Source of the DNA: a virus | Lineage: Duplodnaviria; Caudoviricetes | IMG/VR virus record: IMGVR_UViG_3300027917_004314 | Direction: 5' to 3' (one strand) | Length of the DNA stretch: 64,000 bases | Shown: positions 1 to 64,000 of the stretch, piece after piece | Layout: each line of letters opens with the position of its first letter | How positions within the stretch are numbered: position 1 is the first letter of the stretch | The notes under the pieces: generated by a model | What the model was told of the DNA's origin: nothing | Database searches by the model: none | What the model saw: only the letters and a program-made list of their open reading frames with translations | Position numbers and translations under genes: made by a program

Positions 1-147
1 CTTAAAAAATATCGTAAACGGGACCAGAAGGCGGATGATCTTGGATCTGCGGCCTTGAAAGCGATTCAAGATTTTATAGATTACTGGAAACTATTACAAA
101 AAGGCAAAGAGAGAAGGACTAAAGCTAAAAAAAGGAAAGGCAAATGA
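1..147 (+). CDS. 3' end of upstream hypothetical protein (partial)
   Basis: Open frame 1 from window edge (LKKYRKRD...KRKGK) ending TGA 145-147; next gene starts at 157. Confidence 0.6.
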   Translation, partial: LKKYRKRDQKADDLGSAALKAIQDFIDYWKLLQKGKERRTKAKKRKGK

Positions 148-156
148 CGAGGACAC

Positions 157-801
157 ATGGAACATAAGTGTGCATTCATTAGACGAGACGTAGATGGGAT
201 TAGACAATGCCCATTCGGGCTGCCTATTACACAAGCATGTGCGCATGCCGGTGACTCTGTGTCTTATATGTGCCCTTTAGAAACAATGCCGAAGGAAAAG
301 AGGGTGCTTGTAGAAAAGGCTAACAAAAGAGTATATGTTCACTACAAGACCGATTCCAGATGCTTGTATGCGTCTCACATTATAAAAAACAAAAATACAG
401 TGAATTGTAATTTTGGTGATACCGGTGCCGGCATGCAAGTTCCTACTTTTAGTGGGAGTCCATTATATCCACAAACATTTAGTGGGATTGGCCTTGATGG
501 ATTATACGCTTTTCCGCTTGGCTTCTACGCTGATAATAATGAGAGCCGGAATCTATTTCAAGGACTCTTTTCTCTTGTGGGTGGTAATACATACGATATT
601 ATTAAGGAAGCTTTTACGACAGATGATTTATTAAAATCTATCGCGAATAAACTTGAAAATAAAGAGCCACTTACTACTGAAGAGCAGTTATATTTAACGC
701 AGTATGTTTCTAGATGTAGACAAGATTATGAGCAGCGCAGGACTGATTCTGCAAAAGCATATGAATTAGCAGAAAAATGGAATCCAAGGAAGAGACTTTA
801 A
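157..801 (+). CDS. Hypothetical Cys-rich protein
   Basis: 214-aa ORF, GAGGA RBS, several spaced Cys in N-half, IIKEA motif. Confidence 0.75.
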   Translation: MEHKCAFIRRDVDGIRQCPFGLPITQACAHAGDSVSYMCPLETMPKEKRVLVEKANKRVYVHYKTDSRCLYASHIIKNKNTVNCNFGDTGAGMQVPTFSGSPLYPQTFSGIGLDGLYAFPLGFYADNNESRNLFQGLFSLVGGNTYDIIKEAFTTDDLLKSIANKLENKEPLTTEEQLYLTQYVSRCRQDYEQRRTDSAKAYELAEKWNPRKRL

Positions 802-822
802 ATATGGAGGCGCAGGAATAAC

Positions 823-1236
823 ATGGAGTTTGGGAGTGCTGCGATTACCGCTTTATTTGTAGGATTAATATGGACTCTTATTAAAGTCGTGGAGTTTTTT
901 GTTAGTGGCAAAAAACGAGGTATGACGCCAGAACAAGAGGAAATTTTGCGTCAAATAAATAGACATGTCAACAATTTGCATGAAATGCATTCTGTTTTTG
1001 ATGACAACCATGTTCCAAAGTGGTATGTCCCGGGAGAGTTGTTGACATTAATCAGAGAAACGCGTAGCACATTGGATGATTTGTCGCGCGAGTTAGATGA
1101 TTCTATGGACAAAATCGCTTCGGGCCAAGCATCATCTGTGCAGAAAATATCAGATTTGATAAACTCTCAAAAGCTTATGACCGAAAGACTTGGTGACTTA
1201 GTTACACTATGGTCAAAGCTTGGAAACTCAAAATGA
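823..1236 (+). CDS. Membrane-anchored coiled-coil protein (holin/spanin-like possible)
   Basis: N-terminal hydrophobic helix AAITALFVGLIWTLIKVVEFFV followed by KKR and a heptad-rich C-terminus. Confidence 0.6.
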   Translation: MEFGSAAITALFVGLIWTLIKVVEFFVSGKKRGMTPEQEEILRQINRHVNNLHEMHSVFDDNHVPKWYVPGELLTLIRETRSTLDDLSRELDDSMDKIASGQASSVQKISDLINSQKLMTERLGDLVTLWSKLGNSK

Positions 1237-1475
1237 CGGAGGATAAAGCGGTGACTTCGAACGCTAAAACCGGAATGATCTTGGAATCATATGAAATATC
1301 TATCGAGGCAGAAGAACGTCCGGCAGTCGTAAATATAATATATTTTGAAGAAGCTTTAGATACAGAGATCGCTAAGCTGCTGGAGATGCAAGCCATGGTA
1401 ATTAATAAAATAAAAAAAATATTGAATGGTAAGAACGGGGAAATCCGTACAACGGAGGACGTAAACAATGAGTAA
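1233..1475 (+). CDS. Hypothetical protein
   Basis: ATGA overlap with previous stop; overlaps next gene start; tight operon packing. Confidence 0.6.
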   Translation: MTEDKAVTSNAKTGMILESYEISIEAEERPAVVNIIYFEEALDTEIAKLLEMQAMVINKIKKILNGKNGEIRTTEDVNNE

Positions 1476-2259
1476 AGAAGAGGGACTTTTCACCGTTGCA
1501 GAAGATGAGAAACTTGAGAAAGAAATTATTTCTGTCGCAGAAGAAGAGCTAAAGGTAGAGGGCGACGTGCCCCATACTGAACCGACGTATAGAGTTCAAA
1601 CACCTCATCAAGAGAGTCCGGCATCTGACAAACCGAAAAGCTATCGGGAAACCAAAGATGTGAAACAATTTATGGATTTTTTGAAATCTGAGATGGCCAG
1701 GATTCCTGCGTTTGAGGCAGCTAGAGGAAATCAGTCTTTAATGGAAAGGAGCCTTGGCCAATGGAAATCACTAGATGGCCACTGCTCACAGGCCTTGAGG
1801 GGCGATTATGATGGCACCATTGATGTCGAAACTCTTGACAAAGCTAGACAGTTCATAGAGTCTACCATTGATGCTTTAGAAGATGCTCTACATGCTATGA
1901 CAGAAATGAAAAGATCTCGTAAAAAGCAACGCAGGCGTCGCGGCGAAGCCGATCATGATATGACCAAAGAGGCTACTGCACCACATTTTAGTGGTTTCCA
2001 GATGGTCATTACGCCGTTTCAGAGAGCTATTGTTGGTTCTTTAATAAATGGCAAGGTTTCTGGCGGCAGAAACATGGAGGAGCTGTACGAGGAAGCCACC
2101 AAGAAATATAAGCTAAATGATCGCGAGCAGCTCGAAATACTTGCCATTTTGGCCGACTTTGGCTATCCTATTTTCAAGGATAGGCTAAGGGTGGGAGATA
2201 GTGAAGATCCTTCTCGTGCCGAAGGATTCGGTGAATGGCAGAGTCAATATCAAGCTTAA
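1468..2259 (+). CDS. Hypothetical head-associated protein
   Basis: 263-aa ORF, GGAGG RBS, MTKEA motif preceding a conserved-looking C-terminal domain. Confidence 0.75.
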   Translation: MSKEEGLFTVAEDEKLEKEIISVAEEELKVEGDVPHTEPTYRVQTPHQESPASDKPKSYRETKDVKQFMDFLKSEMARIPAFEAARGNQSLMERSLGQWKSLDGHCSQALRGDYDGTIDVETLDKARQFIESTIDALEDALHAMTEMKRSRKKQRRRRGEADHDMTKEATAPHFSGFQMVITPFQRAIVGSLINGKVSGGRNMEELYEEATKKYKLNDREQLEILAILADFGYPIFKDRLRVGDSEDPSRAEGFGEWQSQYQA

Positions 2260-2286
2260 ATTTTTTTGAAAACGGAGATACACGAA

Positions 2287-4863
2287 ATGCCTTCAAAATA
2301 TGATCGTGAGTATGCTCGTGATATTCCACTACCAGACTGGCTAAAGGAATTTGCCGATAGCAACTTAGATAAAAGTGGCACCACCATCGAGGATATTAAA
2401 AACCTTTTCCACACGAAGAATGAACTAGACTCTGTAGAGGCTAGGGTAGAAGAACTTCGAGAAAGGGTCGGATTAGACGCCATAGAAAAAACAGCTGCAA
2501 AACAAAAAGAACTAATTCCTGGAGGGTTTGCAGAAGGCCAGCCTGATGAGAAATATGATAAAGAGCAGCTTGGTAAAGGTATAGGCGTCGAAATGGAGCA
2601 CACGCCGGATTGGGAAGTTGCAAAAGAGATAACAAAAGATCATCTAGAAGAGTCCGAAGATTTTAAAGATGGTGAGGGTGGAAAATATTACGACAAGCTC
2701 GATAAGGCAGAAGAAGAGATTAAGAAAGAAGTTGATAAAAAGAAGGCTTTGCGTATACAGCGGCTGATTACTTTGGCGGATTATTTAGACGAAGAGGGAT
2801 GTGTTAATGGTGCTAAATATATAGACACCTTAATACGTAAGCTTGCCGACATGGAGCGTCTGCCAATCATGGCTGATCCCATATTATGGTCGGACGAACA
2901 ATTATTAGAAGTTGTTAATACTCCTGGTCTTAGTGAAATGGCAGCCAAGAAGCAGGTACCACCAAGCACTGCAGAAGGAAAGGAAAAAAGTTTACTGCAA
3001 GCAGTCGTGGATGAGATTAATAAAAGAAATATTGCTCAGGGCTTAAAACCGCCGAATGTAGAAGCATGGAGAGAACGAGGATATTGGCTGCTTTATGGTC
3101 TAAATGGACAGTTATTGGGTATTTATAATAATGATAGTAAGGCTCAGATGGCCAAATCTAAATTAGCTGATATGTTTGCTGCGGGACAAAGTTTTAATAT
3201 GATAGGCGGTGAATATATGCCCTATCTTATACAGTATATCGCAGAAAAGGCTCTTAGTGCTGTTGCACCTGAAGGGGATGATGATAAGCGAGAGGCTTTT
3301 TTCTTTTCTGCGGAAGCTGCAGATATCCATGATGATGCCGCAGAGAAAGCACGTGAACTTTTAACTGATCCAGGACTCGCGCGCAAAAGAAAGGAGCATG
3401 CTGAAAAGCAAATACAAATTGTAAAAACGCCTTGGCATTTTGAGGAATATATAGACCCCAAAGCGATTCCAGAAGGTCAGATACCTACTGATGAAAATGC
3501 AGACGCTGCTTTCGAGAGTACTAAAAAGTTTAATTTGGACCCCCAAAATAATGAGCTGCCAATAGTAAGACCAAATATACATGACACTCAAAGACCAGGG
3601 AGAAAAGAGTTTGTTAAAGATTATGAACGTGAAATTGTTCAGAAATATCGCAGAAAAGAGAAGGGTCTTCCTACAAGCAAAGAGGAAAGTACGGATGATG
3701 GTTTCGAGTTGTCTTGTCGTCATGGATTTAGGCTATCCAAAAGGGCAATTAAATGGTATGCTCCAAAAGAAACAAGTCCTGTGGTTGGGCCATGGCAGAG
3801 TTATAAGTTGCCGCCAGGTGCTGGCACAACGCTTGAACCTATTTCTGAAGAAGAAATGTGGAGAAGGGAACAGGCTAAAAAGCCTCAAGTGGTAGAACCA
3901 GAGCCAAGAGAAACGAAAGAGCCTGAGGCAGAACCAGAGGAAGAGCCGGAAAGCACCATGTCATCGTGGTATTTAATGGCAGCATTTGGACAAGGACTTG
4001 GTTGGTTTAAGGAGAAACAGCATGCAGAAGATGCCAAGTGGGCGGTTGTTAACCAGTTTTCTGATCTCGATATAGATAAGTCGGGCAAAAGCGTATTGTT
4101 CAATTGTTTTAAGGATTATCTACAAAATCTGTGGAATCGCCAAATAACAAACTCCCACGTAAAAACGGAGTTAATAAATTTTGTTAACAGCACTACCAAC
4201 CAGGTATACATTGATGAAAGGGATTTAGCAGGACAAAAAGCGGTACAAATTTATGAAATTGTGGAGCACGCATTTGCACCACGTGGTGGGATATATGGAG
4301 AAGATGAACACCCAACTGGAGATTATATCGATTTAGCCGTGATTGCACTTAAAGGATTAGGCAGCCAATACGAACGAACACATCCTCTTTATCAAGTGCC
4401 AGCGGATGCTGAAGATGCTATAAGCGCAAGTGCTGAAAATGGCGAGAGAGTTATACAGGAAGTAATTAGGTGGGCTGAAAGAAGAGCCGGTCATTCTGCG
4501 ACCGCGCCATCTTATACTGATGATAATGTAATAAAAGCATTCTATTTGTCAAAACGTGCAAAAGAGAAGAGCATTTTCGAGCAATTCCCGAAGCTAGAAA
4601 CCTTTGTCCGAAATGTTTGTCGTTCTCGCGGCGGCTATGTAGAACTTCCGGCCATACAAACAATGATTAGAAATGAAAGACCAGAGAACATAGATGTACA
4701 TAATAAGGAACTAGTTGAGTTTATCAAAAAGTGTCTAAAAGAAAATAAACAAGAAGTTCAAGACGATAACACACACGATGGCGAGTTTGTATCTGAAATA
4801 AGGATGTATGATGATGATGGAAACAGAACTGTCTTTTACGAGCCACCTAGCGATATTATATAG
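2287..4863 (+). CDS. Internal head protein with DUF5661-like domain, helical-hairpin tag and two FxLSKRA motifs
   Basis: GGAG RBS before ATG 2287; GIGVEMEH...AKEITKDHL...YYDKL resembles DUF5661; LITLADYLDEEG tag at 2764; FRLSKRA 3727, FYLSKRA 4540. Confidence 0.7.
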   Translation: MPSKYDREYARDIPLPDWLKEFADSNLDKSGTTIEDIKNLFHTKNELDSVEARVEELRERVGLDAIEKTAAKQKELIPGGFAEGQPDEKYDKEQLGKGIGVEMEHTPDWEVAKEITKDHLEESEDFKDGEGGKYYDKLDKAEEEIKKEVDKKKALRIQRLITLADYLDEEGCVNGAKYIDTLIRKLADMERLPIMADPILWSDEQLLEVVNTPGLSEMAAKKQVPPSTAEGKEKSLLQAVVDEINKRNIAQGLKPPNVEAWRERGYWLLYGLNGQLLGIYNNDSKAQMAKSKLADMFAAGQSFNMIGGEYMPYLIQYIAEKALSAVAPEGDDDKREAFFFSAEAADIHDDAAEKARELLTDPGLARKRKEHAEKQIQIVKTPWHFEEYIDPKAIPEGQIPTDENADAAFESTKKFNLDPQNNELPIVRPNIHDTQRPGRKEFVKDYEREIVQKYRRKEKGLPTSKEESTDDGFELSCRHGFRLSKRAIKWYAPKETSPVVGPWQSYKLPPGAGTTLEPISEEEMWRREQAKKPQVVEPEPRETKEPEAEPEEEPESTMSSWYLMAAFGQGLGWFKEKQHAEDAKWAVVNQFSDLDIDKSGKSVLFNCFKDYLQNLWNRQITNSHVKTELINFVNSTTNQVYIDERDLAGQKAVQIYEIVEHAFAPRGGIYGEDEHPTGDYIDLAVIALKGLGSQYERTHPLYQVPADAEDAISASAENGERVIQEVIRWAERRAGHSATAPSYTDDNVIKAFYLSKRAKEKSIFEQFPKLETFVRNVCRSRGGYVELPAIQTMIRNERPENIDVHNKELVEFIKKCLKENKQEVQDDNTHDGEFVSEIRMYDDDGNRTVFYEPPSDII

Positions 4864-4865
4864 TC

Positions 4866-6719
4866 ATGGCATTTAAACAAAAAAGAAACGCTTTAGACGA
4901 CTGGAAACCAGAAAATAGTTTTGATTCTCTTAAGAGAGAATTTATGAAGGTCGATCCAGTTACTTTTGCAGAGACTTTCCTCACTCTTGATGGAAAGCCT
5001 TTTCGTATTACGGGCAACGGATGGAAATTCATAGCGGATATATATAGACATATCTCTGTGGTTTCAATGTCGAATGAAGGTAAGCCGGTCGTAATAGTGA
5101 AAGGCAGACAGGTCGGCGCGACAACCATGGCGTCTGCCATGGAATTGCACATGGTGGCAAGCGGAACATACGGAAGAAACGGACAACCTCCTGTTAGGGT
5201 AATGCATGCGTTTCCACAGTTGGAAATGATGCACGGCTTTGCCAAAGATAAGCTGGAAAAAATGATTTTAGAATCAATACAAATTCCAGATTTTGATGAC
5301 AAACATAGTCCAGGCAAAATGAAACCCTTCATTAATGCTCAGAAGGATTCGGCTAGAGACGCCACTGATGCACTGCGATATAAACAATTCAAGTATGGAA
5401 ATACTTTGTGGTGCGAATCAATAGGTAACGAGGGGACGAGAGTTATAGGTAGAACTTTTGACGTTTGTTTCTTCGACGAAGTCCAAGATATGAGCGAGGT
5501 GGCAATAGCCAAGACAATCAAGTGCCTTACTCGCGCTCAACACGGACCACAGCCTGGTGGGGTGCAAGTATTTTTTGGTACCCCAAGACAAAAGGGAACT
5601 TTATTCCATAGAATGTGGGAAGACTCAGATCAGCGCAGATATTATTTAAAATGTGCTGATTGCAAAAATTATTTCCTATTGTATACTCCTGGCTCTGACA
5701 AATGGGAAGAAGAAATTTGGTTATATGAAAATATAGTAAAATGTCCCAGCTGCGGCCATGAACAAGATAAAGTTATGGCGATTGAACATGGCAAATGGCT
5801 CCCTACGCCGGGCAAAGAAGATTCTAACTACATAGGTTTTCATTTTAATCAGCTATTTATTCCAGAATTTACTAAAGAAGTGATAGTAAAGGAAAAGCCT
5901 GAGCATAACACTAGAAACTCAGAAATGATTTTCAACAATGAAGTGCTCGGGGAGTTTCATTCTGGTGCCGGCCTTCCCATCACATTTGAAGAAATTTATC
6001 GGATGTGTAAAGATCAAGACCGTTCAGTACCAAAATTCATACCGAAGGGGGAAAGGCTTTCATACCTCGGTATGGACTGGGGAGGTAAACCAGACATAGA
6101 CAACGTTAAGAGAGGTCAATCTTTTTCTTGTGGCGTTGTGTTGACCGTAGACCATGACGAGAGATATCTCGTAGAATTCGGAGAAAAACTGAAACGATTG
6201 GATCGTGAAAGTAAGATGAGTTTTGTTGATGAAATGTTTCGCATATACGGCGTTAAGAACGCTATGGGCGATATTGGCTTTGCAGAAGACATTACTAACG
6301 ACCTCAAAATGAAGTATGGCGAGAAATATAAAAGTGTTAGGAGTTCCGGGATGGTTTCTGGTGGTGTAAAATATAATAGAGATGAATTAGAAATAGTGGT
6401 AGACAAAGATAAAATTATTGGAGAAGTCTTTGAATTGCTGAGGAGAGGCAGAATTAGATTTCCTTGGGCAAGTTATGAAAAAATTGCGTGGCTGATTAGA
6501 CATTGTTGCTCTATGGAAAGCAAAATCGTCACTAGACAGGGTCAGCCGCATCAGACATATATGAAGGGCAAAGAACAAAACGACGGACTTATGGCACTGA
6601 TTTACGCTTATTTGGCTTACAAATTTGATAAAACTCGTGGTTTTAAAGTAAATCCGAACGTGCCCAGCAGCACTATATTTCCAAAACCAGTTCTTGCATA
6701 TATACCAAAAAATATATAG
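4866..6719 (+). CDS. terL: Terminase large subunit
   Basis: Walker A-like VKGRQVGATT, Walker B FFDEVQD, GTP coupling motif, CxxC..CxxC zinc site, RNase H-like GMDWGG nuclease motif. Confidence 0.93.
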   Translation: MAFKQKRNALDDWKPENSFDSLKREFMKVDPVTFAETFLTLDGKPFRITGNGWKFIADIYRHISVVSMSNEGKPVVIVKGRQVGATTMASAMELHMVASGTYGRNGQPPVRVMHAFPQLEMMHGFAKDKLEKMILESIQIPDFDDKHSPGKMKPFINAQKDSARDATDALRYKQFKYGNTLWCESIGNEGTRVIGRTFDVCFFDEVQDMSEVAIAKTIKCLTRAQHGPQPGGVQVFFGTPRQKGTLFHRMWEDSDQRRYYLKCADCKNYFLLYTPGSDKWEEEIWLYENIVKCPSCGHEQDKVMAIEHGKWLPTPGKEDSNYIGFHFNQLFIPEFTKEVIVKEKPEHNTRNSEMIFNNEVLGEFHSGAGLPITFEEIYRMCKDQDRSVPKFIPKGERLSYLGMDWGGKPDIDNVKRGQSFSCGVVLTVDHDERYLVEFGEKLKRLDRESKMSFVDEMFRIYGVKNAMGDIGFAEDITNDLKMKYGEKYKSVRSSGMVSGGVKYNRDELEIVVDKDKIIGEVFELLRRGRIRFPWASYEKIAWLIRHCCSMESKIVTRQGQPHQTYMKGKEQNDGLMALIYAYLAYKFDKTRGFKVNPNVPSSTIFPKPVLAYIPKNI

Positions 6720-6728
6720 AGGTGACTA

Positions 6729-8750
6729 ATGGTAAATAGAAGGAATGATCGAAAACCCGCTAAGATTAGGGTGACGCCAAGAAGGGCTGCTGACGTTACG
6801 GAGTATAGAAAGGCCGAACTTTCAACAGATGTAGACAATGGGATTATATCAGAAGGTACGAGTTATGCCGGTAGTCGACTTAACAGGAGTAATCCTACAG
6901 TTGAGAATGCGCCGCTTGACAGTGATAGGCTAAATCGTGGTGCATGGCTTTCGTCTGGAGACAAGACGATTACCGAAACAAGGAAGAAAGTTAGTTTGAT
7001 TAATGGCGGTGCATCAAAAACTGCCGTTGGTGCTGTTGCACATAGTGATACATATTTGAAAACAGCTGCAGCAGAAGCAGCCAGAGAGTTACAAAAAACC
7101 GCTGCCTCTGTTGGATCTGTAGGTGGAACGGCAGGCACCTCTGCGGGGAGCACTGTAGAGAGACTTGCCCCAGAAGTTTATAGTCCGCTATTCACTATGG
7201 CAAATCTTAATTTGCCTCGTGATAGGATAACTATCAATGCCTGGTGCAGAAATTTTTTCTTATTGCATCCAATAGTAAGAAACGCAATTACATTACATGC
7301 AACATATCCTATCAGCAAATTAAATATAAAATGCCAGGATAAAAGGGTACTTCAATTTCACGAAGACATGATAGAGGAAATGGATTTGATGGGCGCGCTT
7401 GGAGATATTTCTCTCGAGTACTGGAAATTGGGCGAATGTTTCCCATACGCCGAGCTAGATGAAGAAAGAGGAAAATGGTCCAAGATCGTAGTTCAGAACC
7501 CGGACTATGTTCATGTGAAGAAAACTGTACTATCAGGTGATCCCATTATATCGCTAAAGCCTGATGCTGTACTCCAGCGTCTTGTAATGAGCAATAATCC
7601 TGCAGACATGCGACTTAGAAGACAGATTCCGGAGAAAATTATCTATCACGTTAGAGCGCGCCAAGATATACCGCTTGATAACTTTAATGTCTCTCATCTA
7701 AAGTTGCTTTCTAGTCCATACGATGTGAGAGGTACAAGCATTATAGTTAGTGCATTTAAAGACCTCATGCTCTATGACAAAATTCGTGAATCCAAATTTG
7801 CACAAGCGGACTCAATGATTAATCCTATTACACTCATTAAAGTGGGTGGCAACGAAGATGGCGACTATAGAGCAACGCAAGAGGATTTAGAGTTCTTCCG
7901 TGAAATTTTTGAAGAAGCCGAGTATGATAAGAATTTCAAGCTTATTACGCATGCCGGCGTAAAAGTAGAGCGTGTTGGTTATACTGGACAAGTATTAGAA
8001 ATTTCTGGAGATATGGAACTTATTATCAAAAACATTTATACTGGTTTGATGGTTCCTCCGGCAGTCGTTGACACTGAAAGTGCTGTTTACGCATCTGCTT
8101 CTATCGGCTTGGAAGTGTTAAGGCAAAGGTATTTCAATTTTAGAAATATGATGGCCAAGTGGCTTGTAAATAAGATTTTTGCTCCTATTAGTGAAATTCA
8201 AGGTTTTTACGAGTATAAAAACAAAGAGAAAAGATTAATAGTTCCAGAAGTAGAGTGGAATCATATGAATCTCTATGATCTACAAGACTATATTTCAAAT
8301 ATTACTGGCATGGTAAGCTCGAAACAGGCCTCTGTTCAAACTTTGTACCGCAGCATGGGGCTTAACTATGAGGATGAGAAAATAAAGATGCGACAAGAAT
8401 CCATTGACGAAGCCATACGCAGAAGGGAAGAGATGGCTCTTGGAACTATGACACTTACTGAATTGCGTTCGCTGGATCCAGAAAAGCCAATTATGGAAGC
8501 CATTGATTCTAGGGAACGAGAAGCTGAGCCTGCTGTTCCACCAGAAGCTGGTATGCCGGCGGGCGTTATGCCGCCGGGAGCCGAGATGGGAGCTGGTCCG
8601 TTGGGAGGTCTGCCAGAACTTGCTCCTCCGCCAGGAGGAGCGTTGGAAACGCCCCCAGGTGCGGGAGCCCCTCCAGGTGCTGGAGTTACACCGCCACTAG
8701 GGCCTGGAACCCCTGGCGGAGCAGGTGGGCCAGGCGGGCTAGGTGTATAG
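6729..8750 (+). CDS. Portal protein
   Basis: Immediately after terL; HPIVRNAI, GECFPY, SPYDVRGTSII segments typical of portals; Pro/Gly low-complexity tail. Confidence 0.85.
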   Translation: MVNRRNDRKPAKIRVTPRRAADVTEYRKAELSTDVDNGIISEGTSYAGSRLNRSNPTVENAPLDSDRLNRGAWLSSGDKTITETRKKVSLINGGASKTAVGAVAHSDTYLKTAAAEAARELQKTAASVGSVGGTAGTSAGSTVERLAPEVYSPLFTMANLNLPRDRITINAWCRNFFLLHPIVRNAITLHATYPISKLNIKCQDKRVLQFHEDMIEEMDLMGALGDISLEYWKLGECFPYAELDEERGKWSKIVVQNPDYVHVKKTVLSGDPIISLKPDAVLQRLVMSNNPADMRLRRQIPEKIIYHVRARQDIPLDNFNVSHLKLLSSPYDVRGTSIIVSAFKDLMLYDKIRESKFAQADSMINPITLIKVGGNEDGDYRATQEDLEFFREIFEEAEYDKNFKLITHAGVKVERVGYTGQVLEISGDMELIIKNIYTGLMVPPAVVDTESAVYASASIGLEVLRQRYFNFRNMMAKWLVNKIFAPISEIQGFYEYKNKEKRLIVPEVEWNHMNLYDLQDYISNITGMVSSKQASVQTLYRSMGLNYEDEKIKMRQESIDEAIRRREEMALGTMTLTELRSLDPEKPIMEAIDSREREAEPAVPPEAGMPAGVMPPGAEMGAGPLGGLPELAPPPGGALETPPGAGAPPGAGVTPPLGPGTPGGAGGPGGLGV

Positions 8751-8800
8751 ATGGTAGCAATTTTGAATATTATGAGGAAAAGGGATATTAAGGGTGAAAT

Positions 8801-9070
8801 ATGAAAAAGGAAGATGTAAATTTCAAAAAAGATTGTCAGAAATATCATGACTCAGTGTGTACGCTACTGAAACAAGGAAAAGTAAAAGAATCTAATGAGT
8901 TAATTGATAAAATAAGCAATTATCTTCGCCAATGGGAAGATTTTCAAAGGTCAGTATATATAAAAGTTAATGCTCTTAAATCTCTATATGCTGCTGTTGT
9001 TTTTGAACAAAGAAAAGCCGTTGAGAAAATTATAAAAGCTGGAGGCGACAGGAATAATGACCAAGAGTAA
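8801..9070 (+). CDS. Hypothetical protein
   Basis: 89-aa ORF with RBS-like AAGGGTG, overlaps next start. Confidence 0.6.
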   Translation: MKKEDVNFKKDCQKYHDSVCTLLKQGKVKESNELIDKISNYLRQWEDFQRSVYIKVNALKSLYAAVVFEQRKAVEKIIKAGGDRNNDQE

Positions 9071-10853
9071 AAATCCAGATGTACCTTCTGTAAAAGAGGC
9101 TGTTATGCTAGCAGACCTATTTGACAGTGTCGGGGAATATGAGACTGCCGCATTGTTGGATGAGTTTGTCAAACACGCCATGTCTGATGATATCATGAAA
9201 CAAGCGGGGTTTTGGTCTAACATTTTGAAACGCCTCAAGGGTAGATCTAAGAGAATTTTCTTCTCGGTGTATAGAGAACTTCATGATAAAGCAAAAGATG
9301 CACAAGAAGAACTTGATGCCGAAGTCAAAAGAATCAATGAGGATTTTAAGAGTGTTAAAAAACATCTTAAATTATATGAGTTAGTGGATTGGCGTTATGA
9401 AGCGCAAAAACTGGGCCTGGCAAACGTAGAGGAGATCATGTCTGGCTACGACCAAGCCTACGCTAAACTAATAGGGTTCTTTGACGTTCATAAAAAACCT
9501 GATGAAGAAATTTCCGAGGAAGAAAAACCAGAAGAAAAATTATCACCTATTGAAAAGTTACCTGGAAAACCTACAGGAAGACGCATACCTGGTGCAGAGG
9601 AGGGGTGGGTTAGGTTGGATCCACGTACTGCATCAATTCAGAAGAATGAGGAGACGGGTGACTTAAGAATCGATTTTGACAAGTTTCAAGACTATTTAGG
9701 AATCCATTTGGGTATGCCAGCGAAAAATAAAGTTAGATTTGTAGAACATCGCGGCAAATTGGGCAGACTTGAAGATTTAAAAGAGTTTATGGGAACTGAT
9801 ATCTGGAACATTATAAAAACTGATGATAAGTGGGTGTATTTATCTAAGACAGAACCAATCGTACCAGAGGAAGTGGCTATCGAGCCTGAAGAAGAAGAGG
9901 AAGTTGAAAGCCCATTTGATATAGTACCAACACTAGAACCGGAAAAAGAAGTGCCGGAAAAAAAGGTCACAAAAGAAAAACCGAGCCCGCCGCCGTCACC
10001 GCCGAAACCAGAAGAAGTTGCAGAAGAACGAATTGTCGAAGAAGAAGAAGAAGAGGTTCCTGAAGTGTCTGCATCATCTAAGATGGAACGGTTTATCGAA
10101 AAATATTATGATAGCAACATAACTGTAGATGGATTGTGGAAAGATATATATGGTATGATGCGCGAGGGCGTTTCGATTGATGAGGCGATAGAATCTGTCG
10201 AGGACATTTATGATTGGTATTCAGGCTTATCAGACTTGGATCGTGCCAGCATAGCGTTTGTGGCAAATAAATTGGTAAACAAGGGCGTCAGATTGTCTGA
10301 TGCACTTAGAAGACTAAAAATTAGTAAAGAGAAGGCTGAGACTTCCGAAGAGCCGGTTACAGAAGAAGAACTGGCGCCTACGAAGCCAGAAATTCCTGCC
10401 AAGCCGCCCGGTAAATCTTTTATGGAATGGTACAACTCTTTGGCACCTGAAGACCAACAGAAGGTAACCGAAGAGATTAATAGGCTGGTTGATGAAGGTC
10501 TGACTACAGAGCAAGCAAAAGAAAAGGTCCAGTCGATGGTGGCCATGCCAACCACGGAGCCAACTGCCGTGAGACCTAAAGTATGGGTAGAAAGGCCTGG
10601 CATGAGATGGCACAGTGCAGCAGCAAAGAGGGGCATGATAGGCTATGTACGAATACTTGAATCAAATGTCAAAGAGACCGACAGAATAGAGACCGACCCA
10701 GAAGTTATAGAATTTTTAAATTATCAGTCGCAGGGCAAACGTGTGGCAGCGTTGCCAGCCAACTGGCGAGAAATATTGACAGGATATCGCCAACAGCAAT
10801 CCCCAAGAACAGCACGAATGAGAAGAATAATGGAATTGCATACAACTTCATGA
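9057..10853 (+). CDS. Putative internal/ejection protein with helical-hairpin tag
   Basis: AVMLADLFDSVG...AALLDE tag at N-terminus, MKQA then amphipathic GFWSNILKRLKG, Glu/Pro-rich linkers. Confidence 0.7.
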   Translation: MTKSKNPDVPSVKEAVMLADLFDSVGEYETAALLDEFVKHAMSDDIMKQAGFWSNILKRLKGRSKRIFFSVYRELHDKAKDAQEELDAEVKRINEDFKSVKKHLKLYELVDWRYEAQKLGLANVEEIMSGYDQAYAKLIGFFDVHKKPDEEISEEEKPEEKLSPIEKLPGKPTGRRIPGAEEGWVRLDPRTASIQKNEETGDLRIDFDKFQDYLGIHLGMPAKNKVRFVEHRGKLGRLEDLKEFMGTDIWNIIKTDDKWVYLSKTEPIVPEEVAIEPEEEEEVESPFDIVPTLEPEKEVPEKKVTKEKPSPPPSPPKPEEVAEERIVEEEEEEVPEVSASSKMERFIEKYYDSNITVDGLWKDIYGMMREGVSIDEAIESVEDIYDWYSGLSDLDRASIAFVANKLVNKGVRLSDALRRLKISKEKAETSEEPVTEEELAPTKPEIPAKPPGKSFMEWYNSLAPEDQQKVTEEINRLVDEGLTTEQAKEKVQSMVAMPTTEPTAVRPKVWVERPGMRWHSAAAKRGMIGYVRILESNVKETDRIETDPEVIEFLNYQSQGKRVAALPANWREILTGYRQQQSPRTARMRRIMELHTTS

Positions 10854-10860
10854 GGGCTAT

Positions 10861-13800
10861 ATGGCTACAGTAGAGTATAAGTGTTCGTGGTGCAAAAATC
10901 CCATATCTGTAGAGGAAGACGAGAATGCCAACACTGACATTAAAGCCAGTGGTGTGTGCAGAGAGTGTGAGCTAAAACAATTAAAGGAGACAACCATTCC
11001 CATGACTAAGAGAAAGGTTTTTAGGTTTAGGGAAAGCGGCGTAAACGAATTGGCAGAAAAACTTGAAAATCGTTTGTCGACAATGATCGCTCGCGTTAGA
11101 GAGTTGGAATCAGAAAATGTAGCAGACGATTCGCTAGCGCCAGTGGCTTTAATGCGTTTGACTGAAATTAAAGATCCAGATGAACTTTTGAAAACATATG
11201 ATAGAGATGATATTATTATAGAGGAAAAGCTAGACGGATGGAAGGTTCAGGCCATCAAAAAGGACGGCGAGGTAAAGATATATAGTCGTAGAGGAGAAGA
11301 AAAGACAGAAAACTTTCCTGATATAATAAGTGCGCTTGGCAACCTGCCTGATGGCACGCTGGTAGAAGGCGAACTTGTATATTGGCACAACGGAAAACAA
11401 GATGTAGGAAAGGTTACATCGTTGGCTGGGAGTAAACCTGAAACATCGCTAGAAAAAGCTAAAGAGTTGCCCGGCACAATAAAAATACATTTGTATGACG
11501 TTCTATGGCATAAAGGAAAGAATGTTTCCAAAGAGTCTTTTTCTAAAAGAAGACAAACCTTGCAATCATGTGTTAAAACAAGCGATAGGGCACAACTAAC
11601 GAAACAATATCCATTTTCGGATTGGCAAAAGGCAATGAACGCTGCTGTTAAGAGTGGCGGTGAAGGAATAGTATTGAAAATCAAAGAAAAGGGCTATCAG
11701 TACAAACCAAAGGGACAGCAGGAACCAAAACCTAAAAATGTTATGTATAAATACAAGGGTGGTGTTGGGAAAAGCGAATCTGATGACTACGTTGTATATG
11801 ATTATGAAATAACAGAAAAGGGGAAACTTAAAGCCTTTTTTGGCCAGTATTATGGTGGCAAACTATACCATATTAGTGAGATTAGCAACTTTTCCAAGGA
11901 AAATGAAGAGACTATTAAAAATAAATTGAAAAAGGGTAATTTTGTAATTGAAATAGGATTTCAAGAGCGGCAGCCGGGAGGGCTTAGGCACCAAAAATTT
12001 GAGAGATTTAGAGATGATAAAAAGCCAAAAGACGCAACTATGCATGAATTTCATGTTGAAAACATAGATGAATTCAAAATGGCAGAAAAGAAAGCGTCAT
12101 TTTTATTGTCAAAAAGGGCAACTTATGCAGACGAATGGCTTAAAATTCTAGAGCAAGCTGTCATGCAACTATATCCCTCCGGCCTGCCACAAATTTCTGG
12201 TGTTGATTTTCCTGCCATATATTACTTGGTATCGAGGCTTGAATCAAACGATAGGAACGATGTAATTGGTGATGCTGGTAATTCATTTGGTAGAACTCAA
12301 GTACATGGCCCATATTTTATGAGATATCTTGCACAGGATCCCAGGATCAAGCATCTCACGGGTTTGTCTTCACAAGATTTAAAACAGATGGCTGACACGT
12401 GGATGCATACTAAAAGAAATCTCAGTGGTTTGTGGCAACAGGTACCAGTTGACCAAGACACGGCCAGGGCCTATATGGCCGATAAAAAGTTGGTGATCCA
12501 TAGAAAAGAAGGCACAACAATAAGGCGAAGTCCAACCAGTGGGCCGGGCATTATTAAGTTGCGTGGCGACAAATTTGTTGGATATATAATTAATTTGGAT
12601 AAGTTAAGACACATGGGACTTACGATTACCGACGGTGTGTTAAGCAAACTTCATCAAATTTGTAACACTTTCATAACTTGGGGCGTAGCTAATAGTGCTA
12701 TAGCTAAGCTATTTATTGCTCAGAAGAATCCTGTGGCACATGCAAAATTCCATAGGTCTTTTAACAGTAGAAATATAGGCAGAGACCCAGTTTTGCAATC
12801 CGTTATAGATAGTATTTCGCAAAAAGATTTTGCAAACAAGGTTAAGATAGTGACGTCTGATGTAGCCCGTTATGGATATGATACTACAGCGCCAGGAGCA
12901 TTTAATATATATCAGCTTATTTTTATAGCAAACGCTAGTGGTGCGGGTAGGGTAAGAGACTTTTTGCGCAATAGAAGGGCATTTGCTGCCGGTAACCTCC
13001 ATTACATCCAGAGTAGCAGATTTAAACGAGCCATGAGGTGGATTCAAAGAGACCCGAAAATGCCCGCCAATGTACAATACATTGCGCGACTCTTATTGAC
13101 TGATTTACCTCCGCAGGGTGGTATGGCCGGATTTGTTTCGCGAAAGTTCTCAAATATAGATTTTCCTCTAAGCAAAAAGGTCTATGCCAGCGAAGCAGAG
13201 GAAGAGTTTGAAAAAGAAGAAACCACTGATCCGGCAAAGCCATGGTTTATAATAGAACTAGAGGATGAATTTTTTACAAAGTTGCGCCAGCTAATAGGCG
13301 AAGATGCCACGGTGCTAATTATAGTAAGAAAAAAATTATCTGAACGTGTTGGCAAAGAATTAGAGGAATATGAGCTTATCCCGCTTTATAGGCAAGACAT
13401 TATAAAATACATTACGGAAAATGTAGAAGATATTAAGTCTAAATTGTTGAATCCAGATTACAATCCGTTTGTCGAATATCTGTTAAGAAATTGGGATATT
13501 AAGCTTATAGCTCCTAAGTCTGTCGCAATGCCTACGGAACTAGGGCCAACCGATAGAGACGATGAATTTTTTGAAGAAGAGACCAAACCAGAAGCAGTCC
13601 CGTGGCGGCCAAAATTGGGGAACCAATTGATTTCAAAGAGGGCTGATTATGTAAAACCGGGCACTTTATATTTCCCTGGACAATACGCTGATGCAATTAG
13701 ATCTGGCAAACGCAGGATGACCATAAGGCCAAATGATGTGCCTGTCCAAATTGACGAGGTAATAAGATGTATTACTTACTCTGGTGGAGTTATTTGTGAC

Positions 13801-16800
13801 GTCAAAATAGTTGCCAAAAATGTAATGAGTATTAATCGCATAGGTAAAGCTTATGGCAGTCGTATGGCTAAATCATTGGCACAAAAATTTGGTCCTAAGA
13901 AAAGATTTATAGTTATTAAGTTTGAGCCTGTAGATAACCTTAATGCTGCAGATGACGATGACGACAATAATGAAGAGAAAATGTCTGAAGTACTAATAGA
14001 CAAGGATAAAAAACTTACAAGAGGCCAAATTAAAACGCACTATTCGAAACCAGCGATTCGTAAAAAAATAATGTCGCGCATCAAAGACAACCCTGTGATA
14101 GTATATATCGGTACTGGTACCAACGAAAAGATCTTGAAACGCAATCATGATGGTAAGGAAATTATAATAACAAATGATGACCCGCAAAAAGACGAAGACT
14201 CTAACAATTATTTCTATTGGGTTAAAAGGAGAGTGTTGTCGTTTCACCAAGTGTTTGGCACTAAAACCAATTTGGGCTTCGTTGATTTAGACATACATGG
14301 AGACTTTCCTCTATCTAAAGCTAAAAAATATGCGAACGAAATCAGCAAGGCCATTAAAAATAAGTATAATGTGGGTACTACCATTTTTCAAAGCGGTGGT
14401 AGTGGTTTACATGTAGAGTTTAAACTCAGCAGCGAAATGTCTATAGACAAGCTTCGCGGCGAGCTTAAGAAAATGTTGGATGCCATTAACGAAGATTGGG
14501 GTGATGTGACAACTGGTGTTGTAAAAGGTAGTGGGATGAGATCTGATGTGTCTACCCTACATAATAAGGGTAGCATTAGAGTGCCGGGTTCTTTTGGTGA
14601 AAGTCACGGAAACGTGAAAAAATCAGTAGGTTCTGAACAAGATACTGCTGAGAACAATTATAACAATGGCGGCTTCGGACAATTATATACGCAAGAAATA
14701 ACCGAGCCGTTTCCAGATCCGCTAAAAGAGGTAGCCCCAATGCAGGGTGAGGGGCCAGTTGATAGTTATATAGGATATAACACCGTAGAGGACGGAAAAT
14801 TTGCCTCAGCTAAGAAAAAAGTACTTATGTTGGTGGCACCAAAAGAATTCTATGAGCCTGAGTATTTTATCCCTCGCAGAATTTTTGCGGAAAAATATGG
14901 TTTTGATGTGTCAGTAGTTTCTAGTGGCCATAGCGCTGTTGGTGCTCAAGGAACTGAAATTGCAGTAGTTCCAATATCTGAAATAGATGTGGCCGACTTT
15001 GATTCTTTCTTTGTGGTTGGCGGCAAAGGGATGGTGGAGTTTTCCAAAGACAAAGATGCACAAAAATTGCTGAAAACTTTTGTTCGTAAGAAAAAACCTG
15101 TAGCCATGATTTGCCATGGTCCACTTCTTGCTGTTGAAACTGGTATTATAAAGGGCAGACAAGTTACTGGGTGGCCAGATATTGTGGGCAAAGTACGCAG
15201 AGCTAAGGGTACCTGGACTGGGATGCCGGTAGAAAGAGACGGGCTGCTGTTTACTGCAATTGGCCCAGAAGACGCAGAAAACTTATCTATAGTCTTATCA
15301 GAATTTCTCAAAGGAGAAAAAACACTCGTTCCTGTGAAAGAGAAATTTCTTGATTGGAAAGAGGCCTCGCAGGTAATAAATAGTATTTGGAAATTTGCTG
15401 CTGGCCTAAGTGACGAAGAAGAGCTGGCCAGATTGATGAGAGAACAGCAAGAGGAAATAGAAGAAGAGGAAGAAGGGGAAGAAGAGAAAGAGGTCATGAT
15501 TCCTGAGGATAAGGAAGCGCTCATAGAAATGCAGCATCGAGAGGAGTTGCTCAGGAGACAACAGCAAATAGAAAGATCACGCGCTGAAAGGGAACGTCGT
15601 GAAGAACAGGAAATGGAAAGGCGTCGAGAATTGCCCGAAGAATATGAGGAAGAGGAACCCGAGCTAGAAAAACCCAGAGCAGTAAAGTTTAAGGATATCG
15701 TACAAATTGAGAAAGAAGAGGAAGAACCGCTGGCCGAAGAAGAGGGCCTGGAACCATCGGAAGAATTTAGCCGAATGTTATCCTCTGTAAAAGAAGAATT
15801 GTCTAGTATACTAGAAGATATTGGGGATTTTGGTGAAGACCCCAATATGGCAGAACCAGAAGAAGATGAAGAAGAAGATTACGAGTCAACAATGGAGAAG
15901 GCGCCAGAAACTATTTTTGGAATTAAACTAAAAAGTCCAACCGACAAATCTGGCCAAGTACTTGACCGATGGTTTGAGAAAAACGAAATTGTCATGCCAG
16001 AAATGTCCGAGGGGGCCAGGAAGCTATTTACAATAAAAAACATGAAAGATGGTGCTTCTTTAACGAAACTGTTTAGCGATCCTTTGGCATGGGATATCCT
16101 GCACGAAGAACCCCACCTGTTGCAAAATTGGATTTTGCCAGCTCTGATCGTGGGTATAGGACAAAGATGGTTCAACAACAATGGTAGTAGACCACAACTT
16201 GGTACTAAAAAATTTAAAAATGTTGGTAGAACGCCTTTTGGCATGTTTGATGAAGATGACCTAGCCCTTCTCAAAAAAGGTGCAACAATAGAGGAGCTGC
16301 CCAGTGCCAGGAAGTATATACGCATGATAAATCAGTTGGTGACCAAATATGCTAACTATTATTTCTCGTATGGGTATAGGAGAAGTAAAAGAAATCCACA
16401 AGGTGCTTTACCTATAGGTGGTTATATATATAAGGCCTTAGGAAGGGCTATGACTAAAGAAATTGCTGAAGTTAAAGGTTTCAAGGAAATAAGGTTTCCT
16501 GTTTGTGCTGTGTGTAAGGCAAAACAAAAGAACGAGAAAATGATTCTTCGAAGCATGGTTAAAGTCGCTGACAAACCAGCCAGATGGGAGTGTGAGACTT
16601 GCAAAAGAGAGCATGAAGCAAATAGTTTCTTAATTGATGAATTAGAACAAAGACTTAGGACAATAGAAGACAGTGCCGGTGGGCTAAAAACTAGAATAGA
16701 ACAAGATAAGGTTGCTGTAAAAGATTTGGAAGACGAAGAGGCAATCGAACGACTTACCAATAAAATTGAAGATCGGACCCAAAGGTTAACCTCGTTTATT

Positions 16801-19017
16801 ATAGAGTCTGATTCAATCAAGAAAAAACGTGACGAGTTAAATAATACGCAGAAAATATTAAGCGGACAATTAGCAGTTCCATATTGGCATACTTGGTGCC
16901 CGAACACAACTTGTCCCGGCCGCAAAGTGCCTCTCACTTCAATAAATTGGGACGCAGATGTGTGGAAAAGTGATGCCGAGGGTGCTTTAGCGGCTAGGTT
17001 ATATGAAAGATATGGTATTAAAAGACCTGGCATGATGGAGGCCGTTGATGAGCCAACTGCGAAGCCAATAAAAAGAAAAATCTCTTCGCAGCACATTCCG
17101 CCAGAATGGCTACTAGATGTAGAGTTTATATGTCCACATGATGGTATTAAATTTACGCTAAGGGATAGTAAATATAAGGGGCACAGAAATCTAGGCGGGT
17201 TTTTGTGGGAGCCATATCGAAGGTTGGAGTGGGCTACTATGCATGAAGCTGCCCCCAAAGAAGTAGAAGTGGCGATTGCTATGGCCGGCGCCGAAGAGAA
17301 AATGGATGCTGAGTTGTCAAAAGTACTTTTCACACATTTGTCCTTAATTGGCAGAACAGTTTTCTCGCGTGAAAAAAGGAAAAAAGATCAACAATTTGTA
17401 GAGTGGTTAACAGGTCAGCTCAAGTTACATAAGTACAACCTGGAAAAAGTTAAGCAAATTCCTATCTATAGCTCCAAGCAGAGAGAGAAAGTGTTGTATG
17501 ATATAATAAAAGATTCTTCTAATCTAGATCCTTTGTCTTTCGTGGCTTGGCTTACGGAGACTGCCATAGCTGGCAAGTTTGTTCAAGATAGAGAGAAAGA
17601 TATTGGCCAGGAAAACTTTGTACTAAAGACAACGAGAAATCAGCGTAGAGACGAGATATATATACCTATTTTACAAAATTGGGTTGACAAAATGCTTTCT
17701 GAAGAAAACGGATTTGAGAATTATAGAATAGAGGACATGTTAACCAACCATCTTGAAGATGGACTCTACGGTGATGGACCAGGAACTTTCTTTGTTGCAA
17801 AGATTGAAGATGGTGTGTTGCCACATAGGGCAACCAAGAAGCACGAAGGAGTGTTTGGCTTTAGATGCAATCTTATGCTTTCTGTGAAGTTTCCTGCAAA
17901 ACCAAAATATAGTGTGCCAATACATAAAGGCATTGAGGGATTTGAAGAAGAATATTTAGATGAGTTAGAACAAAAAGAAAGAATACGAGCAAGTAGGACT
18001 GCAGAGTCAGGTTTGTATCCTCGTATGCTGAGAGTTATTGGCGTGTGGCAGCTGTCACCAGGACAAGTTGAATCTGTTCTTAAACAAGCCAATGGCGAGG
18101 CGATGCTGAAAGGCGAAGCATGCATAGCGAAGGGTCCAGGTGGTACCGGCCTGCATACGTTTGCTTTAAACAACCAAGATAAAAATATAGTCGGCGATAT
18201 GGTTGGGCACGATTTTTATGTTGCTACACTAGATAAAGACGAGACATCTTTGTCTGTAGGAGATTATGTTCTGGTACAAGCTTTACTTATGCCAGGAGAT
18301 TACTGGTGGGCGCCAATTGCTATGGTCCAAAATCTAAGAAAAGAGAGCGACACAGCTAGAAATATCTTTGGTAGACTTGGTGCTCTAATATCTGACGAAG
18401 TGTCACCAGAAGAAGATAGAAGACTGCTGCAAGAATTTGTGCAGGATGTTAAGGAATATGGTGATGACCCGAAAGAAATGGAAATGATCGTTGGAGATTT
18501 AATTGATAGGTTTGAGGCAGCAAGAAAAAAGAAAAGGTCGTCGTTTATTCTTAGCGTTAGAGAAGCAAAAGATCCTCTATCAAAATATAAACAAAAACGA
18601 GAGTTTGATGAGACTCCTGAACCCGAAGGCGAAGTCTCTAAAGAGAATAAACATCGATTTGTGATTCAAAGACACGTAGCTGAAAAAGTTGGTGAACATT
18701 GGGATCTACGACTAGAAAACAATGAAGGTGCCTTATCGTCTTGGTCTATACCAAAACATAAGTTTCCTAAAGATAAAGAGAAACTGTTGGCCGTCAAAAC
18801 GGAAGACCATCCAATATCTTATATGAAATTTAAAGGAGAGATTCCGGAGGGCTACGGTGCTGGTAAAGTAGAAATTCATGATAGCGGCACATTTGAGGAA
18901 GTAGAATGGAACGACTCGAAAATAGTTTTTAAGCTTAAAGGAGAAAAAGAGAAAGGGACATATAAGTTATTTAGAACCGATGGGAAAAATTGGATGATCA
19001 TGGAACATTACGGATAG
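10861..19017 (+). CDS. ligD: 2718-aa polyprotein: ATP-dependent DNA ligase + lysozyme/SLT-like + ASCH + LigD primase-polymerase + DJ-1/PfpI + unknown Zn block + LigD 3'-phosphoesterase
   Basis: Ligase EEKLDGW (11221), EGEL, YDVL, EGIVLK, OB fold; LES..GD..S.G..Q and NASGAGRV (SLT-like); YADAIRSGKRRMTIR (ASCH); DLD, SGGSGLH (AEP); ICHG (PfpI Cys 15112); FVIQRH..HWDLRLE..EDHP..GYGAG (PE). Confidence 0.9.
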   Translation: MATVEYKCSWCKNPISVEEDENANTDIKASGVCRECELKQLKETTIPMTKRKVFRFRESGVNELAEKLENRLSTMIARVRELESENVADDSLAPVALMRLTEIKDPDELLKTYDRDDIIIEEKLDGWKVQAIKKDGEVKIYSRRGEEKTENFPDIISALGNLPDGTLVEGELVYWHNGKQDVGKVTSLAGSKPETSLEKAKELPGTIKIHLYDVLWHKGKNVSKESFSKRRQTLQSCVKTSDRAQLTKQYPFSDWQKAMNAAVKSGGEGIVLKIKEKGYQYKPKGQQEPKPKNVMYKYKGGVGKSESDDYVVYDYEITEKGKLKAFFGQYYGGKLYHISEISNFSKENEETIKNKLKKGNFVIEIGFQERQPGGLRHQKFERFRDDKKPKDATMHEFHVENIDEFKMAEKKASFLLSKRATYADEWLKILEQAVMQLYPSGLPQISGVDFPAIYYLVSRLESNDRNDVIGDAGNSFGRTQVHGPYFMRYLAQDPRIKHLTGLSSQDLKQMADTWMHTKRNLSGLWQQVPVDQDTARAYMADKKLVIHRKEGTTIRRSPTSGPGIIKLRGDKFVGYIINLDKLRHMGLTITDGVLSKLHQICNTFITWGVANSAIAKLFIAQKNPVAHAKFHRSFNSRNIGRDPVLQSVIDSISQKDFANKVKIVTSDVARYGYDTTAPGAFNIYQLIFIANASGAGRVRDFLRNRRAFAAGNLHYIQSSRFKRAMRWIQRDPKMPANVQYIARLLLTDLPPQGGMAGFVSRKFSNIDFPLSKKVYASEAEEEFEKEETTDPAKPWFIIELEDEFFTKLRQLIGEDATVLIIVRKKLSERVGKELEEYELIPLYRQDIIKYITENVEDIKSKLLNPDYNPFVEYLLRNWDIKLIAPKSVAMPTELGPTDRDDEFFEEETKPEAVPWRPKLGNQLISKRADYVKPGTLYFPGQYADAIRSGKRRMTIRPNDVPVQIDEVIRCITYSGGVICDVKIVAKNVMSINRIGKAYGSRMAKSLAQKFGPKKRFIVIKFEPVDNLNAADDDDDNNEEKMSEVLIDKDKKLTRGQIKTHYSKPAIRKKIMSRIKDNPVIVYIGTGTNEKILKRNHDGKEIIITNDDPQKDEDSNNYFYWVKRRVLSFHQVFGTKTNLGFVDLDIHGDFPLSKAKKYANEISKAIKNKYNVGTTIFQSGGSGLHVEFKLSSEMSIDKLRGELKKMLDAINEDWGDVTTGVVKGSGMRSDVSTLHNKGSIRVPGSFGESHGNVKKSVGSEQDTAENNYNNGGFGQLYTQEITEPFPDPLKEVAPMQGEGPVDSYIGYNTVEDGKFASAKKKVLMLVAPKEFYEPEYFIPRRIFAEKYGFDVSVVSSGHSAVGAQGTEIAVVPISEIDVADFDSFFVVGGKGMVEFSKDKDAQKLLKTFVRKKKPVAMICHGPLLAVETGIIKGRQVTGWPDIVGKVRRAKGTWTGMPVERDGLLFTAIGPEDAENLSIVLSEFLKGEKTLVPVKEKFLDWKEASQVINSIWKFAAGLSDEEELARLMREQQEEIEEEEEGEEEKEVMIPEDKEALIEMQHREELLRRQQQIERSRAERERREEQEMERRRELPEEYEEEEPELEKPRAVKFKDIVQIEKEEEEPLAEEEGLEPSEEFSRMLSSVKEELSSILEDIGDFGEDPNMAEPEEDEEEDYESTMEKAPETIFGIKLKSPTDKSGQVLDRWFEKNEIVMPEMSEGARKLFTIKNMKDGASLTKLFSDPLAWDILHEEPHLLQNWILPALIVGIGQRWFNNNGSRPQLGTKKFKNVGRTPFGMFDEDDLALLKKGATIEELPSARKYIRMINQLVTKYANYYFSYGYRRSKRNPQGALPIGGYIYKALGRAMTKEIAEVKGFKEIRFPVCAVCKAKQKNEKMILRSMVKVADKPARWECETCKREHEANSFLIDELEQRLRTIEDSAGGLKTRIEQDKVAVKDLEDEEAIERLTNKIEDRTQRLTSFIIESDSIKKKRDELNNTQKILSGQLAVPYWHTWCPNTTCPGRKVPLTSINWDADVWKSDAEGALAARLYERYGIKRPGMMEAVDEPTAKPIKRKISSQHIPPEWLLDVEFICPHDGIKFTLRDSKYKGHRNLGGFLWEPYRRLEWATMHEAAPKEVEVAIAMAGAEEKMDAELSKVLFTHLSLIGRTVFSREKRKKDQQFVEWLTGQLKLHKYNLEKVKQIPIYSSKQREKVLYDIIKDSSNLDPLSFVAWLTETAIAGKFVQDREKDIGQENFVLKTTRNQRRDEIYIPILQNWVDKMLSEENGFENYRIEDMLTNHLEDGLYGDGPGTFFVAKIEDGVLPHRATKKHEGVFGFRCNLMLSVKFPAKPKYSVPIHKGIEGFEEEYLDELEQKERIRASRTAESGLYPRMLRVIGVWQLSPGQVESVLKQANGEAMLKGEACIAKGPGGTGLHTFALNNQDKNIVGDMVGHDFYVATLDKDETSLSVGDYVLVQALLMPGDYWWAPIAMVQNLRKESDTARNIFGRLGALISDEVSPEEDRRLLQEFVQDVKEYGDDPKEMEMIVGDLIDRFEAARKKKRSSFILSVREAKDPLSKYKQKREFDETPEPEGEVSKENKHRFVIQRHVAEKVGEHWDLRLENNEGALSSWSIPKHKFPKDKEKLLAVKTEDHPISYMKFKGEIPEGYGAGKVEIHDSGTFEEVEWNDSKIVFKLKGEKEKGTYKLFRTDGKNWMIMEHYG

Positions 19018-19044
19018 CGGATGAATAGAAAAATCCAGGTCTTC

Positions 19045-19054
19045 CTACTAATAA
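19045..19054 (+). promoter_or_regulatory. Variant of putative phage promoter motif (CTACTAATAA)
   Basis: One mismatch to CTATYAATAA; intergenic, 45 nt before ATG 19100. Confidence 0.4.
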
Positions 19055-19099
19055 AGAAATATCAAATTGCATACTTAGCGATATTGGAGACTTCGAATT

Positions 19100-19399
19100 A
19101 TGGGTGTCGCAGAATTTATTGAGAACAAATTTATTGGCAAAATCCTCTGCATTTTCTTAGGTGAACATGCAGAAACCATCACATATGATCAGGCGTGGGC
19201 TGCAAATAAGGAATTTTTCAAAGGAATTGTACTCGACGTTACCGAAGGTGTTTTAACTCTCGATGTCCAAAACATAGGTGCGATTTATATAAATTGTGAA
19301 CAAATACAATCTTTTTGGGAAGAACCCTTTGATTACCACAGGGCAGTGCACACATCTATAACACGCAGATTAGTTGGAGCTAGGCGCAAGGACATATAA
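19100..19399 (+). CDS. Small beta-barrel protein (Sm/SH3-like possible)
   Basis: GGAG RBS; pattern KGIVLDV..GVLTL....GAIYINCEQI resembles an Sm-like fold. Confidence 0.55.
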   Translation: MGVAEFIENKFIGKILCIFLGEHAETITYDQAWAANKEFFKGIVLDVTEGVLTLDVQNIGAIYINCEQIQSFWEEPFDYHRAVHTSITRRLVGARRKDI

Positions 19400-19410
19400 C
19401 GGGAGCAAAT

Positions 19411-20064
19411 ATGAATGATAGTATCACCAAAATAGCCAAAATTGTTAAAAGAAAAGGCAAATGGTGTGTAATTGGGCATAAAAAAACAAAGGGGAAATAT
19501 CGCAATTTTGGTTGTTATGACTCAAAGGAAGAGGCAAAAAAGCGACTTGGGCAGATTTATTTGTTTAAATTAAAAAAAGCCGAGTTGTTGAAAACTCTAA
19601 TTCAGGTCTCCGACCAATTAGATAAGCGCGGCATCATCCATATTGCCGATGCACTTACCGGCTGTATTGAATCTATTGCTTCCGAAGATTCAGAAAACCA
19701 GTCTGTTATTAAGCTCGGCAAAATTATTTGTCTTTTAAAAAAGAAAGGGGAAAATGAACTAGCAGAAGCCGTTGATAATTTACTACCAGACGTCTTAAAG
19801 CTCGAATGTGTTGACTGTGATATAGAAATTCCCAAGTCCAGGAAAAGGATCTCTGCTCTAAGAGCTTACAACATAGTACAAACGCTTCATAGAAAATATG
19901 TTGAAGGTATGATAGACGAAAATTGTTTTGAGTATTCCAAAATGGAAGAACTAAGAGCCATGCTTAAAGAAGGGTTTTCATTTCCTGCGCCGCCATCATA
20001 TAATGCATTGCCAGAAGATGTCGACAATTGGTGGGATCATTTTTTAAAACGAGGTGACAAATAA
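19411..20064 (+). CDS. Internal head protein, basic N-terminal domain plus helical-hairpin tags
   Basis: KGKWCVIG..NFGCYDSKEEAKKRL N-domain; LIQVSDQLDKRG and LLKKKGENELAEAVD hairpin-like segments. Confidence 0.7.
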   Translation: MNDSITKIAKIVKRKGKWCVIGHKKTKGKYRNFGCYDSKEEAKKRLGQIYLFKLKKAELLKTLIQVSDQLDKRGIIHIADALTGCIESIASEDSENQSVIKLGKIICLLKKKGENELAEAVDNLLPDVLKLECVDCDIEIPKSRKRISALRAYNIVQTLHRKYVEGMIDENCFEYSKMEELRAMLKEGFSFPAPPSYNALPEDVDNWWDHFLKRGDK

Positions 20065-20328
20065 ATGGTAATTAACAAACTCTCCGATAAGGCAAAAGTG
20101 GCGCTGCTTGGAAAACTAGATGCCATTATAGAAAATGATCCTCAAATCGAGGCCGATGATTCTATGGTTCTGTTGGCAGAGTTGGCGGATAGATTAGACG
20201 CCGAAGGTTTTTGTGAAGCAGCTAACGAGATAGATGCACTTATCGAACAAAAGAATAAAAAACTTAAAAGACCTGGGCGAATGAAAGCTAAAGAAATAAG
20301 ACAAAAATTCGCCAAGAATAAAAAGTAA
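20065..20328 (+). CDS. Small protein consisting mainly of the helical-hairpin tag
   Basis: LAELADRLDAEGFCEAANEIDALI; TAAATG coupling to neighbours. Confidence 0.75.
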   Translation: MVINKLSDKAKVALLGKLDAIIENDPQIEADDSMVLLAELADRLDAEGFCEAANEIDALIEQKNKKLKRPGRMKAKEIRQKFAKNKK

Positions 20329-20685
20329 ATGGGAAACAATTTTAGGTTATCCAACAGAATAGAAAAAACAGTGCAGACGCCAGCTCAGCGTACAGCTGAG
20401 TCATTGTTCAAAATTATTCAATTTATGTTTTATAGAGTGCCCGATAAGAATAAAGCGAAATTTCTGTCAAGAGTTAGAGGAAAAATAGTTAAATTAAATC
20501 CGGGTGCTTTGGGAACAAAACCGTTGCCGCCAACAGCAGCAATAGGTCAGGCAATCGGGCTGGCTAAAAATCTATTATATGGCCTTAACCCTAATTTTAT
20601 TCAAGAAGTTTTATCGGAGTTGGTAAAACTGTTATCTACAACTCCGCAACCAATAAAGCCTCTACCGCCGAGTGCTGGGGCATAA
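20329..20685 (+). CDS. Hypothetical protein with N-terminal FRLSNRI motif
   Basis: 118-aa ORF, TAAATG coupling. Confidence 0.7.
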   Translation: MGNNFRLSNRIEKTVQTPAQRTAESLFKIIQFMFYRVPDKNKAKFLSRVRGKIVKLNPGALGTKPLPPTAAIGQAIGLAKNLLYGLNPNFIQEVLSELVKLLSTTPQPIKPLPPSAGA

Positions 20686-20689
20686 ATAT

Positions 20690-22681
20690 ATGTTTTATAT
20701 CAGTAAAAGAGCTGCCTGGATGCGAAGCATATGGATTAATCCAGACGATGGTTCCACGATACAAGTAGATGGCAAGACCCATGACGATGTGTTTTTTGAA
20801 CATATCGATCAGTTTGGAGATGCTGTACCTGAAGACATCAAAGAAATAATTAAGAGAAGGGAAGAAAAACCAGAGCACTCAGAAAAAGCTTACGAGATTT
20901 TGGATGGTCTAAAAGAGAGTTGGCCCAGAATTACAATATTTGGCAGTGAAGTTGGCCTAGACATGCCAGATAAATCTAATCTATTGTTGCACTTTGCACA
21001 ACAAACACTTATGAAAAGTGGGCTTAGATATGGATCCATGACAATCAACTTTGGTGTCGGCGGCTTTATCGAAGATGTTTCGTATGATGATTTTATACGA
21101 GCTGACAGGTGGTCTGATATTTTAAAGCCATATAGGTCGTTTATCACTGCGTTTGCATTGTCAAAGCGTGCCCAGGAACCGATAATTCCTACTCCGCATA
21201 TTGTGATCGAACCATACGAGCCTGCAATCGCAAAGGCACTTACTAGAATACCAAACCATTTAAAAATGAACGTCACAAAAGTAGTAGTTCACAGTGGTGG
21301 CGGTTCTGGTCATATGGGGCATGTCGAAATGGGCCCTGGGAAAGATCCAAGAGAGATACATATCTTTAAAGATAGGATCCGAGAAAAGGTGCGTCAAATG
21401 TTCGGTACTATACAACCTACAGCACAGCAGCTAGAACAAGCAACAGAACGCGCCTTGATTGAAACCATCATACACGAAACGGGACATATAGGACCGACAA
21501 GAACCCAAGAACAGATTTTACAAGGTCCGTTCTTTGGAGAACCAGAGGCCGAAGCACTCGTCAGACAGCAGCTGCCGACAATTGCATCGTTTGAAGATGC
21601 ATTGGTGAAGGCATCCCTTGATTTGGAAGAGATTAGAGAGAAGCTATTACCAAATGCTCCTATTGGAGAGCCTAACTTGCACTTTGTGGCTCAATCCATG
21701 AACCAAAAAAAATATTATCTTGTCAAGAGTGGAGTCCGTCTACTCACAGGTGGCGATATAAAACCCGCCGCAATCGAAATTAAAGAGGCAGAACAATTTA
21801 ATAATATCGCTTCTCGAAACATCAAAGTTTCTAAAATTATTGGAGTTATTGCGGCAGAAGTAGGAGTTCATCCATATAACGATTTGAATTTTGTGGTTGC
21901 TTTGGCAAAATGGCAAGATTGCAACGGTTTAGAGCCTACTGGCAAATTAGATGCTGGTACTTTATCCAAGCTTGGTAAAAATCATAGTCACTTAGAGACC
22001 CCTAAAAATTTTGGTGTTGTGGTTCCTCAACACCTGTATCGTGGCGCAATAATTGAGAATATGAAACAACTAGAAGCGTTGCGTGATAGGTTTGGTGTAC
22101 AAAGGGTTGTTTCCCTGCACAACCACCCTGATATAACTAGGATGTGTCACATCGCTGGTTTAGAACATGTTGTAGCACCTTTAGAAACAGGATCGCCAAG
22201 TGACTTTGGTAGAAAAATTCTTGGAAAATCCATTTCTAGCTTTTTAAAAGAAAAACCAACATATATTCATTGTTTTTATGGTCAAGACCGCACAGGAGGC
22301 GTTGTAGCGCGCTTCAGGACGGAAACTGGATGGCCATGTGAAGCAGCCTATGCAGAAGCAAAAGCTTATGGTTTTAAAGACATGTTTGCCGATCTTATCG
22401 ATTGGTTTTCTGAGCCATGCGGCAAGCCACCAGTTGATACCGATAAGATAAGGAAATTATTGAAGAATAAATCTCCTTATAAGAATCCAGAAACTTCACA
22501 ACCTCTAGAACAGTCGTTATTGGAACCCCACCTAAATCCAGTTCCTAATGATATGCCATTTGGCAATCCATATCAAGATGCTAGTGAACATGTCTATGTT
22601 ACGTGGGCTGATACTATTAACAGCGTGGCGCCAACAGGGATTTTAAGCATTCCTGTGCCATCAGGGAGTACGGGCATATGA
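20690..22681 (+). CDS. Multidomain protein: zincin-like HExxH domain + peptidoglycan-binding-like + protein tyrosine/dual-specificity phosphatase
   Basis: IIHETGH (21473); KWQDCNGLEPTGKLD (PG_binding_1-like); HCFYGQDRTG = CX5R P-loop (22268); FYISKRA at start, FALSKRA at 21152. Confidence 0.8.
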   Translation: MFYISKRAAWMRSIWINPDDGSTIQVDGKTHDDVFFEHIDQFGDAVPEDIKEIIKRREEKPEHSEKAYEILDGLKESWPRITIFGSEVGLDMPDKSNLLLHFAQQTLMKSGLRYGSMTINFGVGGFIEDVSYDDFIRADRWSDILKPYRSFITAFALSKRAQEPIIPTPHIVIEPYEPAIAKALTRIPNHLKMNVTKVVVHSGGGSGHMGHVEMGPGKDPREIHIFKDRIREKVRQMFGTIQPTAQQLEQATERALIETIIHETGHIGPTRTQEQILQGPFFGEPEAEALVRQQLPTIASFEDALVKASLDLEEIREKLLPNAPIGEPNLHFVAQSMNQKKYYLVKSGVRLLTGGDIKPAAIEIKEAEQFNNIASRNIKVSKIIGVIAAEVGVHPYNDLNFVVALAKWQDCNGLEPTGKLDAGTLSKLGKNHSHLETPKNFGVVVPQHLYRGAIIENMKQLEALRDRFGVQRVVSLHNHPDITRMCHIAGLEHVVAPLETGSPSDFGRKILGKSISSFLKEKPTYIHCFYGQDRTGGVVARFRTETGWPCEAAYAEAKAYGFKDMFADLIDWFSEPCGKPPVDTDKIRKLLKNKSPYKNPETSQPLEQSLLEPHLNPVPNDMPFGNPYQDASEHVYVTWADTINSVAPTGILSIPVPSGSTGI

Positions 22682-22953
22682 TCGACGAAGAAACCATTAC
22701 TATAGTTGCAAATCTCAGAAATACACTAAATAGACGCGGATTTACACGGTCCGCTGCAGAAATTAATGAAATTTTATATCAACTTATAGAAGATCGATAT
22801 GCACTGGAACCTGAGGAGGAAGAGGAAGATGAGGCTAGTGACGCCTTTGTAGCATCAAATATCGTTGGATTACGAGGAGATGTGCAGCCCGAACAACCTT
22901 GGGGTGGTTGGGGCGTTAACCCATTTTTTCACGATCCGGGAGAGCCCAACTAG
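22678..22953 (+). CDS. Small protein with degenerate helical-hairpin tag
   Basis: IVANLRNTLNRRGFTRSAAEINEIL; ATGA overlap. Confidence 0.65.
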   Translation: MIDEETITIVANLRNTLNRRGFTRSAAEINEILYQLIEDRYALEPEEEEEDEASDAFVASNIVGLRGDVQPEQPWGGWGVNPFFHDPGEPN

Positions 22954-22981
22954 CAATCTATAGCACAAAACTATTTGAAAT

Positions 22982-22991
22982 CTATTAATAA
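22982..22991 (+). promoter_or_regulatory. Putative phage promoter motif CTATTAATAA
   Basis: Recurrent intergenic motif upstream of the protease-scaffold block. Confidence 0.55.
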
Positions 22992-23039
22992 AATTTCATA
23001 ATTTTGCGGCAATTACGCTTATGTTTAACGCGAGGACAT

Positions 23040-23663
23040 ATGGTTCAAAAGCTAGCAAATTTACCACAACGATCATCTGAAATATCTCCAGAGGAGAAAG
23101 ACGCAGCCAAAAAGGTCCTTCAGGCCTTTAAGAAATTTTTGCGTCTGCTTTGGGCTGCCAAGCAGCACGATGATCGTTTAATTAATGTTTTTGAAAAAAA
23201 TGAAAACGCCGATTCAGCGGCACTTTTCGAAATAAGACACCTTCTTCGAAGATATCAAAAAGATGGCAAAGATAGGTATACAAAACTAATTGTAATGTTT
23301 GCTGGACAGAAAGATGAAAATATGGAACTGATAGAGAAGGGGATAATTCACCTTCTGCAACCGCTAGAAAAAGATACAACGACTAGGCAAATCAAAACGG
23401 CGTTGCAAGACGCAATGCAGCAATTGGCTGAGTTTGTAGAAGAATTTCTCGAATTGTTTGAGGATTTTAACAACAAAGATCAAATTAAAAATATAATTAA
23501 TGTTGCAAAGAAATCTGAGAAAATTATTCAAAGCATAGAAAACACAATAGAAAAACAGATGAGGCCGCATTTCGAGAAGAACATATTGGGTCCGAGAAAA
23601 ATTAGTAGTATACGCAGCCGAATTCGTAGAAGGGCTCGACTTATTACTATGCTGGAGGCATAA
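23040..23663 (+). CDS. Hypothetical helical protein
   Basis: GAGG RBS before ATG 23040. Confidence 0.7.
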   Translation: MVQKLANLPQRSSEISPEEKDAAKKVLQAFKKFLRLLWAAKQHDDRLINVFEKNENADSAALFEIRHLLRRYQKDGKDRYTKLIVMFAGQKDENMELIEKGIIHLLQPLEKDTTTRQIKTALQDAMQQLAEFVEEFLELFEDFNNKDQIKNIINVAKKSEKIIQSIENTIEKQMRPHFEKNILGPRKISSIRSRIRRRARLITMLEA

Positions 23664-23801
23664 ATGATTATTAAGCACTCTGATGCCAAAATTGATTCTG
23701 TCTATACCGACAAGGAGACGGCACAGGAAGATATCAAAAAGAAGGCCAATATAGAAAAATCTGAGGAAAAAGAGACTAATACTGACGACGAGAGGGATTA
23801 A
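23664..23801 (+). CDS. Small acidic/basic protein (45 aa, not in ORF track)
   Basis: MIIKHSDAKIDS...DDERD; TAAATG junctions at both ends, GGAGG upstream. Confidence 0.55.
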   Translation: MIIKHSDAKIDSVYTDKETAQEDIKKKANIEKSEEKETNTDDERD

Positions 23802-26800
23802 ATGGCCATATTTAAAACTGCTCAGTTGGAAGTTAGACAGGTACATAATACAGATTTAATGGCATCCTCCAAGCCCATGGAGGCTCTACTCCTTGGCTCT
23901 GAGGCAGCGAAAGCTGACGAACAAATAAAACAACGTTTTGTTAAATTCGCCCAACATTTGAAAAGAGTTGCGCCAAAGGCCAAGGATTTCCTGTACTTTA
24001 GTTGTATTATGATGCATGCAGCAGAGGCTGCACTAATTGATCAGAACACCGGCTTGCCGGTAAAGAATGGTGAAGACGAAGTTACGTCCGAATGGAAAAT
24101 AGATAACAAGGGATCCTGGAAATGGGCCTGTTCTGATCCGAACATTAAGCCTTATAAAAACAACAACGGCGATATTTTTCCAGAAGTAGAGCTTAAAAAA
24201 GCTTATAGAAAATGGATTGGTCGCCCCCTTTGCAAAGATCATCAAAGCGGTTCCGTTGATGGTATTCGTGGTATCATCGTAGATACTTATTATGATGACA
24301 AACGCAAAAGAGTTATTGCCCTATGCGCTCTGGATAAAATTAATTATCCAGATCTTGCTAGAAAAGTTTCTACAGGTTATGCTACAAATGTTTCTATGGG
24401 CACAGCAGTTGGCATATCTATCTGTTTTGAGTGTGGCAATATCGCAAGGGTAGAGGCCGATTATTGTCCATGCGTCAAAACTAAGAAAACTTATGGTGAA
24501 ATTAATATTGACCTCTCGCCCATTGAGTTGAGCCTGGTAGTCACGGGCGCAGATCCTCAAGCCAAATTGAGGAATGTAATCGCCAGTCTTGAAAAATATT
24601 CTAATGAAAAGGGTGAAAGAATTAAGGAACTTAAAAGAGCTGGTTGTGTTACACCAGATGAACTGACGAGGTTGGAGAATGAGATAGTTGATTTAAGGAA
24701 TACTGTGAGAGCAGCAACCAACCTCATGTTTTATAAAGCCGCAGCTGTTGGGCCTGGTGCTGAAAACATAGAACAGGCGAGGAATTTAGGAGAAGTTCTA
24801 AAACATCTGACCAGTCCAGAAGCAAGAAAAAAAGTCGAAAACATTATTACTTCTCTATTAGAAGAGGTCCCTGCAGAAGAGCCAGTTGAGGTGGAACCAG
24901 CAAGTGCTACTCCAAGCACCAAAGATATGGGAGATACTGAAAAAGGGTACACCGGATCCAACTCTGATACTGGACCGCCAGAGTGGTCACCAGAGAGAAC
25001 TGATATTATGAGAATGACCAGTGATAAAACTGCTGATTTAGGAATACAAATAAACGCTATTAATAAGAAGCTGGACGCCATGGAACTTGCACTTCGTGAC
25101 ATGGCAACGGGCGTCCAGGAAGTCACAACACATAAGGAGGAGCAATCAATGTCTGACAAAGAGCTTCGTCAAAGGGCAGCTGCCCGTCGTGCAATGTTTC
25201 AAAAATCTGCCTATCATCAGGGTGGGGGGGATTTGAATGATCCAGCTAATCTTCCATATCCCGTTGATCCATTGAATGATCAACTCAAGACGAAAGGAGA
25301 CAAGCAGATGGAGGGTCAGGGTATGGAGCCTGGAAATGATGGTCTGCACCCAGGTTATGACAGCTTTGGCCAATCCGAAGAGTCCCTAAAGAAAATGCTT
25401 TCTAGGGCTGAATTAGAAGAGAGAAAGATGCGCAGACACGCATTCATGAAGCAGGCTGAGGAGCCAGCGCAAGAGCTGGAGACCAAGAAAACGCCTAGCG
25501 GTGCCACCGTTGCAAAAACCCCGGACGGAAAGGTTATTATGCTTAACAATGATGGCACATACAATGAAGTGGACGATACCCAGATCCAACAGGCTAGAGA
25601 CCTAGTCAAAATGGTTGGTAGGGGCACTCCATCACCCACCAAGAAAGAAGCCTATTGGCAAGGTGGTGGCGGTGTTAATGAGCCACAAACTTATCCGGTT
25701 GACCCCATGAATGATAAGTTGAAAACTGATGGCGATAAGCAAATGGAAGGACAGGGTATGGAGCCAGGTAACGACGGCCTGCACCCAGGTTACCAGAGCT
25801 ATGGTAATGAAGAAGCTCTAAAAAAGAAGCTTCTCCGCGCTCAGCTTCGCGCTAAGTTTATTGTAGCCTACAAAAATGAAGATAAGACTGTCATTGACAA
25901 GAAAAATTCTCGTTGGGAAATCTATGCTGGCCCAGATAAGATTCTTGAGGCGACTGGCGCAGAGATCTACGAGGATGAGCTAGAACAGAATTGGGAATTG
26001 CTGGCGAGCAAAGAGTGGGGTCGCAAGGCAATCGCAGCTATTCGAGAGAAAGGTTTCGAACGTGTAGCATGGTTGTTGAAGGGAGAAAGTCTTGAAAAGA
26101 CTGCTCAGCCACCAATGCCTCCACCCACAGCAGGTGGCGAAAAGCCAATGCCGCCTCCTCCAGCAGTCGAAGGGCTACCAGAAGCTGCTCCTGAGGAAGA
26201 GGCGAAGGATCCTGTTCAATCAGCTCTAGATACGCTATCTGAGAGTTTGGAGAGCGCAGAGAAGGCTATGGGCGATCTTAAGGATGCCCTTGAGGAAGTA
26301 ACTGGCAAATCAGAAGGTGCTGAGCTTCCAGATGTTGGTGGCGCCGAGGCCGACGATGCAGAGCAACTTGCAATGGCAGAAGTCGCATCTCAGATCAAGG
26401 AAGTATATTCTGGCCTAGATGAAAGCGCAGATGAGCTGGCTATGCTAGCTGAGTCGCTTGAATCACGTTTCAAGGCTGGAAAGGGTTCAGAGGATGCGGT
26501 AACCGCCGAACTTCTTCGTCTTGCGCCTGAGGCAGTAAACGAGAGTGCTGAACTTCGCAGAGAAGCATCCCTTGTTATTGATGCCGCCAAGAAGAAAGAA
26601 AAGAAGGAAGAGGAAGAAGATGAAAAAGAGGAGAAAGAAGATGACAAGAAAGATAAGAAGGGCAAGGGCAAACTGCCGCCTGCTCTTGAAAAAGCTATAG
26701 AGAAGAAGAAAGAAAAGAAGGAAAAGAAAGAAGACAAGAAAGAAGATAAGGAAGAGAAAGAAGATGAGGAAGAGAAAGGGGAGAAAAAAGAAAAGAACAA

Positions 26801-27959
26801 CAATGGTAAAAAGAGCAAAGCAGAAGTTTTGTTAGAGAATCTGTTGAAGGCTCGTGCCGCAAAGCGTCGTGAGTTAGTCCGTGAGGCTGATGAAGAGGTG
26901 GCAGAGTCGTATGCTGCTGAAGGCATGACTAAAGCTGATGTTGAGAAGATTGTTAAAGACCTCCTAGATGAAATGGGCGTTACCTCGGAATTTATGAAAG
27001 AAGAAATGGAGGAACCAGAGCATGCTCCTGAGGAAGAGGCTCTTGTAGTAGAGGAGCCAGCCGGTGAGCTTGAAACTTTGATGGAAGGATCTCCAGAAGC
27101 GTCAGATGGCCTAGAACTCGAGCTTTCTCAGATGCTAGATGATTTGAATGCCCTAGAAGATCAGGCTGTAGAACAGGAGGCTGATAGTGTTCCTGTCCCA
27201 GTTGGTGATTTAACTGTCGATGCTGAAGCTCGTAAAGCATGGCGTGAGAGAGTAGCTGCTGAGGTTGGCGCCAAGTATCAACTTTCTCTTGATCAGGCTG
27301 TAACAGTTGATTCCGATATGCCAGCTAAGTTCCATCCACAAGGTGGCCACGATCTTGAAAGGTTGGACATTTCCCCATCCGATCAGGGAGCATATTTTGA
27401 GACTATCGTCGAGCAGCATGATAAAATCATGAAGGAAGTTCAGAATCTTCCAAAAGTTAGAGAAGCCATGGAGCATCTGGGCGGGCTGCTTAAGAATGGT
27501 ACGCTGACCATTGATGATCTAGACGATGTTAAGAAGTTGAAGGCACTTGCGGTGGATCCTGAAGCTGCCAAGTATTGGAAAACCTACTTTGGTGAGGGAG
27601 ACGCCGAAAGCAAGAAATTTGGAAACGAACTCACTCAAGAATATACAAAGAAGAAGTCTGAGGCAAATCTAGACGAACAGCGCGTGAAACTGAGCAGAGC
27701 ATATGACATCGCTCTTGATATGCAAGAAAAGGGCATGATAGCTGACGATCGCGCAACCTTGGAAAAGCAAGTTAATGAGATTATGAGCTTTGATAACAAG
27801 AGCTTTGAATCTTTCAAACGTGCACTTTCCCGTGTAGCTAAGCCAGCACAGGTAAAAACAGCAGCTCCGGCACTTAATGTTGGGGTTAGCTCTGAAGATT
27901 TGGGCGAAGGAGTGACTTCTCCAGAGAACCTGGCAGATCAGCTTAGGAAAATGTGGTAA
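23802..27959 (+). CDS. Prohead (maturation) protease fused to long scaffold
   Basis: NNNGDIF..ELKKAY..WIGRPLCKDH, VSMG (putative Ser), CxxC insertion, IELSLV..GADPQA; followed by acidic coiled-coil, K/E-rich tract and internal duplication. Confidence 0.85.
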   Translation: MAIFKTAQLEVRQVHNTDLMASSKPMEALLLGSEAAKADEQIKQRFVKFAQHLKRVAPKAKDFLYFSCIMMHAAEAALIDQNTGLPVKNGEDEVTSEWKIDNKGSWKWACSDPNIKPYKNNNGDIFPEVELKKAYRKWIGRPLCKDHQSGSVDGIRGIIVDTYYDDKRKRVIALCALDKINYPDLARKVSTGYATNVSMGTAVGISICFECGNIARVEADYCPCVKTKKTYGEINIDLSPIELSLVVTGADPQAKLRNVIASLEKYSNEKGERIKELKRAGCVTPDELTRLENEIVDLRNTVRAATNLMFYKAAAVGPGAENIEQARNLGEVLKHLTSPEARKKVENIITSLLEEVPAEEPVEVEPASATPSTKDMGDTEKGYTGSNSDTGPPEWSPERTDIMRMTSDKTADLGIQINAINKKLDAMELALRDMATGVQEVTTHKEEQSMSDKELRQRAAARRAMFQKSAYHQGGGDLNDPANLPYPVDPLNDQLKTKGDKQMEGQGMEPGNDGLHPGYDSFGQSEESLKKMLSRAELEERKMRRHAFMKQAEEPAQELETKKTPSGATVAKTPDGKVIMLNNDGTYNEVDDTQIQQARDLVKMVGRGTPSPTKKEAYWQGGGGVNEPQTYPVDPMNDKLKTDGDKQMEGQGMEPGNDGLHPGYQSYGNEEALKKKLLRAQLRAKFIVAYKNEDKTVIDKKNSRWEIYAGPDKILEATGAEIYEDELEQNWELLASKEWGRKAIAAIREKGFERVAWLLKGESLEKTAQPPMPPPTAGGEKPMPPPPAVEGLPEAAPEEEAKDPVQSALDTLSESLESAEKAMGDLKDALEEVTGKSEGAELPDVGGAEADDAEQLAMAEVASQIKEVYSGLDESADELAMLAESLESRFKAGKGSEDAVTAELLRLAPEAVNESAELRREASLVIDAAKKKEKKEEEEDEKEEKEDDKKDKKGKGKLPPALEKAIEKKKEKKEKKEDKKEDKEEKEDEEEKGEKKEKNNNGKKSKAEVLLENLLKARAAKRRELVREADEEVAESYAAEGMTKADVEKIVKDLLDEMGVTSEFMKEEMEEPEHAPEEEALVVEEPAGELETLMEGSPEASDGLELELSQMLDDLNALEDQAVEQEADSVPVPVGDLTVDAEARKAWRERVAAEVGAKYQLSLDQAVTVDSDMPAKFHPQGGHDLERLDISPSDQGAYFETIVEQHDKIMKEVQNLPKVREAMEHLGGLLKNGTLTIDDLDDVKKLKALAVDPEAAKYWKTYFGEGDAESKKFGNELTQEYTKKKSEANLDEQRVKLSRAYDIALDMQEKGMIADDRATLEKQVNEIMSFDNKSFESFKRALSRVAKPAQVKTAAPALNVGVSSEDLGEGVTSPENLADQLRKMW
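25203..25847 (+). repeat. Two ~70-aa coding repeats in the scaffold (25203-25415, 25644-25847)
   Basis: KSAYHQGGG..YPVDPLNDQLKTKGDKQMEGQGMEPGNDGLHPGY and KEAYWQGGG..YPVDPMNDKLKTDGDKQMEGQGMEPGNDGLHPGY. Confidence 0.95.
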
Positions 27960-27970
27960 AAGCAATTACT

Positions 27971-28010
27971 TAAGGGGTCTCGGGGAATCTTCCCCGAGGC
28001 CCATTCCTTA
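27971..28010 (+). promoter_or_regulatory. GC-rich intergenic stem-loop after protease-scaffold gene
   Basis: TAAGG-GGTCTCGGGGA-ATCT-TCCCCGAGGCC-CATT-CCTTA; no clean U-tract. Confidence 0.7.
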
Positions 28011-28027
28011 TTCTCAAGGATTTGAAA

Positions 28028-28204
28028 ATGAAACTTACTAAAAAGGAAAGGGTACAGGAGATACTATCTCTGAAACAATTTGGGCTTCTGCCTGAGGAAA
28101 TTGAGGCATATTTTGAATTCTTTGATGAAGTTGATGAGAAAAAGGCAAAACGTGTTTTTGTTTTGAACAGTAAATCTAAGGACGCGGGAGAGAAACGAGA
28201 TTGA
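28028..28204 (+). CDS. Small hypothetical protein
   Basis: AAGGA RBS before ATG 28028. Confidence 0.55.
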   Translation: MKLTKKERVQEILSLKQFGLLPEEIEAYFEFFDEVDEKKAKRVFVLNSKSKDAGEKRD

Positions 28205-28229
28205 AAACTATCTATTGGAGGTTTACAAA

Positions 28230-29048
28230 ATGACAAGCCTAAAGCGACAAGACGCTGATGAAATTATAGACGCAATGGCTAGGGCTCTTGGGGGTGATAT
28301 GTTCAAAGCGGCTTCGGTAGAGAAAGAAGCCCAAGGAATGAGCATAGAGCTATTGATGGCCCTTATGCATGAAGAATATAGGAAAGGCAAAGCGCAATAT
28401 GATTCTATGGATGAAGCGCAGGCAAGCAAGGCGGTATCTACCAAAGTGTGGAACGAGAATTTGGAAGATATTCAGGCACAAGAAAATAAAGAGCCTGGCT
28501 TTTTAGAGAGGGCTGCTGATCTGAGAGACAGCTATATGGTTCCAAAAAGAGCTGCCGATGATGGTGCTGCTGAACAACCTTGCGACGATTGCGACGAACA
28601 AATGGCACAAGACCAGCCAGAACGAGAAGCTCAGACTTCTCTAGCTATTGACTTTGCAATGGGTCATCTAGTGAAGATAGCTGATGCTCTTGATAACAAG
28701 GGTTTTGCCGGTGTGGCCAGCATTGTAGATGAAACAATCGAGAAATTAGCAAAAAAAAAAGTAAAAAAAAAGTATAAAACTTGGGAAGGAAAAGACGAGA
28801 AGTCGCCCAAAGGAGCAGAATATAAGGCTCCCAAGGAGTGGTTTGACAAAATGAAGGCAGATGTCAAAAAGAAGAATCCTGACTACTCTGCCAAAAGAAT
28901 TAGAGAGATTGTCGGAGATATTTGGGACAATGAGCTTAGCGAAAAGAAACGCAAATCTATCCTTAAAAAGTATGAAAAGGGTGGCAAGGAAAAGAAAGCT
29001 GAAGATGAAAGACCCGCTAAGCTTGCTAAATCCAAAGATCAAGACTAA
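28230..29048 (+). CDS. Internal protein: KxA motifs, helical-hairpin tag, basic HMG-box-like C-terminus
   Basis: GGAGG RBS before ATG 28230; HLVKIADALDNKG tag; KKNPDYSAKRIREIVGDIW. Confidence 0.75.
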   Translation: MTSLKRQDADEIIDAMARALGGDMFKAASVEKEAQGMSIELLMALMHEEYRKGKAQYDSMDEAQASKAVSTKVWNENLEDIQAQENKEPGFLERAADLRDSYMVPKRAADDGAAEQPCDDCDEQMAQDQPEREAQTSLAIDFAMGHLVKIADALDNKGFAGVASIVDETIEKLAKKKVKKKYKTWEGKDEKSPKGAEYKAPKEWFDKMKADVKKKNPDYSAKRIREIVGDIWDNELSEKKRKSILKKYEKGGKEKKAEDERPAKLAKSKDQD

Positions 29049-29069
29049 TAACATAAAAGGGAGAACCGT

Positions 29070-29765
29070 ATGCTTCGAATTATACAAGCCGGAAATGCAC
29101 TCCCCTTCAGTTATCCAGTTGATAGTTCAAGTTCATTTCAACCCGGTCAGATAGCACAACTTAAGTTGGTAGGTCAAGACATTGTTGCCGGATTATCAGA
29201 TGGAACTGCTCCATTGGGAATTATCGACGATATCCGTACGACCGCATTTACTCAAACAGTAGTGGATGAGATTGTTGTTATACCTGGTGTTGATATCACT
29301 ACTGATGGGTATAACAATTTTTATAATGGAGCAGATTCTAAGCAAGAACTTAATAATGCTGGATTGATACAATCTAGTTTTGTTGCCGATTATGAAGGTT
29401 TAGTTCTTAATCCAACTAATGGTATTTTGACCCTTCCGGCTAACAGCTTGCTGAACTATGACAGTGATGGTGATAACTTAGAAGATAGTGTTAGAACTAT
29501 CGTTAACTATGTATATCAAGTACCTTCGCTGCCTGGCGATGATACAACAATTGGTAGTAATAGAATAACTGTTTGGTTTCAAAGAGGGATTTTTGCTACA
29601 GATCAGTTCGATTCGCTACAGCGATATCCATTAAATGCAACATTATTTGTAAGTTCAGAAGGAAAGTTAACTACAAGTCAGGCGACGGCGGACCATCCTG
29701 GTGTAGCTATAGTTACCGGTCCTCCAAGTGCAATAGAAGGTACGTTAGAATTTATGTGGTTATAA
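29070..29765 (+). CDS. Head decoration/cement-like protein (paralogue 1)
   Basis: Beta-rich; FQPGQIAQL..PLGIIDD..GSNRITVW..GIFATDQFD pattern typical of beta-tulip decoration proteins near capsid genes. Confidence 0.65.
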   Translation: MLRIIQAGNALPFSYPVDSSSSFQPGQIAQLKLVGQDIVAGLSDGTAPLGIIDDIRTTAFTQTVVDEIVVIPGVDITTDGYNNFYNGADSKQELNNAGLIQSSFVADYEGLVLNPTNGILTLPANSLLNYDSDGDNLEDSVRTIVNYVYQVPSLPGDDTTIGSNRITVWFQRGIFATDQFDSLQRYPLNATLFVSSEGKLTTSQATADHPGVAIVTGPPSAIEGTLEFMWL

Positions 29766-29775
29766 TGGAGGCGTA

Positions 29776-30141
29776 ATGACTTTTTCAAAAGAGGATAAGG
29801 CTGCGTGGCTCAATAGCGAGGTTATGCAAGAGCTTGAAAAACTTGGTGAGAGCGTCCTTAATGGGCCACCTCCCGAGGCTTTCGAGCCGCTAGAGAATGT
29901 TGCAGCTGCTGAAACATGGGAAGACGAAGACTTGGAAGAAAAAATAACTGAAGCCGTTAAAGAATTTGAGCAGCCTGTAGTTCCAATTGAGAAAGAGTTT
30001 GTTGTTGCGTATAACAAGCGTCTTCTTGCAAACATAGAAAAGATTGCGTATCATCTATCAGACAAAAAAAACATTACGGCTGCATATAGAGTAGAACAAT
30101 CATTAAGACAACTTAAAGCTTTGTTGCGGGAGGAAAATTAA
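29776..30141 (+). CDS. Small scaffold-like protein: WxxSEVMQE leader + helical hairpin
   Basis: GGAGG RBS; AAWLNSEVMQELEK resembles the start of 34046; ends right after the hairpin tag. Confidence 0.75.
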   Translation: MTFSKEDKAAWLNSEVMQELEKLGESVLNGPPPEAFEPLENVAAAETWEDEDLEEKITEAVKEFEQPVVPIEKEFVVAYNKRLLANIEKIAYHLSDKKNITAAYRVEQSLRQLKALLREEN

Positions 30142-32892
30142 ATGCGCAATTTAAATATAGGCGGATCTTGGGAGGAAGAGTTCTATAAGATAGCATCTGA
30201 GAAAGGATGGATCGTAAAAGAAGCTGTTGAGCCCGAGCCCGCAACAGCACAAGAAGAAGGTTTGGAGTTCGAGCCGACTGTGGTTAGTGTGCCTAGGGCT
30301 GGGAAAACTATTTGGGATTTGCAGCAGATTCTTCAAGTAACGGTACCTACCATGCCGCTTAGCAAAGAGGGGGGGCCGGATGGTAAGTGGGGTCCTATGA
30401 CAGCCAGAGCATGGAATGCGCTGGCTAGTCAAGTTAACGCCAAGAAGGGAGATTTGGTGTTGACGGATGTCAACCCAGATGGTAGCGAACTTCCGATTTT
30501 AGACCAAATGAGGTGGGTTATAGCAGGGATGCCAAGTGGCACTTCCGAAGATATAGTTAAGGAGCTTCAAGGTGCCGGTGCTGCTGCAAAGGTGGACGAT
30601 GATATGAAAACTACAGCCTTTATAGTTCAAGAACTGATTTCTTTAGCTGGCGACCTAGAAGAAATGGGAGAAGTCGAGGCCGCTGTAGCTGTCGATAAAC
30701 AAATATCCATTTATAAGGAAGCGCTGGATAAGTTGTATGATGTAACTGGTGAAACAGGAGAACAGCTTGTCGAGCAGGCTCATCCGGGCGGCGGCCCTAC
30801 TATTGTCCCGGCAAAGGAAGAGGGCGGCAAAGTCGAGACTATTGTAGAAGAACAGAAGAAAAGTATCGACAAGGCAACTAAGAAGCCTACTGGTAAATAT
30901 GCCCAACTGATGCTTAATCTAATTGCTACCGCCAATAGCCTTGAGGATGAGGGTAGGACAGAAGAAGCCCAAATGGTGGATCAAACATTACGAGAACTGT
31001 TAGAGACACCCCCTTTCGCGGGTAGGGGTACAGCTTCCGAGACGGCTGGCTCCGAGGATTCGAAAGTCTCGGGCTTAGAGAAAACAGCGTTTATACAAGA
31101 GGGCATTCCTAGCGATATTAAAGACTTTCTCGGTCACCTTCGAGAGGATAAAGGAAATGTTGATAGGTTATATTGGCCTGCAATGGATGGGGTTATAAAC
31201 AAGCTTTCTCCACACATTGCCATATTTGAAAGAGTCGAAAAGTTAGATTTTACTAAAGAAGCAAATGTTAAGAAAGCTCAAAGAGCGGCTGTATTGTTGT
31301 ATAAAACTTTATTGCAGGCGCTTGGACCGGTATATACCATTGCAGAAAATAACAGATTATTAAGTAGAGGTATGATTCTTAAAAAGAGATTTTATGATAT
31401 TTTTACCTCTTTGAAGGAATTGCTTAGCGGTGCCTCATATGCAGCTAAAGAATTTGGTCCGAAAAAAGCTCCAAAACCGGCTCCGGCTGTCGCCAAGAAG
31501 CCTGAGTCTCAAATCCTTAGAAATTATAGGTCTGCTTTGCGAAGAGTGCTTAAAGTAATGGAAAACCCTGATTATAAGCTTCTGAATATTCTTGGTAAGG
31601 GTGATAGAAAAGCTGGCAGGCGCAAAGCTTTTGAAATTGAGAATATAATAAAAACAGAACTAAAGAAACACTACGATAAAATCCAGGCTGGAGACAGACT
31701 CGATGCGCTTTATAACAAAACTATAAAGCCCCTACAGACCCATGGAATTATTATTGCCTCGGCAAAGGAAGAGCTTGTAAAGGAAGCTGATCTTGGAATT
31801 TCTATTGCACCCAAGGAAAAGCCATCAAAGAAAAGGCCCGCGAAAGGTAAAGCCGTAGAGATAGATCCATTGGTGAAGACGTTTCAACAGGCAGCGATGG
31901 CGCTACATGGGCCAAATGCAGTCGGACCAAAGAAAGATGATGGTAAGTGGGGGCCTAGCACGAAAGGTGCCTATGAAAAGGTGATGGCTGAACTTCGTAA
32001 GGTAAAGCCAGATGCAAAAGTTTTCCCGGCACAACCAACGCCGCAATCGTTGAACTGGGGTATATATATTGCAGAACGGTTGGCTCAAATGAAAGGTGCT
32101 GCTCTTGGTTTGCCGCAAGATATGGACATTCCATATACAGATAAAATAAAGTTCAAGCTTAGAGAACTCGCAGATCCGAGAGCTTTTCTTACTACACTAG
32201 CTGGATTTAGGACGCAAAATGTTCTACCCGATGTACATACCGGAGAAGAAACCGCAGAAGCTTTTACAATACTTGCAAAGTTGTATAACAAACTTACTAG
32301 AGGCAAGGAATATAGAGAAAATCTAACGTTTAGTAGTGGAGTTGTCGGAGTTGCCGACAAGGCCGCAAAAGTTGTTTTTGATACTTTTAAGCAATTATAT
32401 AACATGCCTGGTGGCAAACAGAGTTATGAGGGATTGGTTAAAAAGAGAACGCCCGCAGCAAAAAAGGCTCCAAAGAAAACTCCAGAAGCACGCATGGATT
32501 TGTCATGGGCGGCACCAGGGCGCGAAAGAACCGAAGAGTTAGATACACCAGATAAAGTCGCTGTAGCGATTCGCGGATTGCCATTTATGGAGTTCTTGGC
32601 TCAAGTAGATGCATTTGAAGAAATCGCTTTGAACGCATCTAGATATGACAAAAGTCTTCGTGGATTTTGGGGCGAGACGGTTCCATATGGAAGTGAAACT
32701 CCCAAACAACGAAGAGAAGTGGCAAGGAAATTTTTGAAAAAACTTAAGACCAGAGCTGGACGTCTATATAGCGCTTTGGGCAGGGTTCAAGGAGAGTTTT
32801 TAGCTAAATATAACAAAAGGGATTTCTTAAATTTTGTACACCACATGCAGACTTATTTTGTAGCATTGAGGCAATTAGCAGAGGCATTATGA
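30142..32892 (+). CDS. Putative ejection/internal protein with two hairpin tags, two PG-binding-like motifs and candidate -1 frameshift
   Basis: DGKWGPMT and DGKWGPST motifs; tags at 30634 and 30919; C_CCT_TTC at 31011. Confidence 0.75.
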   Translation: MRNLNIGGSWEEEFYKIASEKGWIVKEAVEPEPATAQEEGLEFEPTVVSVPRAGKTIWDLQQILQVTVPTMPLSKEGGPDGKWGPMTARAWNALASQVNAKKGDLVLTDVNPDGSELPILDQMRWVIAGMPSGTSEDIVKELQGAGAAAKVDDDMKTTAFIVQELISLAGDLEEMGEVEAAVAVDKQISIYKEALDKLYDVTGETGEQLVEQAHPGGGPTIVPAKEEGGKVETIVEEQKKSIDKATKKPTGKYAQLMLNLIATANSLEDEGRTEEAQMVDQTLRELLETPPFAGRGTASETAGSEDSKVSGLEKTAFIQEGIPSDIKDFLGHLREDKGNVDRLYWPAMDGVINKLSPHIAIFERVEKLDFTKEANVKKAQRAAVLLYKTLLQALGPVYTIAENNRLLSRGMILKKRFYDIFTSLKELLSGASYAAKEFGPKKAPKPAPAVAKKPESQILRNYRSALRRVLKVMENPDYKLLNILGKGDRKAGRRKAFEIENIIKTELKKHYDKIQAGDRLDALYNKTIKPLQTHGIIIASAKEELVKEADLGISIAPKEKPSKKRPAKGKAVEIDPLVKTFQQAAMALHGPNAVGPKKDDGKWGPSTKGAYEKVMAELRKVKPDAKVFPAQPTPQSLNWGIYIAERLAQMKGAALGLPQDMDIPYTDKIKFKLRELADPRAFLTTLAGFRTQNVLPDVHTGEETAEAFTILAKLYNKLTRGKEYRENLTFSSGVVGVADKAAKVVFDTFKQLYNMPGGKQSYEGLVKKRTPAAKKAPKKTPEARMDLSWAAPGRERTEELDTPDKVAVAIRGLPFMEFLAQVDAFEEIALNASRYDKSLRGFWGETVPYGSETPKQRREVARKFLKKLKTRAGRLYSALGRVQGEFLAKYNKRDFLNFVHHMQTYFVALRQLAEAL
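31011..31073 (+). promoter_or_regulatory. Candidate programmed -1 ribosomal frameshift signal (slippery heptamer + pseudoknot)
   Basis: In-phase C_CCT_TTC 31011-17; 7-nt spacer; stem 31025-35/31044-53; loop CCGAGAC pairs with GTCTCGG 31066-72; -1 TAG at 31023-25. Confidence 0.65.
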
Positions 32893-34046
32893 CCAATATA
32901 TTAACTACTAATAATGACAAGCAAATTATTAGAGAAGCTGACATGTTGGCAAATTTTGTATCTGGTGCTTTAGGTAGAGTTAAAGACGATATCAATTTAA
33001 GGGAGAAGCCCTTTGAGACAATCTTCACCGTAATGACTCCAGTAATTGCCCTCAGGTTTGGGTTTCTTTTAGGTAGTATTATAATTGCCGCTGATTATGC
33101 ATTTGGTGCTGGGCCAAGTGCTCTTGGAAGGATGATAGACAACTACCTCAAGATGGGTGGCGCAAAAGACGTGGCGCAAATGGATCTTTCGGAATCTAAC
33201 CTTGAAAAGGCATCAACGTTTTCTCTAGGACAAATTTGGTCTACGCTACAGTCGAAAGCAGGATTAGAATCTAAATCAACGCTTCAAGATATTATGATGG
33301 TTAAAGGATGTATTACACCAAATGACGTAAAGACAGCCTTTTACGTTGGTTTATATAAAGAATCTCAACCTTGGGGATATAGAAGGCCTTGGTTTGGTAG
33401 TAGATATTCGAGGTATTGGGGTACCAGAAGTGGATTTTTTAGAAGGTTTATGAGTGGTGTAAGGTATGGTGGTAGGCTCCCATTTTTCTCAGCTGCACTG
33501 CTTGGATTGTTAAAAGCAGTTGCTAGCGGCTTGGCGATTTTTATGTTGACCGGCGGCGTTGCTAAAATGGTTGGTCTTAAGAGCAAAAAAGAACGGGAAA
33601 TCCGTAAAGAGACTCCATCTGCTTTCAAGTTTCATGATGACGATCCGTTGCTTCCTAGCAAACTGAAGTCTCAGACAATGCAATATTATTCTAATGTTGC
33701 AGGAGATGTAGAAGATACATTAATAAAATTTTTGGATACTTCGGTAGCCAATTTTTCTAGAGCTTTTCAATCTGTAAATGGAATGCCACTAAAGGGCTCG
33801 GCAAAAATGAAATCTGTTTTACAAGATGTAGAGCTTTTAAATTGGGGCACTTTAAATGAGATTAATAAAAGAAAAGCATTTGTGGCTCCAAGAGTAATTA
33901 ATTTGGCGAAAAAATTATTACCAGAAGCACAATATGAAAGAGTTAAAGCGACACCATTGATAAAGAAGAAGCCGTTGCCGACACCAGTTGAAAAAGAATC
34001 GCCAAAAATTGAGGAGTTGTCGGGACTTCTTCAAGGAGCGCATTAA
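32889..34046 (+). CDS. Putative membrane-spanning ejection protein
   Basis: Two long hydrophobic Gly/Ala-rich segments and an Arg/aromatic-rich tract; lies among tagged internal proteins. Confidence 0.6.
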   Translation: MTNILTTNNDKQIIREADMLANFVSGALGRVKDDINLREKPFETIFTVMTPVIALRFGFLLGSIIIAADYAFGAGPSALGRMIDNYLKMGGAKDVAQMDLSESNLEKASTFSLGQIWSTLQSKAGLESKSTLQDIMMVKGCITPNDVKTAFYVGLYKESQPWGYRRPWFGSRYSRYWGTRSGFFRRFMSGVRYGGRLPFFSAALLGLLKAVASGLAIFMLTGGVAKMVGLKSKKEREIRKETPSAFKFHDDDPLLPSKLKSQTMQYYSNVAGDVEDTLIKFLDTSVANFSRAFQSVNGMPLKGSAKMKSVLQDVELLNWGTLNEINKRKAFVAPRVINLAKKLLPEAQYERVKATPLIKKKPLPTPVEKESPKIEELSGLLQGAH

Positions 34047-35440
34047 TGTACAAAGAATGGGAAAGCAGCGGCGTTATGCAAGAATTTCTAAAAGTCGCTG
34101 CAAAATCGGGTTTGATAACATCAGATCTACAACAAAAAGAACTAGCTGGTAATGCCGACGAGGAGACGCCTGTAAAAGATCACAGGAGATATGAACCTAC
34201 CGAAGAATACGAGCTAGAGGTAGAGGGTGGAAATTTAGTTGAGAAAGCTCACCCAGAACAAGCGTGGACGGCCAAACAAAGTCCCATAATGAATAGTATG
34301 GGCGAAGGAAGTCTTGTAGAAAACATTGAAGAACAGCAAAAAAAAGATATCGAGGTCGCAACCAAGATGCCTAGCGGCGCATTGCCTGGCATTCATGCCT
34401 CGATGGTTTCTGAGTTGATTAAACTTGCTGATCGGCTTGATGGAGAAAACAAGACTAAAGAAGCAGCAAGAATTGATGAAACGATTGAGAGGCTTGGCCG
34501 CCTCCCTTTCGCCGATAGCCGCCCGCGCATTAAAGAAGGCGGTTGGTTTGCGCCAATCGTACTTTTAATTACTACTGTAGCACCACTCGCTTGGGATTAT
34601 TTTTTTAACAAAGGTAAAATAACAACCACTAAAGGCAAACCTGATGTGGGGAAAGGTAGAGTTGTTAGGACAAGGAAAGCTCCAATGGGTAGGGTTGGCA
34701 AAGTTATTACCACAATAGGACTTGGTTTATCAGCGTTAACCTTGCTAGGAAAAAAGATCACAAGCGTGCAAGAAGGCATTAAAAAAGACACGAAAGATCT
34801 ACATGATGTGCTACAAAAGGCAGCACCAGAATCAGCTGCAGCAGCTCAGGCTGCGGCGAAATTAGCACCATATATCAAAGAACTTGAACAAAAGCCAACA
34901 AAGCCAGAAGATTATACGAGATATCGGCAAAAGGTTATAGAACTTAAGAGCTTATTGCCATCTATCAGGAAACACATAGACGACGCATTGTCTACTGACA
35001 TCGAGGCTGGCCTTTGGACATGGACAGGGTTAGATTTACACTCTAGAATAGCTGAAAAATTGAATACTTGGGAAGCCGACCTGGAAGCCGTAAAAACGAA
35101 GGGGGCTAGGTTAGATGCTGTGGCGGCAGAAGAATATCGACGGACGCCAATGGTTATGGAGGGCGTTTATGGTTTGCAACAAGTGCTAACACTAAATGGT
35201 CTGCTTTCTAAAAATCAAATAAGTGGTGCGATGGATGATGTGACGCTTAAAGCGACACAGCAGCTAGAGAAACGCTTAGACACAGACACTGATACTCTCT
35301 ATAGTAAGAAAATTATTAGGCGAAAACCAAAGGATGGTTTTGCTGGCAAAATAGTTAGAAACGGCCAATTGGTTATGAGACCTGAAAAATTGCAGAGGAT
35401 CATAAGTCTTATAGACCAACTTAAAGCCAAAATGGGTTAA
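34046..35440 (+). CDS. Putative ejection/internal protein, N-terminal paralogue of 30142, candidate -1 frameshift
   Basis: WESSGVMQE leader, AHP..ATKMPSG module, LIKLADRLDG tag, C_CCT_TTC at 34504, hydrophobic segments, PG-binding-like LQQVL..SGAMDDVT. Confidence 0.75.
   Translation: MYKEWESSGVMQEFLKVAAKSGLITSDLQQKELAGNADEETPVKDHRRYEPTEEYELEVEGGNLVEKAHPEQAWTAKQSPIMNSMGEGSLVENIEEQQKKDIEVATKMPSGALPGIHASMVSELIKLADRLDGENKTKEAARIDETIERLGRLPFADSRPRIKEGGWFAPIVLLITTVAPLAWDYFFNKGKITTTKGKPDVGKGRVVRTRKAPMGRVGKVITTIGLGLSALTLLGKKITSVQEGIKKDTKDLHDVLQKAAPESAAAAQAAAKLAPYIKELEQKPTKPEDYTRYRQKVIELKSLLPSIRKHIDDALSTDIEAGLWTWTGLDLHSRIAEKLNTWEADLEAVKTKGARLDAVAAEEYRRTPMVMEGVYGLQQVLTLNGLLSKNQISGAMDDVTLKATQQLEKRLDTDTDTLYSKKIIRRKPKDGFAGKIVRNGQLVMRPEKLQRIISLIDQLKAKMG
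34504..34553 (+). promoter_or_regulatory. Candidate programmed -1 ribosomal frameshift signal
   Basis: In-phase C_CCT_TTC 34504-10; stem AGCCGCC/GGCGGTT 34517-23/34538-44; loop GCGCA pairs with TGCGC 34549-53; -1 TAG at 34516-18; GAGG 11 nt upstream. Confidence 0.6.
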
Positions 35441-35528
35441 ATTCTTAACCATTTCAACCAGTTAGTTAATTTACCAAATTATACGCTTTTTTAAGAATAC
35501 GCCATAAGTAGTTAATATTTATAAGAAT

Positions 35529-35538
35529 CTATCAATAT
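35529..35538 (+). promoter_or_regulatory. Putative phage promoter motif CTATCAATAT
   Basis: Intergenic, upstream of decoration protein and major capsid genes. Confidence 0.55.
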
Positions 35539-35617
35539 TAAAATATAGAAATGTAATCCCTGTTAGGGAATTGGATCAAAGACAATAAAATAAAAATCTT
35601 TTCGGAGGATATAGAAC

Positions 35618-36271
35618 ATGGCTCTTTATATTTACCAGTCAGGAGTCCAACCACTAGGACAGTTTGACGCTCTAGATGGCTATCTCGACGGAACTTATGA
35701 CACCATCCTTGGTGGTGAAATTGGCACCGTTTTCGCAGCTGCTAGGACCGTTTCCGCCAGCGAAAAAGCCGCATACGACGTACTTGATGGTTATACCAAC
35801 GCAACTGATCAGTACCGCCCTGCGATCGCTAACAGTATTGATGCATCTACTACACGCCCACTATGGCTACTTGATGATGGTACAGCCGGATATGGCACTC
35901 TGTTTGGCCAGGTAATTGGTACTCCAGTCGGACTTTCCACCACTGGAACCAATCTCGGACCTCACACCGCTGCTGCAAGTGGCAAGGTCACTTGTTGGGA
36001 CAAGCCAGGTCTTTACGCAGTTTCTGTTGACGCAGTTGACACTTCTGCCGACGGTCTGGTACTCACCAACGTTAATTGTGACCCCGCTGCTGCGATTCAG
36101 CCACAGCATGATGGTACTCTGACCGTATCTACAGCTTCTACTGCTGTTGATGTCACAGTTGGTCGATTCATGGAATTTGAGACAAGCCCGTTCTTGGTAA
36201 CCACTCCACCTTCATTGGTCGGTGCTACCGAAGCGGCAGTAAGAGTTGTATTTAGCTACATGGTAGAGTAA
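35618..36271 (+). CDS. Head decoration/cement-like protein (paralogue 2)
   Basis: GGAGG RBS; directly upstream of MCP; ILGGEIG..LLDDG..SGKVTCW..PGLYAV parallels 29070. Confidence 0.7.
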   Translation: MALYIYQSGVQPLGQFDALDGYLDGTYDTILGGEIGTVFAAARTVSASEKAAYDVLDGYTNATDQYRPAIANSIDASTTRPLWLLDDGTAGYGTLFGQVIGTPVGLSTTGTNLGPHTAAASGKVTCWDKPGLYAVSVDAVDTSADGLVLTNVNCDPAAAIQPQHDGTLTVSTASTAVDVTVGRFMEFETSPFLVTTPPSLVGATEAAVRVVFSYMVE

Positions 36272-36306
36272 TAAGAAATAGTAAGAATAAAGACAATAGT
36301 GATTCC

Positions 36307-36338
36307 AAGGATTCCCCCCTCTTAAAGAGGGGGGCCTT
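36307..36338 (+). promoter_or_regulatory. GC-rich stem-loop just upstream of MCP RBS
   Basis: AAGG-ATT-CCCCCCTCT-TAA-AGAGGGGGG-CCTT, followed by AGGAGG at 36351. Confidence 0.7.
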
Positions 36339-36367
36339 AAAAATAACAATAGGAGGACAAAGGCACT

Positions 36368-37399
36368 ATGTCGTTATTTAGTACATATGGAAAACAAGGC
36401 GAGCTGAATGCGAGTTCCGTTAGAGATGCTCTTGCGAACATTGTGAAGTACGCTAGCGTACTTGACGATTTGGCCCCTGCAAACCAGGGTCTAGCGCAAC
36501 AGCCATCCTATACGGATGATCAGCGTAACGAGCTTATTAAGCGCGCTTTGATGACGCAAGAAGGCAAGATTGCTCTTGGCCAGGCAATGGCCAATCCGAT
36601 CCGCAGAAACTTGGATTATCAAGGAGTGGGCCGGAGAGTTTTGGTTGTCGACCCGTTGCCCCAAGGTGCTCTTCCTGTATACGACCGCGATATCGATGTC
36701 GCAGCTACCGTTGTTTCTAGCAATGGTTCTGCTCCAGAGAGCCGCGTGTTCGGTGACAGGGTGACTGTACCTGAGTTTGAGGTTGTTTCTAATCCTACTG
36801 TGCGTATTGCTGAGGTAAGAAGGCGTCGTTTTAACGTGATCGACCGTGCTCAGCAGAAGGCAAGGCAAGAGATCCAGGCACAAGAAGATGCTAACATTTT
36901 CGCGTCCCTCGATTTCGCAGCCGATGCAACGCTTGGTGGAGAGAACACTGCCCAGGATATTGCTGATGCGGGACTTCTAAAGCGTGACCTTTCCGAGATT
37001 AAGGTTCAGGTAGACCGTTGGGACCTTGTAACTACTAAGTTCCTCATGAATATCATTGAATTTAATGACATTCTGAATTGGGCAACTGGTGGTGGCCAAG
37101 GATCTAATGGCGGCGAGGTTGATCCTGTTACGATGAGAGAGATCCTTCAGACTGGTCTATATGCCCACATCTGGGGTGCAGACATCATCGTTTCTAAGAT
37201 CGTCCCAGTCGGAACCGTTTTCGGAACCGCCGATCCAGAGTTCGTAGGTGTTATGCCTGTCCGTCAGGACATCGAGGTACTACCTGCCGATGAGCCCAAG
37301 CAGCTAAAGCTTGGTTGGGTTATCTCTGAGATCATCGGAATCGGCATCGTCAACCCACGCGGTTGCGCTGTTGGTCGTAAGTCTGTTGCTGTTGGCTAA
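36368..37399 (+). CDS. Major capsid protein (HK97 fold)
   Basis: Strong AGGAGG RBS; 343 aa; follows decoration gene; RRNLDYQG..DPLPQGALPVYD, FNVIDRAQ..IQAQED, GWVISEIIGIGIVNP pattern; strong terminator after. Confidence 0.88.
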   Translation: MSLFSTYGKQGELNASSVRDALANIVKYASVLDDLAPANQGLAQQPSYTDDQRNELIKRALMTQEGKIALGQAMANPIRRNLDYQGVGRRVLVVDPLPQGALPVYDRDIDVAATVVSSNGSAPESRVFGDRVTVPEFEVVSNPTVRIAEVRRRRFNVIDRAQQKARQEIQAQEDANIFASLDFAADATLGGENTAQDIADAGLLKRDLSEIKVQVDRWDLVTTKFLMNIIEFNDILNWATGGGQGSNGGEVDPVTMREILQTGLYAHIWGADIIVSKIVPVGTVFGTADPEFVGVMPVRQDIEVLPADEPKQLKLGWVISEIIGIGIVNPRGCAVGRKSVAVG

Positions 37400-37425
37400 T
37401 ACCCAAGTAACTAAAACTTAATAAG

Positions 37426-37465
37426 AAAACGGGCTATCTTGGATGGGTAGCCCGTTTTTACTTTT
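37426..37465 (+). terminator. Rho-independent terminator after MCP
   Basis: AAAACGGGCTA...TAGCCCGTTTT perfect 11-bp stem followed by T-rich tract. Confidence 0.85.
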
Positions 37466-37466
37466 A

Positions 37467-37476
37467 CTATCAATAA
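37467..37476 (+). promoter_or_regulatory. Putative phage promoter motif CTATCAATAA
   Basis: Directly after the MCP terminator, restarting the next block. Confidence 0.6.
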
Positions 37477-37561
37477 TTTAGAATACTATTAACTCATATA
37501 TTAGCGGACTATAGGGTGTTGAGGTTGGTGTAGAGTCAGCGTGTTGGTGGGGGTGTATGAT

Positions 37562-38014
37562 ATGAGTAGTTTTGGTTCTCCAGCTAGATGTTATGGAAAA
37601 ACATATATTGCTAGTGGTGGTAATACAGAATTAATAGATGCGGACACATGGTACCAAATAGATGGTGCCGCTTATAGCAGCACTATTTGCTATTATTTTC
37701 ATCAAACTGATGCTAGTAGTGCTATGCAATATCGTAGGCTAAGTCCAAGAAGAGTTTATTTAAGAGCAACGATATCTGCATCCTCAAACAAAGCAGACAA
37801 CTTTCATTTTGGTTTTGCAAGGAATGGAGCGGTTATTAGTGATAGCTGTATTGATAGGCAGATTAACGCTCTTGGGGAAAAGGCAAGCGTTTCTATAATT
37901 TGGACCTTATGTTTGTACAATAATGATATAGTATCAATAGTGGTAAAATCTACGGTACAGAATAATGCGACTCTAACGACTGACCACGGTGTTTTTGTTG
38001 CAACTAGTATATGA
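37562..38014 (+). CDS. Beta-sandwich structural protein (C1q/TNF-like possible)
   Basis: Alternating beta-strand pattern; ATG 37562. Confidence 0.6.
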   Translation: MSSFGSPARCYGKTYIASGGNTELIDADTWYQIDGAAYSSTICYYFHQTDASSAMQYRRLSPRRVYLRATISASSNKADNFHFGFARNGAVISDSCIDRQINALGEKASVSIIWTLCLYNNDIVSIVVKSTVQNNATLTTDHGVFVATSI

Positions 38015-38050
38015 TACATTCCCCCAAAAAAATGAAATATGGAGGAAAAG

Positions 38051-39295
38051 ATGAGTGGTTTTGCCGGAAGAAGTAGCTTCTTGACTGACGCAGACGGTGC
38101 GTTTATCACTAGTTTTCAAGATGAATCTAAAGATGCATTCACTCGCCTGAGAGTTTCAAACAATCATTTGCTTTTAACATCGCAACAGACTTTTGATTCT
38201 TTACCGTTAGTATGGGATACGGAGCTAACAGGTTCTGCTTCAACGTTGTTTTTGCCAGACGAATCAACTACATCGTTGATCGTAACCGGGGATTTAGGAG
38301 ACAAAGTAATCAGACAAACAAAGCGTTATTGGCTTTATCGTGCTGGGCAAGGGCACAATATTCATATGACGTTCGGAGATGGATATCAAGCAGCCGGTAT
38401 TAGAAAACGAGTTGGGTATTTTGATGGATATAATGGAATATTTTTAGAAATCACAGAGAATGATATAGCTGTGGTATTGCGTTCATATACATCTGGTATT
38501 GTTGAAGAACGGCGTATTACACAAAAAAACTGGAATTTTGATCATTTAGATGGTACCGGTAGGAGTGGCATCACGTTAGATTTAACAAGCACCCAAATCT
38601 TTCATATTGATTTTCAATGGCTTGGAGTTGGTAGGGTACGCACCGGTTTTGATATTGGTGGTAAAACATATTATATACACATATTTGAGAACGCTAACAG
38701 ATATCCCTCTGTATACATGAGTACAGCGACACTACCTTGCCGATATGAAATAGAGGCGGTTGATGATTGTCTGGGTGGAACATTAAATCACATATGTAGT
38801 TCCGTATTCAGAGAAGGTGGTGATGAAGAAGAGGGTATTCGTACGTCAGCTACTACTGGCTTTGCGGCAACGACAGCGACAACCACGCAACGCAGTGTAT
38901 TATCCCTTCGTTTAAGAAGTTCTCATATACGTGGATTTTTACAACCAATTAACTCGTTGATCAACAATCGCGGCACTGAGAGCGTTAGATGGGACGTGGT
39001 ACTTAATCCAACGCTTGATGGCACGCTTTCCTGGATTAACATAGGACAATCCGCACAGCAATCTATAACGCAGCTAAATTATACTGCTGGTAGTGGTCAT
39101 CGTATAGCATCTGGATACGTTAATGCAGCGGTGGGGGTAGTAACAAATAAGCAGGTAGCGAACTCGGATATAAACTCCATATTGGGTGTTGCGGCAGATA
39201 TAGGAGGAACATCTGACGTTTTGTCAATAATTGTAGAGTCTTCTACTGGCAGCCAAACAATTGATGCTATTTTATCGTTTTTAGAATTATTTTAA
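38051..39295 (+). CDS. Beta-rich virion protein (DAFxRLRVS type, lectin-like)
   Basis: GGAGG RBS before ATG 38051; DAFTRLRVSN, FQWLGVGRVR motifs; 2 DGY. Confidence 0.7.
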   Translation: MSGFAGRSSFLTDADGAFITSFQDESKDAFTRLRVSNNHLLLTSQQTFDSLPLVWDTELTGSASTLFLPDESTTSLIVTGDLGDKVIRQTKRYWLYRAGQGHNIHMTFGDGYQAAGIRKRVGYFDGYNGIFLEITENDIAVVLRSYTSGIVEERRITQKNWNFDHLDGTGRSGITLDLTSTQIFHIDFQWLGVGRVRTGFDIGGKTYYIHIFENANRYPSVYMSTATLPCRYEIEAVDDCLGGTLNHICSSVFREGGDEEEGIRTSATTGFAATTATTTQRSVLSLRLRSSHIRGFLQPINSLINNRGTESVRWDVVLNPTLDGTLSWINIGQSAQQSITQLNYTAGSGHRIASGYVNAAVGVVTNKQVANSDINSILGVAADIGGTSDVLSIIVESSTGSQTIDAILSFLELF

Positions 39296-39310
39296 AATGA
39301 TATCAAAAAT

Positions 39311-39320
39311 CTATCAATAA
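39311..39320 (+). promoter_or_regulatory. Putative phage promoter motif CTATCAATAA
   Basis: Intergenic, 26 nt before ATG 39347. Confidence 0.6.
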
Positions 39321-39346
39321 CCAATCATAATTATAGGAGTTTGTGA

Positions 39347-39634
39347 ATGAGCAAATGGAATTATTTTGATGTTGTAACCGTTGACGGGTACGATTTTCCT
39401 GTTGTACCGCAAGCTAATTTTAGTTTTCTTTCTACTGCAATCAGCTTTCTAAACAGGAGTAGTTACGTCATAGAATATTCTTTTGATGGTACAACTTTAC
39501 ATGGGGATCTAAACCCTTCTGACAGTTCTAGTGGAGTAATGTGTGACAACCGTGTAGAAAGCAAAGTATGGTTTAGGGCAGTTGATGGGTATGGAGATGT
39601 AAGAGTCGAGGCTTGGGGGAACTCTGGTAGATAA
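39347..39634 (+). CDS. Small beta-sandwich virion protein
   Basis: AGGAG RBS; two DGY motifs in 95 aa. Confidence 0.7.
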   Translation: MSKWNYFDVVTVDGYDFPVVPQANFSFLSTAISFLNRSSYVIEYSFDGTTLHGDLNPSDSSSGVMCDNRVESKVWFRAVDGYGDVRVEAWGNSGR

Positions 39635-39939
39635 TGTCTTTTATTAAACGTTCAGATGGCACGACCGTTTATGCTGGCAGACACCCAACTGTACGTCCGT
39701 CATTAGCTGAGATTAGGCACGGTGGTGCTGCGACTAATGAACCAGAGAGCCCAGAAGAAAAAATGTGGCTAAAACAGGTTGTGGCAGCCATGATGCCTTT
39801 TGGTGAAGCTGCTGCTTTTGATTATTATCCAAGCGAGGAAGCGGAAATTATTTCCATGTTGTGGGGCATTTATTATAATACCTGTCCTACTGTTCGAAGA
39901 GATTTCAACGACGAATATTTTAGCCCATCAGATCATTAA
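39634..39939 (+). CDS. Hypothetical protein
   Basis: TAATG overlap; 101 aa. Confidence 0.6.
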   Translation: MSFIKRSDGTTVYAGRHPTVRPSLAEIRHGGAATNEPESPEEKMWLKQVVAAMMPFGEAAAFDYYPSEEAEIISMLWGIYYNTCPTVRRDFNDEYFSPSDH

Positions 39940-39950
39940 GAGGGAAAATA

Positions 39951-40205
39951 ATGGGGATGAAAAGCGAGAAAGAAGTTAGAGAAGGATTGATGAATCATGC
40001 GCGTCGTATTGGGGCGCAAGCTGACTTGCAACATTTATTTGACAAATGGGATAGAGCTATTGCGCTTGCCCCGGCAAACGAAAAATTAGACATGGCAAGA
40101 GCAGCAATTTTAGAAGTGCAGGCCCTTCTAGATATCCATGCCAAAGATGGGCTTACAATAAATAATGAGATAGTTATTCCTATGACGTCTAAGGAGAAGA
40201 AGTGA
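39951..40205 (+). CDS. Hypothetical protein
   Basis: GAGGG RBS; 84 aa. Confidence 0.65.
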   Translation: MGMKSEKEVREGLMNHARRIGAQADLQHLFDKWDRAIALAPANEKLDMARAAILEVQALLDIHAKDGLTINNEIVIPMTSKEKK

Positions 40206-40417
40206 GTAATTATAGTATACAAATACGCGGCAATACTATTAAAGTTGATGGACTGCCAATCAAAAGAATTCCCAAAGACAAAACGTGTATCATCGACGGT
40301 TTTTATATTGAAAATGGAAGAATTATAAAGCATGGAGTGTTTAAATTGGTCCCAAAACGAGATGGGGCAACATATATAATTACAAATAATATTATTAAAC
40401 GCACTGACGTGTGTTAA
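40202..40417 (+). CDS. Hypothetical protein
   Basis: GTGA overlap with AAGGAG RBS; 71 aa. Confidence 0.55.
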   Translation: MSNYSIQIRGNTIKVDGLPIKRIPKDKTCIIDGFYIENGRIIKHGVFKLVPKRDGATYIITNNIIKRTDVC

Positions 40418-40456
40418 AAAGTCACTATTCGAGTGGCAAAAAAAGGAGAAGGAAAA

Positions 40457-40953
40457 ATGACAGAACAAGTTAAGAATGGAGTAGTCGTTTGGTCGTAGGC
40501 CCCTTGGTGCAGTAATGTGCCAAGAGCATTGGGTGAATTGCTGGGAACCTCAGCACGTAACGGTGGTGGCAATCAGCAGCCAAGTTTGTGAAGTTTATTT
40601 AGTAGCAAAAAGGTTCAGAGACTAGAAAAGTGAGTAGAACAGCGATAATCTTTTCCACGAGCGCCCGATATCCTTTTAGGATAAAAATATAGTCCGACAC
40701 TCTAAAGAAATTTAGAGATCTGGTTTAAACGTCCAGAGCAACAGATGTTAACGACAAAAGAGGAATTGGATTTATTAAGCCTGATGCTGGAGATGATGAC
40801 ATGTTTGTCCATTTCAGCAACATCGTCGGTGAGCCAGGTAAGTTTAAGTCTTTGACCGCCGGTCAGAGAGTATCTTTTACTATCGGAGCCAACAATAAGG
40901 GTCCTCAGGCAGAAAACGTAGTAATTCTAGAAGAACCAAGTACGGAAGTATAA
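40457..40953 (+). CDS. csp: Cold-shock domain protein, spliced: join(40457..40493,40748..40953), 80 aa
   Basis: AGGAG RBS; splicing restores NGVVVW-F-NDKRGIGFI (RNP1) and DMFVHFS (RNP2), GQRVSF, KGPQAENV. Confidence 0.92.
40494..40747 (+). ncRNA. ORF-less group I self-splicing intron (254 nt) in the csp gene
   Basis: Follows exon U, ends in G; P GAATTGCTGGGAA, Q AATCAGCAGCC, R GGTTCAGAGACTA, S AATATAGTCC; GNRA-capped hairpins CTTGGTGCA-GTAA-TGTGCCAAG and CTCTAAA-GAAA-TTTAGAG. Confidence 0.93.
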
Positions 40954-40974
40954 TCAAAAGGAATTTTTGCAAAC

Positions 40975-41439
40975 ATGCCGAGATATAGAGCTGTGCACCA
41001 CAAGAAGCGGGAGCCAGAACGAGATAGGTACATATTACGGAATACTTCTAAGTATGATATTAACCTGGGTGATTTAAGGTACAAGATCCCTGCTGGGCAA
41101 GCTAGAGACTTATTGTCGCCAACAGCACATCTAGAACTTGAAGATATTATGTTATCCGTAGCTTCTGGATCTATTAGCAAAAGGCTAGGGAAAACCCTGA
41201 TTGTAGCATACAGCACTTTAACACCAGCTCCGCCTTCATATGAGGAGGCGGAGCCCTCTCGTGTATCATTTCCACAAAGGATCAAGTCTTCTATTATATT
41301 GGGTGTTGGCGATGTAGATGAAGAAATCAAAAGCCTTATATTGTCTGAAGACGAAGAATATCTTAAAAAACTAGAAGAAGGTGATCTGTTTGATGGCAGT
41401 GAAGTGGCGCCTATCATAGCCAAGGGGGAAGATTCATAA
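40975..41439 (+). CDS. Hypothetical protein
   Basis: 154-aa ORF, AAGGA upstream, TAATG overlap with next gene. Confidence 0.7.
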   Translation: MPRYRAVHHKKREPERDRYILRNTSKYDINLGDLRYKIPAGQARDLLSPTAHLELEDIMLSVASGSISKRLGKTLIVAYSTLTPAPPSYEEAEPSRVSFPQRIKSSIILGVGDVDEEIKSLILSEDEEYLKKLEEGDLFDGSEVAPIIAKGEDS

Positions 41440-41756
41440 TGTTAAGACCCAAAAAAATCTGTGAAATTTGTAGTTTCCCGAAAAGCAATGTATTGCACAG
41501 GCACCACATTGTTCCTAGACAAGACGAAAGATGCACCAATTCGGACGGCAATTTAGCTATATTATGCCCCACTTGTCATTCTTTGGTACATTCGGGACAT
41601 TTTGTTATTATTGGTGTATATCCATCTACAAGTGGGCAACAGCTTGTGTGGTTTAAAAATGGCGAGGAGCCGCCGTTTCCAAAAGAATTTTGGTTTATTA
41701 AGGAAAATCCACTGGTTAAAACGTTAAAAGGCGACGAGGATGATCTGCCAGACTAA
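41439..41756 (+). CDS. Free-standing HNH endonuclease
   Basis: CEIC..LHRHHIVP..NLAILCPTCHSLVH, intact HNH residues. Confidence 0.85.
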   Translation: MLRPKKICEICSFPKSNVLHRHHIVPRQDERCTNSDGNLAILCPTCHSLVHSGHFVIIGVYPSTSGQQLVWFKNGEEPPFPKEFWFIKENPLVKTLKGDEDDLPD

Positions 41757-41765
41757 GGAGAAAAA

Positions 41766-42047
41766 ATGGAAGAAAACCGTAAAGTTATTGAATTGACTCA
41801 GGAAGAAGAGGAAAATATAAGGACGATTTTAACGCTTATAGAGAAGCAAAAAGCGGCTCTCGGCGTATTGCGTCGTCAATATTTAGATTCTGAAAAGAAA
41901 TTATTTGAGGCATTAGAGAAGGCCGAGTCTGATTATGTTTCGCATGTTAATATGCTTTCTAAGATGAAGAAAGTACCTACCTCAGACGAAAGATGGGTGT
42001 TCGACCCCTCCGCCTGCGTCTTCAGAAAAATAGAAGATAATCAGTAG
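41766..42047 (+). CDS. Small coiled-coil protein
   Basis: AAGGAG RBS; heptad pattern. Confidence 0.7.
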   Translation: MEENRKVIELTQEEEENIRTILTLIEKQKAALGVLRRQYLDSEKKLFEALEKAESDYVSHVNMLSKMKKVPTSDERWVFDPSACVFRKIEDNQ

Positions 42048-42074
42048 ATTAGCTGCCCTCCAAAACTCTTCTAT

Positions 42075-42084
42075 CTATTAATAA
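42075..42084 (+). promoter_or_regulatory. Putative phage promoter motif CTATTAATAA
   Basis: In the AT-rich intergenic gap before the fibre/appendage block. Confidence 0.55.
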
Positions 42085-42195
42085 ATACTTATTATTTGTG
42101 ATAGCTCTTCGTTTGTATATCAATTAGATGTACAAATGTCATTATTATCTATGTGTTTGATAATATTAGATAAACCTATCATTTGGGGAATATAG

Positions 42196-42699
42196 ATGCA
42201 CAGGGAATGCGGTGATTGCACGGTATGTTGTTATGTTGGTGGCGTACCAGAGCTTGGAAAGCCTGCACATAAAAAGTGCTGCTATGAGAACAAAGGATGT
42301 TCTATTTACAATAGTCGAGAACGCCCGTCAATTTGTAATAATTTTCAGTGCGCTTGGTTACGTGGTATAGGGTCAGAGAATGATAGGCCTGATATCAACG
42401 GCGTAATGTGTTCTGATAATTTTTTAAATGGTGGCCATTGGGTTTTTGTGATTGAATTGATTCCTGAGGCGGCAACTACTAGCGGGTTATCAATGGTAAA
42501 ACAGCTTGTAGAATGTTTTGATATTCCAGTAATAATTTCTAACTACGATTCTATACCCCCGAATGATACTGGTGACCGCGTAATAATTAAAGATTCACTA
42601 AAAACAAGATCTAAGAAATTAATGGGAGAATTGATTCAATACCTAGACGATGATAAAGTTATGGGTATTTATAAGTTAACAAATGGCAGTAACTTTTGA
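42196..42699 (+). CDS. CxxCxxCC (YkgJ-like) metal-cluster protein
   Basis: RECGDCTVCC..KCC..GCSIY..RPSICNNFQCAW. Confidence 0.75.
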   Translation: MHRECGDCTVCCYVGGVPELGKPAHKKCCYENKGCSIYNSRERPSICNNFQCAWLRGIGSENDRPDINGVMCSDNFLNGGHWVFVIELIPEAATTSGLSMVKQLVECFDIPVIISNYDSIPPNDTGDRVIIKDSLKTRSKKLMGELIQYLDDDKVMGIYKLTNGSNF

Positions 42700-44848
42700 T
42701 GGGGAAAGAATTGCAGATGCCGAAGTATCGAACCCAACAACTCCGGTGCCTGGTTTGTGGGAAGATGTTGGCGGCGGCGCTGCAACCGAGGAAACAGACT
42801 TTTTTTACCAGGGTAGCGGTTCTATATCGGAGCAGGTGAAAGCAGCTGAGTTCGGCATTTGTTTTATCCCAAGTGCTTTGACATATGACGCAGGCGGGTA
42901 CTTTTTCCTGCTGAAAGGAATTGTTACCACAAGCGGTTTGCTTGAGACAGCACGCATTAATGGTCAAAAATTTGAAATTGGATCTGGAGCCACTGCGGGA
43001 TCAGGCAAACCTACTAATTATCATCAATGGTATACATATGTTCAAAGCACATATCCGCCTACTACCAGTTGGATTATACATTTGTTTGATGTAAATGAAA
43101 TAGGTTTTATTGATAATACAAATGGCACAGTATCGGCATCTGCAATTAATTACTGGGGCGAAGTGGCTACAATGACCGGGAATGTTAAGTCACAGAATGT
43201 AGCAATGGACGCAATTGAATATATTGGGGTAGGAAAAGGATTAACGTGGAGCGGAGCTAACGGTGAATTTGCAGATTTTACAGACTTTGACGAGGGCACA
43301 ACAAGTAATAGATATGGAATTATAACTACCAAGGGTGGCGTTTTATATGTGCTGGGTACGCTAACCATTGGCAGCTCAACAGCTACATCTTTTGTTGACT
43401 CCAATCAGAAACTTATTTTTCCATGGACATATGTTGGCGAGGGAGCGCTTGGCGTTACATTTGATTTACAAAACGCCTCTACTGATATTGACTTAAGTGT
43501 ATGTTCATTTACTGGTAATGGACAATCTTCGGTCAAAAAGTTTTTTGATACATATTTACAAGTTGATGCCGGCAACGATGACATCACAGTACCATTTCAT
43601 GGTTGGGAAACAGGAGATTATGTAGAATATTCTGATGAATATGGGACGCATAATATAGGTCTTACCGACGGAAGTAGTTATTGGGTATATGTAATAGACG
43701 ATAGTACAGTAGCTATTCATTCGTCAAGATCTAATGCTTTTTCTGACACTTCGCGAGTTGATTTATCGATTGGTGCGGATCCTGGGGAAAATCATTCTCT
43801 GACACGTCAACCTGATAATAGAATAGATTTCACTGTCAGCGATAACGACGGATCATTAGACCTAGCTTCGTGCATTATAGAAGGTGTGCGCAATATGACG
43901 TTGACGTCAGCATGCTCCATTACTAGTGGATTTATCCAAAACATTGGTAATATTGATGCATCAACGGCAACTATAACAGGTGTCTCTATTAGTGATGCCA
44001 CGCTTTCAGAGGGTGTTGCTTTATTTAGCCCTCTAACAACATTGAGTAATATTACAGAATGTGAATTTACCTCGGATGGATATGGGCACGCCTTTGAGTT
44101 GATATCTACTGGTTCTACTGATTCGAATGCCAATGAGTATAGTGGCTATTGGACACCAACAATTAGTGGAGATTCTTATGGTTGGGAATTTGCTACAGAT
44201 ACTGGTGTAGACGATAGTACAGATATTATTACAACTAATGCTGCACACGGATTTGCAACCGGGGATGCGGTATATTATAACGACGAAGGTGGCACCGATT
44301 CTATAGGTTTAACAGACGGATATAAATACTATGTTAATGTTGCCAGCAGCACCACTTTTAGTGTGCATAATACTAGAGCTGCAGCAGTTGCAGGGACGCA
44401 AAAAATTGACCTGATCGATGGTTATGGTGAAACACACGCTGTATATTCTAGTAATGCCACACTCTATAATAATTCCGGCGGCTCTGTAACTATTAATGTA
44501 TTAAATGACGGCGATTCCCCCAGCGTAAGAAATGGTACTGGCGCTTCAACCTCTGTTGTAAACACAAAAACTCTAACAGTTACATGTTTAAATGCTTCTG
44601 GAAATGGCATCGAAAACGTCCGCGTAAGGATTGAAGCTTTGGCAGACGGATCTCTTATTAGTGAAGGATATACGAATGCCAGCGGCGTATATCAGGACAC
44701 TTCTTACAGCTTTACAGTTGAGGTTAATGTTAAGATAAAGGCCAGACTTAAAGGGTTTAAATTTAATGAGGCATCAGATACTATTACTGCAGGTGGATTG
44801 TCTGTGCCTTTTACAATGATTAAAGATACGGCAGTTGATCTGCCATAA
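42683..44848 (+). CDS. Virion appendage/fibre-like protein with two HG..TGD.V.Y..IGL.DG..Y.V repeats
   Basis: Thr/Ser/Gly/Asp-rich beta protein; duplicated small beta domain; C-terminal Ig/prealbumin-like domain; 3 DGY. Confidence 0.65.
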   Translation: MAVTFDGERIADAEVSNPTTPVPGLWEDVGGGAATEETDFFYQGSGSISEQVKAAEFGICFIPSALTYDAGGYFFLLKGIVTTSGLLETARINGQKFEIGSGATAGSGKPTNYHQWYTYVQSTYPPTTSWIIHLFDVNEIGFIDNTNGTVSASAINYWGEVATMTGNVKSQNVAMDAIEYIGVGKGLTWSGANGEFADFTDFDEGTTSNRYGIITTKGGVLYVLGTLTIGSSTATSFVDSNQKLIFPWTYVGEGALGVTFDLQNASTDIDLSVCSFTGNGQSSVKKFFDTYLQVDAGNDDITVPFHGWETGDYVEYSDEYGTHNIGLTDGSSYWVYVIDDSTVAIHSSRSNAFSDTSRVDLSIGADPGENHSLTRQPDNRIDFTVSDNDGSLDLASCIIEGVRNMTLTSACSITSGFIQNIGNIDASTATITGVSISDATLSEGVALFSPLTTLSNITECEFTSDGYGHAFELISTGSTDSNANEYSGYWTPTISGDSYGWEFATDTGVDDSTDIITTNAAHGFATGDAVYYNDEGGTDSIGLTDGYKYYVNVASSTTFSVHNTRAAAVAGTQKIDLIDGYGETHAVYSSNATLYNNSGGSVTINVLNDGDSPSVRNGTGASTSVVNTKTLTVTCLNASGNGIENVRVRIEALADGSLISEGYTNASGVYQDTSYSFTVEVNVKIKARLKGFKFNEASDTITAGGLSVPFTMIKDTAVDLP

Positions 44849-44865
44849 AATGTTTGGAGGGGCAT

Positions 44866-45153
44866 ATGCATTCAAAAATAGTGAGTGCTGCTATTTGTCC
44901 ATCGTGTGGTGTTGAAGTAGAAAATTATAAATGTCGTTTGTGTGGGGCTAGGTTGACCATTAATAGTGTTTCTGGGAATGCTATATGGATGCGAAATGGA
45001 CGAGTTGTATCAGCATTTAAAGACGAGAAAAAGGCTTATGTGGAAATGGCTAAAAGATATGGCATACCAGAAGAGAGGTGGCCAGAAAGATTTAGGTCAA
45101 GCAGTGAAGATCCCGAGGCATCATTAGATAAAGATGCCTCAGATAAAGAATAA
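44866..45153 (+). CDS. Zinc-ribbon protein
   Basis: GGAGG RBS; CPSC..CRLC. Confidence 0.7.
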   Translation: MHSKIVSAAICPSCGVEVENYKCRLCGARLTINSVSGNAIWMRNGRVVSAFKDEKKAYVEMAKRYGIPEERWPERFRSSSEDPEASLDKDASDKE

Positions 45154-45197
45154 TATTCGGGCAAAATGATTTGTCCAAATAACGGAGGATTTATGGA

Positions 45198-48100
45198 ATG
45201 GCTATATCTGATGATTGGGATTTTAATTTCAGCGACAAGGTTATAAGTCATATTGATGGTTATCTAAAATATGATGGAGGTTCAGGAACTGCACCAGTTG
45301 TTGGTGATATGGTAATAGGTAACACGAGCGGAGCCATTGGTAAGGTTTTACAAATTGATGGCGGTCTTCCCGCAGGCGGCCTGACGTTAACCAACACAGT
45401 GGGGTTGTTCCAAGACGATGAAACTTTAGACATTTTAAGTTATGTTGACTTTTATGGAGTTGGCAATGGTGGATTTGCGGTTGGAGATACCATTGTTGAT
45501 CAGGTATCTGGAAGTATAGATGTAAAATTTATTGAATATAATATAGGAACTTCGGAAGGTGGGTCTACTGCCGGCTTCGGGAGAATGTATGGCAACAACA
45601 TGTCTCTATTCACTCACTATTCACCACTTGATATTAGTGGCGGTACTTCATCAGTCGCAATAGCATATGGTATAGGTGAAGATAAAGATGGGTATTTGAC
45701 GGCAGATGTCAACGAAACCCTTGAAGTCCCCGGCACGCCAAACACAAACAATTGTATTATTCTACATTATGAGAATGGTACTATAGCGATCCCAGAAGAT
45801 GCTCGCATCTCTGATGGATATGATGCCGAAGGTTTTGCACAAGCAGTGTTTGGGTCAACGGTTATTGGTTCCATTCGCGTAATTGATAGTGACACAACTG
45901 CCGGAGTTTGGGATGATGGGTATGAACTAACAATAGAGGATGTTGTATTTTATGATAACTTGGTAGCTGGTAAAGTGTTTTCTGCTGGAGACGTTGTAAA
46001 AGGTGATACGTCTGGTGCAAAGGGCAGGGTTTTATCTGTCATCACAGATTCCGGTACTACAGGTAAATTAATTCTTGCTAACAAGTCTGGCACGTGGGAT
46101 CATACAACGCCCGATAATATACAGGTTTTGCAGGCAGACGATACATATCTCTCGTATGCCGAAGTAGCCAATAACACATTCACGTTGTACGCGGCCGATA
46201 TCAATATACCAAATGGTGTACGTGATACGCAACGAGAAGATCAAGGTGGTATATATGGGCCAGGCTCATTAAATATTGTAAGATCTGCAAATGCTTTATA
46301 TTCATATGCAATGGATTTGTTTGATGAATTGGCCCAATTGGATGATGACCCAGCATTTGAAGGTAACGTTAGGGATCAGTTATATACAGTTCTAAATAAT
46401 TATGTTATCCCAGATCTCAGCTTTAGGTTTTTAGAAAAAGGGTCTTTTAAGGACACGGGTAACAACAACATATTCACAAATATTCAAACAACGGGCGCTA
46501 TCGCTGATATTAGAGACAATGCATACTTCTATAACACAACTAACCCAACTCCGCAGCCGGATATGTATGTGGAACAAGACGGGGTGGTTGTACGACAAGA
46601 TTGGCTGGAAGGAAATCTTAACATTCTGCTAAAAACCAAGACATCTACAGATCCTAAATATATTGATCCGGCCGTTGAAGCCCTGGGCCAAGTAATTGAC
46701 GGCGGTGCTTTTACTGTTCACGTCAGGCCATATCGTCGTACATATGACTCTAACGAAGTTACACAGATTGGTGGTATCGCTGTTGTGGCTCTTGGTAATG
46801 CTGTAGACTTGAACAACACTACTGGGCAATATTCAGTTTCTTTTACAAGCGGTGTTGGAACTCCATTTACTGTTGGGGAAGAGGCAACTACGACCGATGG
46901 TAAAAGAATTGTTATAGTTACAAGTGATACTGGGGCAAGTGGTGATGTGACCTATGTTCTTAAATCAGACACCAATTTGGTTAATACGGACGTTTTTACG
47001 GGGGTGGTAAGTGGCGCTTATGCAACCGCAAGCACTCCGACTACGCTTGTGGCTGGATATGATGAAGATATTCGTGTTATGGTTGTACAACGTCGTTTCA
47101 CTGGCGGCACAACTAGTAGCGGCCCATTCGTTTATGGGGAGTGGATACAACAACTCGCGTCCGGTGCTGACGGATATTTTATGGAAGATGATAGTGGTAC
47201 AATATATATTGAAGAAAGTAACGGGACATTTACTGGAACAGACACTCTAACAGGATATATATCTGGAGCTACAAATACTCCGACTGCCACTGCGGCATAT
47301 TCTACTGTTCCAAAAGATATTGGTGGTGGTGTTGGTGATAAGAATTATACGGCCGTTGTTTCTGCTGATGTTACTGATGCCGATCCTCAAACTGTCGCGA
47401 ATGTATATGAGTGGTGGAAATTTATCACAAGAAAAGAGGCAAGCAACTATCAGGTAAAAACTGCTGGCGGACTATATACTGCATACACGCCAGGTAATAT
47501 TTATCGTAGGTTACAGTCGACATTCGCTGAAGTGCGTGGCGCGTCGCCGTTCGGCGTTAAGGCTGGTGCTCTTGTTATTGGTGCCCAGGGTGTGTTCATC
47601 CAAAAAGAAACACTTGACCCGAATGACATTCGTTCCATCCAGTTGACGGACAATCTCGGTAATGTTTATGATCCTCCGAACTTGCAAGCCTTGGTTGTAA
47701 CTAACATTACATCCGGCGTTCGCGTGGCTGTATATCGCTCAACTGGTGTTGGCAACGAAGACATTTTGCGTACCGAATTCGCTGTTGGGTCGGTAGGCAC
47801 ACATAATCAGTCATCTGATAGTACTGTTCTTGTAAAAGCTAATACAAGATCTGTTAGCCCGTTACCTTCAGATATACCAGACGAGGGAGTTTTAAGAGTG
47901 CTGGATCCAAGCGATACAGGGAATTATTTAAGATTTCCATATAGTTCTGTAGACAGAACAACTAATGTTTTTACATTAACTGCTGGCACAATTGGAGATG
48001 TAACAGGAGGTGTAGACTTAGTTGAGGATGATAACGTTCATGTGGTTTTGATCGAAGAAGAATCTACAGGCACTTCGGTTTCTAATACAATTCAATATGT

Positions 48101-48233
48101 AGCCAATATCCCATTGTTTGTAAGAGCCCGAATTAAAGGTAAGGTGCCATTCAAGACGACTTCTACGTTCACCACAATCGGTGCTTCTGTCGGCGCCGTT
48201 CTGAACCCAGATACTGTTGTAAATCTGCCGTAA
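45198..48233 (+). CDS. Large beta-rich virion structural protein
   Basis: GGAGG RBS; internal G..F.VG(D/E)..G..SGA repeats; 5 DGY. Confidence 0.7.
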   Translation: MAISDDWDFNFSDKVISHIDGYLKYDGGSGTAPVVGDMVIGNTSGAIGKVLQIDGGLPAGGLTLTNTVGLFQDDETLDILSYVDFYGVGNGGFAVGDTIVDQVSGSIDVKFIEYNIGTSEGGSTAGFGRMYGNNMSLFTHYSPLDISGGTSSVAIAYGIGEDKDGYLTADVNETLEVPGTPNTNNCIILHYENGTIAIPEDARISDGYDAEGFAQAVFGSTVIGSIRVIDSDTTAGVWDDGYELTIEDVVFYDNLVAGKVFSAGDVVKGDTSGAKGRVLSVITDSGTTGKLILANKSGTWDHTTPDNIQVLQADDTYLSYAEVANNTFTLYAADINIPNGVRDTQREDQGGIYGPGSLNIVRSANALYSYAMDLFDELAQLDDDPAFEGNVRDQLYTVLNNYVIPDLSFRFLEKGSFKDTGNNNIFTNIQTTGAIADIRDNAYFYNTTNPTPQPDMYVEQDGVVVRQDWLEGNLNILLKTKTSTDPKYIDPAVEALGQVIDGGAFTVHVRPYRRTYDSNEVTQIGGIAVVALGNAVDLNNTTGQYSVSFTSGVGTPFTVGEEATTTDGKRIVIVTSDTGASGDVTYVLKSDTNLVNTDVFTGVVSGAYATASTPTTLVAGYDEDIRVMVVQRRFTGGTTSSGPFVYGEWIQQLASGADGYFMEDDSGTIYIEESNGTFTGTDTLTGYISGATNTPTATAAYSTVPKDIGGGVGDKNYTAVVSADVTDADPQTVANVYEWWKFITRKEASNYQVKTAGGLYTAYTPGNIYRRLQSTFAEVRGASPFGVKAGALVIGAQGVFIQKETLDPNDIRSIQLTDNLGNVYDPPNLQALVVTNITSGVRVAVYRSTGVGNEDILRTEFAVGSVGTHNQSSDSTVLVKANTRSVSPLPSDIPDEGVLRVLDPSDTGNYLRFPYSSVDRTTNVFTLTAGTIGDVTGGVDLVEDDNVHVVLIEEESTGTSVSNTIQYVANIPLFVRARIKGKVPFKTTSTFTTIGASVGAVLNPDTVVNLP

Positions 48234-48262
48234 GTTGGCTCATTTAATGTGAAGGAAGTACT

Positions 48263-50815
48263 ATGGCTGAACTTACTGAGCTTTGGGTTGACTGGGTTAA
48301 CACACCTAGGATTATATGGGTTGGTGCGCCCACAACAGAAGTAACTGTACAAGATCTAATCGACACTATTCGTGGCAGATTAGAAGTTGACATGGGCGCG
48401 CTTGACGATCCCACATTAATATCCGAGGCTGGAGGTAAACAGTTTCTTGGCGGAACCACCTATGTGGGACTCACATTAGAACTCAACAATGCGGTGGTTG
48501 CTTTTGAGGCAAGAACCGAGACCTTCGTAGATGGTTATATTACCACACCTGATGCTTACGGTAGCGGCACTTTAAGTTTAATCGACGAATATGCCACCTT
48601 TGTTACGTCCGGCATAACTGCGGGAATGATTGTTTTCAATCATGGTGATGACTCAAAGGGAACCATTTTATCTGTTCGTAGCGAAACCGAACTAATTACA
48701 ACACCGTTGACCGGTGGAACTGATAATCAATATGATTTGGGTGATTTATATCATATATATAATGTCGTAGGATGTGAAATATCTGGCGGCAACTTAGTGT
48801 CTGTTGATTATGACGGTTATAGTATTTCTCAAATTTTACCTACCTTTGGTACTCACGTAAAGGTTACTGCGGCAAGTTCTGCTACACAAACGGAAGATGA
48901 ATTAGTTAGGCATTCTAGTTATGGTGACGTTGTAACACTAGACGTTTATAATAAAACTGGCAGGGCTCAGTCCGGAACGATTTTTCCCGTAGGTACAAAG
49001 AAAGCTCCATGTAACAATGTGTCTGATGCTCTTACCATTGCCTCAGAAAAAGGTTTTGATACAATATTTATCCTTGGCAATGCTGTTTTTGGTTCTGGAC
49101 ACAATGTAGAAAATAAGATCGTTATCGGACAGAGCACCAATGTTTCTGAGATCACTATTCAATCTGCTGCCGAGGTGCGTGGCGCAGAATTTCGAGATAT
49201 GTATTTGCATGGGATATTGGACGGGGAATCGTGTATCCATAATTGTACTGTTGGTGATTTAGATTATCTAGAGGGTTGCATCTCCAACTGTATGTTAATT
49301 GGCACTATTACTCTCGGTGGCTCGGCAAGTACTCAGCTGGTAAAATGCACAGATGGTTTACCTGGTGTTGGCGTGCCCACTATAGATATTGGCGGCTCTG
49401 GACGCGATCTTGGTGTGTGGGGATATCACGGCGGAATTAAGCTTATAAATAAAACTGGCCCAGAGAGCGTTAGTGTGAATATGGATACCGGCAGATTAAT
49501 TTTGGACTCTACTATTACAAACGGATCCATTTTGGTCAAGGGCGTGGGTCTTATAGAAGATAATAGCGGACCAGACGCATATGTTGATACAAATGGCTTG
49601 GTAGGTGGGCCAACGATAAAAGATTTTGTGTGGGACGCATATAGAGCTGATCATACGATTTCAGGCACTTTTGGTGGTGACTTTTCTGATGCTGGAGCTA
49701 CTGTTGAAGAGATTGATGCTTATCTATCTGCCAATCATGGATATACCAGCTGGGAAGGATCTGGAGATCCAAATGCAATCGCTGATGCCGTATGGGATGA
49801 ATTAAGATCTGGCCACGCAGTTTCAGGTTCGTTCGGAGAATCAATCAGATTAGATTCAGCGGGTCTAGAACAATCTGCGATAGGAGAAATAGACGCTTAT
49901 TTGTCATCCATCCATGGATATACCAGTTGGGAAGGATCCGGAGACCCATATGCAGTTGCAGCAGCTGTATGGGACGAGTATAGATCAGGACATACAACAC
50001 CAGGCACCTTTGGTGGCGATTTCTCAGATGCTGGAGCTACTGTTGAAGAGATTGATGCTTATCTATCTGCTATTCATGGATATGGTAGCTGGGAAGGATC
50101 TGGAGATCCAAATGCAATAGCAGATGCAATTTGGGATGAGTTAAGGTCAGGCCATACTGTCTCAGGTTCGTTCGGAGAATCAATCAGATTAGATGCTGCC
50201 GGCTTGGAAACAGATGCCGTAGTAGAGATTGATGCTTATTTGTCATCCATCCATGGATTCGGAAACTGGGAAGGTGCTGGAAATGCTGGCGTAATTGCAG
50301 ATGCAGTTTGGGATGAATACAGAGTTGGTCACACAGTTCCTGGCACTTTTGGTGGTGATTTCTCAGATGCTGGCGCTACTGTTGAAGAGATTGATGCTTA
50401 TCTATCTGCTATTCATGGATCTGGGAACTGGGAAGGGTCTGGAGACCCATATGCAGTGGCAGACGCTGTATGGGAAGAAGACCTGTCAGCCCATCAAGTG
50501 ACTGGGTCTGCTGGAAAAATTGTGAGCGACGGTTACGCTGTATCGAATACTATATATACTGATGTCACCGCGATAGCTGTTCAAATAACCAGGGTGCTTG
50601 GGTTGGAACATGAAAATGCATTTTTAGATAATACTACTTACGACAGTAATGGACAACTGCTTGCACTTAGACTTAGAATATTCGATTCTAAAACAAATGC
50701 GGAAGCAGCCCAGGATGGCGGCTCAGAGACAACTGGTTTAATAGCGACATATACTGTTGAATCAGAATATGAATCACTAGGAAGAATGAAATTTTATAGG
50801 ATGGTGAAACAATAA
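48263..50815 (+). CDS. Fibre-like virion protein with alternating His-containing repeats
   Basis: AAGGAAG RBS; beta-helix-like middle; A/B repeat stalk; 3 DGY. Confidence 0.7.
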   Translation: MAELTELWVDWVNTPRIIWVGAPTTEVTVQDLIDTIRGRLEVDMGALDDPTLISEAGGKQFLGGTTYVGLTLELNNAVVAFEARTETFVDGYITTPDAYGSGTLSLIDEYATFVTSGITAGMIVFNHGDDSKGTILSVRSETELITTPLTGGTDNQYDLGDLYHIYNVVGCEISGGNLVSVDYDGYSISQILPTFGTHVKVTAASSATQTEDELVRHSSYGDVVTLDVYNKTGRAQSGTIFPVGTKKAPCNNVSDALTIASEKGFDTIFILGNAVFGSGHNVENKIVIGQSTNVSEITIQSAAEVRGAEFRDMYLHGILDGESCIHNCTVGDLDYLEGCISNCMLIGTITLGGSASTQLVKCTDGLPGVGVPTIDIGGSGRDLGVWGYHGGIKLINKTGPESVSVNMDTGRLILDSTITNGSILVKGVGLIEDNSGPDAYVDTNGLVGGPTIKDFVWDAYRADHTISGTFGGDFSDAGATVEEIDAYLSANHGYTSWEGSGDPNAIADAVWDELRSGHAVSGSFGESIRLDSAGLEQSAIGEIDAYLSSIHGYTSWEGSGDPYAVAAAVWDEYRSGHTTPGTFGGDFSDAGATVEEIDAYLSAIHGYGSWEGSGDPNAIADAIWDELRSGHTVSGSFGESIRLDAAGLETDAVVEIDAYLSSIHGFGNWEGAGNAGVIADAVWDEYRVGHTVPGTFGGDFSDAGATVEEIDAYLSAIHGSGNWEGSGDPYAVADAVWEEDLSAHQVTGSAGKIVSDGYAVSNTIYTDVTAIAVQITRVLGLEHENAFLDNTTYDSNGQLLALRLRIFDSKTNAEAAQDGGSETTGLIATYTVESEYESLGRMKFYRMVKQ
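49628..50520 (+). repeat. Coding tandem repeat A-B-A-B-A(+partial), period 339 nt (54+59 aa)
   Basis: GCTGG(A/C)GCTACTGTTGAAGAGATTGATGCTTATCTATCTG at 49691, 50030, 50369; unit VWD..R..H..GxFG..EIDAYLS..HG..WEG.G. Confidence 0.95.
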
Positions 50816-51138
50816 TGTCAGTGGCACTGGCCATAGCGACTAGAGGTATAATTTGTTTTTCAACTGTCGGGGCACCTGTCCAAGGCTTAGTATCTTGTGA
50901 TTCACCAGACATTCAAGATTTTATTGATTTAAGGCCAGACATTGCAAGCTCTGAAGAGCTTAGTCCAACAATATCAGATACAACGCCAGTTGTAGAGTCA
51001 ACAGGGCAGCGCATTACGGAGATTGTAGAGGGAGATAATTTAGTGCCGAGAATATCCAGCTCTTCAGACCTAACGCCAACTATAACCAGTGGTGAGGAAT
51101 TAATACCATCTGTAACCATTGTGGAGGATGATGATTAA
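50815..51138 (+). CDS. Small acidic Ser/Thr-rich protein
   Basis: TAATG overlaps; repeated (L/I)xP.I motifs. Confidence 0.6.
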   Translation: MSVALAIATRGIICFSTVGAPVQGLVSCDSPDIQDFIDLRPDIASSEELSPTISDTTPVVESTGQRITEIVEGDNLVPRISSSSDLTPTITSGEELIPSVTIVEDDD

Positions 51139-52295
51139 TGGCTGTTATTAAACTGCAAATAAGCGTAAGCCAGATTACAAACGTTATATCATTATTTGAT
51201 AAAATTCAAGTGCAGCGCTCTAAATTGGGTGATCCGTATACAGATGCAGAGTTTATTACTGCTGATGCCGCAACCGCTCCAACCATGACAGGCACACAGG
51301 TGGGTCCATTTGATTTTTTACAAGGCACAACTCTTGAAATTCAGGTTGATGGCGGAGACACTCAAACTGTTACTTTTACAGCCACAAACCCAATACCAAT
51401 CTCAACAGTTGTCTCGACATTTAATGGAACTGTTACCGGAGCCGTTGCCTCTGATGGATACGGAAGGTTGGTTATAACTGGAGCTAATACAGGAACTGAT
51501 GGAACACTTAGAATAGTTGGTGGCACATCTTTGTCTGTACTCGGTTTTACTACAGATCAGGAAGCTAATGGGCAGGACCCACATGTTACTCTGGTGGCTG
51601 GTACATCATCATATGAGTACGACGATTCCAGTGGAGCTACCACTTATTACTATAGAACACGATATTATAACTCTTCATCAGGCGTTTTCAGCGATTACTC
51701 TGCTTGGGCACTTGGAACCTCAGACGACCCAGACGGTGATCAGATAGGTGATGCGGCACGAATTTCATATACTGAGGATGAAATCCAAGGAATAAATATA
51801 TTGTTAAGTATGCTAAAAGCTAGGCTCAAGAACGACATTGAGGTGGAAACCACAGATGCTTTTGGAAATGTTACATACACACAATGTAGTGTGTTCACAG
51901 ACGACGAGTTAACATGGTTTTTAAGATGTAGCTTAAGTGAGTTCAATCAAACTCCACACTTTACAGATTTTACGTTTGATATGGAAGTTATTTATGATAG
52001 GTTTGCCTATATAATTGTAGAGGGCGCATTCATATTGGCTATGGCAGCACAGATGTTGATAGAGGCTGGGCGTGAATTTACAATCACCGATAACGGTATT
52101 ACAATGAACCCACCGCCGCTGTCGACTGTTCTAAATAATGAACTTAGCCAATTTGTCTCAAGACATACTGAAATGTTACATAAAATTAAGTGGAGCATTA
52201 AACCAACTCCATTGGGTTTTGGTGGGTTCAGAGTGTTGGCCGTGTCTCCTAATTTTATGAGATTAAGGCATTTGAGGCAAAGGAGAATTGTATGA
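51138..52295 (+). CDS. Putative head-tail adaptor/neck protein with N-terminal beta insertion
   Basis: C-terminal helical LKARLK..FTDDEL..LSEFNQTP..REFTITDNG pattern; position before head-closure gene. Confidence 0.55.
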   Translation: MAVIKLQISVSQITNVISLFDKIQVQRSKLGDPYTDAEFITADAATAPTMTGTQVGPFDFLQGTTLEIQVDGGDTQTVTFTATNPIPISTVVSTFNGTVTGAVASDGYGRLVITGANTGTDGTLRIVGGTSLSVLGFTTDQEANGQDPHVTLVAGTSSYEYDDSSGATTYYYRTRYYNSSSGVFSDYSAWALGTSDDPDGDQIGDAARISYTEDEIQGINILLSMLKARLKNDIEVETTDAFGNVTYTQCSVFTDDELTWFLRCSLSEFNQTPHFTDFTFDMEVIYDRFAYIIVEGAFILAMAAQMLIEAGREFTITDNGITMNPPPLSTVLNNELSQFVSRHTEMLHKIKWSIKPTPLGFGGFRVLAVSPNFMRLRHLRQRRIV

Positions 52296-52531
52296 TAGTT
52301 AAGAAATATATAACGTATTTGGGTATAGAGAAACCATCAACCCCCGCTCAAGTAAATATGGAAATAAGCGGATTAAAACATGCTATTAGAGTGGCAGAGG
52401 AAATGATAGCTAGTTTGGAACAATCTCTAGCAATAGTTGATCTAAGACAAGAGGAGATGACGCTTAATGAAAAAACACAAAAAGAGGGCACAAATTCGAA
52501 AGTTAGTACAAAAATTGAAGAGACAACTTAA
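52292..52531 (+). CDS. Small coiled-coil protein
   Basis: ATGA overlap; heptad segment. Confidence 0.5.
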   Translation: MIVKKYITYLGIEKPSTPAQVNMEISGLKHAIRVAEEMIASLEQSLAIVDLRQEEMTLNEKTQKEGTNSKVSTKIEETT

Positions 52532-52949
52532 AAAAGAAGACCCTTTTTTAGACAAGTGTAAAAAGTATAATAGAGATCCAGACTTCGTGGATAGTGTAAA
52601 AATTAGTTTTGAGCCTCTAGATGTGTCCGCCAAAACGATAAATGGCGATATTATCATAAATGAACAGCTCTTAGATGCGGGAGATTGGGATGACATTATG
52701 CGATATGTCGTACATGAAATGACACACGTGATGCAACAAGAGGCTGGCAAGGTTGATGGGGTTATAGATGAAGCTGATTATCTGGAAGATGAGAATGAGA
52801 TTGAGGCATTCAATGCACAGATGGAGTACATGGATGAGCATGTGCCTAAAGAAGAGTTGCAAGAGTACCTGGAAAATCTGCTTGACCACCACGGGGTAGA
52901 AGGGAAAGAAAGAAGAAAAGTGTTACGAACTCTAACAAAAGATATTTAA
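52467..52949 (+). CDS. Zincin-like metallopeptidase
   Basis: VVHEMTHVMQQ plus downstream YL...EIEAF third-ligand motif; GAGGAG RBS. Confidence 0.75.
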   Translation: MKKHKKRAQIRKLVQKLKRQLKKEDPFLDKCKKYNRDPDFVDSVKISFEPLDVSAKTINGDIIINEQLLDAGDWDDIMRYVVHEMTHVMQQEAGKVDGVIDEADYLEDENEIEAFNAQMEYMDEHVPKEELQEYLENLLDHHGVEGKERRKVLRTLTKDI

Positions 52950-52969
52950 GTAAATGAGGTTTTGTTCTA

Positions 52970-54964
52970 TTGGCTCAATTTACAAATTTTTCTCCAGCAT
53001 CTGGTCAGACTGGCGTTGCTCGGACCGCAACAATTAGTTTCACTATTTTAGAGGGAGCAGCCGGCGCACAGATTAATACGCTGTCAACCTCTGTGGATGG
53101 GACATTTGCCATACAAAACGGCATTTTTGTGAATGGTTATAATGGCAGCATTTTTGCAGGCGTAGGAAAATACGTAGTTGGTATCTACCCAAAGAGCCCG
53201 GATTTTCTAGAAGCTGCCGCTCAAATTGATGCCTACATGGCAATTAGAGATTCCTACGATGTGTTGGATTCCTACAGTTATGCATTCTTTACCACTGGAT
53301 ATGTTGCAGACCCGGGCGATCCGGATCCAGCCCCAGAAGTAGACCCAAGAGCCTGCGATCTTACGAAACCGTTTTTCACGCCAACAGATCTTGGTTTGTC
53401 TGCCATTCTCGATGCAGGAGTTGGTACAGAAGTAGACGTAAGTTGGAAACCAGCGTATCCAAGTAACGAGAATAATTTAGTTTTCTATAATCTATATTAT
53501 TCTACGTTGAGAGAGCAAGTATTTGATGGATACCCAGATTTTCTAGTTGTAGATACAGAAGCTACCATTGGTGGTTTGCCACCAGGTGATCAACACTTTT
53601 TTGGTGTTAGGGCCACTGAGCTTAACCCATTAAATGTAACTATATCTGGTCTTAATCAAGCTGGGACAGATATGTATTACTATCCGGAGGCATTAGTAGA
53701 TGCATATTTTGATCAATATGCTATGTTCGTCCCAGCAGACTCGGTAAGTGGATTTCCTTTGTTTGGCACATTGGTTGTTAATGATGAATTAATCAGATAT
53801 GGTTCTAAACAGCTGTCGCCAGCTGGATTTAATGTTTCTGCCAATGGCAGAGGATATGCCGACACGGGCGCAGAAGCACATAGGGCTGGCGCACTTATCC
53901 GATTATACTGGGGTAAAGAAGATAAGAATACAATTACCGCTCAGGCAACGCCTACTTTCCAGAAGCCAAATTTAGCACTGACCTATGTTTTTGGTGATGG
54001 GTATGGGAATGATGGAAGAAGAGATGGGTACGACGGATATGCCAACACTGATGGTTACTTAAGATTGCGACAACAAGAGTTTGATAACATTACAACAGAT
54101 ACCACAAATAACGATGAACAGGGAGACTTCAACCGTTTTGATTATTGTGGTACATGGCGCACAATGTCGCCACAAAGTTTTATGCAAGGTCAATGTCGAG
54201 GTAGTTATTTTGGTGGCGCCCAAGTGCGTATCGATAATAATGGAGATAGGCATTTAGTAAAAGAATCTGATTTTCAGACGCATATGCTTCAACGAGAAGA
54301 GTTGTTGCTCGAACAAACCGGAGAGCCTTTTGTACTTATGCGCAGGATGTGGACAGGAGCCAAATGTCCATGCGTTATGTTACGGAGAGAACATCAGGAT
54401 GCTAGATGCCAAATATGTTTTGGCACAGGATTTGTACAGGGGTACATACAATTCTTCAATCCAAGAAGGGGTGATAGACGAATACTTGTTAGAATTGACC
54501 CCGCAACGGATGATGTAGATATTGTAGATCGCGGAGGTCTAGAACCCAAGTATGAGCCAAGCGGGTGGACATTACCGTTTCCTGCCATAAAAGACAGGGA
54601 CGTGTTAATTAGATTTAACGAAAACAATACAGAGGAATTTAGATATGAAATACTGGATGTAACCAGGCAGCGCGTTTTATTCTTGCAAAGCGGCGCACAA
54701 AAATTTAGAATGAAAAGATTTCCCAAAAGTGACATTATCTATCAATTTCCTGTAGTTAGAGATGTAAGCCCGACGCCTGGCACGCTGACTACCACATTAA
54801 CAGCTGCGCCTGGGATCGTGGCACATTCACATCAGATTGTTGTTTTACAAGGCACAGCTATTGCGACACTGAAGGCGGCCACACAAGAAAGCGAAGGACA
54901 CAATCACGTAATATATAATGGTATAGTGCAGTCAGTGCTTGGACACACACATACCATTCCATAA
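52970..54964 (+). CDS. Neck/head-closure-like protein with Ig/FN3 domains, Zn finger and His-rich tip
   Basis: GEPFVLMRR..CPC..CQICFGTGF; C-terminal HSH/HNH/HTH; DGY cluster; TTG start. Confidence 0.65.
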   Translation: MAQFTNFSPASGQTGVARTATISFTILEGAAGAQINTLSTSVDGTFAIQNGIFVNGYNGSIFAGVGKYVVGIYPKSPDFLEAAAQIDAYMAIRDSYDVLDSYSYAFFTTGYVADPGDPDPAPEVDPRACDLTKPFFTPTDLGLSAILDAGVGTEVDVSWKPAYPSNENNLVFYNLYYSTLREQVFDGYPDFLVVDTEATIGGLPPGDQHFFGVRATELNPLNVTISGLNQAGTDMYYYPEALVDAYFDQYAMFVPADSVSGFPLFGTLVVNDELIRYGSKQLSPAGFNVSANGRGYADTGAEAHRAGALIRLYWGKEDKNTITAQATPTFQKPNLALTYVFGDGYGNDGRRDGYDGYANTDGYLRLRQQEFDNITTDTTNNDEQGDFNRFDYCGTWRTMSPQSFMQGQCRGSYFGGAQVRIDNNGDRHLVKESDFQTHMLQREELLLEQTGEPFVLMRRMWTGAKCPCVMLRREHQDARCQICFGTGFVQGYIQFFNPRRGDRRILVRIDPATDDVDIVDRGGLEPKYEPSGWTLPFPAIKDRDVLIRFNENNTEEFRYEILDVTRQRVLFLQSGAQKFRMKRFPKSDIIYQFPVVRDVSPTPGTLTTTLTAAPGIVAHSHQIVVLQGTAIATLKAATQESEGHNHVIYNGIVQSVLGHTHTIP

Positions 54965-54974
54965 AGGAGTTAAA

Positions 54975-55367
54975 ATGAGCGAAGAAGATATTTTGGAAGA
55001 CATCATAGAAGACTATGAGCGCATATTAGGTATAGTTACTAACAGATTAAACCAATTAAAGACACTTAAGAAAAGAAAGAATGCTAACATAAAGTATCAG
55101 CATACAGGTGTAAATCACTCAGTGGGTGATTTGGTGGCTGAAAAAAGACGGCAGGTAATGGCAGATATAGAAAAGATGAAGGCGCAGGCCAGAGAACAAG
55201 CTAGAAAAACACAAGAAGAGGCAGATAAAAAAGTAGCAGAAATAAAAGCGATGCCCAATTTTCCAAATATTGAGCTGCCGATTGTTGATATAGAAAAGAT
55301 GAAGGCGCAGGCCAGAGAACAAGCTAGAAAAACACAAGAAAGAGAGGATAAGAAAAATGGCAGATGA
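54975..55367 (+). CDS. Coiled-coil protein with internal duplication
   Basis: AAGGAG RBS before ATG 54975. Confidence 0.7.
   Translation: MSEEDILEDIIEDYERILGIVTNRLNQLKTLKKRKNANIKYQHTGVNHSVGDLVAEKRRQVMADIEKMKAQAREQARKTQEEADKKVAEIKAMPNFPNIELPIVDIEKMKAQAREQARKTQEREDKKNGR
55164..55340 (+). repeat. Perfect 54-bp direct repeat (55164-55217, 55287-55340)
   Basis: GATATAGAAAAGATGAAGGCGCAGGCCAGAGAACAAGCTAGAAAAACACAAGAA twice, in frame (DIEKMKAQAREQARKTQE). Confidence 0.95.
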
Positions 55368-55752
55368 GAAAAATGGAAATGAATTGAAAATATATACAAA
55401 ATATCAATCTAGGAAATGGCAGCTCGTTGTTGTAGTGTTAGCAATCGCAACGCTTGGCTTGTTTGTTCCGCCAGTTTTAAGTCTTTTTGTCTTTAAAATG
55501 CCACAGGCATTTTTCATTATTACTGGTACCGAGTGGGTATCAGTGGTGACTTTAATAGTTGCAGCATACTTTGGCGCAAACATTTGGCAGAAGCACGTGG
55601 AGAGGCGGGGATTTGGCGGAGGTATGATGCCGTATGGCGGTTTTGGTATGTCTGGAGTAGAGGAAATTGAAGAAATATCTGGTATAGATGCAAGAGGTTC
55701 TGCGCCAGATTATGAAGAAGAAATACGACCAAATGAAGAGGGAGAAGCTTAA
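55357..55752 (+). CDS. Two-TM membrane protein (holin-like)
   Basis: Two hydrophobic helices, charged termini. Confidence 0.55.
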   Translation: MADEKNGNELKIYTKYQSRKWQLVVVVLAIATLGLFVPPVLSLFVFKMPQAFFIITGTEWVSVVTLIVAAYFGANIWQKHVERRGFGGGMMPYGGFGMSGVEEIEEISGIDARGSAPDYEEEIRPNEEGEA

Positions 55753-55825
55753 TTTATCCGTTTTTTGGCAGGAGATTATAGATTTTGCTTGATAAATAGA
55801 TAAATATTTTGGAGGCTTATAAAAC

Positions 55826-58800
55826 ATGACTGATAGCCAATATCCTGACAGCATTGACGATGACGTAGTTTTGCCAAGAGTAGATGATAATATAACAGAG
55901 ATTGGTGGCGAGGCTATTAACGGCTGTCGAAGTGCTATATTTAATATAGAAGAGACCTTGGGCACTAATCCACAAGGCACAGCGGCTGATGTAGCTACAA
56001 GATTGGCAGAGTCTTTAAATCCAGACGGCAGTATTAAAGCATCTGCACTATCTAGTGTTGGTTTGGTAACACTACCCATAGATAATGCTCAGGTTGGCAC
56101 CAACGCTGGCATTGAAGAATCAAAACTAGATTTAGACTATTCCACTGCTACATTAAGACAACTCATTGCATCTTTGGATGCATTTATAATGTCAATAAAC
56201 AACCGGCTGATTATTGATATAAGTAATCTTACGCAGCACGTTGCGCATCCATCAGCCTATGGTCGCCACAGGACCAGCGACATAGACGGATATACAGGAA
56301 AATATTCTTCATACAATGCCCAAGGAATGATCGATGACCTTGATACAAGGTTAATTAATCATGTCACTGACACCATTGACGCCCACGATGCCAGTGCAAT
56401 ATCATTTGTTGACACGGGTTTAACTATAAGTGCAGATGATGTGCAAGAAGCTCTTGAATTGTTAGATGAACTTCAAGCTACGCTTATGACAAAACATAGA
56501 GATGATATGCACAGTAACGGCATATTAAAGGAGCAAGAAGTTTATGTTGATGGCTATGTCCACTCAACTGCGATTCTTAGCGATCTGCCAATTTCAGCAG
56601 TTAGCCCTGGTGATACATCCATTACGTTTACTGGCGGCCCGATAGCTGCTTTAGCACAAGTCTCAAGGGGCGATAAAATCGAAGTCACAATTGGTGGACA
56701 GACATTCGTCAAGTATGTAGAGAGTGTGGTAACTATCAGCGATTCTGTTTTATTTTTTGGTGTTGCTCCATTTGGTGGTAGTGGCGCAACAGCTTCTATC
56801 TACTATGCATCTGAAGAAATTATTGCCCCCTCCGCTTTAATGATGGCAATTAAGAAAAAAGCAAGTGGAACGCAAGAAGCTACTGTGCAGATAATACACC
56901 CCAGTGCTCCTTATCTCTTAAGTAGTGGAATTGATACTGGACAACTTTCTCCAACCGTTAAAAATATCCAAGTTAAATGGCCAACTGGTTATGCGGAAAT
57001 TGACGCATACGGTGCTCTAAATACATATACTTCGTCTGCTGATCCAAGCACATGGACCACAGAGGTCTTAGCTCTTGCCCTTAACGAATCGTTTAGACCA
57101 GATGGCATTCTGGCTTCTTCTGTAGGATTGCCGCTTCTTGCTTTTACATATCGTGGAGAACTTGGGCTTGCATATGATGAACCCGATGGCTATCTAATTG
57201 CTGAAGCTCCAGGTTCTGGGAACAGCGCCTGGGCAGCACTAGGATTTACTGGTGTTGAAGAGGCCTATAGTCTTGGCCCAAGGAGATTCTACATTGACGG
57301 GTACGAGTTTACTGGCATTAGAACCATACTTAATGGGACTGGTAAAGTAGAAGGCGGCTCGCCAGAATTGATTGAAGATATTAATGTGGATTTAACTGAT
57401 CTTGGCATACCGAATCAGGGTGTTGTTAGGGTAACTGGCAGCTCAGGTGATGGCACTTACATATTCAATGCGACAACATCGTCAACCATCAGAATTGATG
57501 AATATCCGCTATTTTCAGTTGATCCATCGGTCGATGTGAAAATATACGCGGATCATTTTACGACAGGTGTTGCCACCAAAACCCTCTATGAGCTGTTTCT
57601 AGATGCATATGAAAATGGCCTGGCAGAATTAAGAGGTTCTGCAAGAGTGGAGTATAGTAACACTGCTGGTGCATCACCTGATTGGCCTGAAGATTGGTTT
57701 GATGTAGTCGATGTTTCTAGGACATTTGGTGCCAGTGAAAAGCGCATAGAATATAGAGAAGGAGCACTAACTTTAGGGGACAGATCTGGCGCTACAGGTG
57801 TCACAAACACGGGGCCTGCCGTATTGCTTCCAACCTCTAATGAAGAAGGATTTAGATTTAAATTGTATGATGGTAATGGAGTAGATTACTTAGAAATAGA
57901 AATAGCCGAAGGTGATTACGTAGGTGAAACCAACGTAAATGCGATTGATGTTGAGGTATTGTCAAGAGCAAGTGAAGAAAGATATGTACAAGTGGCGACG
58001 GTATTATATGATACTAATGATCTCAAATATTTAAGCGATAAACGTTTATTTGGGAGTGTTGGAAGAAGAGACGTCCGTGACGACTATACAAGAGATTATA
58101 TCACTTATCCAACCTCTCTGTTAAGAGGAAATGGCATTATTTATGGATTAGAGGTTTTTGATTCTTCGACTGATGTTGGCATTAAGGGTGGGCAAGTCGT
58201 AGTCGATGGTATTATATACGCAGTAGAAAGCACTGTCATCACGTGCCCAAAAAATTATTCTTTTACTACATATAATTTATTTGTTGATAATACAGGCAAA
58301 TTAAGGTTGTTAGAAGACAATCAGTACATTTATGGAGTTATTTCTACACCACCCATAGAAGAAATAGTTCAGAGCAAAGATAAGACGCTATTAGCTCAAG
58401 TCGTAGTAGATTTTAATAATAATGTGGATAGTATTTCTGATTACCGTAGGTTTGTTGGAGATGTAGATAATAATTTTGAACTTATATTAGAAAATAACGA
58501 TGGATATAATGTAACACATGGAACTTTTTCAACATTCGGATCTGTAATAAATTGGATTAATCTCCATGATTCTGCGGGGTTACCAATACCGAGATTAATA
58601 AGGTTGCGTGGTAATATTGATATAGATGTAAGTGACGGCACTACGCCCATTTCTTTTCCAGATGGTATTACATTTGCTGGTGATGCAACTAGTTGGGACG
58701 ATACCACTACTATGTCTACTATAACGTTGAGTGGTATTACGAGCAGCGGTGTTATACGGCCTGGTGATGGGTTTACTATGAAGAACATAAAGATCGATTT

Positions 58801-60829
58801 TACGTCGGGTGCAACTGTTAAGTATTTAGTGGGAAGTAGTATTACCGACCTTACCAACATGACTCTGGAAAACTGTGTTTTTGCTAACATAGCCGACGAA
58901 AACGGACTTATGGAAACAATTCGTGGAAAAACCATGTCGAATGTTAATATTGTAGGGTGCTCTTTTGAATATACCGAAAATTTTCAAGGCGGCTTTGCAA
59001 TTACATGTACAAGCACCGTAGATAATTTGTTTGTATCTAATTGTCTCTTTACTTGTACAGATATAGATGAGAGCATCGTTTTCATGTCTTTTAGTGGGAC
59101 AACAACCAGGATGACGGTACTAAACACTAAATTTGAGAGTTCGGCGCGCTTATCTACTTGGGCCATTGGTGCATTGTTCGGATCCATTGAACACTCATTA
59201 ATAGATAATTGTGTATTTGATATTACCTCTTATCCTGGTGCTATAGCGGATGGTTATTTTGGTATAGCAACTAGTGATATGACTAATACGACCATTTCAA
59301 ATTGTAGGTTTATCGATAGTGGTGCTGGTGATAAAAATATGTATGGTGTGCTCGGCCCAGGAGAAAATACAACAATTAGTGGCTGTTCTTTTGAGGATCA
59401 GCTAATAGGAGTGGTAGCTAGCAACGATGCGTACGGCATAATAATAAGTAATAATATCTTTGATGGAATTGGAACAGCAGCGATTAATGCCAATACACAC
59501 ATGGGCGGTATGATTATCGAAAAGAATTTTTTCAGGAAAACCGCGAAGAGAGAAGCAACAGATGTGTTTATTACCCTAAAAGATCCAGAACATGCGACAA
59601 TCAGGGACAATCTCTTTATAATGTCTGCATCAGATGGAAATTATGGCGAGATGATTCAAATTACTAATACAAGTAAGTCTACTGCTATTATAAACAACTA
59701 CTTGTTTAACACCGCCGCATCTGGACAGGGTTTTGAAGTTGGAATATATTTTGACGGTGATGCCGGAACACAAGGTGCTGACCACAAGTTGGACTGTATT
59801 CTGAACAACCACCTCTATAATTTTGGCGGCGGCAACGCTATTCCCATATCAATTACCAATGGTAATGAAACACTAATAAGTGGTAATAAAACCTTTGGTA
59901 CAACCACCGGTGGTATATATATGTTTGATTGTAAGTGGGCCACTATTGTTGATAATTCCCTTATGTGTAATATAGGTACAGCGCCAGTGTTAGAAATAGA
60001 TGGTAGCGGCGGCGGCGGCGTTGGTGAAGCATTCAATTTAATTAGCCAAAACACTTTTCATAATGCTCAGTCCGCCGGGCTGGATAATATTGTAGAAATA
60101 ACGGCAAATGGTGGAGAGAGGGTTATTTTCTCCAACAATATTGTAAGACAATATGTCTCCACTAGCTTCGCACTTGTTCTTATACAAACCAATTTTGTCG
60201 AATGCATAGGAAACTTCTTTTCATGTTATATTGCAAATAATACATATATGTTGAATGTTAGTGGTACATACGCTCTGGTTGCACTAAACAATCTAGCAGC
60301 TAACACGTTCCCATATTCTGGTGGTCGAATAAGTGTATCTGATGACACAAGTGTAGATTTTATGAATAAGGGTGGTACATACTACTCTGTAATACCTATG
60401 TCGCGAGCTTTCCCGGATACTGGTTCGTCTTGGGCAATTTATGCTGCTTCTAACCCACATAAGCTTGAACTAACAAATCCCAGTGGAACAAGTGAAGAAG
60501 CTTACATAGAATTCTCCAATTTGGATGTTCCAACGCATGCTAGGATAGTCCAATTAGACGTAAATGCACAAGTATCTGCAACAGACGATCTTGCAGTTAC
60601 ATGGTATAAAGATGATTGGGAGGGGGGTTCTAGTGCTGGCGATACTATCAGTCTTGCCACCAACCCAGATTCAACTGGTGCATATCTAACTTTTGATGTT
60701 GTGCCAAGTTCTGGTAATGATCCACAATATATGATGAATGACGAAGTACATCTAATAAAATTCCGTACAGACGATCCACTATCTGGGGCCGTATGGGTGG
60801 CGGGACTTAGAATTAAATACATATTGTAA
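55826..60829 (+). CDS. Large tailspike/baseplate-associated protein with parallel beta-helix
   Basis: GGAGG RBS; N-terminal YPDSID..NIEETLG anchor; long C-terminal Asn/Ile-rich beta-helix repeats (I.NC.F, I.NN.F); 6 DGY. Confidence 0.7.
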   Translation: MTDSQYPDSIDDDVVLPRVDDNITEIGGEAINGCRSAIFNIEETLGTNPQGTAADVATRLAESLNPDGSIKASALSSVGLVTLPIDNAQVGTNAGIEESKLDLDYSTATLRQLIASLDAFIMSINNRLIIDISNLTQHVAHPSAYGRHRTSDIDGYTGKYSSYNAQGMIDDLDTRLINHVTDTIDAHDASAISFVDTGLTISADDVQEALELLDELQATLMTKHRDDMHSNGILKEQEVYVDGYVHSTAILSDLPISAVSPGDTSITFTGGPIAALAQVSRGDKIEVTIGGQTFVKYVESVVTISDSVLFFGVAPFGGSGATASIYYASEEIIAPSALMMAIKKKASGTQEATVQIIHPSAPYLLSSGIDTGQLSPTVKNIQVKWPTGYAEIDAYGALNTYTSSADPSTWTTEVLALALNESFRPDGILASSVGLPLLAFTYRGELGLAYDEPDGYLIAEAPGSGNSAWAALGFTGVEEAYSLGPRRFYIDGYEFTGIRTILNGTGKVEGGSPELIEDINVDLTDLGIPNQGVVRVTGSSGDGTYIFNATTSSTIRIDEYPLFSVDPSVDVKIYADHFTTGVATKTLYELFLDAYENGLAELRGSARVEYSNTAGASPDWPEDWFDVVDVSRTFGASEKRIEYREGALTLGDRSGATGVTNTGPAVLLPTSNEEGFRFKLYDGNGVDYLEIEIAEGDYVGETNVNAIDVEVLSRASEERYVQVATVLYDTNDLKYLSDKRLFGSVGRRDVRDDYTRDYITYPTSLLRGNGIIYGLEVFDSSTDVGIKGGQVVVDGIIYAVESTVITCPKNYSFTTYNLFVDNTGKLRLLEDNQYIYGVISTPPIEEIVQSKDKTLLAQVVVDFNNNVDSISDYRRFVGDVDNNFELILENNDGYNVTHGTFSTFGSVINWINLHDSAGLPIPRLIRLRGNIDIDVSDGTTPISFPDGITFAGDATSWDDTTTMSTITLSGITSSGVIRPGDGFTMKNIKIDFTSGATVKYLVGSSITDLTNMTLENCVFANIADENGLMETIRGKTMSNVNIVGCSFEYTENFQGGFAITCTSTVDNLFVSNCLFTCTDIDESIVFMSFSGTTTRMTVLNTKFESSARLSTWAIGALFGSIEHSLIDNCVFDITSYPGAIADGYFGIATSDMTNTTISNCRFIDSGAGDKNMYGVLGPGENTTISGCSFEDQLIGVVASNDAYGIIISNNIFDGIGTAAINANTHMGGMIIEKNFFRKTAKREATDVFITLKDPEHATIRDNLFIMSASDGNYGEMIQITNTSKSTAIINNYLFNTAASGQGFEVGIYFDGDAGTQGADHKLDCILNNHLYNFGGGNAIPISITNGNETLISGNKTFGTTTGGIYMFDCKWATIVDNSLMCNIGTAPVLEIDGSGGGGVGEAFNLISQNTFHNAQSAGLDNIVEITANGGERVIFSNNIVRQYVSTSFALVLIQTNFVECIGNFFSCYIANNTYMLNVSGTYALVALNNLAANTFPYSGGRISVSDDTSVDFMNKGGTYYSVIPMSRAFPDTGSSWAIYAASNPHKLELTNPSGTSEEAYIEFSNLDVPTHARIVQLDVNAQVSATDDLAVTWYKDDWEGGSSAGDTISLATNPDSTGAYLTFDVVPSSGNDPQYMMNDEVHLIKFRTDDPLSGAVWVAGLRIKYIL

Positions 60830-60838
60830 GGAGAGAGA

Positions 60839-61288
60839 ATGACCAATAAGTCTGGTTTAGAATTAATAGAAGAGTTGGTGGAAAAGGTTTCGTTGCTCAA
60901 TAAACGGCTTGAAATCATCGAACAAAATACCAAGGAAATATTAAATAGGGCCAATGGGTTCCAAAACAAAACGGTAGTAGCGCAATTAAAACCGTCAACC
61001 AACACTGGCAAAAAACCAATCAGTGTTGTGGGTTCTAAAGTAATTGGAAAGATTAAAAATGAAGAGGGTAAGGCTATAAGCGGTGTACATATAACAATCA
61101 CGAATGAACATGGCCACGTAGTAAAAGAAACTAAAACAAATAGAGCCGGCGACTGGATGAGTTTTTTGCCACCTGGTAAATATGAAGCAAATTATTTTCT
61201 AGAAAACATGATAGACGCCAAAGTGGGTTTTATCGTTACGCAAGAGCAGAGGCTTATTAGGGTAGCCCAACCCAAAAAGGGAGGATAA
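60839..61288 (+). CDS. Coiled-coil + carboxypeptidase-regulatory-like domain protein
   Basis: GKIKNEEGKAISGVHITI..TNRAGDW..LPPGKY. Confidence 0.7.
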   Translation: MTNKSGLELIEELVEKVSLLNKRLEIIEQNTKEILNRANGFQNKTVVAQLKPSTNTGKKPISVVGSKVIGKIKNEEGKAISGVHITITNEHGHVVKETKTNRAGDWMSFLPPGKYEANYFLENMIDAKVGFIVTQEQRLIRVAQPKKGG

Positions 61289-61294
61289 CGCTTA

Positions 61295-62050
61295 ATGGTA
61301 ACGGATCACCGCGTTTACAGTGATTTATTCGACCTTGCAAATTTTGTCCGCCAGGTAGCGGTTTCGCAGGGAAAAAATTTACTTATTGACACTTTAAGGG
61401 AACACTTTAAAGCGGATAGATTCTACAGGTATACTACAGATGCGTTTGGTTTCCCGTTAACGCCAGACATGACAGATCTTCCTGCAGACATTCAAGAAGA
61501 CCGTACTACTAGGATATTTATTGGCGACGTATTCAGATACGATAAACGTTACTGGCCCGCTATAGTGGTTAGGTACGGATCTGGAAAATATAAGCCCGTG
61601 AGTTTCAACCAGAATCAAACTGTTAGATACAGAATGGATTTGGTCTTAGATGGATACGGTGGGCGTTCCTATGTTAATGTTCCAACACACCATGTAGTAG
61701 CTGGCGCATGGGAGCAAACATTTGAGATTTTAATAGCTTCTGAAGCCATACCGGATAGAGAAGAGCTTACTGATATCGTGTCTTCGTTCTTGATAGGTAA
61801 AGCGAGACAAGAGCTTTACGAAGCCGGTTTGTTTGTTAGAGGCGTCTCCATGAGTGGGGAACGTGAAGAAGAGTGGGGCAATGACAAAGTGTATTTGCAA
61901 AGTATCACCGTTGAAGCTTACTCTGAGTGGAGGCGAGAAATACCGATAGATAATCTGGTCGAAACTATAAATTTCTGTTTTAACTACGGTTTGTTTGGAT
62001 CAGGAGAATATTCGATAGATACTATTACAGTAGACGTTTCAGACACCTAG
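61295..62050 (+). CDS. Putative tail terminator/completion protein
   Basis: GGAGG RBS; located just before sheath; beta pattern WEQTFEILI..REELTD..ITVEAYSEW. Confidence 0.6.
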   Translation: MVTDHRVYSDLFDLANFVRQVAVSQGKNLLIDTLREHFKADRFYRYTTDAFGFPLTPDMTDLPADIQEDRTTRIFIGDVFRYDKRYWPAIVVRYGSGKYKPVSFNQNQTVRYRMDLVLDGYGGRSYVNVPTHHVVAGAWEQTFEILIASEAIPDREELTDIVSSFLIGKARQELYEAGLFVRGVSMSGEREEEWGNDKVYLQSITVEAYSEWRREIPIDNLVETINFCFNYGLFGSGEYSIDTITVDVSDT

Positions 62051-62544
62051 TTTCCTTTTTCCCATTTTCGAATGGCGCTACAATTTTTACATAACAACAC
62101 ATAGTGCTTTACTTTTTCTCTCAGTTTATGTAACGACATATTTCTTGCTTTGCTTAGCCTAAAAATGTCATTTTCTGAATAAAATTCATATACTGGTAGT
62201 GGATAAGGTATTTTACAATCGTTACATACCCCGCCCCTTTCCTGAATCATCCTTTCTAACTTCTCTTCATATTTAAGATTTTTTACCTCTTCTTGACATA
62301 TTATACAATAACTAAAAGGTTTCCCACTAGTCTTTCTAATATAAAATTGCTCCTTGTCTTTGATTTTTTGGCACCTTGCACAGTATGCTTCATTGCTGTT
62401 TAACTTAATAATATAGGACCTGGTATTCCGACTGCCAAGCGGCGAGCACTCTAGGCAAAACTTTCTGCCGGACAGGTTTATGATTTTATTATCTATTTTA
62501 ACACTGCTGGGGAAATTTTTGTTACAATTTTTACAAGTAAGCAT
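62047..62544 (-). CDS. Zinc-finger-rich HNH-like endonuclease, apparently degenerate
   Basis: Six CxxC pairs; GGVCNDC..YEF..LLCKNC scaffold but catalytic His residues replaced; GAGG RBS; only supported minus-strand gene. Confidence 0.65.
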   Translation of the reverse strand: MLTCKNCNKNFPSSVKIDNKIINLSGRKFCLECSPLGSRNTRSYIIKLNSNEAYCARCQKIKDKEQFYIRKTSGKPFSYCIICQEEVKNLKYEEKLERMIQERGGVCNDCKIPYPLPVYEFYSENDIFRLSKARNMSLHKLREKVKHYVLLCKNCSAIRKWEKGN

Positions 62545-62570
62545 ATCAACACCTCATTGAATATTATGTT

Positions 62571-62580
62571 TTATTGATAG
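62571..62580 (-). promoter_or_regulatory. Putative phage promoter motif CTATCAATAA (minus strand)
   Basis: TTATTGATAG on +; 26 nt upstream of the minus-strand gene start. Confidence 0.6.
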
Positions 62581-62624
62581 AACTCAAGTATGCTATTATA
62601 AGGAAAAGGCTAATAATTTCAAAT

Positions 62625-62634
62625 CTATCAATAA
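62625..62634 (+). promoter_or_regulatory. Putative phage promoter motif CTATCAATAA
   Basis: Upstream of the tail sheath gene. Confidence 0.6.
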
Positions 62635-62683
62635 AAAATCATTGATCTGAAAGAATATACATATATTCTGGAGGATACTATAA

Positions 62684-64000
62684 ATGCCAAATATACCAGG
62701 TATTTCGGGATACATACAGCCAACTGTCGTTTCTCGTGTTCGTACTTTGCAAAGAGCTTTGTCCATTCCTGGTGGACTTCGTGTACTTAGCATCGTTGGA
62801 GAGGGCAGGCAAGAAGAGCTAATTATAGATGCTGCCGTAGGGGATGGAACTGATGGCTTTGACCCAACTTTCACCACCACTCCTACTGAAGGATATGGAA
62901 GGTTTTTTAAAACTTCAAATACTAACTTAGTAGAGAATCGCACTACGTTGTTGCTTAATGGCTCAGAATTGCGCGTGCTGGAAGCAGAAAATGACGGGAC
63001 TTCTTTTTCATCGCAATATGACGCCAGATTGGACCCAGCTACCGGAGAGATCGAGCTTCAAAGCGCCTCTATTGTAGACCAAGGAGGGTTGCTTTACGCG
63101 GTGGGATCTGGTAACACTGGGGACGGATATCTATCTACGCCAGTACTAACTGATACCAATGCACCACCAGAAATATGGACCATACGGTGTGTTAGTGTGC
63201 TAAGAGATAGCTATGGTGCAGCAATCAGAGGGCAGGCAACTTTTACAGCGAAAGGTAGTGTGAGTGGCTCTCTTGCAGATGAATATGGCCAAACATATAC
63301 CTGGAGAAGTGATGGCACCACAACTGATAACGGTATATTGTCATTTGCTATTTTTAACTTGTCTCCAAATACTCCATTTGAAGTCGGCGACAGGTTTACG
63401 ATAGAAGTAGACAGCAAGGTTCTGCAATCAAGGGATAGCCTTGAGGCAAGGTATATTGCAACAGCAGATCTAAATGATCCGACGACATATACCGAACCAA
63501 GTCAGCTATTTACAAAATATGGCACTCCTAGTACAGAAAACACTCTGTCGTTGGGTGCGCAAATGGCTTTTGAGAACGGGGCTACATCGATCTTGGCAAT
63601 GCAAGCCAAGCCCCCAATGCCAAGAAGGACATCTGAAATTGTTCTGCCAGCTTATAACAGCGTAACCGGCCGGGGTGGCGCAACAGGTAACTCTGACCCA
63701 GATGACCTTATTTTCCCAATAGAAACTCCGGGCAAACCAGATACGGATACTGTTGTACATTTCTTTATTCTGGGTACAGATGGCACAGAAACGCAGATTT
63801 TCCCAAACAAAGTAAACTTTTATAATCCAGATATCACTGACGCCTTCTCTCAATATGAGGAAACTGGTGTGAGTACAAATCTGATGGCTGAATTTATGGA
63901 TCCTTCACAAAGTGGCACTCCATTCAGCTACACAGTGGTAACGGATGACAGGATTGAACAAAGTGCCAGCGATGGATATGTCGCCCCTATTGGTGTGGGA
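62684..64000 (+). CDS. Tail sheath protein (partial, runs off window; not in ORF track)
   Basis: GGAGG RBS; open frame to the edge; N-terminus MPNIPGISGYIQPTVVSRV typical of sheath proteins, with beta insertion domains; 2 DGY. Confidence 0.75.
   Translation, partial: MPNIPGISGYIQPTVVSRVRTLQRALSIPGGLRVLSIVGEGRQEELIIDAAVGDGTDGFDPTFTTTPTEGYGRFFKTSNTNLVENRTTLLLNGSELRVLEAENDGTSFSSQYDARLDPATGEIELQSASIVDQGGLLYAVGSGNTGDGYLSTPVLTDTNAPPEIWTIRCVSVLRDSYGAAIRGQATFTAKGSVSGSLADEYGQTYTWRSDGTTTDNGILSFAIFNLSPNTPFEVGDRFTIEVDSKVLQSRDSLEARYIATADLNDPTTYTEPSQLFTKYGTPSTENTLSLGAQMAFENGATSILAMQAKPPMPRRTSEIVLPAYNSVTGRGGATGNSDPDDLIFPIETPGKPDTDTVVHFFILGTDGTETQIFPNKVNFYNPDITDAFSQYEETGVSTNLMAEFMDPSQSGTPFSYTVVTDDRIEQSASDGYVAPIGVG

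Follow-up and report, generated by a model that had tools for sequence, protein, structure and literature searches.

The window analysed here, a stretch of 64,000 nucleotides, belongs to an uncultured huge phage, phage-G-like, and it raises the question of why one tripeptide, Asp-Gly-Tyr (DGY), recurs in so many of its virion proteins. A preliminary description had listed 33 DGY in 12 proteins of ~6950 aa where ~2–3 would be expected, had placed them in external structural proteins only, and had suggested a modification sequon, for example for Tyr glycosylation or phosphorylation, or a docking site for a decoration factor. DGY looks like a surface tag not previously described, and no description of the motif was found in the literature searched.

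Occurrence of DGY in the window and in the phage

An ORF-by-ORF count reproduced the earlier list exactly, with 33 in-frame DGY in 12 proteins from position 29070 onward (6,949 aa). These proteins are given below together with the DGY-free major capsid protein (MCP) as a contrast; G001 is a complete relative with 53% overall identity to this phage.

29070..29765, + strand: head-module protein, 231 aa ("decoration 1"); DGY at aa 79 (nt 29304)
35618..36271, + strand: 217-aa protein; DGY at aa 20 and 57 (nt 35675 and 35786)
36368..37399, + strand: MCP, 343 aa, DGY-free, 54–56% identical to the MCP gp27 of Bacillus phage G
38039..39295, + strand: lectin-fold virion protein, 418 aa, phrog_1645; DGY at aa 114 and 129 (nt 38378 and 38423)
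39347..39634, + strand: 95-aa protein; DGY at aa 13 and 80 (nt 39383 and 39584)
42683..44848, + strand: 721-aa protein with a weak Big_1 (Ig-like) match, no orthologue found in G001; DGY at aa 465, 545 and 579
45198..48233, + strand: 1011-aa protein with no Pfam or PHROG family and no G001 orthologue; DGY at aa 20, 164, 206, 240 and 658
48263..50815, + strand: 850-aa protein; DGY at aa 90, 184 and 756
51138..52295, + strand: 385-aa protein; DGY at aa 106, where G001 has NSH
52970..54964, + strand: neck-region protein, 664 aa; DGY at aa 186, 343, 352, 355 and 361
55826..60829, + strand: 1667-aa protein with a faint beta-helix signal; DGY at aa 154, 242, 454, 491, 892 and 1142
61295..62050, + strand: 251-aa protein directly upstream of the sheath gene; DGY at aa 119
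62684..64000, + strand: tail sheath, 847 aa, extending 1,227 nt beyond the window; DGY at aa 147 and 430 (nt 63122 and 63971)

Per-protein composition predicts 2.77 DGY for all late ORFs (10,898 aa). The Poisson probability of 33 against this value is 3e-24, which holds after correction for 8000 tripeptides, and 2000 within-protein shuffles gave a mean of 2.76 (sd 1.64) and a maximum of 10. A first-order dipeptide expectation (93 DG x 53 GY / 977 G) amounts to about 5, so that the enrichment survives both the composition-matched and the dipeptide null; D stands before GY in 33 of 53 cases and Y after DG in 33 of 93. In the late ORFs of the window DGY is the most enriched of all 8000 tripeptides. 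The second is DAY (13 vs 2.2 expected), mainly through the 850-aa protein, which has 8 DAY, five of them (aa 485–711) inside a 339-nt tandem repeat (49662–50479).

At the nucleotide level, the + strand has 33 in-frame copies of the pattern GAYGGNTAY; the other frames have none and the - strand has one. The codons within DGY vary, as had been remarked before, with the same usage as codons in general. Varied codons and the lack of the pattern in other frames show that selection acts on the protein, and a DNA-level motif (restriction, methylation or regulatory site) is ruled out. There is no BLASTP similarity among the 12 DGY proteins of the window; therefore, paralogy does not explain the count.

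The motif is absent from the + strand ORFs before 29070 (9,484 aa; 1.2 expected), from the ORFs at 30142, 32889 and 34046 and from the MCP, which bears out the earlier statement that internal proteins and MCP are free of it. The tally was extended to 161 kb of this phage, about 40% of the genome, where 86 DGY were counted: 52 in the external modules (4.1 expected, 12.7x), 30 in the fibre cluster (1.1 expected), 4 in non-virion proteins (2.35 expected), and none in the packaging, head-internal and MCP set (1.4 expected in 11,741 aa) or in the inner tail (0.5 expected). The rate in external proteins is 3.3 per 1000 aa. The zero of head-internal and inner-tail proteins lies far below this rate but is background and not depletion (about 1.9 expected), and avoidance of the motif in non-target proteins was not seen, the rest of the genome being at 1.5–1.7x expectation. 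The restriction to external structural proteins claimed earlier thus held, in the sense that the enrichment is confined to proteins that homology or gene order places in the outer virion.

Prohead-protease motifs (T4 gp21, phiKZ-type) are also short motifs that recur in many unrelated virion proteins of one phage. They mark internal head proteins and are cut, whereas DGY is kept in mature-looking outer proteins; the zero count in the packaging, head-internal and MCP set does not fit a cleavage motif of this kind.

Conservation and turnover of the sites

Among 80 relatives sampled at MCP-linked loci, DGY occurs 412 times against 46.6 expected. With each alignment column counted once, 258 distinct columns carry it against 37 expected, the top value of all tripeptides. 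The five permutations are flat in the clade, at 0.4–1.6x by occurrences and 0.65–1.4x by distinct sites; for the near-variants, NGY reaches 0.6–0.7x and DGF 1.0–1.3x, DGW is not enriched, and DAY stands at 1.2x by occurrences and 1.9x by distinct sites. Inflation by paralogy or repeats is therefore ruled out in the clade by the count of distinct columns, as it is in the window by the lack of BLASTP similarity. In our opinion, it is hardly credible that the signal is spurious, a product of composition, repeats, paralogy or phylogenetic sampling: some sites do lie in tandem repeats (fibre repeats at genome positions 21213–23432, the array of the 664-aa protein) and the relatives are non-independent, but the shuffle maximum, the dissimilarity of the 12 proteins, the column count and the flat permutations all speak against it. 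A separate, convergent origin of DGY in the lineage of locus L009 is ruled out too, because the MCP of G006, its closest large relative, is 78% identical to that of this phage, which puts the lineage in the same clade.

Protein families are bimodal with regard to the motif. DGY is present in 18 of 18 sheath orthologues (42 vs 3.0 expected), exactly once in each of 13 orthologues of the 251-aa protein, where it is kept in G001, and in 76 of the 77 orthologues of the 217-aa protein (fam1), versus none of 30 tail tubes and none of 80 MCPs (3.0 expected). The fam1 orthologues contain 100 DGY; one site is DGY in 75/77, and both sites of this phage are conserved in G001. The gene of the 217-aa protein lies directly upstream of the MCP gene, which by gene order is the position of the capsid-decoration protein gp26 of phage G; no sequence similarity to gp26 was detected. 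At the DGY column of the 231-aa head-module protein (39 orthologues, fam5), DGY is found in 9, DAY in 3 and GPN or GPG in 22; G001 has DAY there. The 95-aa protein keeps both sites in locus L007 (67% identity) and in G001. In the 664-aa protein, the dense array at aa 343, 352, 355 and 361, DGYGNDGRRDGYDGYANTDGY, has its four DGY conserved in G001, and G003 and G004 have equivalent arrays with 3–6-aa spacing. For the 1667-aa protein only one of six sites is kept in G001, which has two other sites of its own. In the sheath, all 8 DGY columns fall at residues 57–430 and none in 440–847; the C-terminal residues 755–847 align to solved sheath C-domains (Z 8–10), and the columns all lie outside this conserved inner C-terminal domain.

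Altogether, 22 of the 42 DGY sites compared between this phage and G001 are kept (52%), versus 18% for all tripeptides, 21% for DGx and 19% for xGY (Fisher p 6e-7 and 9e-4). In addition, 20 and 15 sites are lineage-specific, and in the lectin-fold family DGY stands where homologues have unrelated residues. From these alignments, DGY is under purifying selection along with site gain and loss. The flanks hold at most 0.25 bit per position, which is near context-free, with a weak alternating hydrophobic pattern; tandem arrays of the DGYDGYDGY type occur, and there is no preference for gap-rich or variable columns (local gap fraction 0.30 vs 0.39, not significant). With little flanking context, purifying selection plus turnover, and tandem arrays, DGY behaves like a sequon.

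Structure predictions bear on another reading, in which DGY has a structural use only and is read by nothing. The dipeptide Asp-Gly is known as a classic type I' turn, and together with a strand-initiating Tyr it could stabilise beta-rich extracellular proteins of this lineage; we think that this is unlikely. The 418-aa protein (phrog_1645, E 3e-86) matches a concanavalin-A-like lectin/glucanase fold and a phage RBD, and its AF2 model is all-beta (pLDDT 89.5), with DGY125 in a hairpin turn and DGY110 in the coil directly after a strand, in the labels of the model. The AF2 model of the sheath, poor overall (pLDDT 59) with the C-terminal domain and one beta-barrel as its placeable parts, puts DGY147 where a strand begins and DGY430 in the middle part of another element, a strand as well; the sheath profile found no match among PDB sequences. 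Thus, one of four modelled sites is a clear hairpin turn and the rest are at strand ends or within a strand, and the four predicted positions are equally compatible with a purely structural role. The alternating hydrophobic pattern and the excess of DAY by distinct sites point the same way. A structural role would nevertheless be expected to extend to similar sequences and folds, and this is not what is seen: NGY, DGF, DGW and all permutations are not enriched; the beta-rich tube paralogues are DGY-free in all 30 orthologues; DGYDGYDGY at 3-aa spacing cannot form hairpins; and one sheath site is within a strand. About 100 unrelated phage loci also show no enrichment in their beta-rich tail and fibre proteins, and the same holds for distant homologues of the same fibre repeat (0–3 DGY each) and lectin fold. 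Around lectin-fold homologues, 80 IMG/VR loci gave 74 DGY vs 53.8 expected, including 17 from two clade members, and the control virus Rctr197k gave 1 vs 1.2. Outside the clade neither site of the 418-aa protein is kept, the closest homologue having DAY and DDY and most others unrelated residues; a scan of viral contigs with this protein as single query found nothing.

Glycosyltransferase genes and possible readers of the motif

The genome search for glycosyltransferases (GTs) and kinases suggested in the preliminary description was run on the relatives and on the phage itself. All 11 larger relatives (G001–G011) have a cluster of soluble GT and dTDP-sugar genes downstream of the tail/fibre genes and on their strand. 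No GT2 or GT1 was found in the 161 kb of this phage, which end right after the fibre genes. The cluster abuts the tail/fibre genes in five DGY-mapped genomes and its arrangement is alike in G001, G003, G004 and G006. That of G001 covers 18 kb (294.6–313.2 kb), shares the strand of the fibre module and begins about 350 nt past the last ORF of that module; its fibre-adjacent GT-B enzyme is encoded at 310902–313166. Altogether the cluster encodes two GT-B enzymes, three to four GT2, a GT47-like enzyme, two methyltransferases, an RmlA-like enzyme, a 4,6-dehydratase, an epimerase, FdtA and a DegT aminotransferase, and a crude hydropathy scan showed no polytopic membrane protein in it. From this synteny in relatives, on which the GT link for this phage depends, we infer that the phage carries the cluster just past base 161,010 of its 460,921-bp contig. 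A sibling contig of 40 kb stops short of this point.

Tentatively, we favour the reading of DGY as the acceptor sequon of a phage-encoded cytoplasmic glycosylation, a tag on outward-facing virion proteins. Selection would place and retain DGY on capsid decoration, lectin-fold and neck proteins, and likewise on peripheral sheath domains, baseplate wedges and fibres; the enzymes of the cluster would make dTDP-activated amino/deoxy sugars; and soluble GTs would attach the glycan to the Tyr hydroxyl of folded late proteins, giving a sugar-coated particle. That the cluster acts on virion proteins, that it recognises DGY and that Tyr is the modified residue are steps that we infer. It is possible, although open to real doubt, that huge phages like phage G coat their particles with a phage-made glycan on the Tyr of DGY sequons. 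The sequon reading is plausible but unproven. The earlier proposal of a modification sequon gains from the enrichment, its restriction to outer proteins and the sequon-like behaviour, and is weakened by the lack of a GT in the 161 kb of the phage. The MCP, presumably exposed too, is DGY-free, which counts against it. Moreover, many huge phages have glycan clusters, whose role could instead be to modify DNA or the host surface. All clade genomes examined have both DGY and the GT cluster, which in effect leaves phage G, with an MCP 56% identical, as the single and weak negative control; its GT matches are sub-threshold only and far from the tail genes. Phage G has 36 DGY vs 21 expected overall and 14 vs 2.2 in seven giant proteins (316.8–347.7 kb), and its multi-omics paper does not report virion glycosylation.

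Regarding the choice between glycosylation and phosphorylation that had been left open, a protein kinase is clear in only one of five large genomes (G001) and a sulfotransferase in none of the five, so, next to a GT cluster in all 11 relatives, glycosylation is favoured. The same figures indicate that there is no conserved phage writer for other chemistries, and it is very unlikely that such a chemistry acts on DGY, be it phosphorylation, sulfation or nucleotidylation of the Tyr, or that the labile Asp-Gly bond forms isoaspartate as an ageing timer or trigger. An acidic residue near Tyr is typical for several Tyr-modifying enzymes, G001 does encode a clear protein kinase, and Asp-Gly is the most isomerisation-prone dipeptide; however, DGx other than DGY is not enriched, which argues against an effect of Asp-Gly only.

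DGY could also be a docking or recognition motif, read by a protein partner without covalent modification, which we consider somewhat unlikely. The partner could be a ubiquitous decoration or "hair" protein or an assembly factor of the late outer proteins. Or else the Asp carboxylate and the Tyr ring of each motif could together bind a ligand weakly, at many small sites, the ligands being host glycans, metal ions or particles. The statistics (context-free tripeptide, bimodal families, selection with turnover) are the same as for a sequon; tandem arrays suit multivalent binding, and the near-invariant site of fam1 is more in keeping with a fixed interface than with a sequon free to move. Nevertheless, no candidate reader was found, a partner tied to one position is hard to reconcile with a motif present on parts as far apart as head decoration and fibre tips, and the conserved glycan cluster after the fibre genes would be left unexplained.

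Relation to known systems and significance

For mycobacteriophage glycosylation we know of no tripeptide sequon. Mycobacteriophage virions are reportedly glycosylated by phage-encoded GTs, in work ascribed to Freeman et al. 2023 (Cell Host Microbe), and the capsid and tail-tube subunits are said to carry the O-glycans on C-terminal tails rich in Ser/Thr. The clade studied here shares with them GT and methyltransferase genes beside late structural genes, in the genomes of the relatives, and would share, in the reading that we favour, a cytoplasmic modification of virion proteins that leads to a glycan coat. It differs in its DGY-free MCP and tube and in having a Tyr motif dispersed over a dozen or more outer proteins.

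Three-residue sequons are well known, such as Asn-X-Ser/Thr, including the cytoplasmic NGT/HMW1C type, and the Bacteroidota O-glycosylation motif D-(S/T)-(A/I/L/V/M/T). DGY is likewise a minimal context-free tripeptide on many unrelated proteins, its sites are gained and lost in evolution as in viral glycan shields, and the Bacteroidota motif also starts with Asp. Unlike these Asn, Ser or Thr sequons, the putative acceptor in DGY is Tyr; the Bacteroidota system works in the periplasm with a lipid-linked glycan, in contrast to a phage cluster without polytopic membrane proteins by the crude scan.

Tyr is an established bacterial O-glycan acceptor in S-layer proteins of Paenibacillus alvei and Thermoanaerobacter, whose glycans use dTDP-3-amino-3,6-dideoxy sugars from FdtA and QdtB/DegT-type enzymes (PMC2943079), and the cluster of the relatives also has FdtA and DegT-type enzymes. 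Assembly of the S-layer glycan takes place on a lipid carrier, an oligosaccharyltransferase then passes it to cellular proteins outside the membrane, and a DGY consensus is not stated (PMC2943079). We found no precedent in the literature for a soluble GT, bacterial or phage, that O-glycosylates Tyr at a DGY sequon.

Should DGY indeed serve as an acceptor or as a recognition tag, a simple sequence rule would predict which proteins face outward in huge phages that are uncultured. There would then be a virion-wide surface chemistry in a clade of phages that is globally distributed, most likely a glycan coat, with sites that come and go as in the glycan shields of animal viruses. With a glycan on the Tyr of DGY, no earlier case would be on record of bacteriophage virion glycosylation coded by a sequon, or of a soluble Tyr-O-glycosylation system whose acceptor motif is defined; for glyco-engineering, a soluble transferase that reads a Tyr sequon of three residues would be a useful tool. 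For the phages themselves, a coat of this sort could bear on how the host is recognised, on the stability of the particle, on adhesion in sediments or on the evasion of host surface defences.

DGY in the window and in the virus record

The tripeptide Asp-Gly-Tyr (DGY) occurs in frame 33 times, in 12 proteins from position 29070 to the window end, when all plus-strand ORFs are listed and the motif is counted. This recount agrees, protein by protein, with the preliminary description, which had also set some 2–3 occurrences as the expectation and had seen none in terminase, portal or MCP (major capsid protein). Plus-strand ORFs upstream of 29070 (9,484 aa) are indeed free of DGY, as are ORFs 30142, 32889, 34046 and the capsid gene 36368. 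The composition of the late ORFs (Asp 7.1%, Gly 9.0%, Tyr 3.7%) predicts 2.77 occurrences (Poisson p = 3e-24), within-protein shuffling (n = 2000) gives a mean of 2.76 and a maximum of 10, and an expectation from dipeptide counts is about 5, so that the enrichment survives exact tripeptide statistics. DGY is the most over-represented tripeptide of all, with DAY well behind (13 versus 2.2 expected). Asp precedes 33 of the 53 Gly-Tyr pairs and Tyr follows 33 of the 93 Asp-Gly pairs. Of the matches to the pattern GAYGGNTAY, 33 are in the coding frame and one is on the opposite strand, the other frames having none, and the codons are mixed, as had been described; this places the signal at the level of protein. 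BLASTP finds no mutual similarity among the 12 proteins.

Proteins identified in the window (ORFs by start)
4866, + strand: large terminase
6729, + strand: portal
23802, + strand: head-protease-like segment
36368, + strand: MCP (54–56% identity with Bacillus phage G gp27)
38039, + strand: lectin-fold protein (phrog_1645; predicted model pLDDT 89.5)
62684, + strand: sheath, C-terminal 90 residues superposing on solved sheath C-domains (Z 8–10)

The MCP identity assigns the phage to the phage-G-like huge-phage clade. ORF 35618 holds the gene position of the phage G capsid-decoration gene, the predicted fold of ORF 38039, of high confidence, is a concanavalin-A-like lectin/glucanase jelly roll that also resembles phage receptor-binding domains, and baseplate J lies past the window end. 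Besides these, an 850-aa protein contains a 339-nt (113-aa) tandem repeat in 2.4 copies (49662-50479), each unit with two EIDAYLS..HG..WEG(S/A)G sub-repeats; the repeat supplies 5 of the 13 DAY of the window, and the whole protein 8. In precomputed Pfam matches on an identical Logan contig, the 149-aa protein (60839-61288) between the 1667-aa and 251-aa proteins shows a CarboxypepD_reg domain (an Ig-like beta-sandwich); no DGY occurs in 7 orthologues.

The window corresponds to bases 64001-128000 of a 161,010-bp record (CheckV completeness ~40%) with 86 DGY in total. Internal proteins are at background level, not depleted, and far under the external rate.

DGY by protein group in the 161,010-bp record (observed; expected)
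Decoration, neck, sheath, baseplate, fibres: 52; 4.1
Fibre cluster, genome 21-29 kb: 30; 1.1
Packaging, head-internal, MCP: 0; 1.4
Tube, chaperones, tape measure: 0; 0.5
Non-virion proteins: 4; 2.35

Among the baseplate and fibre genes at genome 149-160 kb, a 2270-aa wedge has 10 DGY, a 957-aa protein 4 and a 537-aa protein 3. A 739-aa fibre protein (L002:3214-5433; genome 21213-23432) has 15, several of them in ~56-aa tandem units (LFYMDNYG...QITSDGYLD). Downstream of it, three ~350-aa paralogues all begin M(K/R)LQP(F/L)QI(N/S)DGYS; this fibre cluster is separate from the main tail module and adjoins gyrB and a class-V aminotransferase gene. Amid replication genes, a 300-aa protein with a CHB_HEX_C_1 (chitobiase/hexosaminidase C-terminal) domain (L003:2028-2930; genome 38027-38929) has two DGY, both kept in the complete relative G001, and this conservation raises the possibility that it is a virion protein not recognised as such.

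Families, relatives and conservation of sites

Protein families are either DGY-rich or DGY-free. The decoration-position family has 100 DGY in 77 members, with one site DGY in 75 of them; the sheath has DGY in 18/18 orthologues, and the 251-aa protein at 61295 has a single one in every orthologue (13/13). There are none in 80 MCPs, in 30 members of the two tube paralogues or in 49 of the ORF 34046 family. In the sheath, all 8 DGY columns fall within residues 57-430 and none within 440-847, the half that includes the conserved C-terminal domain. In solved sheaths (T4 gp18, pyocin) this domain makes up the inner sheath layer, which surrounds the tube. At the level of families and domains, the bimodal families and the sheath topology support the earlier claim that DGY marks external proteins only.

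The enrichment is not general to phage tails, but clade-wide. In 80 loci with an MCP 74–95% identical to that of the window there are 412 DGY versus 46.6 expected, in 19 sheath loci 84 versus 10, and in 4 fibre loci 13–37 each versus 1–2. By comparison, 80 IMG/VR loci around lectin-fold homologues of other phages hold 74 versus 53.8 expected, 17 of these 74 coming from two clade members; virus Rctr197k has 1 versus 1.2, and loci sharing only the fibre repeat have 0–3 each. In large relatives, GAYGGNTAY divides between coding and other strand as 102:8, 69:1, 130:8 and 81:18. When every alignment column is scored a single time, which removes phylogenetic double counting, 258 distinct DGY columns remain versus 37 expected, again the top tripeptide, with collagen-like PTG/GPT next.

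In the relatives' proteins DGY stands at 8.0x expectation, its five permutations at 0.4–1.6x, NGY at 0.6x, DGF at 1.3x and DAY at 1.2x. A purely structural Asp-Gly-Tyr turn is quite unlikely: NGY and DGF counts that stay flat, the unenriched negative-control loci, the dense arrays described below and the DGY-free, beta-rich tube all speak against this reading.

One relative, G006, has nine identical GATGGGTAC 9-mers (C1:348532-361469), plus strand, irregularly spaced and opposed to its coding trend; a further eleven GACGGTTAC lie at 325.9-327.1 kb. The two groups probably reflect a DNA-level repeat and a repetitive gene, not independent DGY sites. Its MCP gene (C1:103152-105346; locus L197) matches that of the window in two pieces separated by ~1.1 kb, the upstream one containing a TGA, which suggests an intron, intein or other insertion.

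G001 (441,904 bp) is collinear with the record. Over 16 orthologous pairs (mean identity 53%), 22 of 42 DGY are retained in it; by comparison, retention is 18% for tripeptides overall, 21% for DGx other than DGY and 19% for xGY (Fisher tests, p 6e-7 and 9e-4). Twenty sites are found in this phage only and 15 in G001 only. At many family sites a few members have DGY and the remaining ones unrelated tripeptides; outside the clade the lectin-fold family, which is widely distributed, has neither window DGY, the closest homologue showing DAY and DDY. No flanking position exceeds 0.25 bit, and a faint hydrophobic alternation surrounds the motif. Dense arrays such as DGYGNDGRRDGYDGYANTDGY in ORF 52970 (a neck-region protein) are kept in G001 and in the relatives G003 and G004. 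In combination, purifying selection, gain and loss of sites, near-absence of context and arrays are how a short linear motif recognised in trans behaves. DGY as a genuine, selected tag on outer virion proteins is, in our view, very probable and well supported. That it serves as a non-covalent docking or ligand-binding motif seems unlikely to us.

A glycan cluster as candidate reader

In G001, an 18-kb glycosyltransferase (GT) cluster starts ~350 nt past the last fibre-module ORF, on the same strand, at the position collinear with the record end.

Contents of the G001 cluster
754-aa protein with two GT-B domains
1129-aa GT protein
3-4 GT2 enzymes
One GT47-like enzyme
Two methyltransferases
RmlA-like nucleotidyltransferase
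4,6-dehydratase and epimerase
FdtA and DegT-type aminotransferase

Such a cluster lies downstream of the tail module, same strand, in 11/11 larger relatives, including divergent ones with a sheath just 44% identical, a co-occurrence essentially without a clean negative control; in G003, G004 and G006 it begins ~1-4 kb past the last DGY-dense gene. The preliminary description had called for a search for glycosyltransferases or kinases, which is thus positive for the relatives, and negative for GT2 and GT1 domains in this phage's own 161,010 bp. The record ends inside an ORF (genome 160318-161010; L006:16319-17011) directly past the last complete fibre gene, where the cluster begins in collinear relatives. 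A 460,921-bp contig carries the same proteins; since IMG/VR classes the record as 'provirus', trimming may have shortened this larger phage contig. In G001 a tubulin/FtsZ-family (PhuZ-like) gene (L186:12333-13802; G001 292333-293802) immediately follows the cluster.

In our opinion, the best single mechanism, proposed tentatively on circumstantial grounds, is that DGY serves as acceptor sequon for a glycosylation system of the phage, against which count the DGY-free MCP and the lack of GT2/GT1 in the phage's own 161 kb. By a crude hydropathy scan the G001 cluster encodes no polytopic membrane protein, which fits direct cytoplasmic transfer better than lipid-carrier export; soluble GTs would transfer the glycan directly in the cytoplasm onto DGY proteins. 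Another Tyr or Asp chemistry appears very improbable, as only one of 5 genomes has a clear protein kinase and none of the 5 a sulfotransferase above threshold.

Functionally, the nearest parallel is the glycosylation of mycobacteriophage virions, where the modification falls on Ser/Thr-rich tails of the capsid and tube; this defining acceptor is not found here. The three-residue sequons N-X-S/T and Bacteroidota D-(S/T)-(A/I/L/V/M/T) are analogous in form. In Bacillales and Clostridia, S-layer proteins are known to be O-glycosylated on Tyr, which requires a membrane oligosaccharyltransferase, with no DGY consensus given, and the glycans use a dTDP-3-amino-sugar pathway (PMC2943079), of the same kind as in the relatives' cluster. 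Our literature search found no description of DGY in phages.

Phage G, the nearest cultured relative, has sub-threshold GT matches only, at a large distance from the tail genes; overall, its DGY excess is weak (36 versus 21 expected). Seven consecutive giant proteins of 460-2010 aa (JN638751.1 316783-347675; L228-L230) hold 14 DGY versus 2.2 expected, the rest being near background, and we think that they may offer an experimental handle on the motif.

Follow-up and report, generated by a model that had tools for sequence, protein, structure and literature searches.

Programmed -1 ribosomal frameshifting (PRF) that truncates a protein is known in bacteria from few cases. In E. coli copA, a -1 frameshift into an early stop codon yields a short N-terminal domain protein (70 vs 834 aa; PMC5009743). 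The copA heptamer is C_CCA_AAG, with a pseudoknot downstream. In IS3, IS911 and IS150, all of the IS3 family, -1 PRF is stimulated by downstream pseudoknots or branched stems lying 5-8 nt from the heptamer, and stimulatory structures in general usually start 5-8 nt downstream of the heptamer (PMC4066793). Heptamers of the H_HH.U_UU.Y class are among the most efficient -1 heptamers in E. coli, and C_CCU_UUC and A_AAA_AAG, the two heptamer classes met below, both belong to the most efficient group in that host (PMC4066793). Among phages, well-supported -1 frameshift sites lie almost all in tail-chaperone genes and few in capsid genes. Pseudoknot-stimulated shift-to-stop cases are very few in bacterial systems, dnaX using a stem-loop and copA being one example.

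We analysed a 64,000-nt stretch of viral DNA (Caudoviricetes; IMG/VR record IMGVR_UViG_3300027917_004314), hereafter the window, in which a gene upstream of the major capsid gene carries a slippery heptamer, an early -1 stop codon and a potential pseudoknot. At 31011 there is very likely a -1 PRF signal that works by shift-to-stop; the case for it is comparative, with neither frameshifting and its efficiency nor the short protein demonstrated directly. The elements of the site are as follows.

30142-32892, + strand: type-A gene (P0001), 916 aa, the zero-frame long isoform
30142-31025, + strand: predicted coding range of the short isoform (294 aa), with 292 zero-frame residues followed by Arg-Gly and UAG in the -1 frame
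31011-31017, + strand: slippery heptamer C_CCU_UUC, in phase, with Pro291 in the P site and Phe292 in the A site
31018-31024, + strand: 7-nt spacer from the heptamer to stem 1, of equal length in 22 aligned homologues
31023-31025, + strand: -1 frame stop UAG, two sense codons past the heptamer
31025-31035, + strand: 5' arm of pseudoknot stem 1, pairing through 31025-29 and 31031-35 with A31030 bulged
31037-31043, + strand: 5' arm of pseudoknot stem 2, CCGAGAC, inside the stem 1 loop
31044-31053, + strand: 3' arm of pseudoknot stem 1, forming 10 bp with the 5' arm (hairpin, -11.4 kcal/mol)
31054-31065, + strand: loop 3, 12 nt, its 3' end A-rich in most homologues
31066-31072, + strand: 3' arm of pseudoknot stem 2, GTCTCGG, the exact complement of CCGAGAC (duplex, -10.7 kcal/mol)

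Position 31011 is a third codon position, so that C|CCT|TTC fits the in-phase X_XXY_YYZ pattern. After a slip, the -1 codons are CGC (31017-19), GGG (31020-22) and TAG (31023-25), and 292 residues followed by Arg-Gly make 294 aa; TAG terminates 5/39 ORFs in this phage and is thus a stop in use. The order of the arms (31025-35, 31037-43, 31044-53, 31066-72) gives the crossing of an H-type pseudoknot, with loops L1, L2 and L3 of 1, 0 and 12 nt. We judged such a fold sterically feasible from general pseudoknot geometry, without 3D or probing data. Nested minimum-free-energy folding of 70 and 181 nt showed no exceptional energy against shuffles (z = +0.88 and +0.75), as would be expected where two crossing helices compete, and such folding is uninformative for a pseudoknot. 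The heptamer by itself is not beyond chance, CCCTTTY occurring 28 times in the window against 23.7 expected; CCCTTTY-N5-TAR is found on the coding strand of the 161-kb record solely at two sites, 31011 and 34504. A search of Rfam gave no family match, only a lone chance-level sRNA hit on the opposite strand (E = 3.6), and no description of the frameshift site was found in the literature searched.

We compared the site across 28 distinct metagenomic homologues of type A (core identity 44-79%); the closest homologue, P0002 (85% identical), is not in this DNA-level comparison. The residue preceding the proline is any of 10 different amino acids, yet the third base of its codon is C in 28/28 genes, while C makes up only 12% of third positions in these genes. 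The Pro291 codon is CCT in 28/28, whereas synonymous codons vary in every one of the other 33 conserved four-fold-degenerate columns (P215, for instance, is encoded by CCA 9, CCC 6, CCT 6 and CCG 6 times). Phe292 is encoded by TTC in 24/28, against a codon bias in which TTC accounts for 23% of Phe codons. A -1 stop, TAG or TAA, lies exactly two codons past the heptamer in 27/28 genes, where chance predicts about 9% per gene, and the zero-frame residues over it differ (NR, SR, GR, GN, VN, NK, HN).

The pseudoknot was likewise maintained. Across its columns, 92.5% of cells are paired, against 22-43% in slid controls, compensatory (double) changes occur in 13/17 pairs with both helices covarying, and none of 500 shuffles matched the observed pairing and covariation values. 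Taken separately, stem 1 is paired in 95% of cells with compensatory changes in 7/10 pairs, and stem 2 in 89% with compensatory changes in 6/7 pairs. Synonymous choices within the stems also oppose codon bias (TCC, GAG, xxC). These covariation counts carry no correction for phylogeny. No obviously strong downstream structure was seen in L006, L008, L029, L054, L055, L057 and L059, and the cassette is absent from one relative, L060. Shine-Dalgarno (SD)-like tetramers occur at -16 to -7 of 14/28 type-A and 9/15 type-B (paralogue) sites, vs a 13% background; in the window, GAGAGG lies upstream of the second site (34504). Altogether, sequence and comparison show selection acting separately on the slipperiness of the heptamer, on the -1 stop and on the pseudoknot. 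In the protein itself, Pro-Phe does not vary and the following peptide is fairly conserved, and part of the conservation could reflect selection on the protein.

The initial annotation, made from the sequence alone, had described the in-phase heptamer, the -1 codons, products of 294 vs 916 aa, the 7-nt spacer, the stems and the loop complementarity, all of which held on checking; stem 1 stood as claimed, though its A31030 bulge had gone unmentioned. Its remark that a GC-rich patch stands out in the gene held only in part, since the patch has a GC fraction of 0.54 but the gene reaches 0.58 (30350-30449) and 0.56 (30750-30849). Its interpretation as a -1 frameshift is strongly supported by the comparison, without experimental proof. 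The case that it named as refuting, homologues keeping Pro-Phe while losing the heptamer, the -1 stop or the base pairing, was run with the opposite result (heptamer in 28/28, stop in 27/28, both helices covarying).

A second cassette lies in a paralogue two genes downstream.

34046-35440, + strand: type-B paralogue P0015, 464 aa, E = 1e-12 vs P0001
34504-34510, + strand: second heptamer C_CCU_UUC, in phase, of the P0015 cassette
34516-34518, + strand: -1 UAG of the second cassette (CGC CGA UAG)
34518-34553, + strand: candidate pseudoknot of the second cassette, GCCGCC (34518-23) with GGCGGU (34538-43) and loop GCGCA (34525-29) with UGCGC (34549-53)

P0015 shares with P0001 the N-terminal peptide and the second half of a conserved helical module, and carries hydrophobic segments past the frameshift site. 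Its pseudoknot remains a possible candidate only, the covariation test being weak. In type-B orthologues, C_CCU_UUY is present at 14/15 sites (one type-B site, in L058, has A_CCU_UUC) and a -1 stop (TGA, TAA or TAG) follows 1-3 codons later at 13/15. In two distant type-B genes, L076 and L093, Pro-Phe is replaced by Lys-Lys-Lys, encoded with an in-phase A_AAA_AAG and a -1 TAG two codons on. The paralogue cassette and these A_AAA_AAG relatives constitute independent support for the frameshift reading. In most of the more distant relatives examined, an ordinary stop closes the module-bearing ORF at the corresponding position.

The gene at 30142-32892 is part of the head module, and the major capsid gene (36368-37399) follows 3.5 kb downstream. 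The source is a phage G-like giant phage, the nearest cultured relative being phage G, whose major capsid protein is 54% identical. The gene belongs to an uncharacterised megaphage head-protein family. P0001 has a conserved N-terminal peptide and a PG_binding-like domain; its conserved helical module spans residues ~158-292, the predicted disordered linker residues 289-313, and the C-terminal region is helical and contains a second DGxWGP motif. In the AlphaFold2 model, the final helix of the module stops ~4 residues ahead of PF and residues 289-313 are disordered; the short product is thus predicted by the model to terminate at a domain boundary. The helical module is present in >1,200 representative proteins. 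Searches of Pfam and PHROGs with P0001, P0015 and ten distant module proteins gave no matches apart from PG_binding_1 in relatives (8/24), and Foldseek with the full AlphaFold2 model against the PDB returned generic helical repeats only. ESM Atlas look-alikes were uninformative. No match to the gene was obtained by blastn and tblastn against 50,697 phage records, and no cultured phage with the gene was found. Homology of the module to a 1385-aa protease-scaffold protein was considered and rejected, the similarity being weak only (pairwise E = 0.015, no hit with the module HMM).

We propose the following mechanism. With Pro-tRNA on CCU in the P site and Phe-tRNA on UUC in the A site, the ribosome would meet a pseudoknot 7 nt downstream that resists unwinding, and in a fraction of ribosomes both tRNAs would re-pair one base back, onto CCC and UUU. 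Slipped ribosomes would add Arg-Gly, terminate at UAG and release a 294-aa protein made of the N-terminal region and the helical module, ending a few residues past the module's last helix; unslipped ribosomes would make the 916-aa protein including the C-terminal region. The paralogue at 34046-35440 would use the same shift-to-stop device. That frameshifting occurs and sets the short:long ratio is inferred, without knowledge of the host or of its tRNA set.

What the two forms do is more speculative. The short form may take part in head assembly, as an adaptor or in a scaffold-like role, and need its helical hairpin at the C terminus; the long forms may serve to tether additional domains, which are helical and peptidoglycan-binding in type A and membrane-like in type B. 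A bolder reading, which we hold only as a possibility, is that megaphages use recoding to set the stoichiometry of head assembly: each of the two paralogues would make a scaffold-like short protein with a C-terminal helical-hairpin 'tag', and the long forms, as a fixed minority or majority, would carry their peptidoglycan-binding or membrane-like domains into the capsid, to be ejected later. Scaffolding proteins of the P22 type have a C-terminal coat-binding helix-turn-helix, like the proposed tag, and the tag ends the protein in most of the distant relatives examined. Were this stoichiometry reading true, the linker peptide (PF-x-x-R-S-x-A-S-E...) would be conserved for the RNA signal and not for protein function.

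Could the same features be conserved for another reason? The pseudoknot and the pyrimidine motif might serve a different RNA role (a pause at the domain boundary, mRNA stability or processing, a protein-binding site) without appreciable frameshifting, the -1 stop being a 'hidden stop' that makes accidental slips less costly. The RNA structure is indeed real, with no function demonstrated for it; pausing at the domain boundary, where the site is located, could aid folding; and hydrophobic segments come next in type B. However, a pause element needs no in-phase X_XXY_YYZ; harmful slippage could be removed by one synonymous change, yet the slippery state is fixed in 28/28 type-A and 14/15 type-B sites, and L076 and L093 swap in a different, even more slippery heptamer. 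We consider this explanation very unlikely. Conservation purely at the protein level is less likely still. Here, Pro-Phe and the peptide after it (xRSxASE xAGSED) would be a motif for binding or for cleavage during maturation, with the heptamer, the stop and the pairings as by-products; in its favour, P291 and F292 are invariant, the next peptide is fairly conserved and processing of head proteins is common in large phages. This leaves unexplained the fixed C in a variable preceding codon, the exclusive CCT, the use of TTC against bias and the TAG/TAA kept out of frame under differing residues. Moreover, the compensatory base changes alter amino acids, PF becomes KKK in L076 and L093, and the peptide sits in a predicted disordered linker.

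Lastly, the shift might be made by RNA polymerase (transcriptional slippage) and not by the ribosome. Bacterial RNA polymerases slip at runs of nine A (reviewed in PMC5009743), and L076 and L093 do have a nine-A run. The runs at the other sites, C5U3 in the window and C3-4U3-4 elsewhere, are nevertheless far shorter than known slippage runs, and a covarying pseudoknot 7 nt downstream is the hallmark of ribosomal frameshifting; this possibility too is highly improbable. Two further readings were rejected: an internal translation start from the AGGAG of stem 1, as none of the three frames has a conserved start codon 5-12 nt beyond it, and a recoded TAG (alternative genetic code), as ORFs under table 11 are long and contiguous and TAG ends 5/39 of them.

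With programmed frameshifting retained as the preferred reading, the site very probably represents a new dnaX/copA-style case of shift-to-stop recoding, from a family of megaphage head proteins that is itself uncharacterised; isoform roles are inferred only. Its slippery site and pseudoknot are conserved across dozens of related phages, and the signal has unusually clear phylogenetic support, with two paralogues per genome in a clade of 100-470-kb phages. As a consequence for annotation, type-A and type-B genes should list two products. For recoding research, the pseudoknot is compact and natural and comes with many covarying variants that can be tested, and the family offers a starting point for work on head assembly and loading in giant phages.

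The closest parallel is E. coli dnaX (tau/gamma), where, as proposed here, ribosomes slipping into the -1 frame at an in-phase X_XXY_YYZ heptamer meet a stop almost immediately and yield a truncated N-terminal form at a set ratio. In both, a downstream RNA structure stimulates or would stimulate the slip, the dnaX heptamer A_AAA_AAG is shared with some family members (L076, L093), and many members have SD-like tetramers 7-16 nt upstream, which may correspond to the SD-like stimulator about 10 nt 5' of the heptamer in dnaX-type signals. Unlike dnaX, the phage site has C_CCU_UUC and an H-type pseudoknot in place of a simple stem-loop, and no clear upstream SD-like element is present at the window's first site (31011); it also belongs to an unrelated gene family and to a viral genome. 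The copA site likewise gives a short N-terminal product through a -1 shift to an early stop, but differs in heptamer, protein family and biological role, and is backed by ribosome-profiling and protein evidence, of which the phage site has none. In the IS3 family, by contrast, the shift fuses two ORFs into a longer transposase, whereas the phage-site shift truncates. Among phages, lambda G/GT, the tail assembly chaperone, is similar in that a conserved -1 PRF in a structural module sets the ratio of forms with a common N terminus, but the tail tube and tape-measure genes flank it and its shift extends the protein, whereas the present site lies in the head module and its shift truncates. Bacillus phage G itself has an annotated two-piece CDS, gp22/gp23, between the protease and major capsid genes, with A_AAA_AAG at the join. 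It encodes, however, a non-homologous LysM-type 'endolysin' (no tblastn match to P0001) in which the zero frame stops and the shift extends; homology between the two cassettes was rejected, as the protein, the heptamer and the direction of the effect are all different.

The slippery heptamer C_CCU_UUC at 31011-31017 (site 1) lies in a gene whose relevant features are:

30142-32892, + strand: gene encoding P0001 (916 aa)
31025-29 and 31031-35, paired with 31044-53: stem 1 (10 bp, A31030 bulged)
31037-43 (CCGAGAC, in the stem-1 loop) and 31066-72 (GTCTCGG): stem 2, perfectly complementary

Because 31011 falls on the third base of a codon, C|CCT|TTC is read in phase as X_XXY_YYZ (Pro291, Phe292). 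After the heptamer, the -1 frame reads CGC GGG TAG (31017-25), giving a 294-aa product; judging from stop codon usage, this phage employs TAG as an ordinary stop. A 7-nt spacer leads to stem 1, and the arms follow in H-type pseudoknot order, the loops being 1, 0 and 12 nt long (-11.4 kcal/mol for stem 1 alone, -10.7 kcal/mol for the stem 2 duplex). Thus, the layout proposed in the initial annotation (in-phase heptamer, -1 stop, 294-aa product, 7-nt spacer, stem 1 and loop complementarity) held on sequence reading; its claim of a conspicuous GC-rich patch was weaker than stated, a GC content of 0.54 being equalled elsewhere in the same gene. Nested-only folding of the site was no better than that of shuffles (z = +0.88, +0.75), as expected because the two crossing helices compete.

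Family searches placed P0001 in no Pfam or PHROG family and its gene had no match among 50,697 phage records; relatives are present in metagenomic sequences. We retrieved 48 loci and, in each, located the counterpart of Pro291 by alignment. This yielded the type-A set, 28 distinct sequences with a core identity of 44-79%, and the zero frame of all homologues remains open over hundreds of codons. The residue preceding the proline varies (P, D, L, H, N, S, A, F, Y or R), yet its codon ends in C in 28/28 sequences, when only 12% of third positions are C in these genes. The proline codon itself is invariably CCT (28/28); the other 33 conserved four-fold-degenerate core columns are all polymorphic, and the three other conserved proline columns of the core each mix three or four codons. 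The phenylalanine codon is TTC in 24/28, a codon used for just 23% of Phe in these genes. A -1 stop (TAG or TAA) falls exactly two codons past the heptamer in 27/28 sequences (chance, ~9% per gene) and one codon later in the exception, L023, while the zero-frame residues above it differ between homologues.

Covariation was counted for the proposed structure in a gapless alignment of 22 type-A sites (A2). Pairing was found in 92.5% of cells, versus 22-43% when the 3' partners were slid by 1-3 columns, and 13/17 pseudoknot pairs showed changes on both sides, values reached by 0/500 shuffles. For example, 31029-31049 is C-G, U-A or U-G, 31031-31048 is C-G or U-A, and 31042-31067 is G-C or A-U; stem 1 even differs largely in sequence in L018, L024, L030 and L032 with pairing retained. 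No phylogenetic correction was applied to these counts; the slid controls, however, have identical relatedness. Codons within the stems are chosen against the bias of the genes (TCC, GAG, xxC), and the linker peptide past Pro-Phe is probably "conserved" through encoding the RNA signal. The six remaining type-A sequences (TAA group) and several sites of the paralogous type B form other or weaker stems; the stimulator thus varies more than the heptamer and stop do. No Rfam model matched the site 1 signal.

A second cassette (in-phase heptamer plus nearby -1 stop) occurs in a paralogue of P0001, P0015 (34046-35440; E = 1e-12), where similarity ends at Pro-Phe: an in-phase C_CCT_TTC at 34504 (site 2) is followed by CGC CGA TAG and by a different candidate pseudoknot. 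On the coding strand of the full 161-kb record, CCCTTTY-N5-TAR matches only these two sites, and in the first 48 loci only homologous ones. A further scan of type-B orthologues found C_CCT_TTY kept in 14/15, with a -1 stop (TGA, TAA or TAG) 1-3 codons past the heptamer in 13/15. In two distant type-B loci (L076 and L093, 1747-1790 in each), Lys-Lys-Lys replaces Pro-Phe, and a nine-A run gives an in-phase A_AAA_AAG at the heptamer position, followed two codons on by a -1 TAG. One relative, L060, has no cassette of any sort. In most of the more distant relatives examined (L063-L105, e.g. L066, L070, L081), an ordinary stop closes the ORF bearing the conserved helical module (residues ~158-292 of P0001) at the point corresponding to site 1, and the module is C-terminal in P0082 and P0094, proteins of about 800 aa. 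SD-like tetramers lie at -16 to -7 of the heptamer in 14/28 type-A and 9/15 type-B sequences versus 13% background (GAGAGG at site 2, none at site 1). In homologues they are often built with the rare Arg codon AGG. The whole window has 4 copies of CCCTTTY on the coding (+) strand, two of them cassettes, versus 24 on the - strand, an imbalance that likely stems from the purine skew of the coding strand.

The window carries a same-strand gene run of a large phage, including:

36368-37399: major head protein gene (PHROG 2522, E = 1e-76)

Its nearest cultured relative is in Bacillus phage G (497 kb; 54% identity), and the same protein is also present on a 461-kb contig. A core-module profile (A4) gathered 1,266 representative proteins at E <= 1e-3, and PG_binding_1 matched in 8/24 relatives. 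An AlphaFold2 model of P0001 that drew on 24 homologues predicts disorder at residues 289-313; two small predicted domains centre on DGxWGP motifs, and the rest is predicted to be helical. Modelled alone, the module is predicted to form two helical hairpins flanking a highly conserved, low-confidence centre, its last helix stopping about 4 residues ahead of Pro-Phe. The most conserved stretch (30775-30900, residues ~205-235 of P0001; TGETGEQL..AHPGGGP....EEGGKVETIVEEQKK) is predicted at very low confidence (pLDDT below 50) and might fold only on a partner. The helical-hairpin half of the module (L..LA..LD..G....A..VD..I) appears again in further head-module ORFs (HMM E 6e-6 to 5e-4):

2266-4863: ORF with the hairpin at residues ~149-197
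28215-29048: ORF with the hairpin
20065-20325: ORF with the hairpin

The recurrence points to a "tag" shared by several head proteins. In ORF 28215-29048, A10 then A9 runs directly follow the hairpin (about 28749-28772; AKKKVKKKY in the zero frame). In the absence of a visible -1 stop close by, these runs were left out of the cassette count, though they remain potentially slippery. Structural and family matches to P0001, P0015 and module proteins gave no function, and isoform roles are therefore inference: the isoforms are undemonstrated, but the short form would end with a helical hairpin, like most distant relatives examined, and long forms would add domains. P22-type scaffolding proteins carry a C-terminal coat-binding helix-turn-helix, which the hairpin end of the predicted short form may recall by analogy.

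Altogether, we consider site 1 very likely to be a selected -1 frameshift signal, albeit without direct frameshifting data. Conservation acting on the protein alone is highly improbable, contradicted by the synonymous positions, the neighbouring codon, the other reading frame and the compensatory changes. A pausing or other RNA function without frameshifting is hardly more credible, as it gives no reason for the retention of a slippery heptamer that one synonymous change could remove, or for its replacement by a more slippery one. Transcriptional slippage in place of a ribosomal shift is possible for the A9 variants but implausible with a C5U3 run, and we regard it as very unlikely. Separately, an internal start from the AGGAG in stem 1 was ruled out, no start codon being conserved.

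The proposed frameshift signal at site 1 is undescribed in the literature searched. It is not of the tail-chaperone kind, nor is its gene homologous to the annotated gp22/gp23 recoding of phage G. The latter (L049) is annotated within the head module as a CDS in two pieces (19865-21534), where, near 20596-20611, G GTA AAA AAG TAG places A_AAA_AAG next to a zero-frame stop. In E. coli, H_HH.U_UU.Y and V_VV.A_AA.R are both among the most efficient motif classes, and stimulatory structures generally begin 5-8 nt downstream (Sharma et al. 2014, PMC4066793). In its inferred mechanism, site 1 is a canonical -1 programmed ribosomal frameshifting signal, and its predicted outcome is similar to that of dnaX and copA (PMC5009743).

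Follow-up and report, generated by a model that had tools for sequence, protein, structure and literature searches.

Does the gene at positions 34046–35440 of this huge-phage sequence encode one protein or two? The window analysed here is a stretch of 64,000 nucleotides from a tailed phage known from marine sediment (IMG/VR record IMGVR_UViG_3300027917_004314), and the first-pass annotation had proposed that a slippery heptamer within this gene diverts a fraction of ribosomes into the −1 frame, where they would terminate almost at once. We find that the site at 34504 is very probably a functional, canonical bacterial-type programmed −1 ribosomal frameshift signal, a reading that we infer from the local sequence and from its relatives in other uncultivated phages.

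The heptamer and its two predicted products

The features of the gene that bear on its decoding are as follows.
34046–35440, + strand: 0-frame gene, 464 aa (P0001), from the ORF list and its translation
P0001 residues 1–153: N-terminal module with a leader, AHP/VEN/MPxG motifs and a helical hairpin (116–152)
34504–34510, + strand: slippery heptamer C_CCT_TTC, Leu-Pro-Phe in the 0 frame, phase checked against the start at 34046
34516–34518, + strand: −1 frame stop TAG, ending a 157-aa trans-frame product (...LPFRR)
34535–34537, + strand: candidate cleavage residue Glu164 in a conserved ...L-x-K-E / A/G motif, 9 codons past Phe155

Direct reading of the codons at 34502–34519 (CTC CCT TTC GCC GAT AGC), together with the phase check, bears out the proposal that the heptamer lies in phase as X_XXY_YYZ. 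In the −1 frame the codons are CCC TTT CGC CGA TAG, placing the stop two sense codons (Arg-Arg) past the heptamer, and translation gives the two product sizes that had been put forward, namely a predicted −1 product of 157 aa (residues 1–153 followed by PFRR) against 464 aa for the full-length protein. Past the module and the frameshift site, P0001 continues through a linker and a hydrophobic helix into a C-terminal helical domain (240–464). In the AlphaFold2 model the hairpin at 116–152 has a pLDDT of about 78, and the rest of the N-terminal module is mostly of low confidence.

In the mechanism that we propose, CCU would occupy the P site and UUC the A site, and both tRNAs would slip back by one base and pair anew with CCC and UUU, the slip being promoted by an upstream GAGAGG (11-nt spacing) and by a hairpin that begins 7 nt downstream. 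Shifted ribosomes would add Arg-Arg, stop at the TAG and release a 157-aa protein consisting of the N-terminal module alone and ending right past its helical hairpin, while unshifted ribosomes would produce the 464-aa protein, in which the hydrophobic helix and the helical C-terminal domain follow the same module. As with dnaX of E. coli, a single gene would then give rise to two products at a fixed ratio. In E. coli, motifs of the form H_HH.U_UU.Y, including the high-level C_CC.U_UU.C, rank among the most efficient −1 heptamers (PMC4066793), and this class efficiency, like the anti-Shine-Dalgarno and tRNA properties, is taken from E. coli and assumed for the host of this marine-sediment phage.

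PHROGs and Pfam returned no match for the four genes between 29776 and 35440, and Foldseek searches with the P0001 model found nothing meaningful in PDB or BFVD. Neither megablast nor tblastn found a relative of P0001 or of its domain in GenBank phages, so no cultured model is known; a profile of the domain gave only a chance-level match to the whole record of Bacillus phage G. Among public sequencing runs, DNA of the source marine-sediment sample alone covers the frameshift site, and that sample contains no variants or indels there.

Nucleotide-level conservation across the family

A single-sequence scan of viral contigs found no relatives, whereas alignment-based scans recovered them. We found 34 homologues of P0001, 32 of which were aligned, and tabulated 50 homologous sites from IMG/VR and metagenome contigs, representing two paralogous families. 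The pattern NNC CCT TTY is present in all 50, in genomes of 31–62% GC. The codon before CCT encodes 10 different amino acids and ends in C every time, and the proline is invariably CCT, although CCT accounts for 12–62% of proline codons in these genes and C-ending codons for 4–35%. The naive joint probability of this codon pattern is about 1e-35; kinship among the sequences means that this and the other conservation statistics overstate independence. Mere shared ancestry is nevertheless an unlikely cause, because other synonymous sites are saturated. Two further sites came to light after tabulation, one with C_CCT_TTC and one with C_CCT_TTA, for a total of 52 loci.

It could be supposed that Pro-Phe is kept for protein reasons and is slippery only through codon bias. 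Pro-Phe is indeed conserved at the protein level, and bare CCCTTTC is no commoner in the window than expected (11 occurrences against 10.3). Codon usage fails to account for the pattern, however, and two controls speak against the supposition: all four proline codons occur at two other invariant prolines of this domain, and the other Pro-Phe dipeptides in the same loci coincide with the heptamer in only 4 of about 163 cases. A variable residue followed by an invariant third-position C is likewise hard to reconcile with such an accident, as is the C_CCT_TTA of locus L100, in which the 0-frame Phe has become Leu with the heptamer pattern intact. We therefore give chance a negligible probability, and regard the heptamer as conserved among homologues beyond the requirement of the protein sequence. 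The first-pass annotation had noticed only two in-phase cases on the + strand of the window; a further in-phase C_CCT_TTT occurs at 52541 (+), and that one is probably due to chance.

The −1 stop is conserved along with the heptamer. It falls 2–4 codons past the shift in 45 of the 50 sites, the figure for control positions being 21% (p = 3e-25), and arises from TAA, TAG or TGA in different registers. Conservation in orthologues was the check attached to the original proposal, and both elements are kept there. The CGC that follows the heptamer in both copies within the window, which the annotation had also singled out, is not kept in orthologues; only the heptamer and the nearby −1 stop are. 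With the heptamer held at synonymous positions and the stop remade with different codons, the suggestion of selection on the RNA signal stands, and the codon-level comparisons show that this predicted frameshift signal is under strong nucleotide-level purifying selection across the family.

Five of the 52 loci (L017, L098, L022, L100 and L020) have an inverted layout, in which the 0 frame closes 6–10 codons past the heptamer and the −1 frame stays open for 457–576 codons. Three of them (L017, L098 and L022) have a −1 frame that is closed 1–9 codons upstream and lacks a start codon for 21–40 codons. A conserved VSPLxK motif directly follows the heptamer in the −1 frame of all five, the L-x-K-E motif also occurs in the −1 frame of inverted loci, and the trans-frame product of L017 aligns over its full length with a single-ORF homologue of L016 (E 8e-94). 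The arrangement of the reading frames shows that, in these five relatives, making the long product would require a −1 shift at the heptamer.

Only in the five inverted loci can the need for a shift be demonstrated directly, and an orthologue, L013, has retained the gene after losing the site; both facts would fit a heptamer that works only in inverted-layout lineages and persists at 34504 as an inherited remnant with no meaningful short product. The other 47 sites, however, have the truncating layout at 25–70% protein identity; in these the heptamer has survived at synonymous positions that are otherwise saturated, and a −1 stop, made by different codons, still falls within 2–8 codons. We consider such a relic distinctly unlikely, because a remnant would have decayed like other synonymous sites.

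Candidate stimulatory elements and the sister cassette

The following elements flank the heptamer, or belong to the two related genes upstream.
34487–34492, + strand: Shine-Dalgarno-like GAGAGG, its GAGG ending 11 nt before the heptamer
34518–34543, + strand: predicted hairpin, GCCGCC (34518–23) pairing with GGCGGT (34538–43), 14-nt loop, 7-nt spacer
34525–34553, + strand: candidate second stem (loose pseudoknot), GCGCA (34525–29) with TGCGC (34549–53)
31011–31072, + strand: sister cassette in the paralogue 30142–32892 (916 aa), heptamer 31011–17, −1 TAG 31023–25
29776–30141, + strand: 121-aa gene ending 5 residues past a similar helical hairpin

A Shine-Dalgarno-type stimulator 11 nt upstream had been suggested from this one gene, and the wider set supports it as an enriched, position-specific feature. 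GAGG or GGAG ends 6–16 nt upstream of the heptamer in 27 of the 50 sites, compared with 7% of control positions (p = 6e-18), and the distances cluster at 10–12 nt; conserved Glu-Arg residues account for part of the upstream GAGAGG signal.

Downstream, the hairpin at 34518–34543 is a single-sequence prediction. The 45-nt RNAfold window at the 34504 site has a folding energy of −14.1 kcal/mol against −5.8 ± 3.2 kcal/mol for other windows of the same gene, placing it at the 2nd percentile. Across the homologous sites the mean z of the corresponding windows is −1.6, and 48% of them fall within the lowest 5% for their own gene, while about a quarter of the sites have no notable downstream structure. 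A hairpin common to the 26 group-A orthologues was not supported (60% paired, 58% in shuffles); clade-specific stems with compensatory changes are found in the sister family and in the VSPL clade. Of the stem and loop pairing originally described at 34504, the unusual stability holds, and GCGCA and TGCGC are complementary; their pairing is unsupported by comparison, as the sequence differs here in the closest relatives.

The heptamer of the sister cassette is also in phase, and its −1 frame reads CCC TTT CGC GGG TAG. An H-type pseudoknot can be drawn there (S1 31025–34/31045–53, S2 31037–43/31066–72), and among 9 orthologues 94% of cells are paired, with compensatory changes at 4 pairs, against 24–45% in slid controls. 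The two paralogous proteins share 41% identity over about 97 aa, and their homology stops exactly at P-F-A. The first-pass annotation had treated the cassette at 34504 as a second, independent copy; the two are instead homologous and were inherited with the domain. It had further likened the short product to the protein of gene 29776, as a natural protein with leader and tag only. Residues 80–116 of that protein match the P0001 hairpin (117–153) with an hhalign E of 0.0015, and its orthologues match the domain model at leader and hairpin, so that gene 29776 may be a natural module-only protein.

That the site lies exactly at the boundary between the module and unrelated C-terminal parts would also suit some other role for the RNA or DNA, with frameshifting incidental: a pause before the hydrophobic helix, a binding site for an RNase or other protein, or a recombination joint for module shuffling. 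Pausing, in particular, could equally result from the downstream structure. Such roles leave unexplained, taken jointly, why the X_XXY_YYZ phase is strict, why the −1 stop is selected, and why in five loci conserved protein continues in the −1 frame from the heptamer. Moreover, L036 has at the same place not a similar sequence but a different slippery run, T_TTT_TTT_TTA_AAT, with an immediate −1 stop. We regard this class of explanation as very unlikely.

Recoding of a different kind at the same place, whether by single-tRNA slippage on U_UUC, transcriptional slippage or a −1 shift dependent on a phage factor, we rate as highly unlikely. The T9 run of L036 could slip in transcription, and in E. 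coli a U_UU.Y tetramer is by itself prone to slippage, given a stimulator (PMC4066793). Only tandem slippage, however, requires the invariant C_CC (50/50). For slippage in transcription, three consecutive T's, as at 34504, are too few.

Head-module context and comparison with known systems

Programmed −1 frameshifting by tandem slippage, our preferred reading of the site, would operate here in a gene of the head module, directly upstream of the following pair.
35618–37399, + strand: 217-aa gene and major capsid protein gene, the latter at 36368–37399

The capsid gene matches phrog_2522, major head protein (E 1.4e-76), with 54% identity to phage G gp27, and the 217-aa gene is syntenic with the phage G capsid-decoration gene gp26. 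The frameshift gene lies between a gene for a protease-domain protein (23802–27959) and the capsid gene, an order common to distant phages. In distant relatives the module is found exactly at the C-terminus of 500–1100-aa proteins, again in the slot upstream of the capsid gene. We infer that the module acts as a domain of scaffold type that targets the capsid. The scaffolding protein of phage P22 has a C-terminal helix-turn-helix coat-binding domain, offering a functional analogy: in both cases a helical hairpin sits at the extreme C-terminus of a protein whose gene is just upstream of the capsid gene, and the predicted −1 product here also terminates right after the hairpin, although no sequence or fold match was obtained. 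Within the 1385-aa protein that contains the protease, a C-terminal stretch (27306–27449) was considered as a homologue of the module and rejected, having the right motif at an insignificant score (hhalign E 0.1).

The closest mechanistic parallel is E. coli dnaX, where a truncating −1 shift is accompanied by a Shine-Dalgarno-like element about 10 nt upstream and a hairpin downstream. A heptamer with a prompt −1 stop, a Shine-Dalgarno-like element and a predicted downstream hairpin are all present at 34504, and, as with tau and gamma, the short product would have the N-terminus of the long one. The heptamers differ (A_AAA_AAG in dnaX, C_CCU_UUC here), and dnaX is a cellular replication gene with measured products and efficiency, whereas the 34504 site, with its predicted products, lies in a phage head-module gene. 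In lambda G/GT and retroviral gag/gag-pol, a −1 shift sets the amount of a short assembly protein relative to a C-terminally extended form with a common N-terminal part, the same extending layout as in the five inverted relatives. Lambda G/GT, however, belongs to a tail rather than a head module, neither system has a sequence relationship with our gene, and at 34504 the shift would shorten the product. Transposases of IS3/IS911 combine a heptamer with an upstream Shine-Dalgarno-like element and a downstream hairpin or H-type pseudoknot (PMC4066793), and at 31011 the sister cassette likewise carries a classical pseudoknot of this type; the transposase shift produces an extended OrfAB fusion, mostly on A_AAA_AAG-type heptamers, and serves a mobile element rather than a virion gene. 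Frameshifts in capsid genes are cited, in PMC5221750 and PMC10885494, for T7 (10A/10B) and for the major head protein of Lactobacillus phage A2. These too are −1 frameshifts in head-morphogenesis genes with two virion-related products, but they extend the major capsid protein, whereas the predicted shift here truncates the product of a non-capsid gene.

Annotated frameshifts in tailed phages are nearly all in tail-assembly-chaperone genes, with a few in capsid, lysin and other genes (PMC10885494). The literature that we searched contained nothing relevant on frameshifts in head genes of jumbo or huge phages, and no use of a frameshift to choose between a targeting module and the module plus cargo. 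Judged from its sequence, the site carries a −1 frameshift signal of canonical type. The gene family is new and occupies the ‘scaffold slot’ upstream of the capsid gene, and the biological role of the site is approached here through analogy and gene order. What sets the site apart is a conserved frameshift cassette in a huge-phage head module, in two paralogous gene families, with truncating and extending layouts both found within one family.

By analogy with gag/gag-pol, the proportion of short to long product would determine the amount of cargo-bearing protein that enters the prohead. The L-x-K-E motif at Glu164 is a candidate cleavage site for the prohead protease. A tentative scenario, which we put forward as possible though somewhat short of even odds, is that this clade of uncultivated huge phages uses a strategy like that of gag/gag-pol. 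The module would be the ancestral coat-binding end of a scaffold, and frameshifting, placed at its very end, would set the amount of free module relative to module fused to cargo, the cargo being a membrane-active or internal head protein freed at L-x-K-E by the prohead protease. The cassette would have been copied to at least two cargo genes and flipped between truncating and extending layouts, retuning cargo dosage. Should the module prove to be a scaffold element that targets the capsid, the system would illustrate how internal proteins are dosed in very large capsids.

There are practical consequences as well. Gene callers will miss the short product, and will call the inverted relatives as a 150-aa gene followed by a start-less 500-aa orphan. 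The 52 loci also provide natural C_CCU_UUN variants with different stimulators, on which the tuning of frameshifting could be studied.

The heptamer site and its paralogue

Direct reading of the sequence confirms the in-phase C_CCT_TTC that the first-pass annotation placed in the gene at 34046-35440. The codons at 34502-34519 are CTC CCT TTC GCC GAT AGC, and the heptamer at 34504-34510 is thus an X_XXY_YYZ site in the frame of the gene. After a -1 slip here, the ribosome would read CCC TTT CGC CGA and then meet a TAG, giving, as had been predicted, a product of 157 aa with the C-terminus ...LPFRR. The features of the site and of its paralogue are as follows.

34046-35440, +, 0-frame gene of P0001, 464 aa, as read from the sequence
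34487-92, +, Shine-Dalgarno-like GAGAGG, its GAGG ending 11 nt upstream of the heptamer
34504-34510, +, in-phase heptamer C_CCT_TTC
34516-18, +, TAG stop of the -1 frame
34518-23 and 34538-43, +, predicted stem GCCGCC/GGCGGT, beginning 7 nt 3′ of the heptamer
34525-29 and 34549-53, +, loop GCGCA and complementary TGCGC
31011-17, +, in-phase heptamer of the paralogue P0002 (gene 30142-32892, 916 aa)
31023-25, +, TAG stop of the -1 frame in P0002

P0002 has the N-terminal module of P0001 in common with it (41% identity), and the homology stops exactly at Pro-Phe-Ala. By sequence-level criteria the site is a canonical bacterial -1 frameshift signal. Heptamers of the form H_HH.U_UU.Y were among the most efficient -1 sites in a systematic E. 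coli study, where C_CC.U_UU.C was singled out for high-level frameshifting (PMC4066793). The bare motif is not enriched in the window (11 occurrences of CCCTTTC observed versus 10.3 expected), and the window sequence alone is insufficient to settle the question of frameshifting. A third in-phase + strand heptamer, C_CCT_TTT at 52541-52547 in an ORF of 160 aa (52467-52949, ...KKEDPFLDK...), has its -1 stop six codons further on; it is probably fortuitous, since some 2.5% of Pro-Phe dipeptides in these loci are encoded by the heptamer by chance alone.

Conservation of heptamer and -1 stop in relatives

A protein search with P0001 returned 34 homologues (25-73% identity), 32 of which were aligned. 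Scanning viral and metagenome contigs with alignments yielded 133 loci, whose open frames were all searched with a profile built from the N-terminal module; the nucleotides at the module end were then read for each instance. The heptamer NNC CCT TTY was present in all 50 distinct sites, covering both paralogous families and genomes of 31-62% GC, as CCCTTTC in 29 and CCCTTTT in 21. The codon before the proline encodes ten different amino acids (CTC, CGC, TTC, TAC, GAC, ATC, TGC, AAC, CCC, CAC) and ends in C in 50/50 sites; the proline codon is CCT in every one, while neighbouring third positions are fully mixed.

Codon bias, common ancestry of unsaturated sites and protein-level selection were each considered as causes of this conservation, and the same controls exclude all three. 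In these sequences all four proline codons occur at each of two other invariant prolines of the module (CCA 18, CCT 12, CCG 11, CCC 6 for the first; CCT 19, CCA 18, CCC 7, CCG 5 for the second). In these genes CCT makes up 12-62% of proline codons and C-ending codons 4-35%; the naive joint probability is ~1e-35. Other Pro-Phe dipeptides in the loci form the heptamer in only 4 of ~163 cases.

In 45 of 50 sites the -1 frame first meets a stop 2-4 codons from the heptamer start, and in two more at codon 8; a stop at 2-4 codons is found for only 21% of control positions taken from these genes (p = 3e-25). All three stops are used (TAA 19, TAG 18, TGA 13), and they arise from differing 0-frame residues, e.g. 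TGA from TTT GAx and TAG from xxT AGx; the stop is therefore maintained independently of the protein sequence, which bears out on a larger sample what had been claimed from two copies.

In three of the 50 sites (L017, L098, L022) and in two loci found later (L100, L020; 52 sites in total), the layout is inverted, so that a -1 shift would give the long product: a 0-frame stop comes 6-10 codons past the heptamer, and the open -1 frame extends over 457-576 codons. Upstream of the heptamer, a stop closes the -1 frame of L017, L098 and L022 at a distance of 1-9 codons, and neither ATG, GTG nor TTG occurs in the first 21-40 codons of this frame. The motif VSPL[YHS]K directly follows the heptamer in the -1 frame of all five inverted loci, and the three -1 ORFs compared are only 21-27% identical to one another. 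When joined at the heptamer, the L017 module and -1 frame align end to end with a single-ORF homologue, L016 (E 8e-94), which carries the same motif in its 0 frame. Judging from these reading frames, the long protein of such phages would be obtainable only via a -1 shift at the heptamer. At L100 the heptamer is C_CCT_TTA, with a 0-frame Leu instead of Phe and the heptamer pattern retained.

The invariant heptamer, the -1 stop and the inverted loci together provide strong comparative support for the frameshift interpretation, and 34504-34510 is very probably a functional -1 frameshift signal. The window site shares the truncating layout of dnaX; the five inverted relatives, unlike it, share the extending layout of lambda G/GT and gag-pol, and it is unusual for one family to contain both arrangements. 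The great majority of known phage frameshifts occur in genes for tail assembly chaperones; a few are in capsid, lysin and other genes (PMC10885494, PMC5221750). Our literature search found no report of one in the P0001/P0002 gene family or in a huge-phage head module, so the mechanism is known and the gene family and its setting are new.

Some variation was seen at and around the site. The base 3′ of the heptamer (window 34511 and homologous sites) is G in 43/50 and may influence slippage as local context. One P0001 orthologue (L013 5968-7212) has neither Pro-Phe nor heptamer, its module joining the hydrophobic helix directly; a sister gene on that contig retains the heptamer (L013 2814). The homologous position of L036 (842-860) reads ACT TTT TTT TTA AAT AAA, a T9 run of three overlapping slippery heptamers with an immediate -1 TAA, and could be an alternative frameshift or transcriptional-slippage site.

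Putative stimulatory elements

The upstream GAGG, previously suggested to be a Shine-Dalgarno-type stimulator, holds up across the 50 sites as an enriched and position-specific element. In 27/50 sites the 3′ end of a GAGG or GGAG falls 6-16 nt before the heptamer, versus 7% of control positions (p = 6e-18); the spacing clusters sharply, at 11 nt in 24 cases and at 10 or 12 nt in most of the rest. Such an element is absent from the sister site (31011). Neighbouring gene starts carry GGAGG-type ribosome-binding sites, indicating that the host uses Shine-Dalgarno pairing.

Downstream, 45-nt segments starting 4 nt after the heptamer are predicted to fold more stably than segments elsewhere in their gene (mean z -1.6; 48% of sites in the lowest 5%), the window site folding at -14.1 kcal/mol versus -5.8 +/- 3.2 (2nd percentile). 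No single hairpin common to the P0001 family was found (60% paired versus 58% in shuffles), and subgroups have strong, differing stems, e.g. GGCCTCC/GGAGGCC and GGCCGTCTT/AAGACGGCC. Comparison therefore gives no support to the GCGCA/TGCGC loop pairing proposed earlier for the window site. In the P0002 family there is a classical H-type pseudoknot (window 31025-34/31045-53 and 31037-43/31066-72); it is 94% paired across nine orthologues, versus 24-45% in slid controls, and four of its pairs show compensatory changes. A different hairpin is found in the clade with the VSPL motif, where 4/8 pairs vary in a compensatory way. At three extending loci (L017 6411-6440, L098 6420-6450, L100 2826-2860) the 0-frame TAA, within AATAA, lies in the predicted hairpin loop.

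Genomic setting and possible role of the products

The window corresponds to positions 64001-128000 of an IMG/VR record of 161 kb from a marine-sediment metagenome, and an identical P0001 protein is also found on a 460,921-bp contig. The gene order is as follows.

4866-6719, large terminase
6729-8750, portal
Between portal and 1385-aa protein, a 2718-aa protein
23802-27959, 1385-aa protein with prohead-protease domain
Between 1385-aa protein and 217-aa gene, several unannotated genes, including both paralogues
35618-36271, 217-aa gene upstream of the capsid gene
36368-37399, major capsid protein (phrog_2522; 54% identity to Bacillus phage G gp27)

This order from terminase to capsid, together with the likeness to gp27, identifies the region as the module for head morphogenesis in a huge phage resembling phage G. 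In IMG/VR the 161-kb record is listed as a provirus, 40% complete; the provirus label is doubtful given the 460,921-bp contig and the gene content. No homologue of the N-terminal module was detectable in phage G or any GenBank phage.

In the AlphaFold2 model, the N-terminal region of P0001 is largely disordered with a short leader helix, and a helical hairpin (116-152, pLDDT ~78) stops immediately short of Pro154-Phe155; it is followed by a disordered linker, then a hydrophobic helix and finally a confident all-helical C-terminal domain (240-464, pLDDT ~90). A fold search of PDB and BFVD gave no meaningful match to the model, and hhalign no significant relationship between the module and the protease-containing protein. 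A motif L-x-K-E|A/G is conserved 8-9 codons after the Phe (window 34520-34540, residues 159-165, in the homologue alignment A1), is read in the -1 frame at inverted loci, and corresponds to A-S-E|A/T in the P0002 family. From its sequence it looks like a candidate prohead/maturation-protease site that would free the N-terminal module.

In distant phages (L023-L050, L099-L132; e.g. L026 4135-6318) the module is the extreme C-terminus of proteins of 500-1100 aa, which end there without Pro-Phe; the next gene, with its own ribosome-binding site, is a homologue of 35618-36271, followed by the capsid gene. The slot directly upstream of capsid-side genes is the usual position of a scaffolding protein. 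The -1 product of P0001 would likewise end right after the hairpin, and the module is accordingly proposed to be a scaffold-like element that targets the capsid. Frameshifting would then set the ratio of free module to module-plus-cargo; that its purpose is to dose the capsid-targeting module relative to the form bearing cargo is a reasoned but tentative hypothesis. Gene 29776-30141, described earlier as mirroring the -1 product, does stop five residues after a hairpin resembling that of the module, though the similarity is weak.

In phage G itself a joined CDS, annotated as gp22/gp23 'endolysin', lies between the portal and capsid genes (L137 10565-12234 = NC_023719.1 19865-21534). Its shift site, A_AAA_AAG at L137 11302-11308, lies directly before a TAG and is unrelated to the P0001/P0002 family.

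What the first reader, a model, noticed from the sequence alone, without database searches (positions are those of the whole stretch)
40457..40953. Group I intron interrupting a cold-shock protein gene
A 254-nt ORF-less intron (40494-40747) with P/Q/R/S core, exon-terminal U and terminal G splits the Phe codon of the conserved W-F-N motif. Splicing restores an 80-aa Csp; unspliced RNA stops after 13 codons (TCG TAG). Phage group I introns are mostly known from nucleotide/DNA metabolism, lysis, packaging and structural genes. A Csp host gene is unusual and suggests feedback: an RNA chaperone whose synthesis needs a ribozyme to fold, possibly gated by temperature.
Basis: partly seen in the sequence, partly recalled or inferred. 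Interest (0 to 1): 0.85.

Follow-up and report, generated by a model that had tools for sequence, protein, structure and literature searches.

The report
Self-splicing intron in phage cold-shock gene
A large uncultured marine-sediment phage carries a genuine 254-base self-splicing-type (group I) intron inside its small cold-shock RNA-binding protein gene; this is an unusual host gene, but the intron looks like an ordinary selfish element rather than a temperature switch.

Summary
Rfam's group I intron model hits window 40479-40717 at 90.7 bits against a cut-off of 50. It is the only such hit in the 161-kb virus record. Removing 40494-40747 (5' exon ends in U40493, intron ends in G40747) joins TGG T|TT AAC. 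This gives an 80-aa cold-shock-domain protein collinear, without gaps, with intron-less homologues. Unspliced RNA stops at TAG 40496-40498. A syntenic relative (L002) has the uninterrupted gene with TGGTTTAA at that exact site. Helices P2, P3 and P5-P8 show compensatory changes across related introns. Those relatives sit in capsid, dnaE, RNR, terminase and DNA polymerase genes.

About 25 related csp lineages lack the intron. It was seen only here (in two marine-sediment samples) and in a ~95% identical wetland contig. That sporadic spread fits a selfish element.

The record's only HNH endonuclease gene lies 692 bp downstream. Orthologues of it coexist with intron-less csp in two other contigs, so it is probably not a dedicated homing partner.

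No RNA data exist, so splicing itself is not shown. The Csp-feedback and temperature-gating idea has no support. Earlier notes of this scan report similar csp introns on other phage DNA.

Verdict: a new member of a known kind, of moderate interest.

The parts
40444..40448 (+). Shine-Dalgarno-like AGGAG, 8 nt before the csp start codon
   Evidence: Read from the sequence.
40457..40493 (+). csp exon 1: 12 codons plus the first base of the Phe codon (M T E Q V K N G V V V W + T). It ends in U40493, the 5' splice site.
   Evidence: Collinear with intron-less homologues.
40494..40747 (+). ORF-less group I intron, 254 nt, subgroup-IA-like
   Evidence: Rfam RF00028 at 90.7 bits, E 6.6e-22. Compensatory changes in its helices. 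Absent from the syntenic locus L002.
40496..40498 (+). In-frame TAG that stops translation of unspliced RNA after 13 codons
40496..40501 (+). Candidate internal guide sequence UAGGCC. G99-C500-C501 pair with G91-G92-U93 to form P1 (3 bp, with U93.G99 as the wobble pair). U96-A97-G98 pair with U748-U749-A750 to form P10.
   Evidence: Read from the sequence. It lies directly 5' of P2, as in the related introns of L003 and L119. This is inference, not experiment.
40504..40523 (+). P2 hairpin, 8 bp, with a GUAA (GNRA) loop
   Evidence: The wetland variant carries G40507A together with C40520T, which is compensatory.
40528..40695 (+). Catalytic core. P3 is 528-535/662-669. P4 is 539-544/573-578. 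P5 is 548-551/566-569. P5a is 554-556/563-565. P6 is 579-581/612-614. P6a is 585-589/605-609. P7 is 618,620-624/690-695. P8 is 670-674/678-682. J8/7 (683-689) reads AAAAAUA.
   Evidence: Rfam alignment and covariation table.
40625..40655 (+). P7.1-type hairpin between P7 and the 3' strand of P3, the hallmark of subgroup IA
   Evidence: An insertion relative to the Rfam consensus. Conserved in the L003 intron 1 and L119 introns. Recovered in the minimum-free-energy fold.
40700..40717 (+). P9 hairpin, 7 bp, with a GAAA loop
40720..40736 (+). Extra 3' hairpin (P9.1-like), 4 bp with a 9-nt loop. It is followed by an 11-nt tail, 40737-40747.
   Evidence: A homologous hairpin and a GAUAACA..UG tail occur in the introns of L003, L119 and Shewanella phage 1/4.
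40747..40747 (+). Terminal guanosine (omega G), the 3' splice site
   Evidence: It is the only position that restores the CSD reading frame. The tail aligns with the tails of related introns.
40748..40953 (+). csp exon 2: the last two bases of the Phe codon plus 67 codons and TAA. It contains RNP1-like RGIGFI and RNP2-like MFVHF.
   Evidence: Pfam CSD E 8.4e-19. PHROG 729, cold shock protein.
41439..41756 (+). Free-standing HNH endonuclease gene, 105 aa. It lies 692 bp downstream of the intron and is the only PF01844 hit in the 161-kb record. Its link to the intron is uncertain.
   Evidence: Pfam HNH E 2.8e-8, PHROGs. Absent from L002 and L149, present in L147 and L148.

Best explanation
The element is a genuine ORF-less group I intron of the phage subgroup-IA type. 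It lives as a selfish or neutral insertion in the single cold-shock-domain gene of a large tailed phage from marine sediment.

Inferred mechanism, from established group I chemistry:
1. The csp message is transcribed with its neighbours on the + strand.
2. Ribosomes that start at 40457 stop at the TAG three bases into the intron. This keeps them out of the ribozyme core.
3. The intron folds into P1-P9 plus a P7.1 and a P9.1 hairpin.
4. A free guanosine attacks after U40493, which is held in a short P1 by the guide sequence at 40499-40501.
5. The freed exon-1 3'-OH attacks after G40747, with exon 2 aligned by a 3-bp P10.
6. The ligated mRNA reads ...V-W-F-N... and encodes an 80-aa Csp. No full-length Csp can be made without splicing.

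The intron has no endonuclease gene of its own. Its spread, if any, would depend on recombination with co-infecting relatives. Breaks made by a nearby free-standing HNH endonuclease might help.

Shown here: the intron's identity, its boundaries, restoration of the frame, the intron-less alleles and the structural covariation. Inferred: splicing activity, how the intron moves, and the absence of a dedicated regulatory role.
For: - Rfam RF00028 scores 90.7 bits against a cut-off of 50, over the full-length model. It is the only hit in the 161-kb record.
- Exon 2 matches CSD profile positions 9-64, and exon 1 supplies the rest.
- The spliced protein aligns without gaps across the junction to L002, L147, L148 and L149 at about 65% identity.
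- L002 is syntenic on both sides, has an uninterrupted csp reading GTATGGTTTAAT, and has no Rfam hit.
- Compensatory base changes occur in P2, P3, P5, P6, P6a, P7 and P8 across seven related introns.
- A wetland contig about 95% identical carries G40507A together with C40520T, which keeps a P2 pair.
- The fold z-score is -2.98, and the hairpins P2, P3, P7.1, P8, P9 and P9.1 are recovered.
- The distribution is sporadic. Eleven csp protein clusters, 13 IMG/VR loci and L147-L152 are all intron-less.
- The identical intron-bearing allele occurs in a second marine-sediment sample from another study.
[quoted passage not shown] 1993, as cited in PMC3984707).
Against: - No RNA data exist. No transcriptome run holds the locus, so splicing is not demonstrated.
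- P1 is only 3 bp.
- J8/7 reads AAAAAUAU where six aligned relatives have GA(A/U)GAUAU. The position equivalent to Tetrahymena G303, which contacts P1 (PMC10020454), is A here. Among 20 non-redundant related introns, 18 have G and 2 have A. The variant is therefore rare but does occur naturally, and it could lower activity.
- Absence of a regulatory role is argued from distribution only.
Confidence: 0.8

Rival explanations
1. Regulatory reading. The intron makes Csp synthesis depend on ribozyme folding. Folding is temperature-sensitive and is helped by the Csp RNA chaperone itself, which would give a feedback loop or a thermal gate.
For: - Csp family proteins melt nucleic-acid structure and act as RNA chaperones (review PMC3017892).
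- Group I folding is prone to kinetic traps, as described in the same review.
- This intron has a weak 3-bp P1 and an unusual J8/7, so it might depend on help more than most.
- Unchecked earlier notes of this scan report group I introns at the same T|TT of other, unrelated phage csp genes.
Against: - The intron is absent from about 25 related csp lineages, including the syntenic L002.
- The same intron family sits in capsid and dnaE genes.
- The insertion site TGGTTTAA is simply the most conserved DNA of the gene, which is where homing elements usually land (PMC3984707).
- I found no conserved feature that is specific to the csp context.
- Host Csps would be present in any case.
Confidence: 0.08
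2. Mobility reading, which is compatible with the best explanation. The ORF-less intron is moved by the neighbouring free-standing HNH endonuclease (41439-41756). One route is collaborative homing, in which the enzyme cuts intron-less csp. The other is trans homing, in which the enzyme cuts near its own slot in HNH-less genomes and the intron 0.7 kb away is co-converted.
For: - The only PF01844 HNH gene and the only group I intron in 161 kb lie 692 bp apart.
- The HNH gene is missing from the intron-less relatives L002 and L149.
- There are precedents. T4 mobE mobilises the nrdB intron in trans (PMC2790892). F-CphI acts with the ORF-less psbA intron of cyanophage S-PM2 (PMC6083498, PMC3984707).
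Against: - An orthologue of the HNH (54% identity) sits in the same slot in L147 and L148, whose csp is intron-less and carries GTTTGGTTTA at the site. The enzyme therefore coexists with an unoccupied site.
- The HNH has diverged about as much as its neighbours, so it appears to have been in that slot since before the two lineages diverged.
- Other relatives carry an unrelated 209-aa HNH_5 gene directly upstream of an intron-less csp. The area is a general hot spot for endonuclease genes.
Confidence: 0.2
3. Decay reading. The intron no longer splices, and csp in this phage is a dead gene.
For: - J8/7 has A where most relatives have G.
- P1 is only 3 bp.
- P5 has a U.U mismatch.
- There is no RNA evidence.
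Against: - Both exons are intact and in frame, and all CSD motifs are present.
- The CM score is as high as for the related introns.
- The diverged wetland copy keeps P2 through a compensatory change and improves another pair, which indicates selection on the structure.
- A at the J8/7 position occurs in 2 of 20 other introns.
Confidence: 0.07

Closest known systems
Phage subgroup-IA group I introns in conserved protein genes, for example T4 td and nrdB, SPO1 and Bastille DNA polymerase, and Twort nrdE and orf142. The nearest by sequence here are the introns in Shewanella phage 1/4 RNR alpha, Vibrio phage 1.187.O terminase, Bacillus phage Eyuki-type DNA polymerase and Flavobacterium phage FpV21.
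   Same: - The core is the same: P3-P8 with AAUUGCUGGGAA, AAUCAGCAGCC, GUUCAGAGACUA and AUAUAGUCC.
- There is an extra hairpin between P7 and the 3' strand of P3.
- P2 and P9 are capped by GNRA loops.
- The 5' exon ends in U and the intron ends in G.
- An in-frame stop follows the 5' splice site closely.
- The insertion is in the most conserved stretch of the host gene.

Blastn gives 73-86% identity over the core.
   Different: - The host gene is a cold-shock-domain gene. That class is not among those listed for phage introns in the review PMC3984707, and three full-text searches did not find it.
- P1 is very short, 3 bp.
- J8/7 has A at the position of the usually conserved G.
Two related introns in the major-capsid-like gene of IMGVR_UViG_3300030060_004558 (L003 and L121), and the dnaE intron of large metagenomic contigs (L119, L122, L124, L128).
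   Same: These are the closest relatives found, at 79%, 69% and 78% identity over 145-195 nt. They share the P7.1 hairpin, P9, a further 3' hairpin and a GAUAACA..UG tail before the terminal G.
   Different: The host genes and the guide sequences differ. Some dnaE copies (L120, L123) carry a LAGLIDADG-type ORF, whereas this intron has none.
ORF-less introns moved by free-standing endonucleases: T4 mobE with the nrdB intron (PMC2790892), and cyanophage S-PM2 F-CphI with the psbA intron (PMC6083498).
   Same: An ORF-less intron with a free-standing endonuclease gene less than 1 kb away, which is present in some related genomes and absent from others.
   Different: Here one gene separates the two elements. 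Orthologues of the HNH coexist with an unoccupied csp site. No cleavage data exist.
The cspA mRNA thermosensor of enterobacteria (Rfam RF01766)
   Same: It is an RNA structure in a csp transcript that can couple Csp synthesis to temperature. A copy sits in front of an unannotated cspA in Escherichia phage Cyrano.
   Different: It is a 5' UTR conformational switch, not a ribozyme. There is no sequence or structural relation, and RF01766 does not hit the window.

Membership tests
Group I intron (Rfam RF00028) | Conserved catalytic core: P3-P8 with the P, Q, R and S elements | tested here: met
   90.7 bits against a gathering score of 50, E 6.6e-22, model positions 1-253 of 253.
Group I intron (Rfam RF00028) | Helices supported by compensatory changes among homologues | tested here: met
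   Both-side changes occur in P2, P3, P5, P6, P6a, P7 and P8 across seven introns. The wetland variant carries G40507A with C40520T. The alignment was made with MAFFT and was not fitted to the structure.
Group I intron (Rfam RF00028) | 5' splice site after a U that forms a U.G wobble with an internal guide sequence (P1) | tested here: met
   U40493 can pair with G40499, followed by G92-C500 and G91-C501. That is only 3 bp. The guide sequence lies directly 5' of P2, as in the relatives.
Group I intron (Rfam RF00028) | Terminal G at the 3' splice site, and removal restores the host reading frame | tested here: met
   G40747. The spliced ORF of 80 aa is collinear with intron-less homologues. An intron-less allele is in L002.
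Group I intron (Rfam RF00028) | Guanosine-dependent self-splicing | not testable with these tools
   No RNA run holds the locus. This needs in vitro splicing or RT-PCR.
Subgroup IA | Extra pairing(s) P7.1/P7.2 between P7 and the 3' strand of P3 | tested here: met
   One 6-bp hairpin at 40625-40655 sits in that position as an insertion relative to the consensus. It is conserved in L003 intron 1 and in L119. Only one hairpin is evident, so I do not assign IA1, IA2 or IA3.
Cold-shock domain protein (Pfam PF00313) | Significant match to the CSD profile, with RNP1 and RNP2 motifs | tested here: met
   Exon 2 gives E 8.4e-19 and 67.7 bits against a cut-off of 27. RGIGFI and MFVHF are present. Exon 1 supplies G-V-V-V-W plus the first base of the Phe codon. 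PHROG 729 is also matched.
Collaborative or trans homing pair (free-standing endonuclease plus ORF-less intron) | Endonuclease gene close to the intron-bearing gene | tested here: met
   The HNH gene at 41439-41756 is 692 bp from the intron, with one gene between them.
Collaborative or trans homing pair (free-standing endonuclease plus ORF-less intron) | The endonuclease is found with the intron and is absent from genomes with an unoccupied site | tested here: not met
   L147 and L148 carry the HNH orthologue (54% identity) together with an intron-less csp.
Collaborative or trans homing pair (free-standing endonuclease plus ORF-less intron) | The endonuclease cleaves the intron-less allele or nearby DNA | not testable with these tools
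   This needs a cleavage assay.

The most novel reading that the evidence does not exclude
The W-F codon junction of phage csp genes is a recurrent, selected landing site for group I introns. Synthesis of the phage's own RNA chaperone would then depend on correct folding of a ribozyme that the chaperone helps to fold. This would be an autocatalytic, temperature-sensitive switch for Csp production during infection in cold sediments. The weak P1 and the altered J8/7 of this intron would make it especially dependent on such help.
Probability: 0.07. Interest if true: 0.8.

Novelty: new member of a known kind. Interest (0 to 1): 0.36.

Why it matters
It corrects the annotation. Gene callers would miss this csp or truncate it, for example to the 50-aa ORF at 40801-40953.

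It adds a small RNA-binding protein gene to the kinds of phage genes known to host group I introns. The known hosts are mostly DNA-metabolism, packaging, lysis and structural genes.

It gives a compact natural test case, with a 37-nt exon 1 and a 254-nt intron, for two questions: how translation and splicing interact, and whether an RNA chaperone can affect splicing of its own message.

The polymorphic HNH genes around csp also make this locus a candidate for studying how ORF-less introns persist and move.

Tried and rejected
1. RNA evidence for the spliced junction. Two searches of public runs found no RNA holder. The one possible cDNA run (X6) held only the conserved cores of other group I introns.
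2. Intron-less variants in the same samples. No joints were seen in the contigs of X1 or X3. Contigs drop rare variants, so this says little.
3. More intron-bearing csp alleles.
 - The junction 20-mer found nothing in metagenome contigs.
 - A 14-mer gave only chance hits in IMG/VR.
 - A composite pattern (TGGT, then the core, then GTTAAY) gave 76 IMG/VR loci, none next to a csp.
 So I could not verify the recurrence reported in earlier scan notes.
4. Unannotated csp hits in cultured phages (Cyrano, Acinetobacter MD-2021a) as possible split genes. They are uninterrupted, and Cyrano has the ordinary cspA thermoregulator.
5. An alternative 3' splice site at G40717, where the Rfam alignment ends. 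Rejected, because it would give W-Y-L-V-stop. The extra hairpin and tail are also conserved in the relatives.
6. An alternative 6-bp P1 between UUUGGU (40488-93) and GCCAAG (40519-24). Rejected in favour of the P2 hairpin, which is homologous to P2 of the relatives and is kept by a compensatory change in the wetland variant.
7. Exon-exon pairing GUCGUU/AACGAC flanking the intron. About 5% of random positions in the window show as much, so I do not claim it.
8. The idea that UGGUUUAA in the 3' hairpin loop is a duplicated target site. The UAAAC loop motif is shared with introns in other genes, so the likeness is probably chance.
9. The megablast search of the phage collection with the locus found nothing.

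Full report
**1. What is there**

The window is bases 64001-128000 of a 161-kb IMG/VR virus record. IMG/VR classes the record as 'provirus', and CheckV estimates it at about 40% complete. The genes around the finding all lie on the + strand and belong to a virion module. For example, 38039-39295 matches PHROG 1645, a virion structural protein, at E 3e-86.

At 40457 an ATG, preceded by AGGAG, opens a reading frame that runs M-T-E-Q-V-K-N-G-V-V-V-W. It then reads TCG TAG.

Rfam's group I intron model matches 40479-40717 at 90.7 bits, against a gathering score of 50. The E-value is 6.6e-22 and all 253 model positions are covered. This is the only Rfam hit above threshold in the window, and the only group I hit in the whole record.

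Translation from 40750 gives a 67-aa sequence that matches Pfam CSD at E 8.4e-19. The match covers profile positions 9-64 of 66, so only the first beta strand is missing.

Joining T40493 to T40748 gives TGG T|TT AAC and an 80-aa protein. No other pair of cut points restores W-F-N, so the boundaries are fixed: the intron is 40494-40747, 254 nt. The exon ends in U and the intron ends in G. The longest ORF inside the intron is 36 aa.

**2. Independent support for the boundaries**

One IMG/VR contig (L002, from a 116-kb record) is syntenic over at least six genes. It carries an uninterrupted 83-aa csp that reads GTAGTATGGTTTAATAAC at the site, and it has no Rfam hit at all.

The spliced window protein aligns without a gap across the junction to L002, L147, L148 and L149, at about 65% identity.

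The Rfam alignment ends at G40717, straight after P9. The related introns in L003, L119 and Shewanella phage 1/4 have the same layout as the window: P9, a further hairpin, then a tail of 11-15 nt of the form GAUAACA..UG. This places the terminal G at 40747.

**3. Anatomy (window coordinates)**

| Element | Position | Note |
|---|---|---|
| P1 | G91-G92-U93 with G99-C500-C501 | U93.G99 wobble; only 3 bp |
| P10 | U96-A97-G98 with U748-U749-A750 | one guide sequence, UAGGCC, spans both exons |
| P2 | 504-511 / 516-523 | GUAA loop |
| P3 | 528-535 / 662-669 | |
| P4 | 539-544 / 573-578 | |
| P5 | 548-551 / 566-569 | one U.U mismatch |
| P5a | 554-556 / 563-565 | |
| P6 | 579-581 / 612-614 | |
| P6a | 585-589 / 605-609 | |
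| P7 | 618, 620-624 / 690-695 | |
| P7.1 | 625-630 / 650-655 | between P7 and the 3' strand of P3 |
| P8 | 670-674 / 678-682 | |
| P9 | 700-706 / 711-717 | GAAA loop |
| 3' hairpin | 720-723 / 733-736 | followed by the tail 737-747 |

A MAFFT alignment of seven related introns was not fitted to any structure. It shows changes on both sides of a pair in P2, P3, P5, P6, all five pairs of P6a, P7 and P8.

A 244-nt wetland contig covers exon 1 and the 5' half of the intron at about 95% identity. It carries G40507A together with C40520T, which turns a G-C pair of P2 into A-U. It also carries G40509A, which turns a G.U pair into A-U.

The free-energy fold recovers P2, P3, P7.1, P8, P9 and the 3' hairpin, with a z-score of -2.98.

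The hairpin between P7 and the 3' strand of P3 places the intron in subgroup IA. I do not assign a finer class.

**4. Two unusual points in the core**

First, P1 is only 3 bp.

Second, J8/7 reads AAAAAUAU where the six aligned relatives have GA(A/U)GAUAU. The second of these G positions corresponds to Tetrahymena G303. In the cryo-EM structures, G303 contacts a base pair of P1 and helps to position it (PMC10020454). The variant is therefore rare but natural. It may weaken docking of P1, or it may be matched to the short G-C-rich P1. Only an assay can tell.

**5. Relatives of the intron**

In cultured phages, blastn finds the core at 73-86% identity in four places:
- an unannotated gap of the Flavobacterium FpV phages;
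- the split RNR alpha gene of Shewanella phage 1/4;
- the split terminase gene of Vibrio phages;

The closest relatives come from metagenomes. Two introns lie 180 nt apart in a capsid-like gene (L003 and L121), at 79% and 69% identity. One lies in a PolIII alpha (dnaE) gene on contigs of up to 355 kb, at 78% identity. Some copies of the dnaE intron carry a LAGLIDADG-type ORF.

So the family occupies the classical kinds of host gene, and csp is the odd one.

**6. Distribution in csp**

These are all uninterrupted:
- eleven protein clusters related to the L002 Csp;
- 13 IMG/VR loci found with a Csp alignment;
- six contigs that encode P0005 and P0008.

The intron-bearing allele was seen only in three places:
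- the source sample;
- a second marine-sediment sample from another study, where it is identical;
- the wetland contig.

In the wetland contig, exon 1 has diverged about as much as the intron (2 of 37 nt against 7 of 148 nt). This suggests the intron has been inherited with the gene in that small lineage. A soil contig holds the intron's middle part with three differences, but its flanks are unknown.

This patchy picture is what selfish introns show.

**7. The HNH gene**

41439-41756 encodes a 105-aa HNH endonuclease (Pfam E 2.8e-8; PHROGs). It is the only PF01844 hit in 161 kb, and it lies 692 bp from the only intron. It is absent from L002 and L149, where its two neighbouring genes abut each other. 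That pattern recalls two known cases: T4 mobE, which moves the nrdB intron in trans (PMC2790892), and collaborative homing (PMC3984707, PMC6083498).

However, L147 and L148 carry an orthologue (54% identity) in the same slot next to an intron-less csp whose site reads GTTTGGTTTA. The L149 group has a different 209-aa HNH_5 gene directly upstream of an intron-less csp.

The csp neighbourhood is thus a general hot spot for endonuclease genes. A dedicated partnership between this HNH and the intron is possible but not favoured. I put it at about 0.2.

**8. The feedback idea**

Csp proteins do act as nucleic-acid melters and RNA chaperones (PMC3017892). A ribozyme inside the chaperone's own message is an attractive picture. 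But nothing in the sequence data singles out this intron as adapted to csp. It is missing from most relatives, its family lives in other genes, and its site is simply the most conserved DNA of the gene. I keep the idea as the novel case at about 0.07.

**9. Earlier notes of this scan**

Earlier notes report group I introns of 263-264 nt at the same T|TT of the (K)WF codon in other phage csp genes. Their follow-ups also concluded that these are selfish mobile introns. Those genes and introns share no short words with mine, so they are not close copies. My own pattern search for further examples found none. The recurrence therefore stays a lead that I could not confirm.

**10. Verdict**

The intron call and the gene model are solid. 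Splicing itself is inferred. The regulatory reading is unsupported. This is a new host-gene class for a well-known kind of element: a new member of a known kind, of moderate interest.

Noticed in passing
window 40683-40689: J8/7 of the intron reads AAAAAUA, whereas six aligned relatives and the Rfam consensus have G at two of these positions. At the position equivalent to Tetrahymena G303, 18 of 20 related introns have G and 2 have A.
   Followed up: partly
window 40484-40489 and 40750-40755: Exon 1 GUCGUU and exon 2 AACGAC are perfectly complementary and bracket the intron. The intron-less alleles lack this pairing. About 5% of random positions in the window show as much, so it may be chance.
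   Followed up: partly
window 40721-40731: The loop of the intron's 3' hairpin contains UGGUUUAAACG, which is nearly the ligated exon junction UGGUUUAACG. Part of this (UAAAC) is shared with related introns in other genes, so the likeness is probably coincidental.
   Followed up: partly
window 39634-39939: A 101-aa ORF with no Pfam or PHROG hit has no counterpart in the syntenic loci L002, L147, L148 and L149. It is another insertion or deletion difference in this neighbourhood.
   Followed up: no
L149:2379-3008 (also L150, L152): A 209-aa HNH_5 endonuclease gene sits directly upstream of an intron-less csp and overlaps its start by 8 nt. It is unrelated to the window's HNH.
   Followed up: partly
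L003:443-1154 (- strand); the same in L121: A capsid-like gene of IMGVR_UViG_3300030060_004558 is interrupted by two related ORF-less group I introns (267 and 265 nt, 91.9 and 102.8 bits), only 180 nt apart. Both follow a GCU codon and both begin AAACAAAA.
   Followed up: partly
L122:1877-2069 (- strand): A group II intron D1-D4 match (RF02004, 146 bits) lies about 160 nt downstream of the group I intron in the same dnaE gene. The dnaE frame breaks just after PDIDS in this contig only, so the gene seems to carry both intron classes.
   Followed up: no
L120:1573-2400 and L123:1410-2200: These copies of the dnaE group I intron carry an ORF with a LAGLIDADG-like motif (…ILGLIISDGCL…). The otherwise near-identical introns in L119, L124 and L128 have a non-coding extension instead.
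   Followed up: no
L153:487-905 (Escherichia phage Cyrano OV696614.1): An unannotated cspA-type gene with a full cspA thermoregulator 5' UTR (RF01766, 187.6 bits) lies between hicB and dnaE in this phage record.
   Followed up: partly
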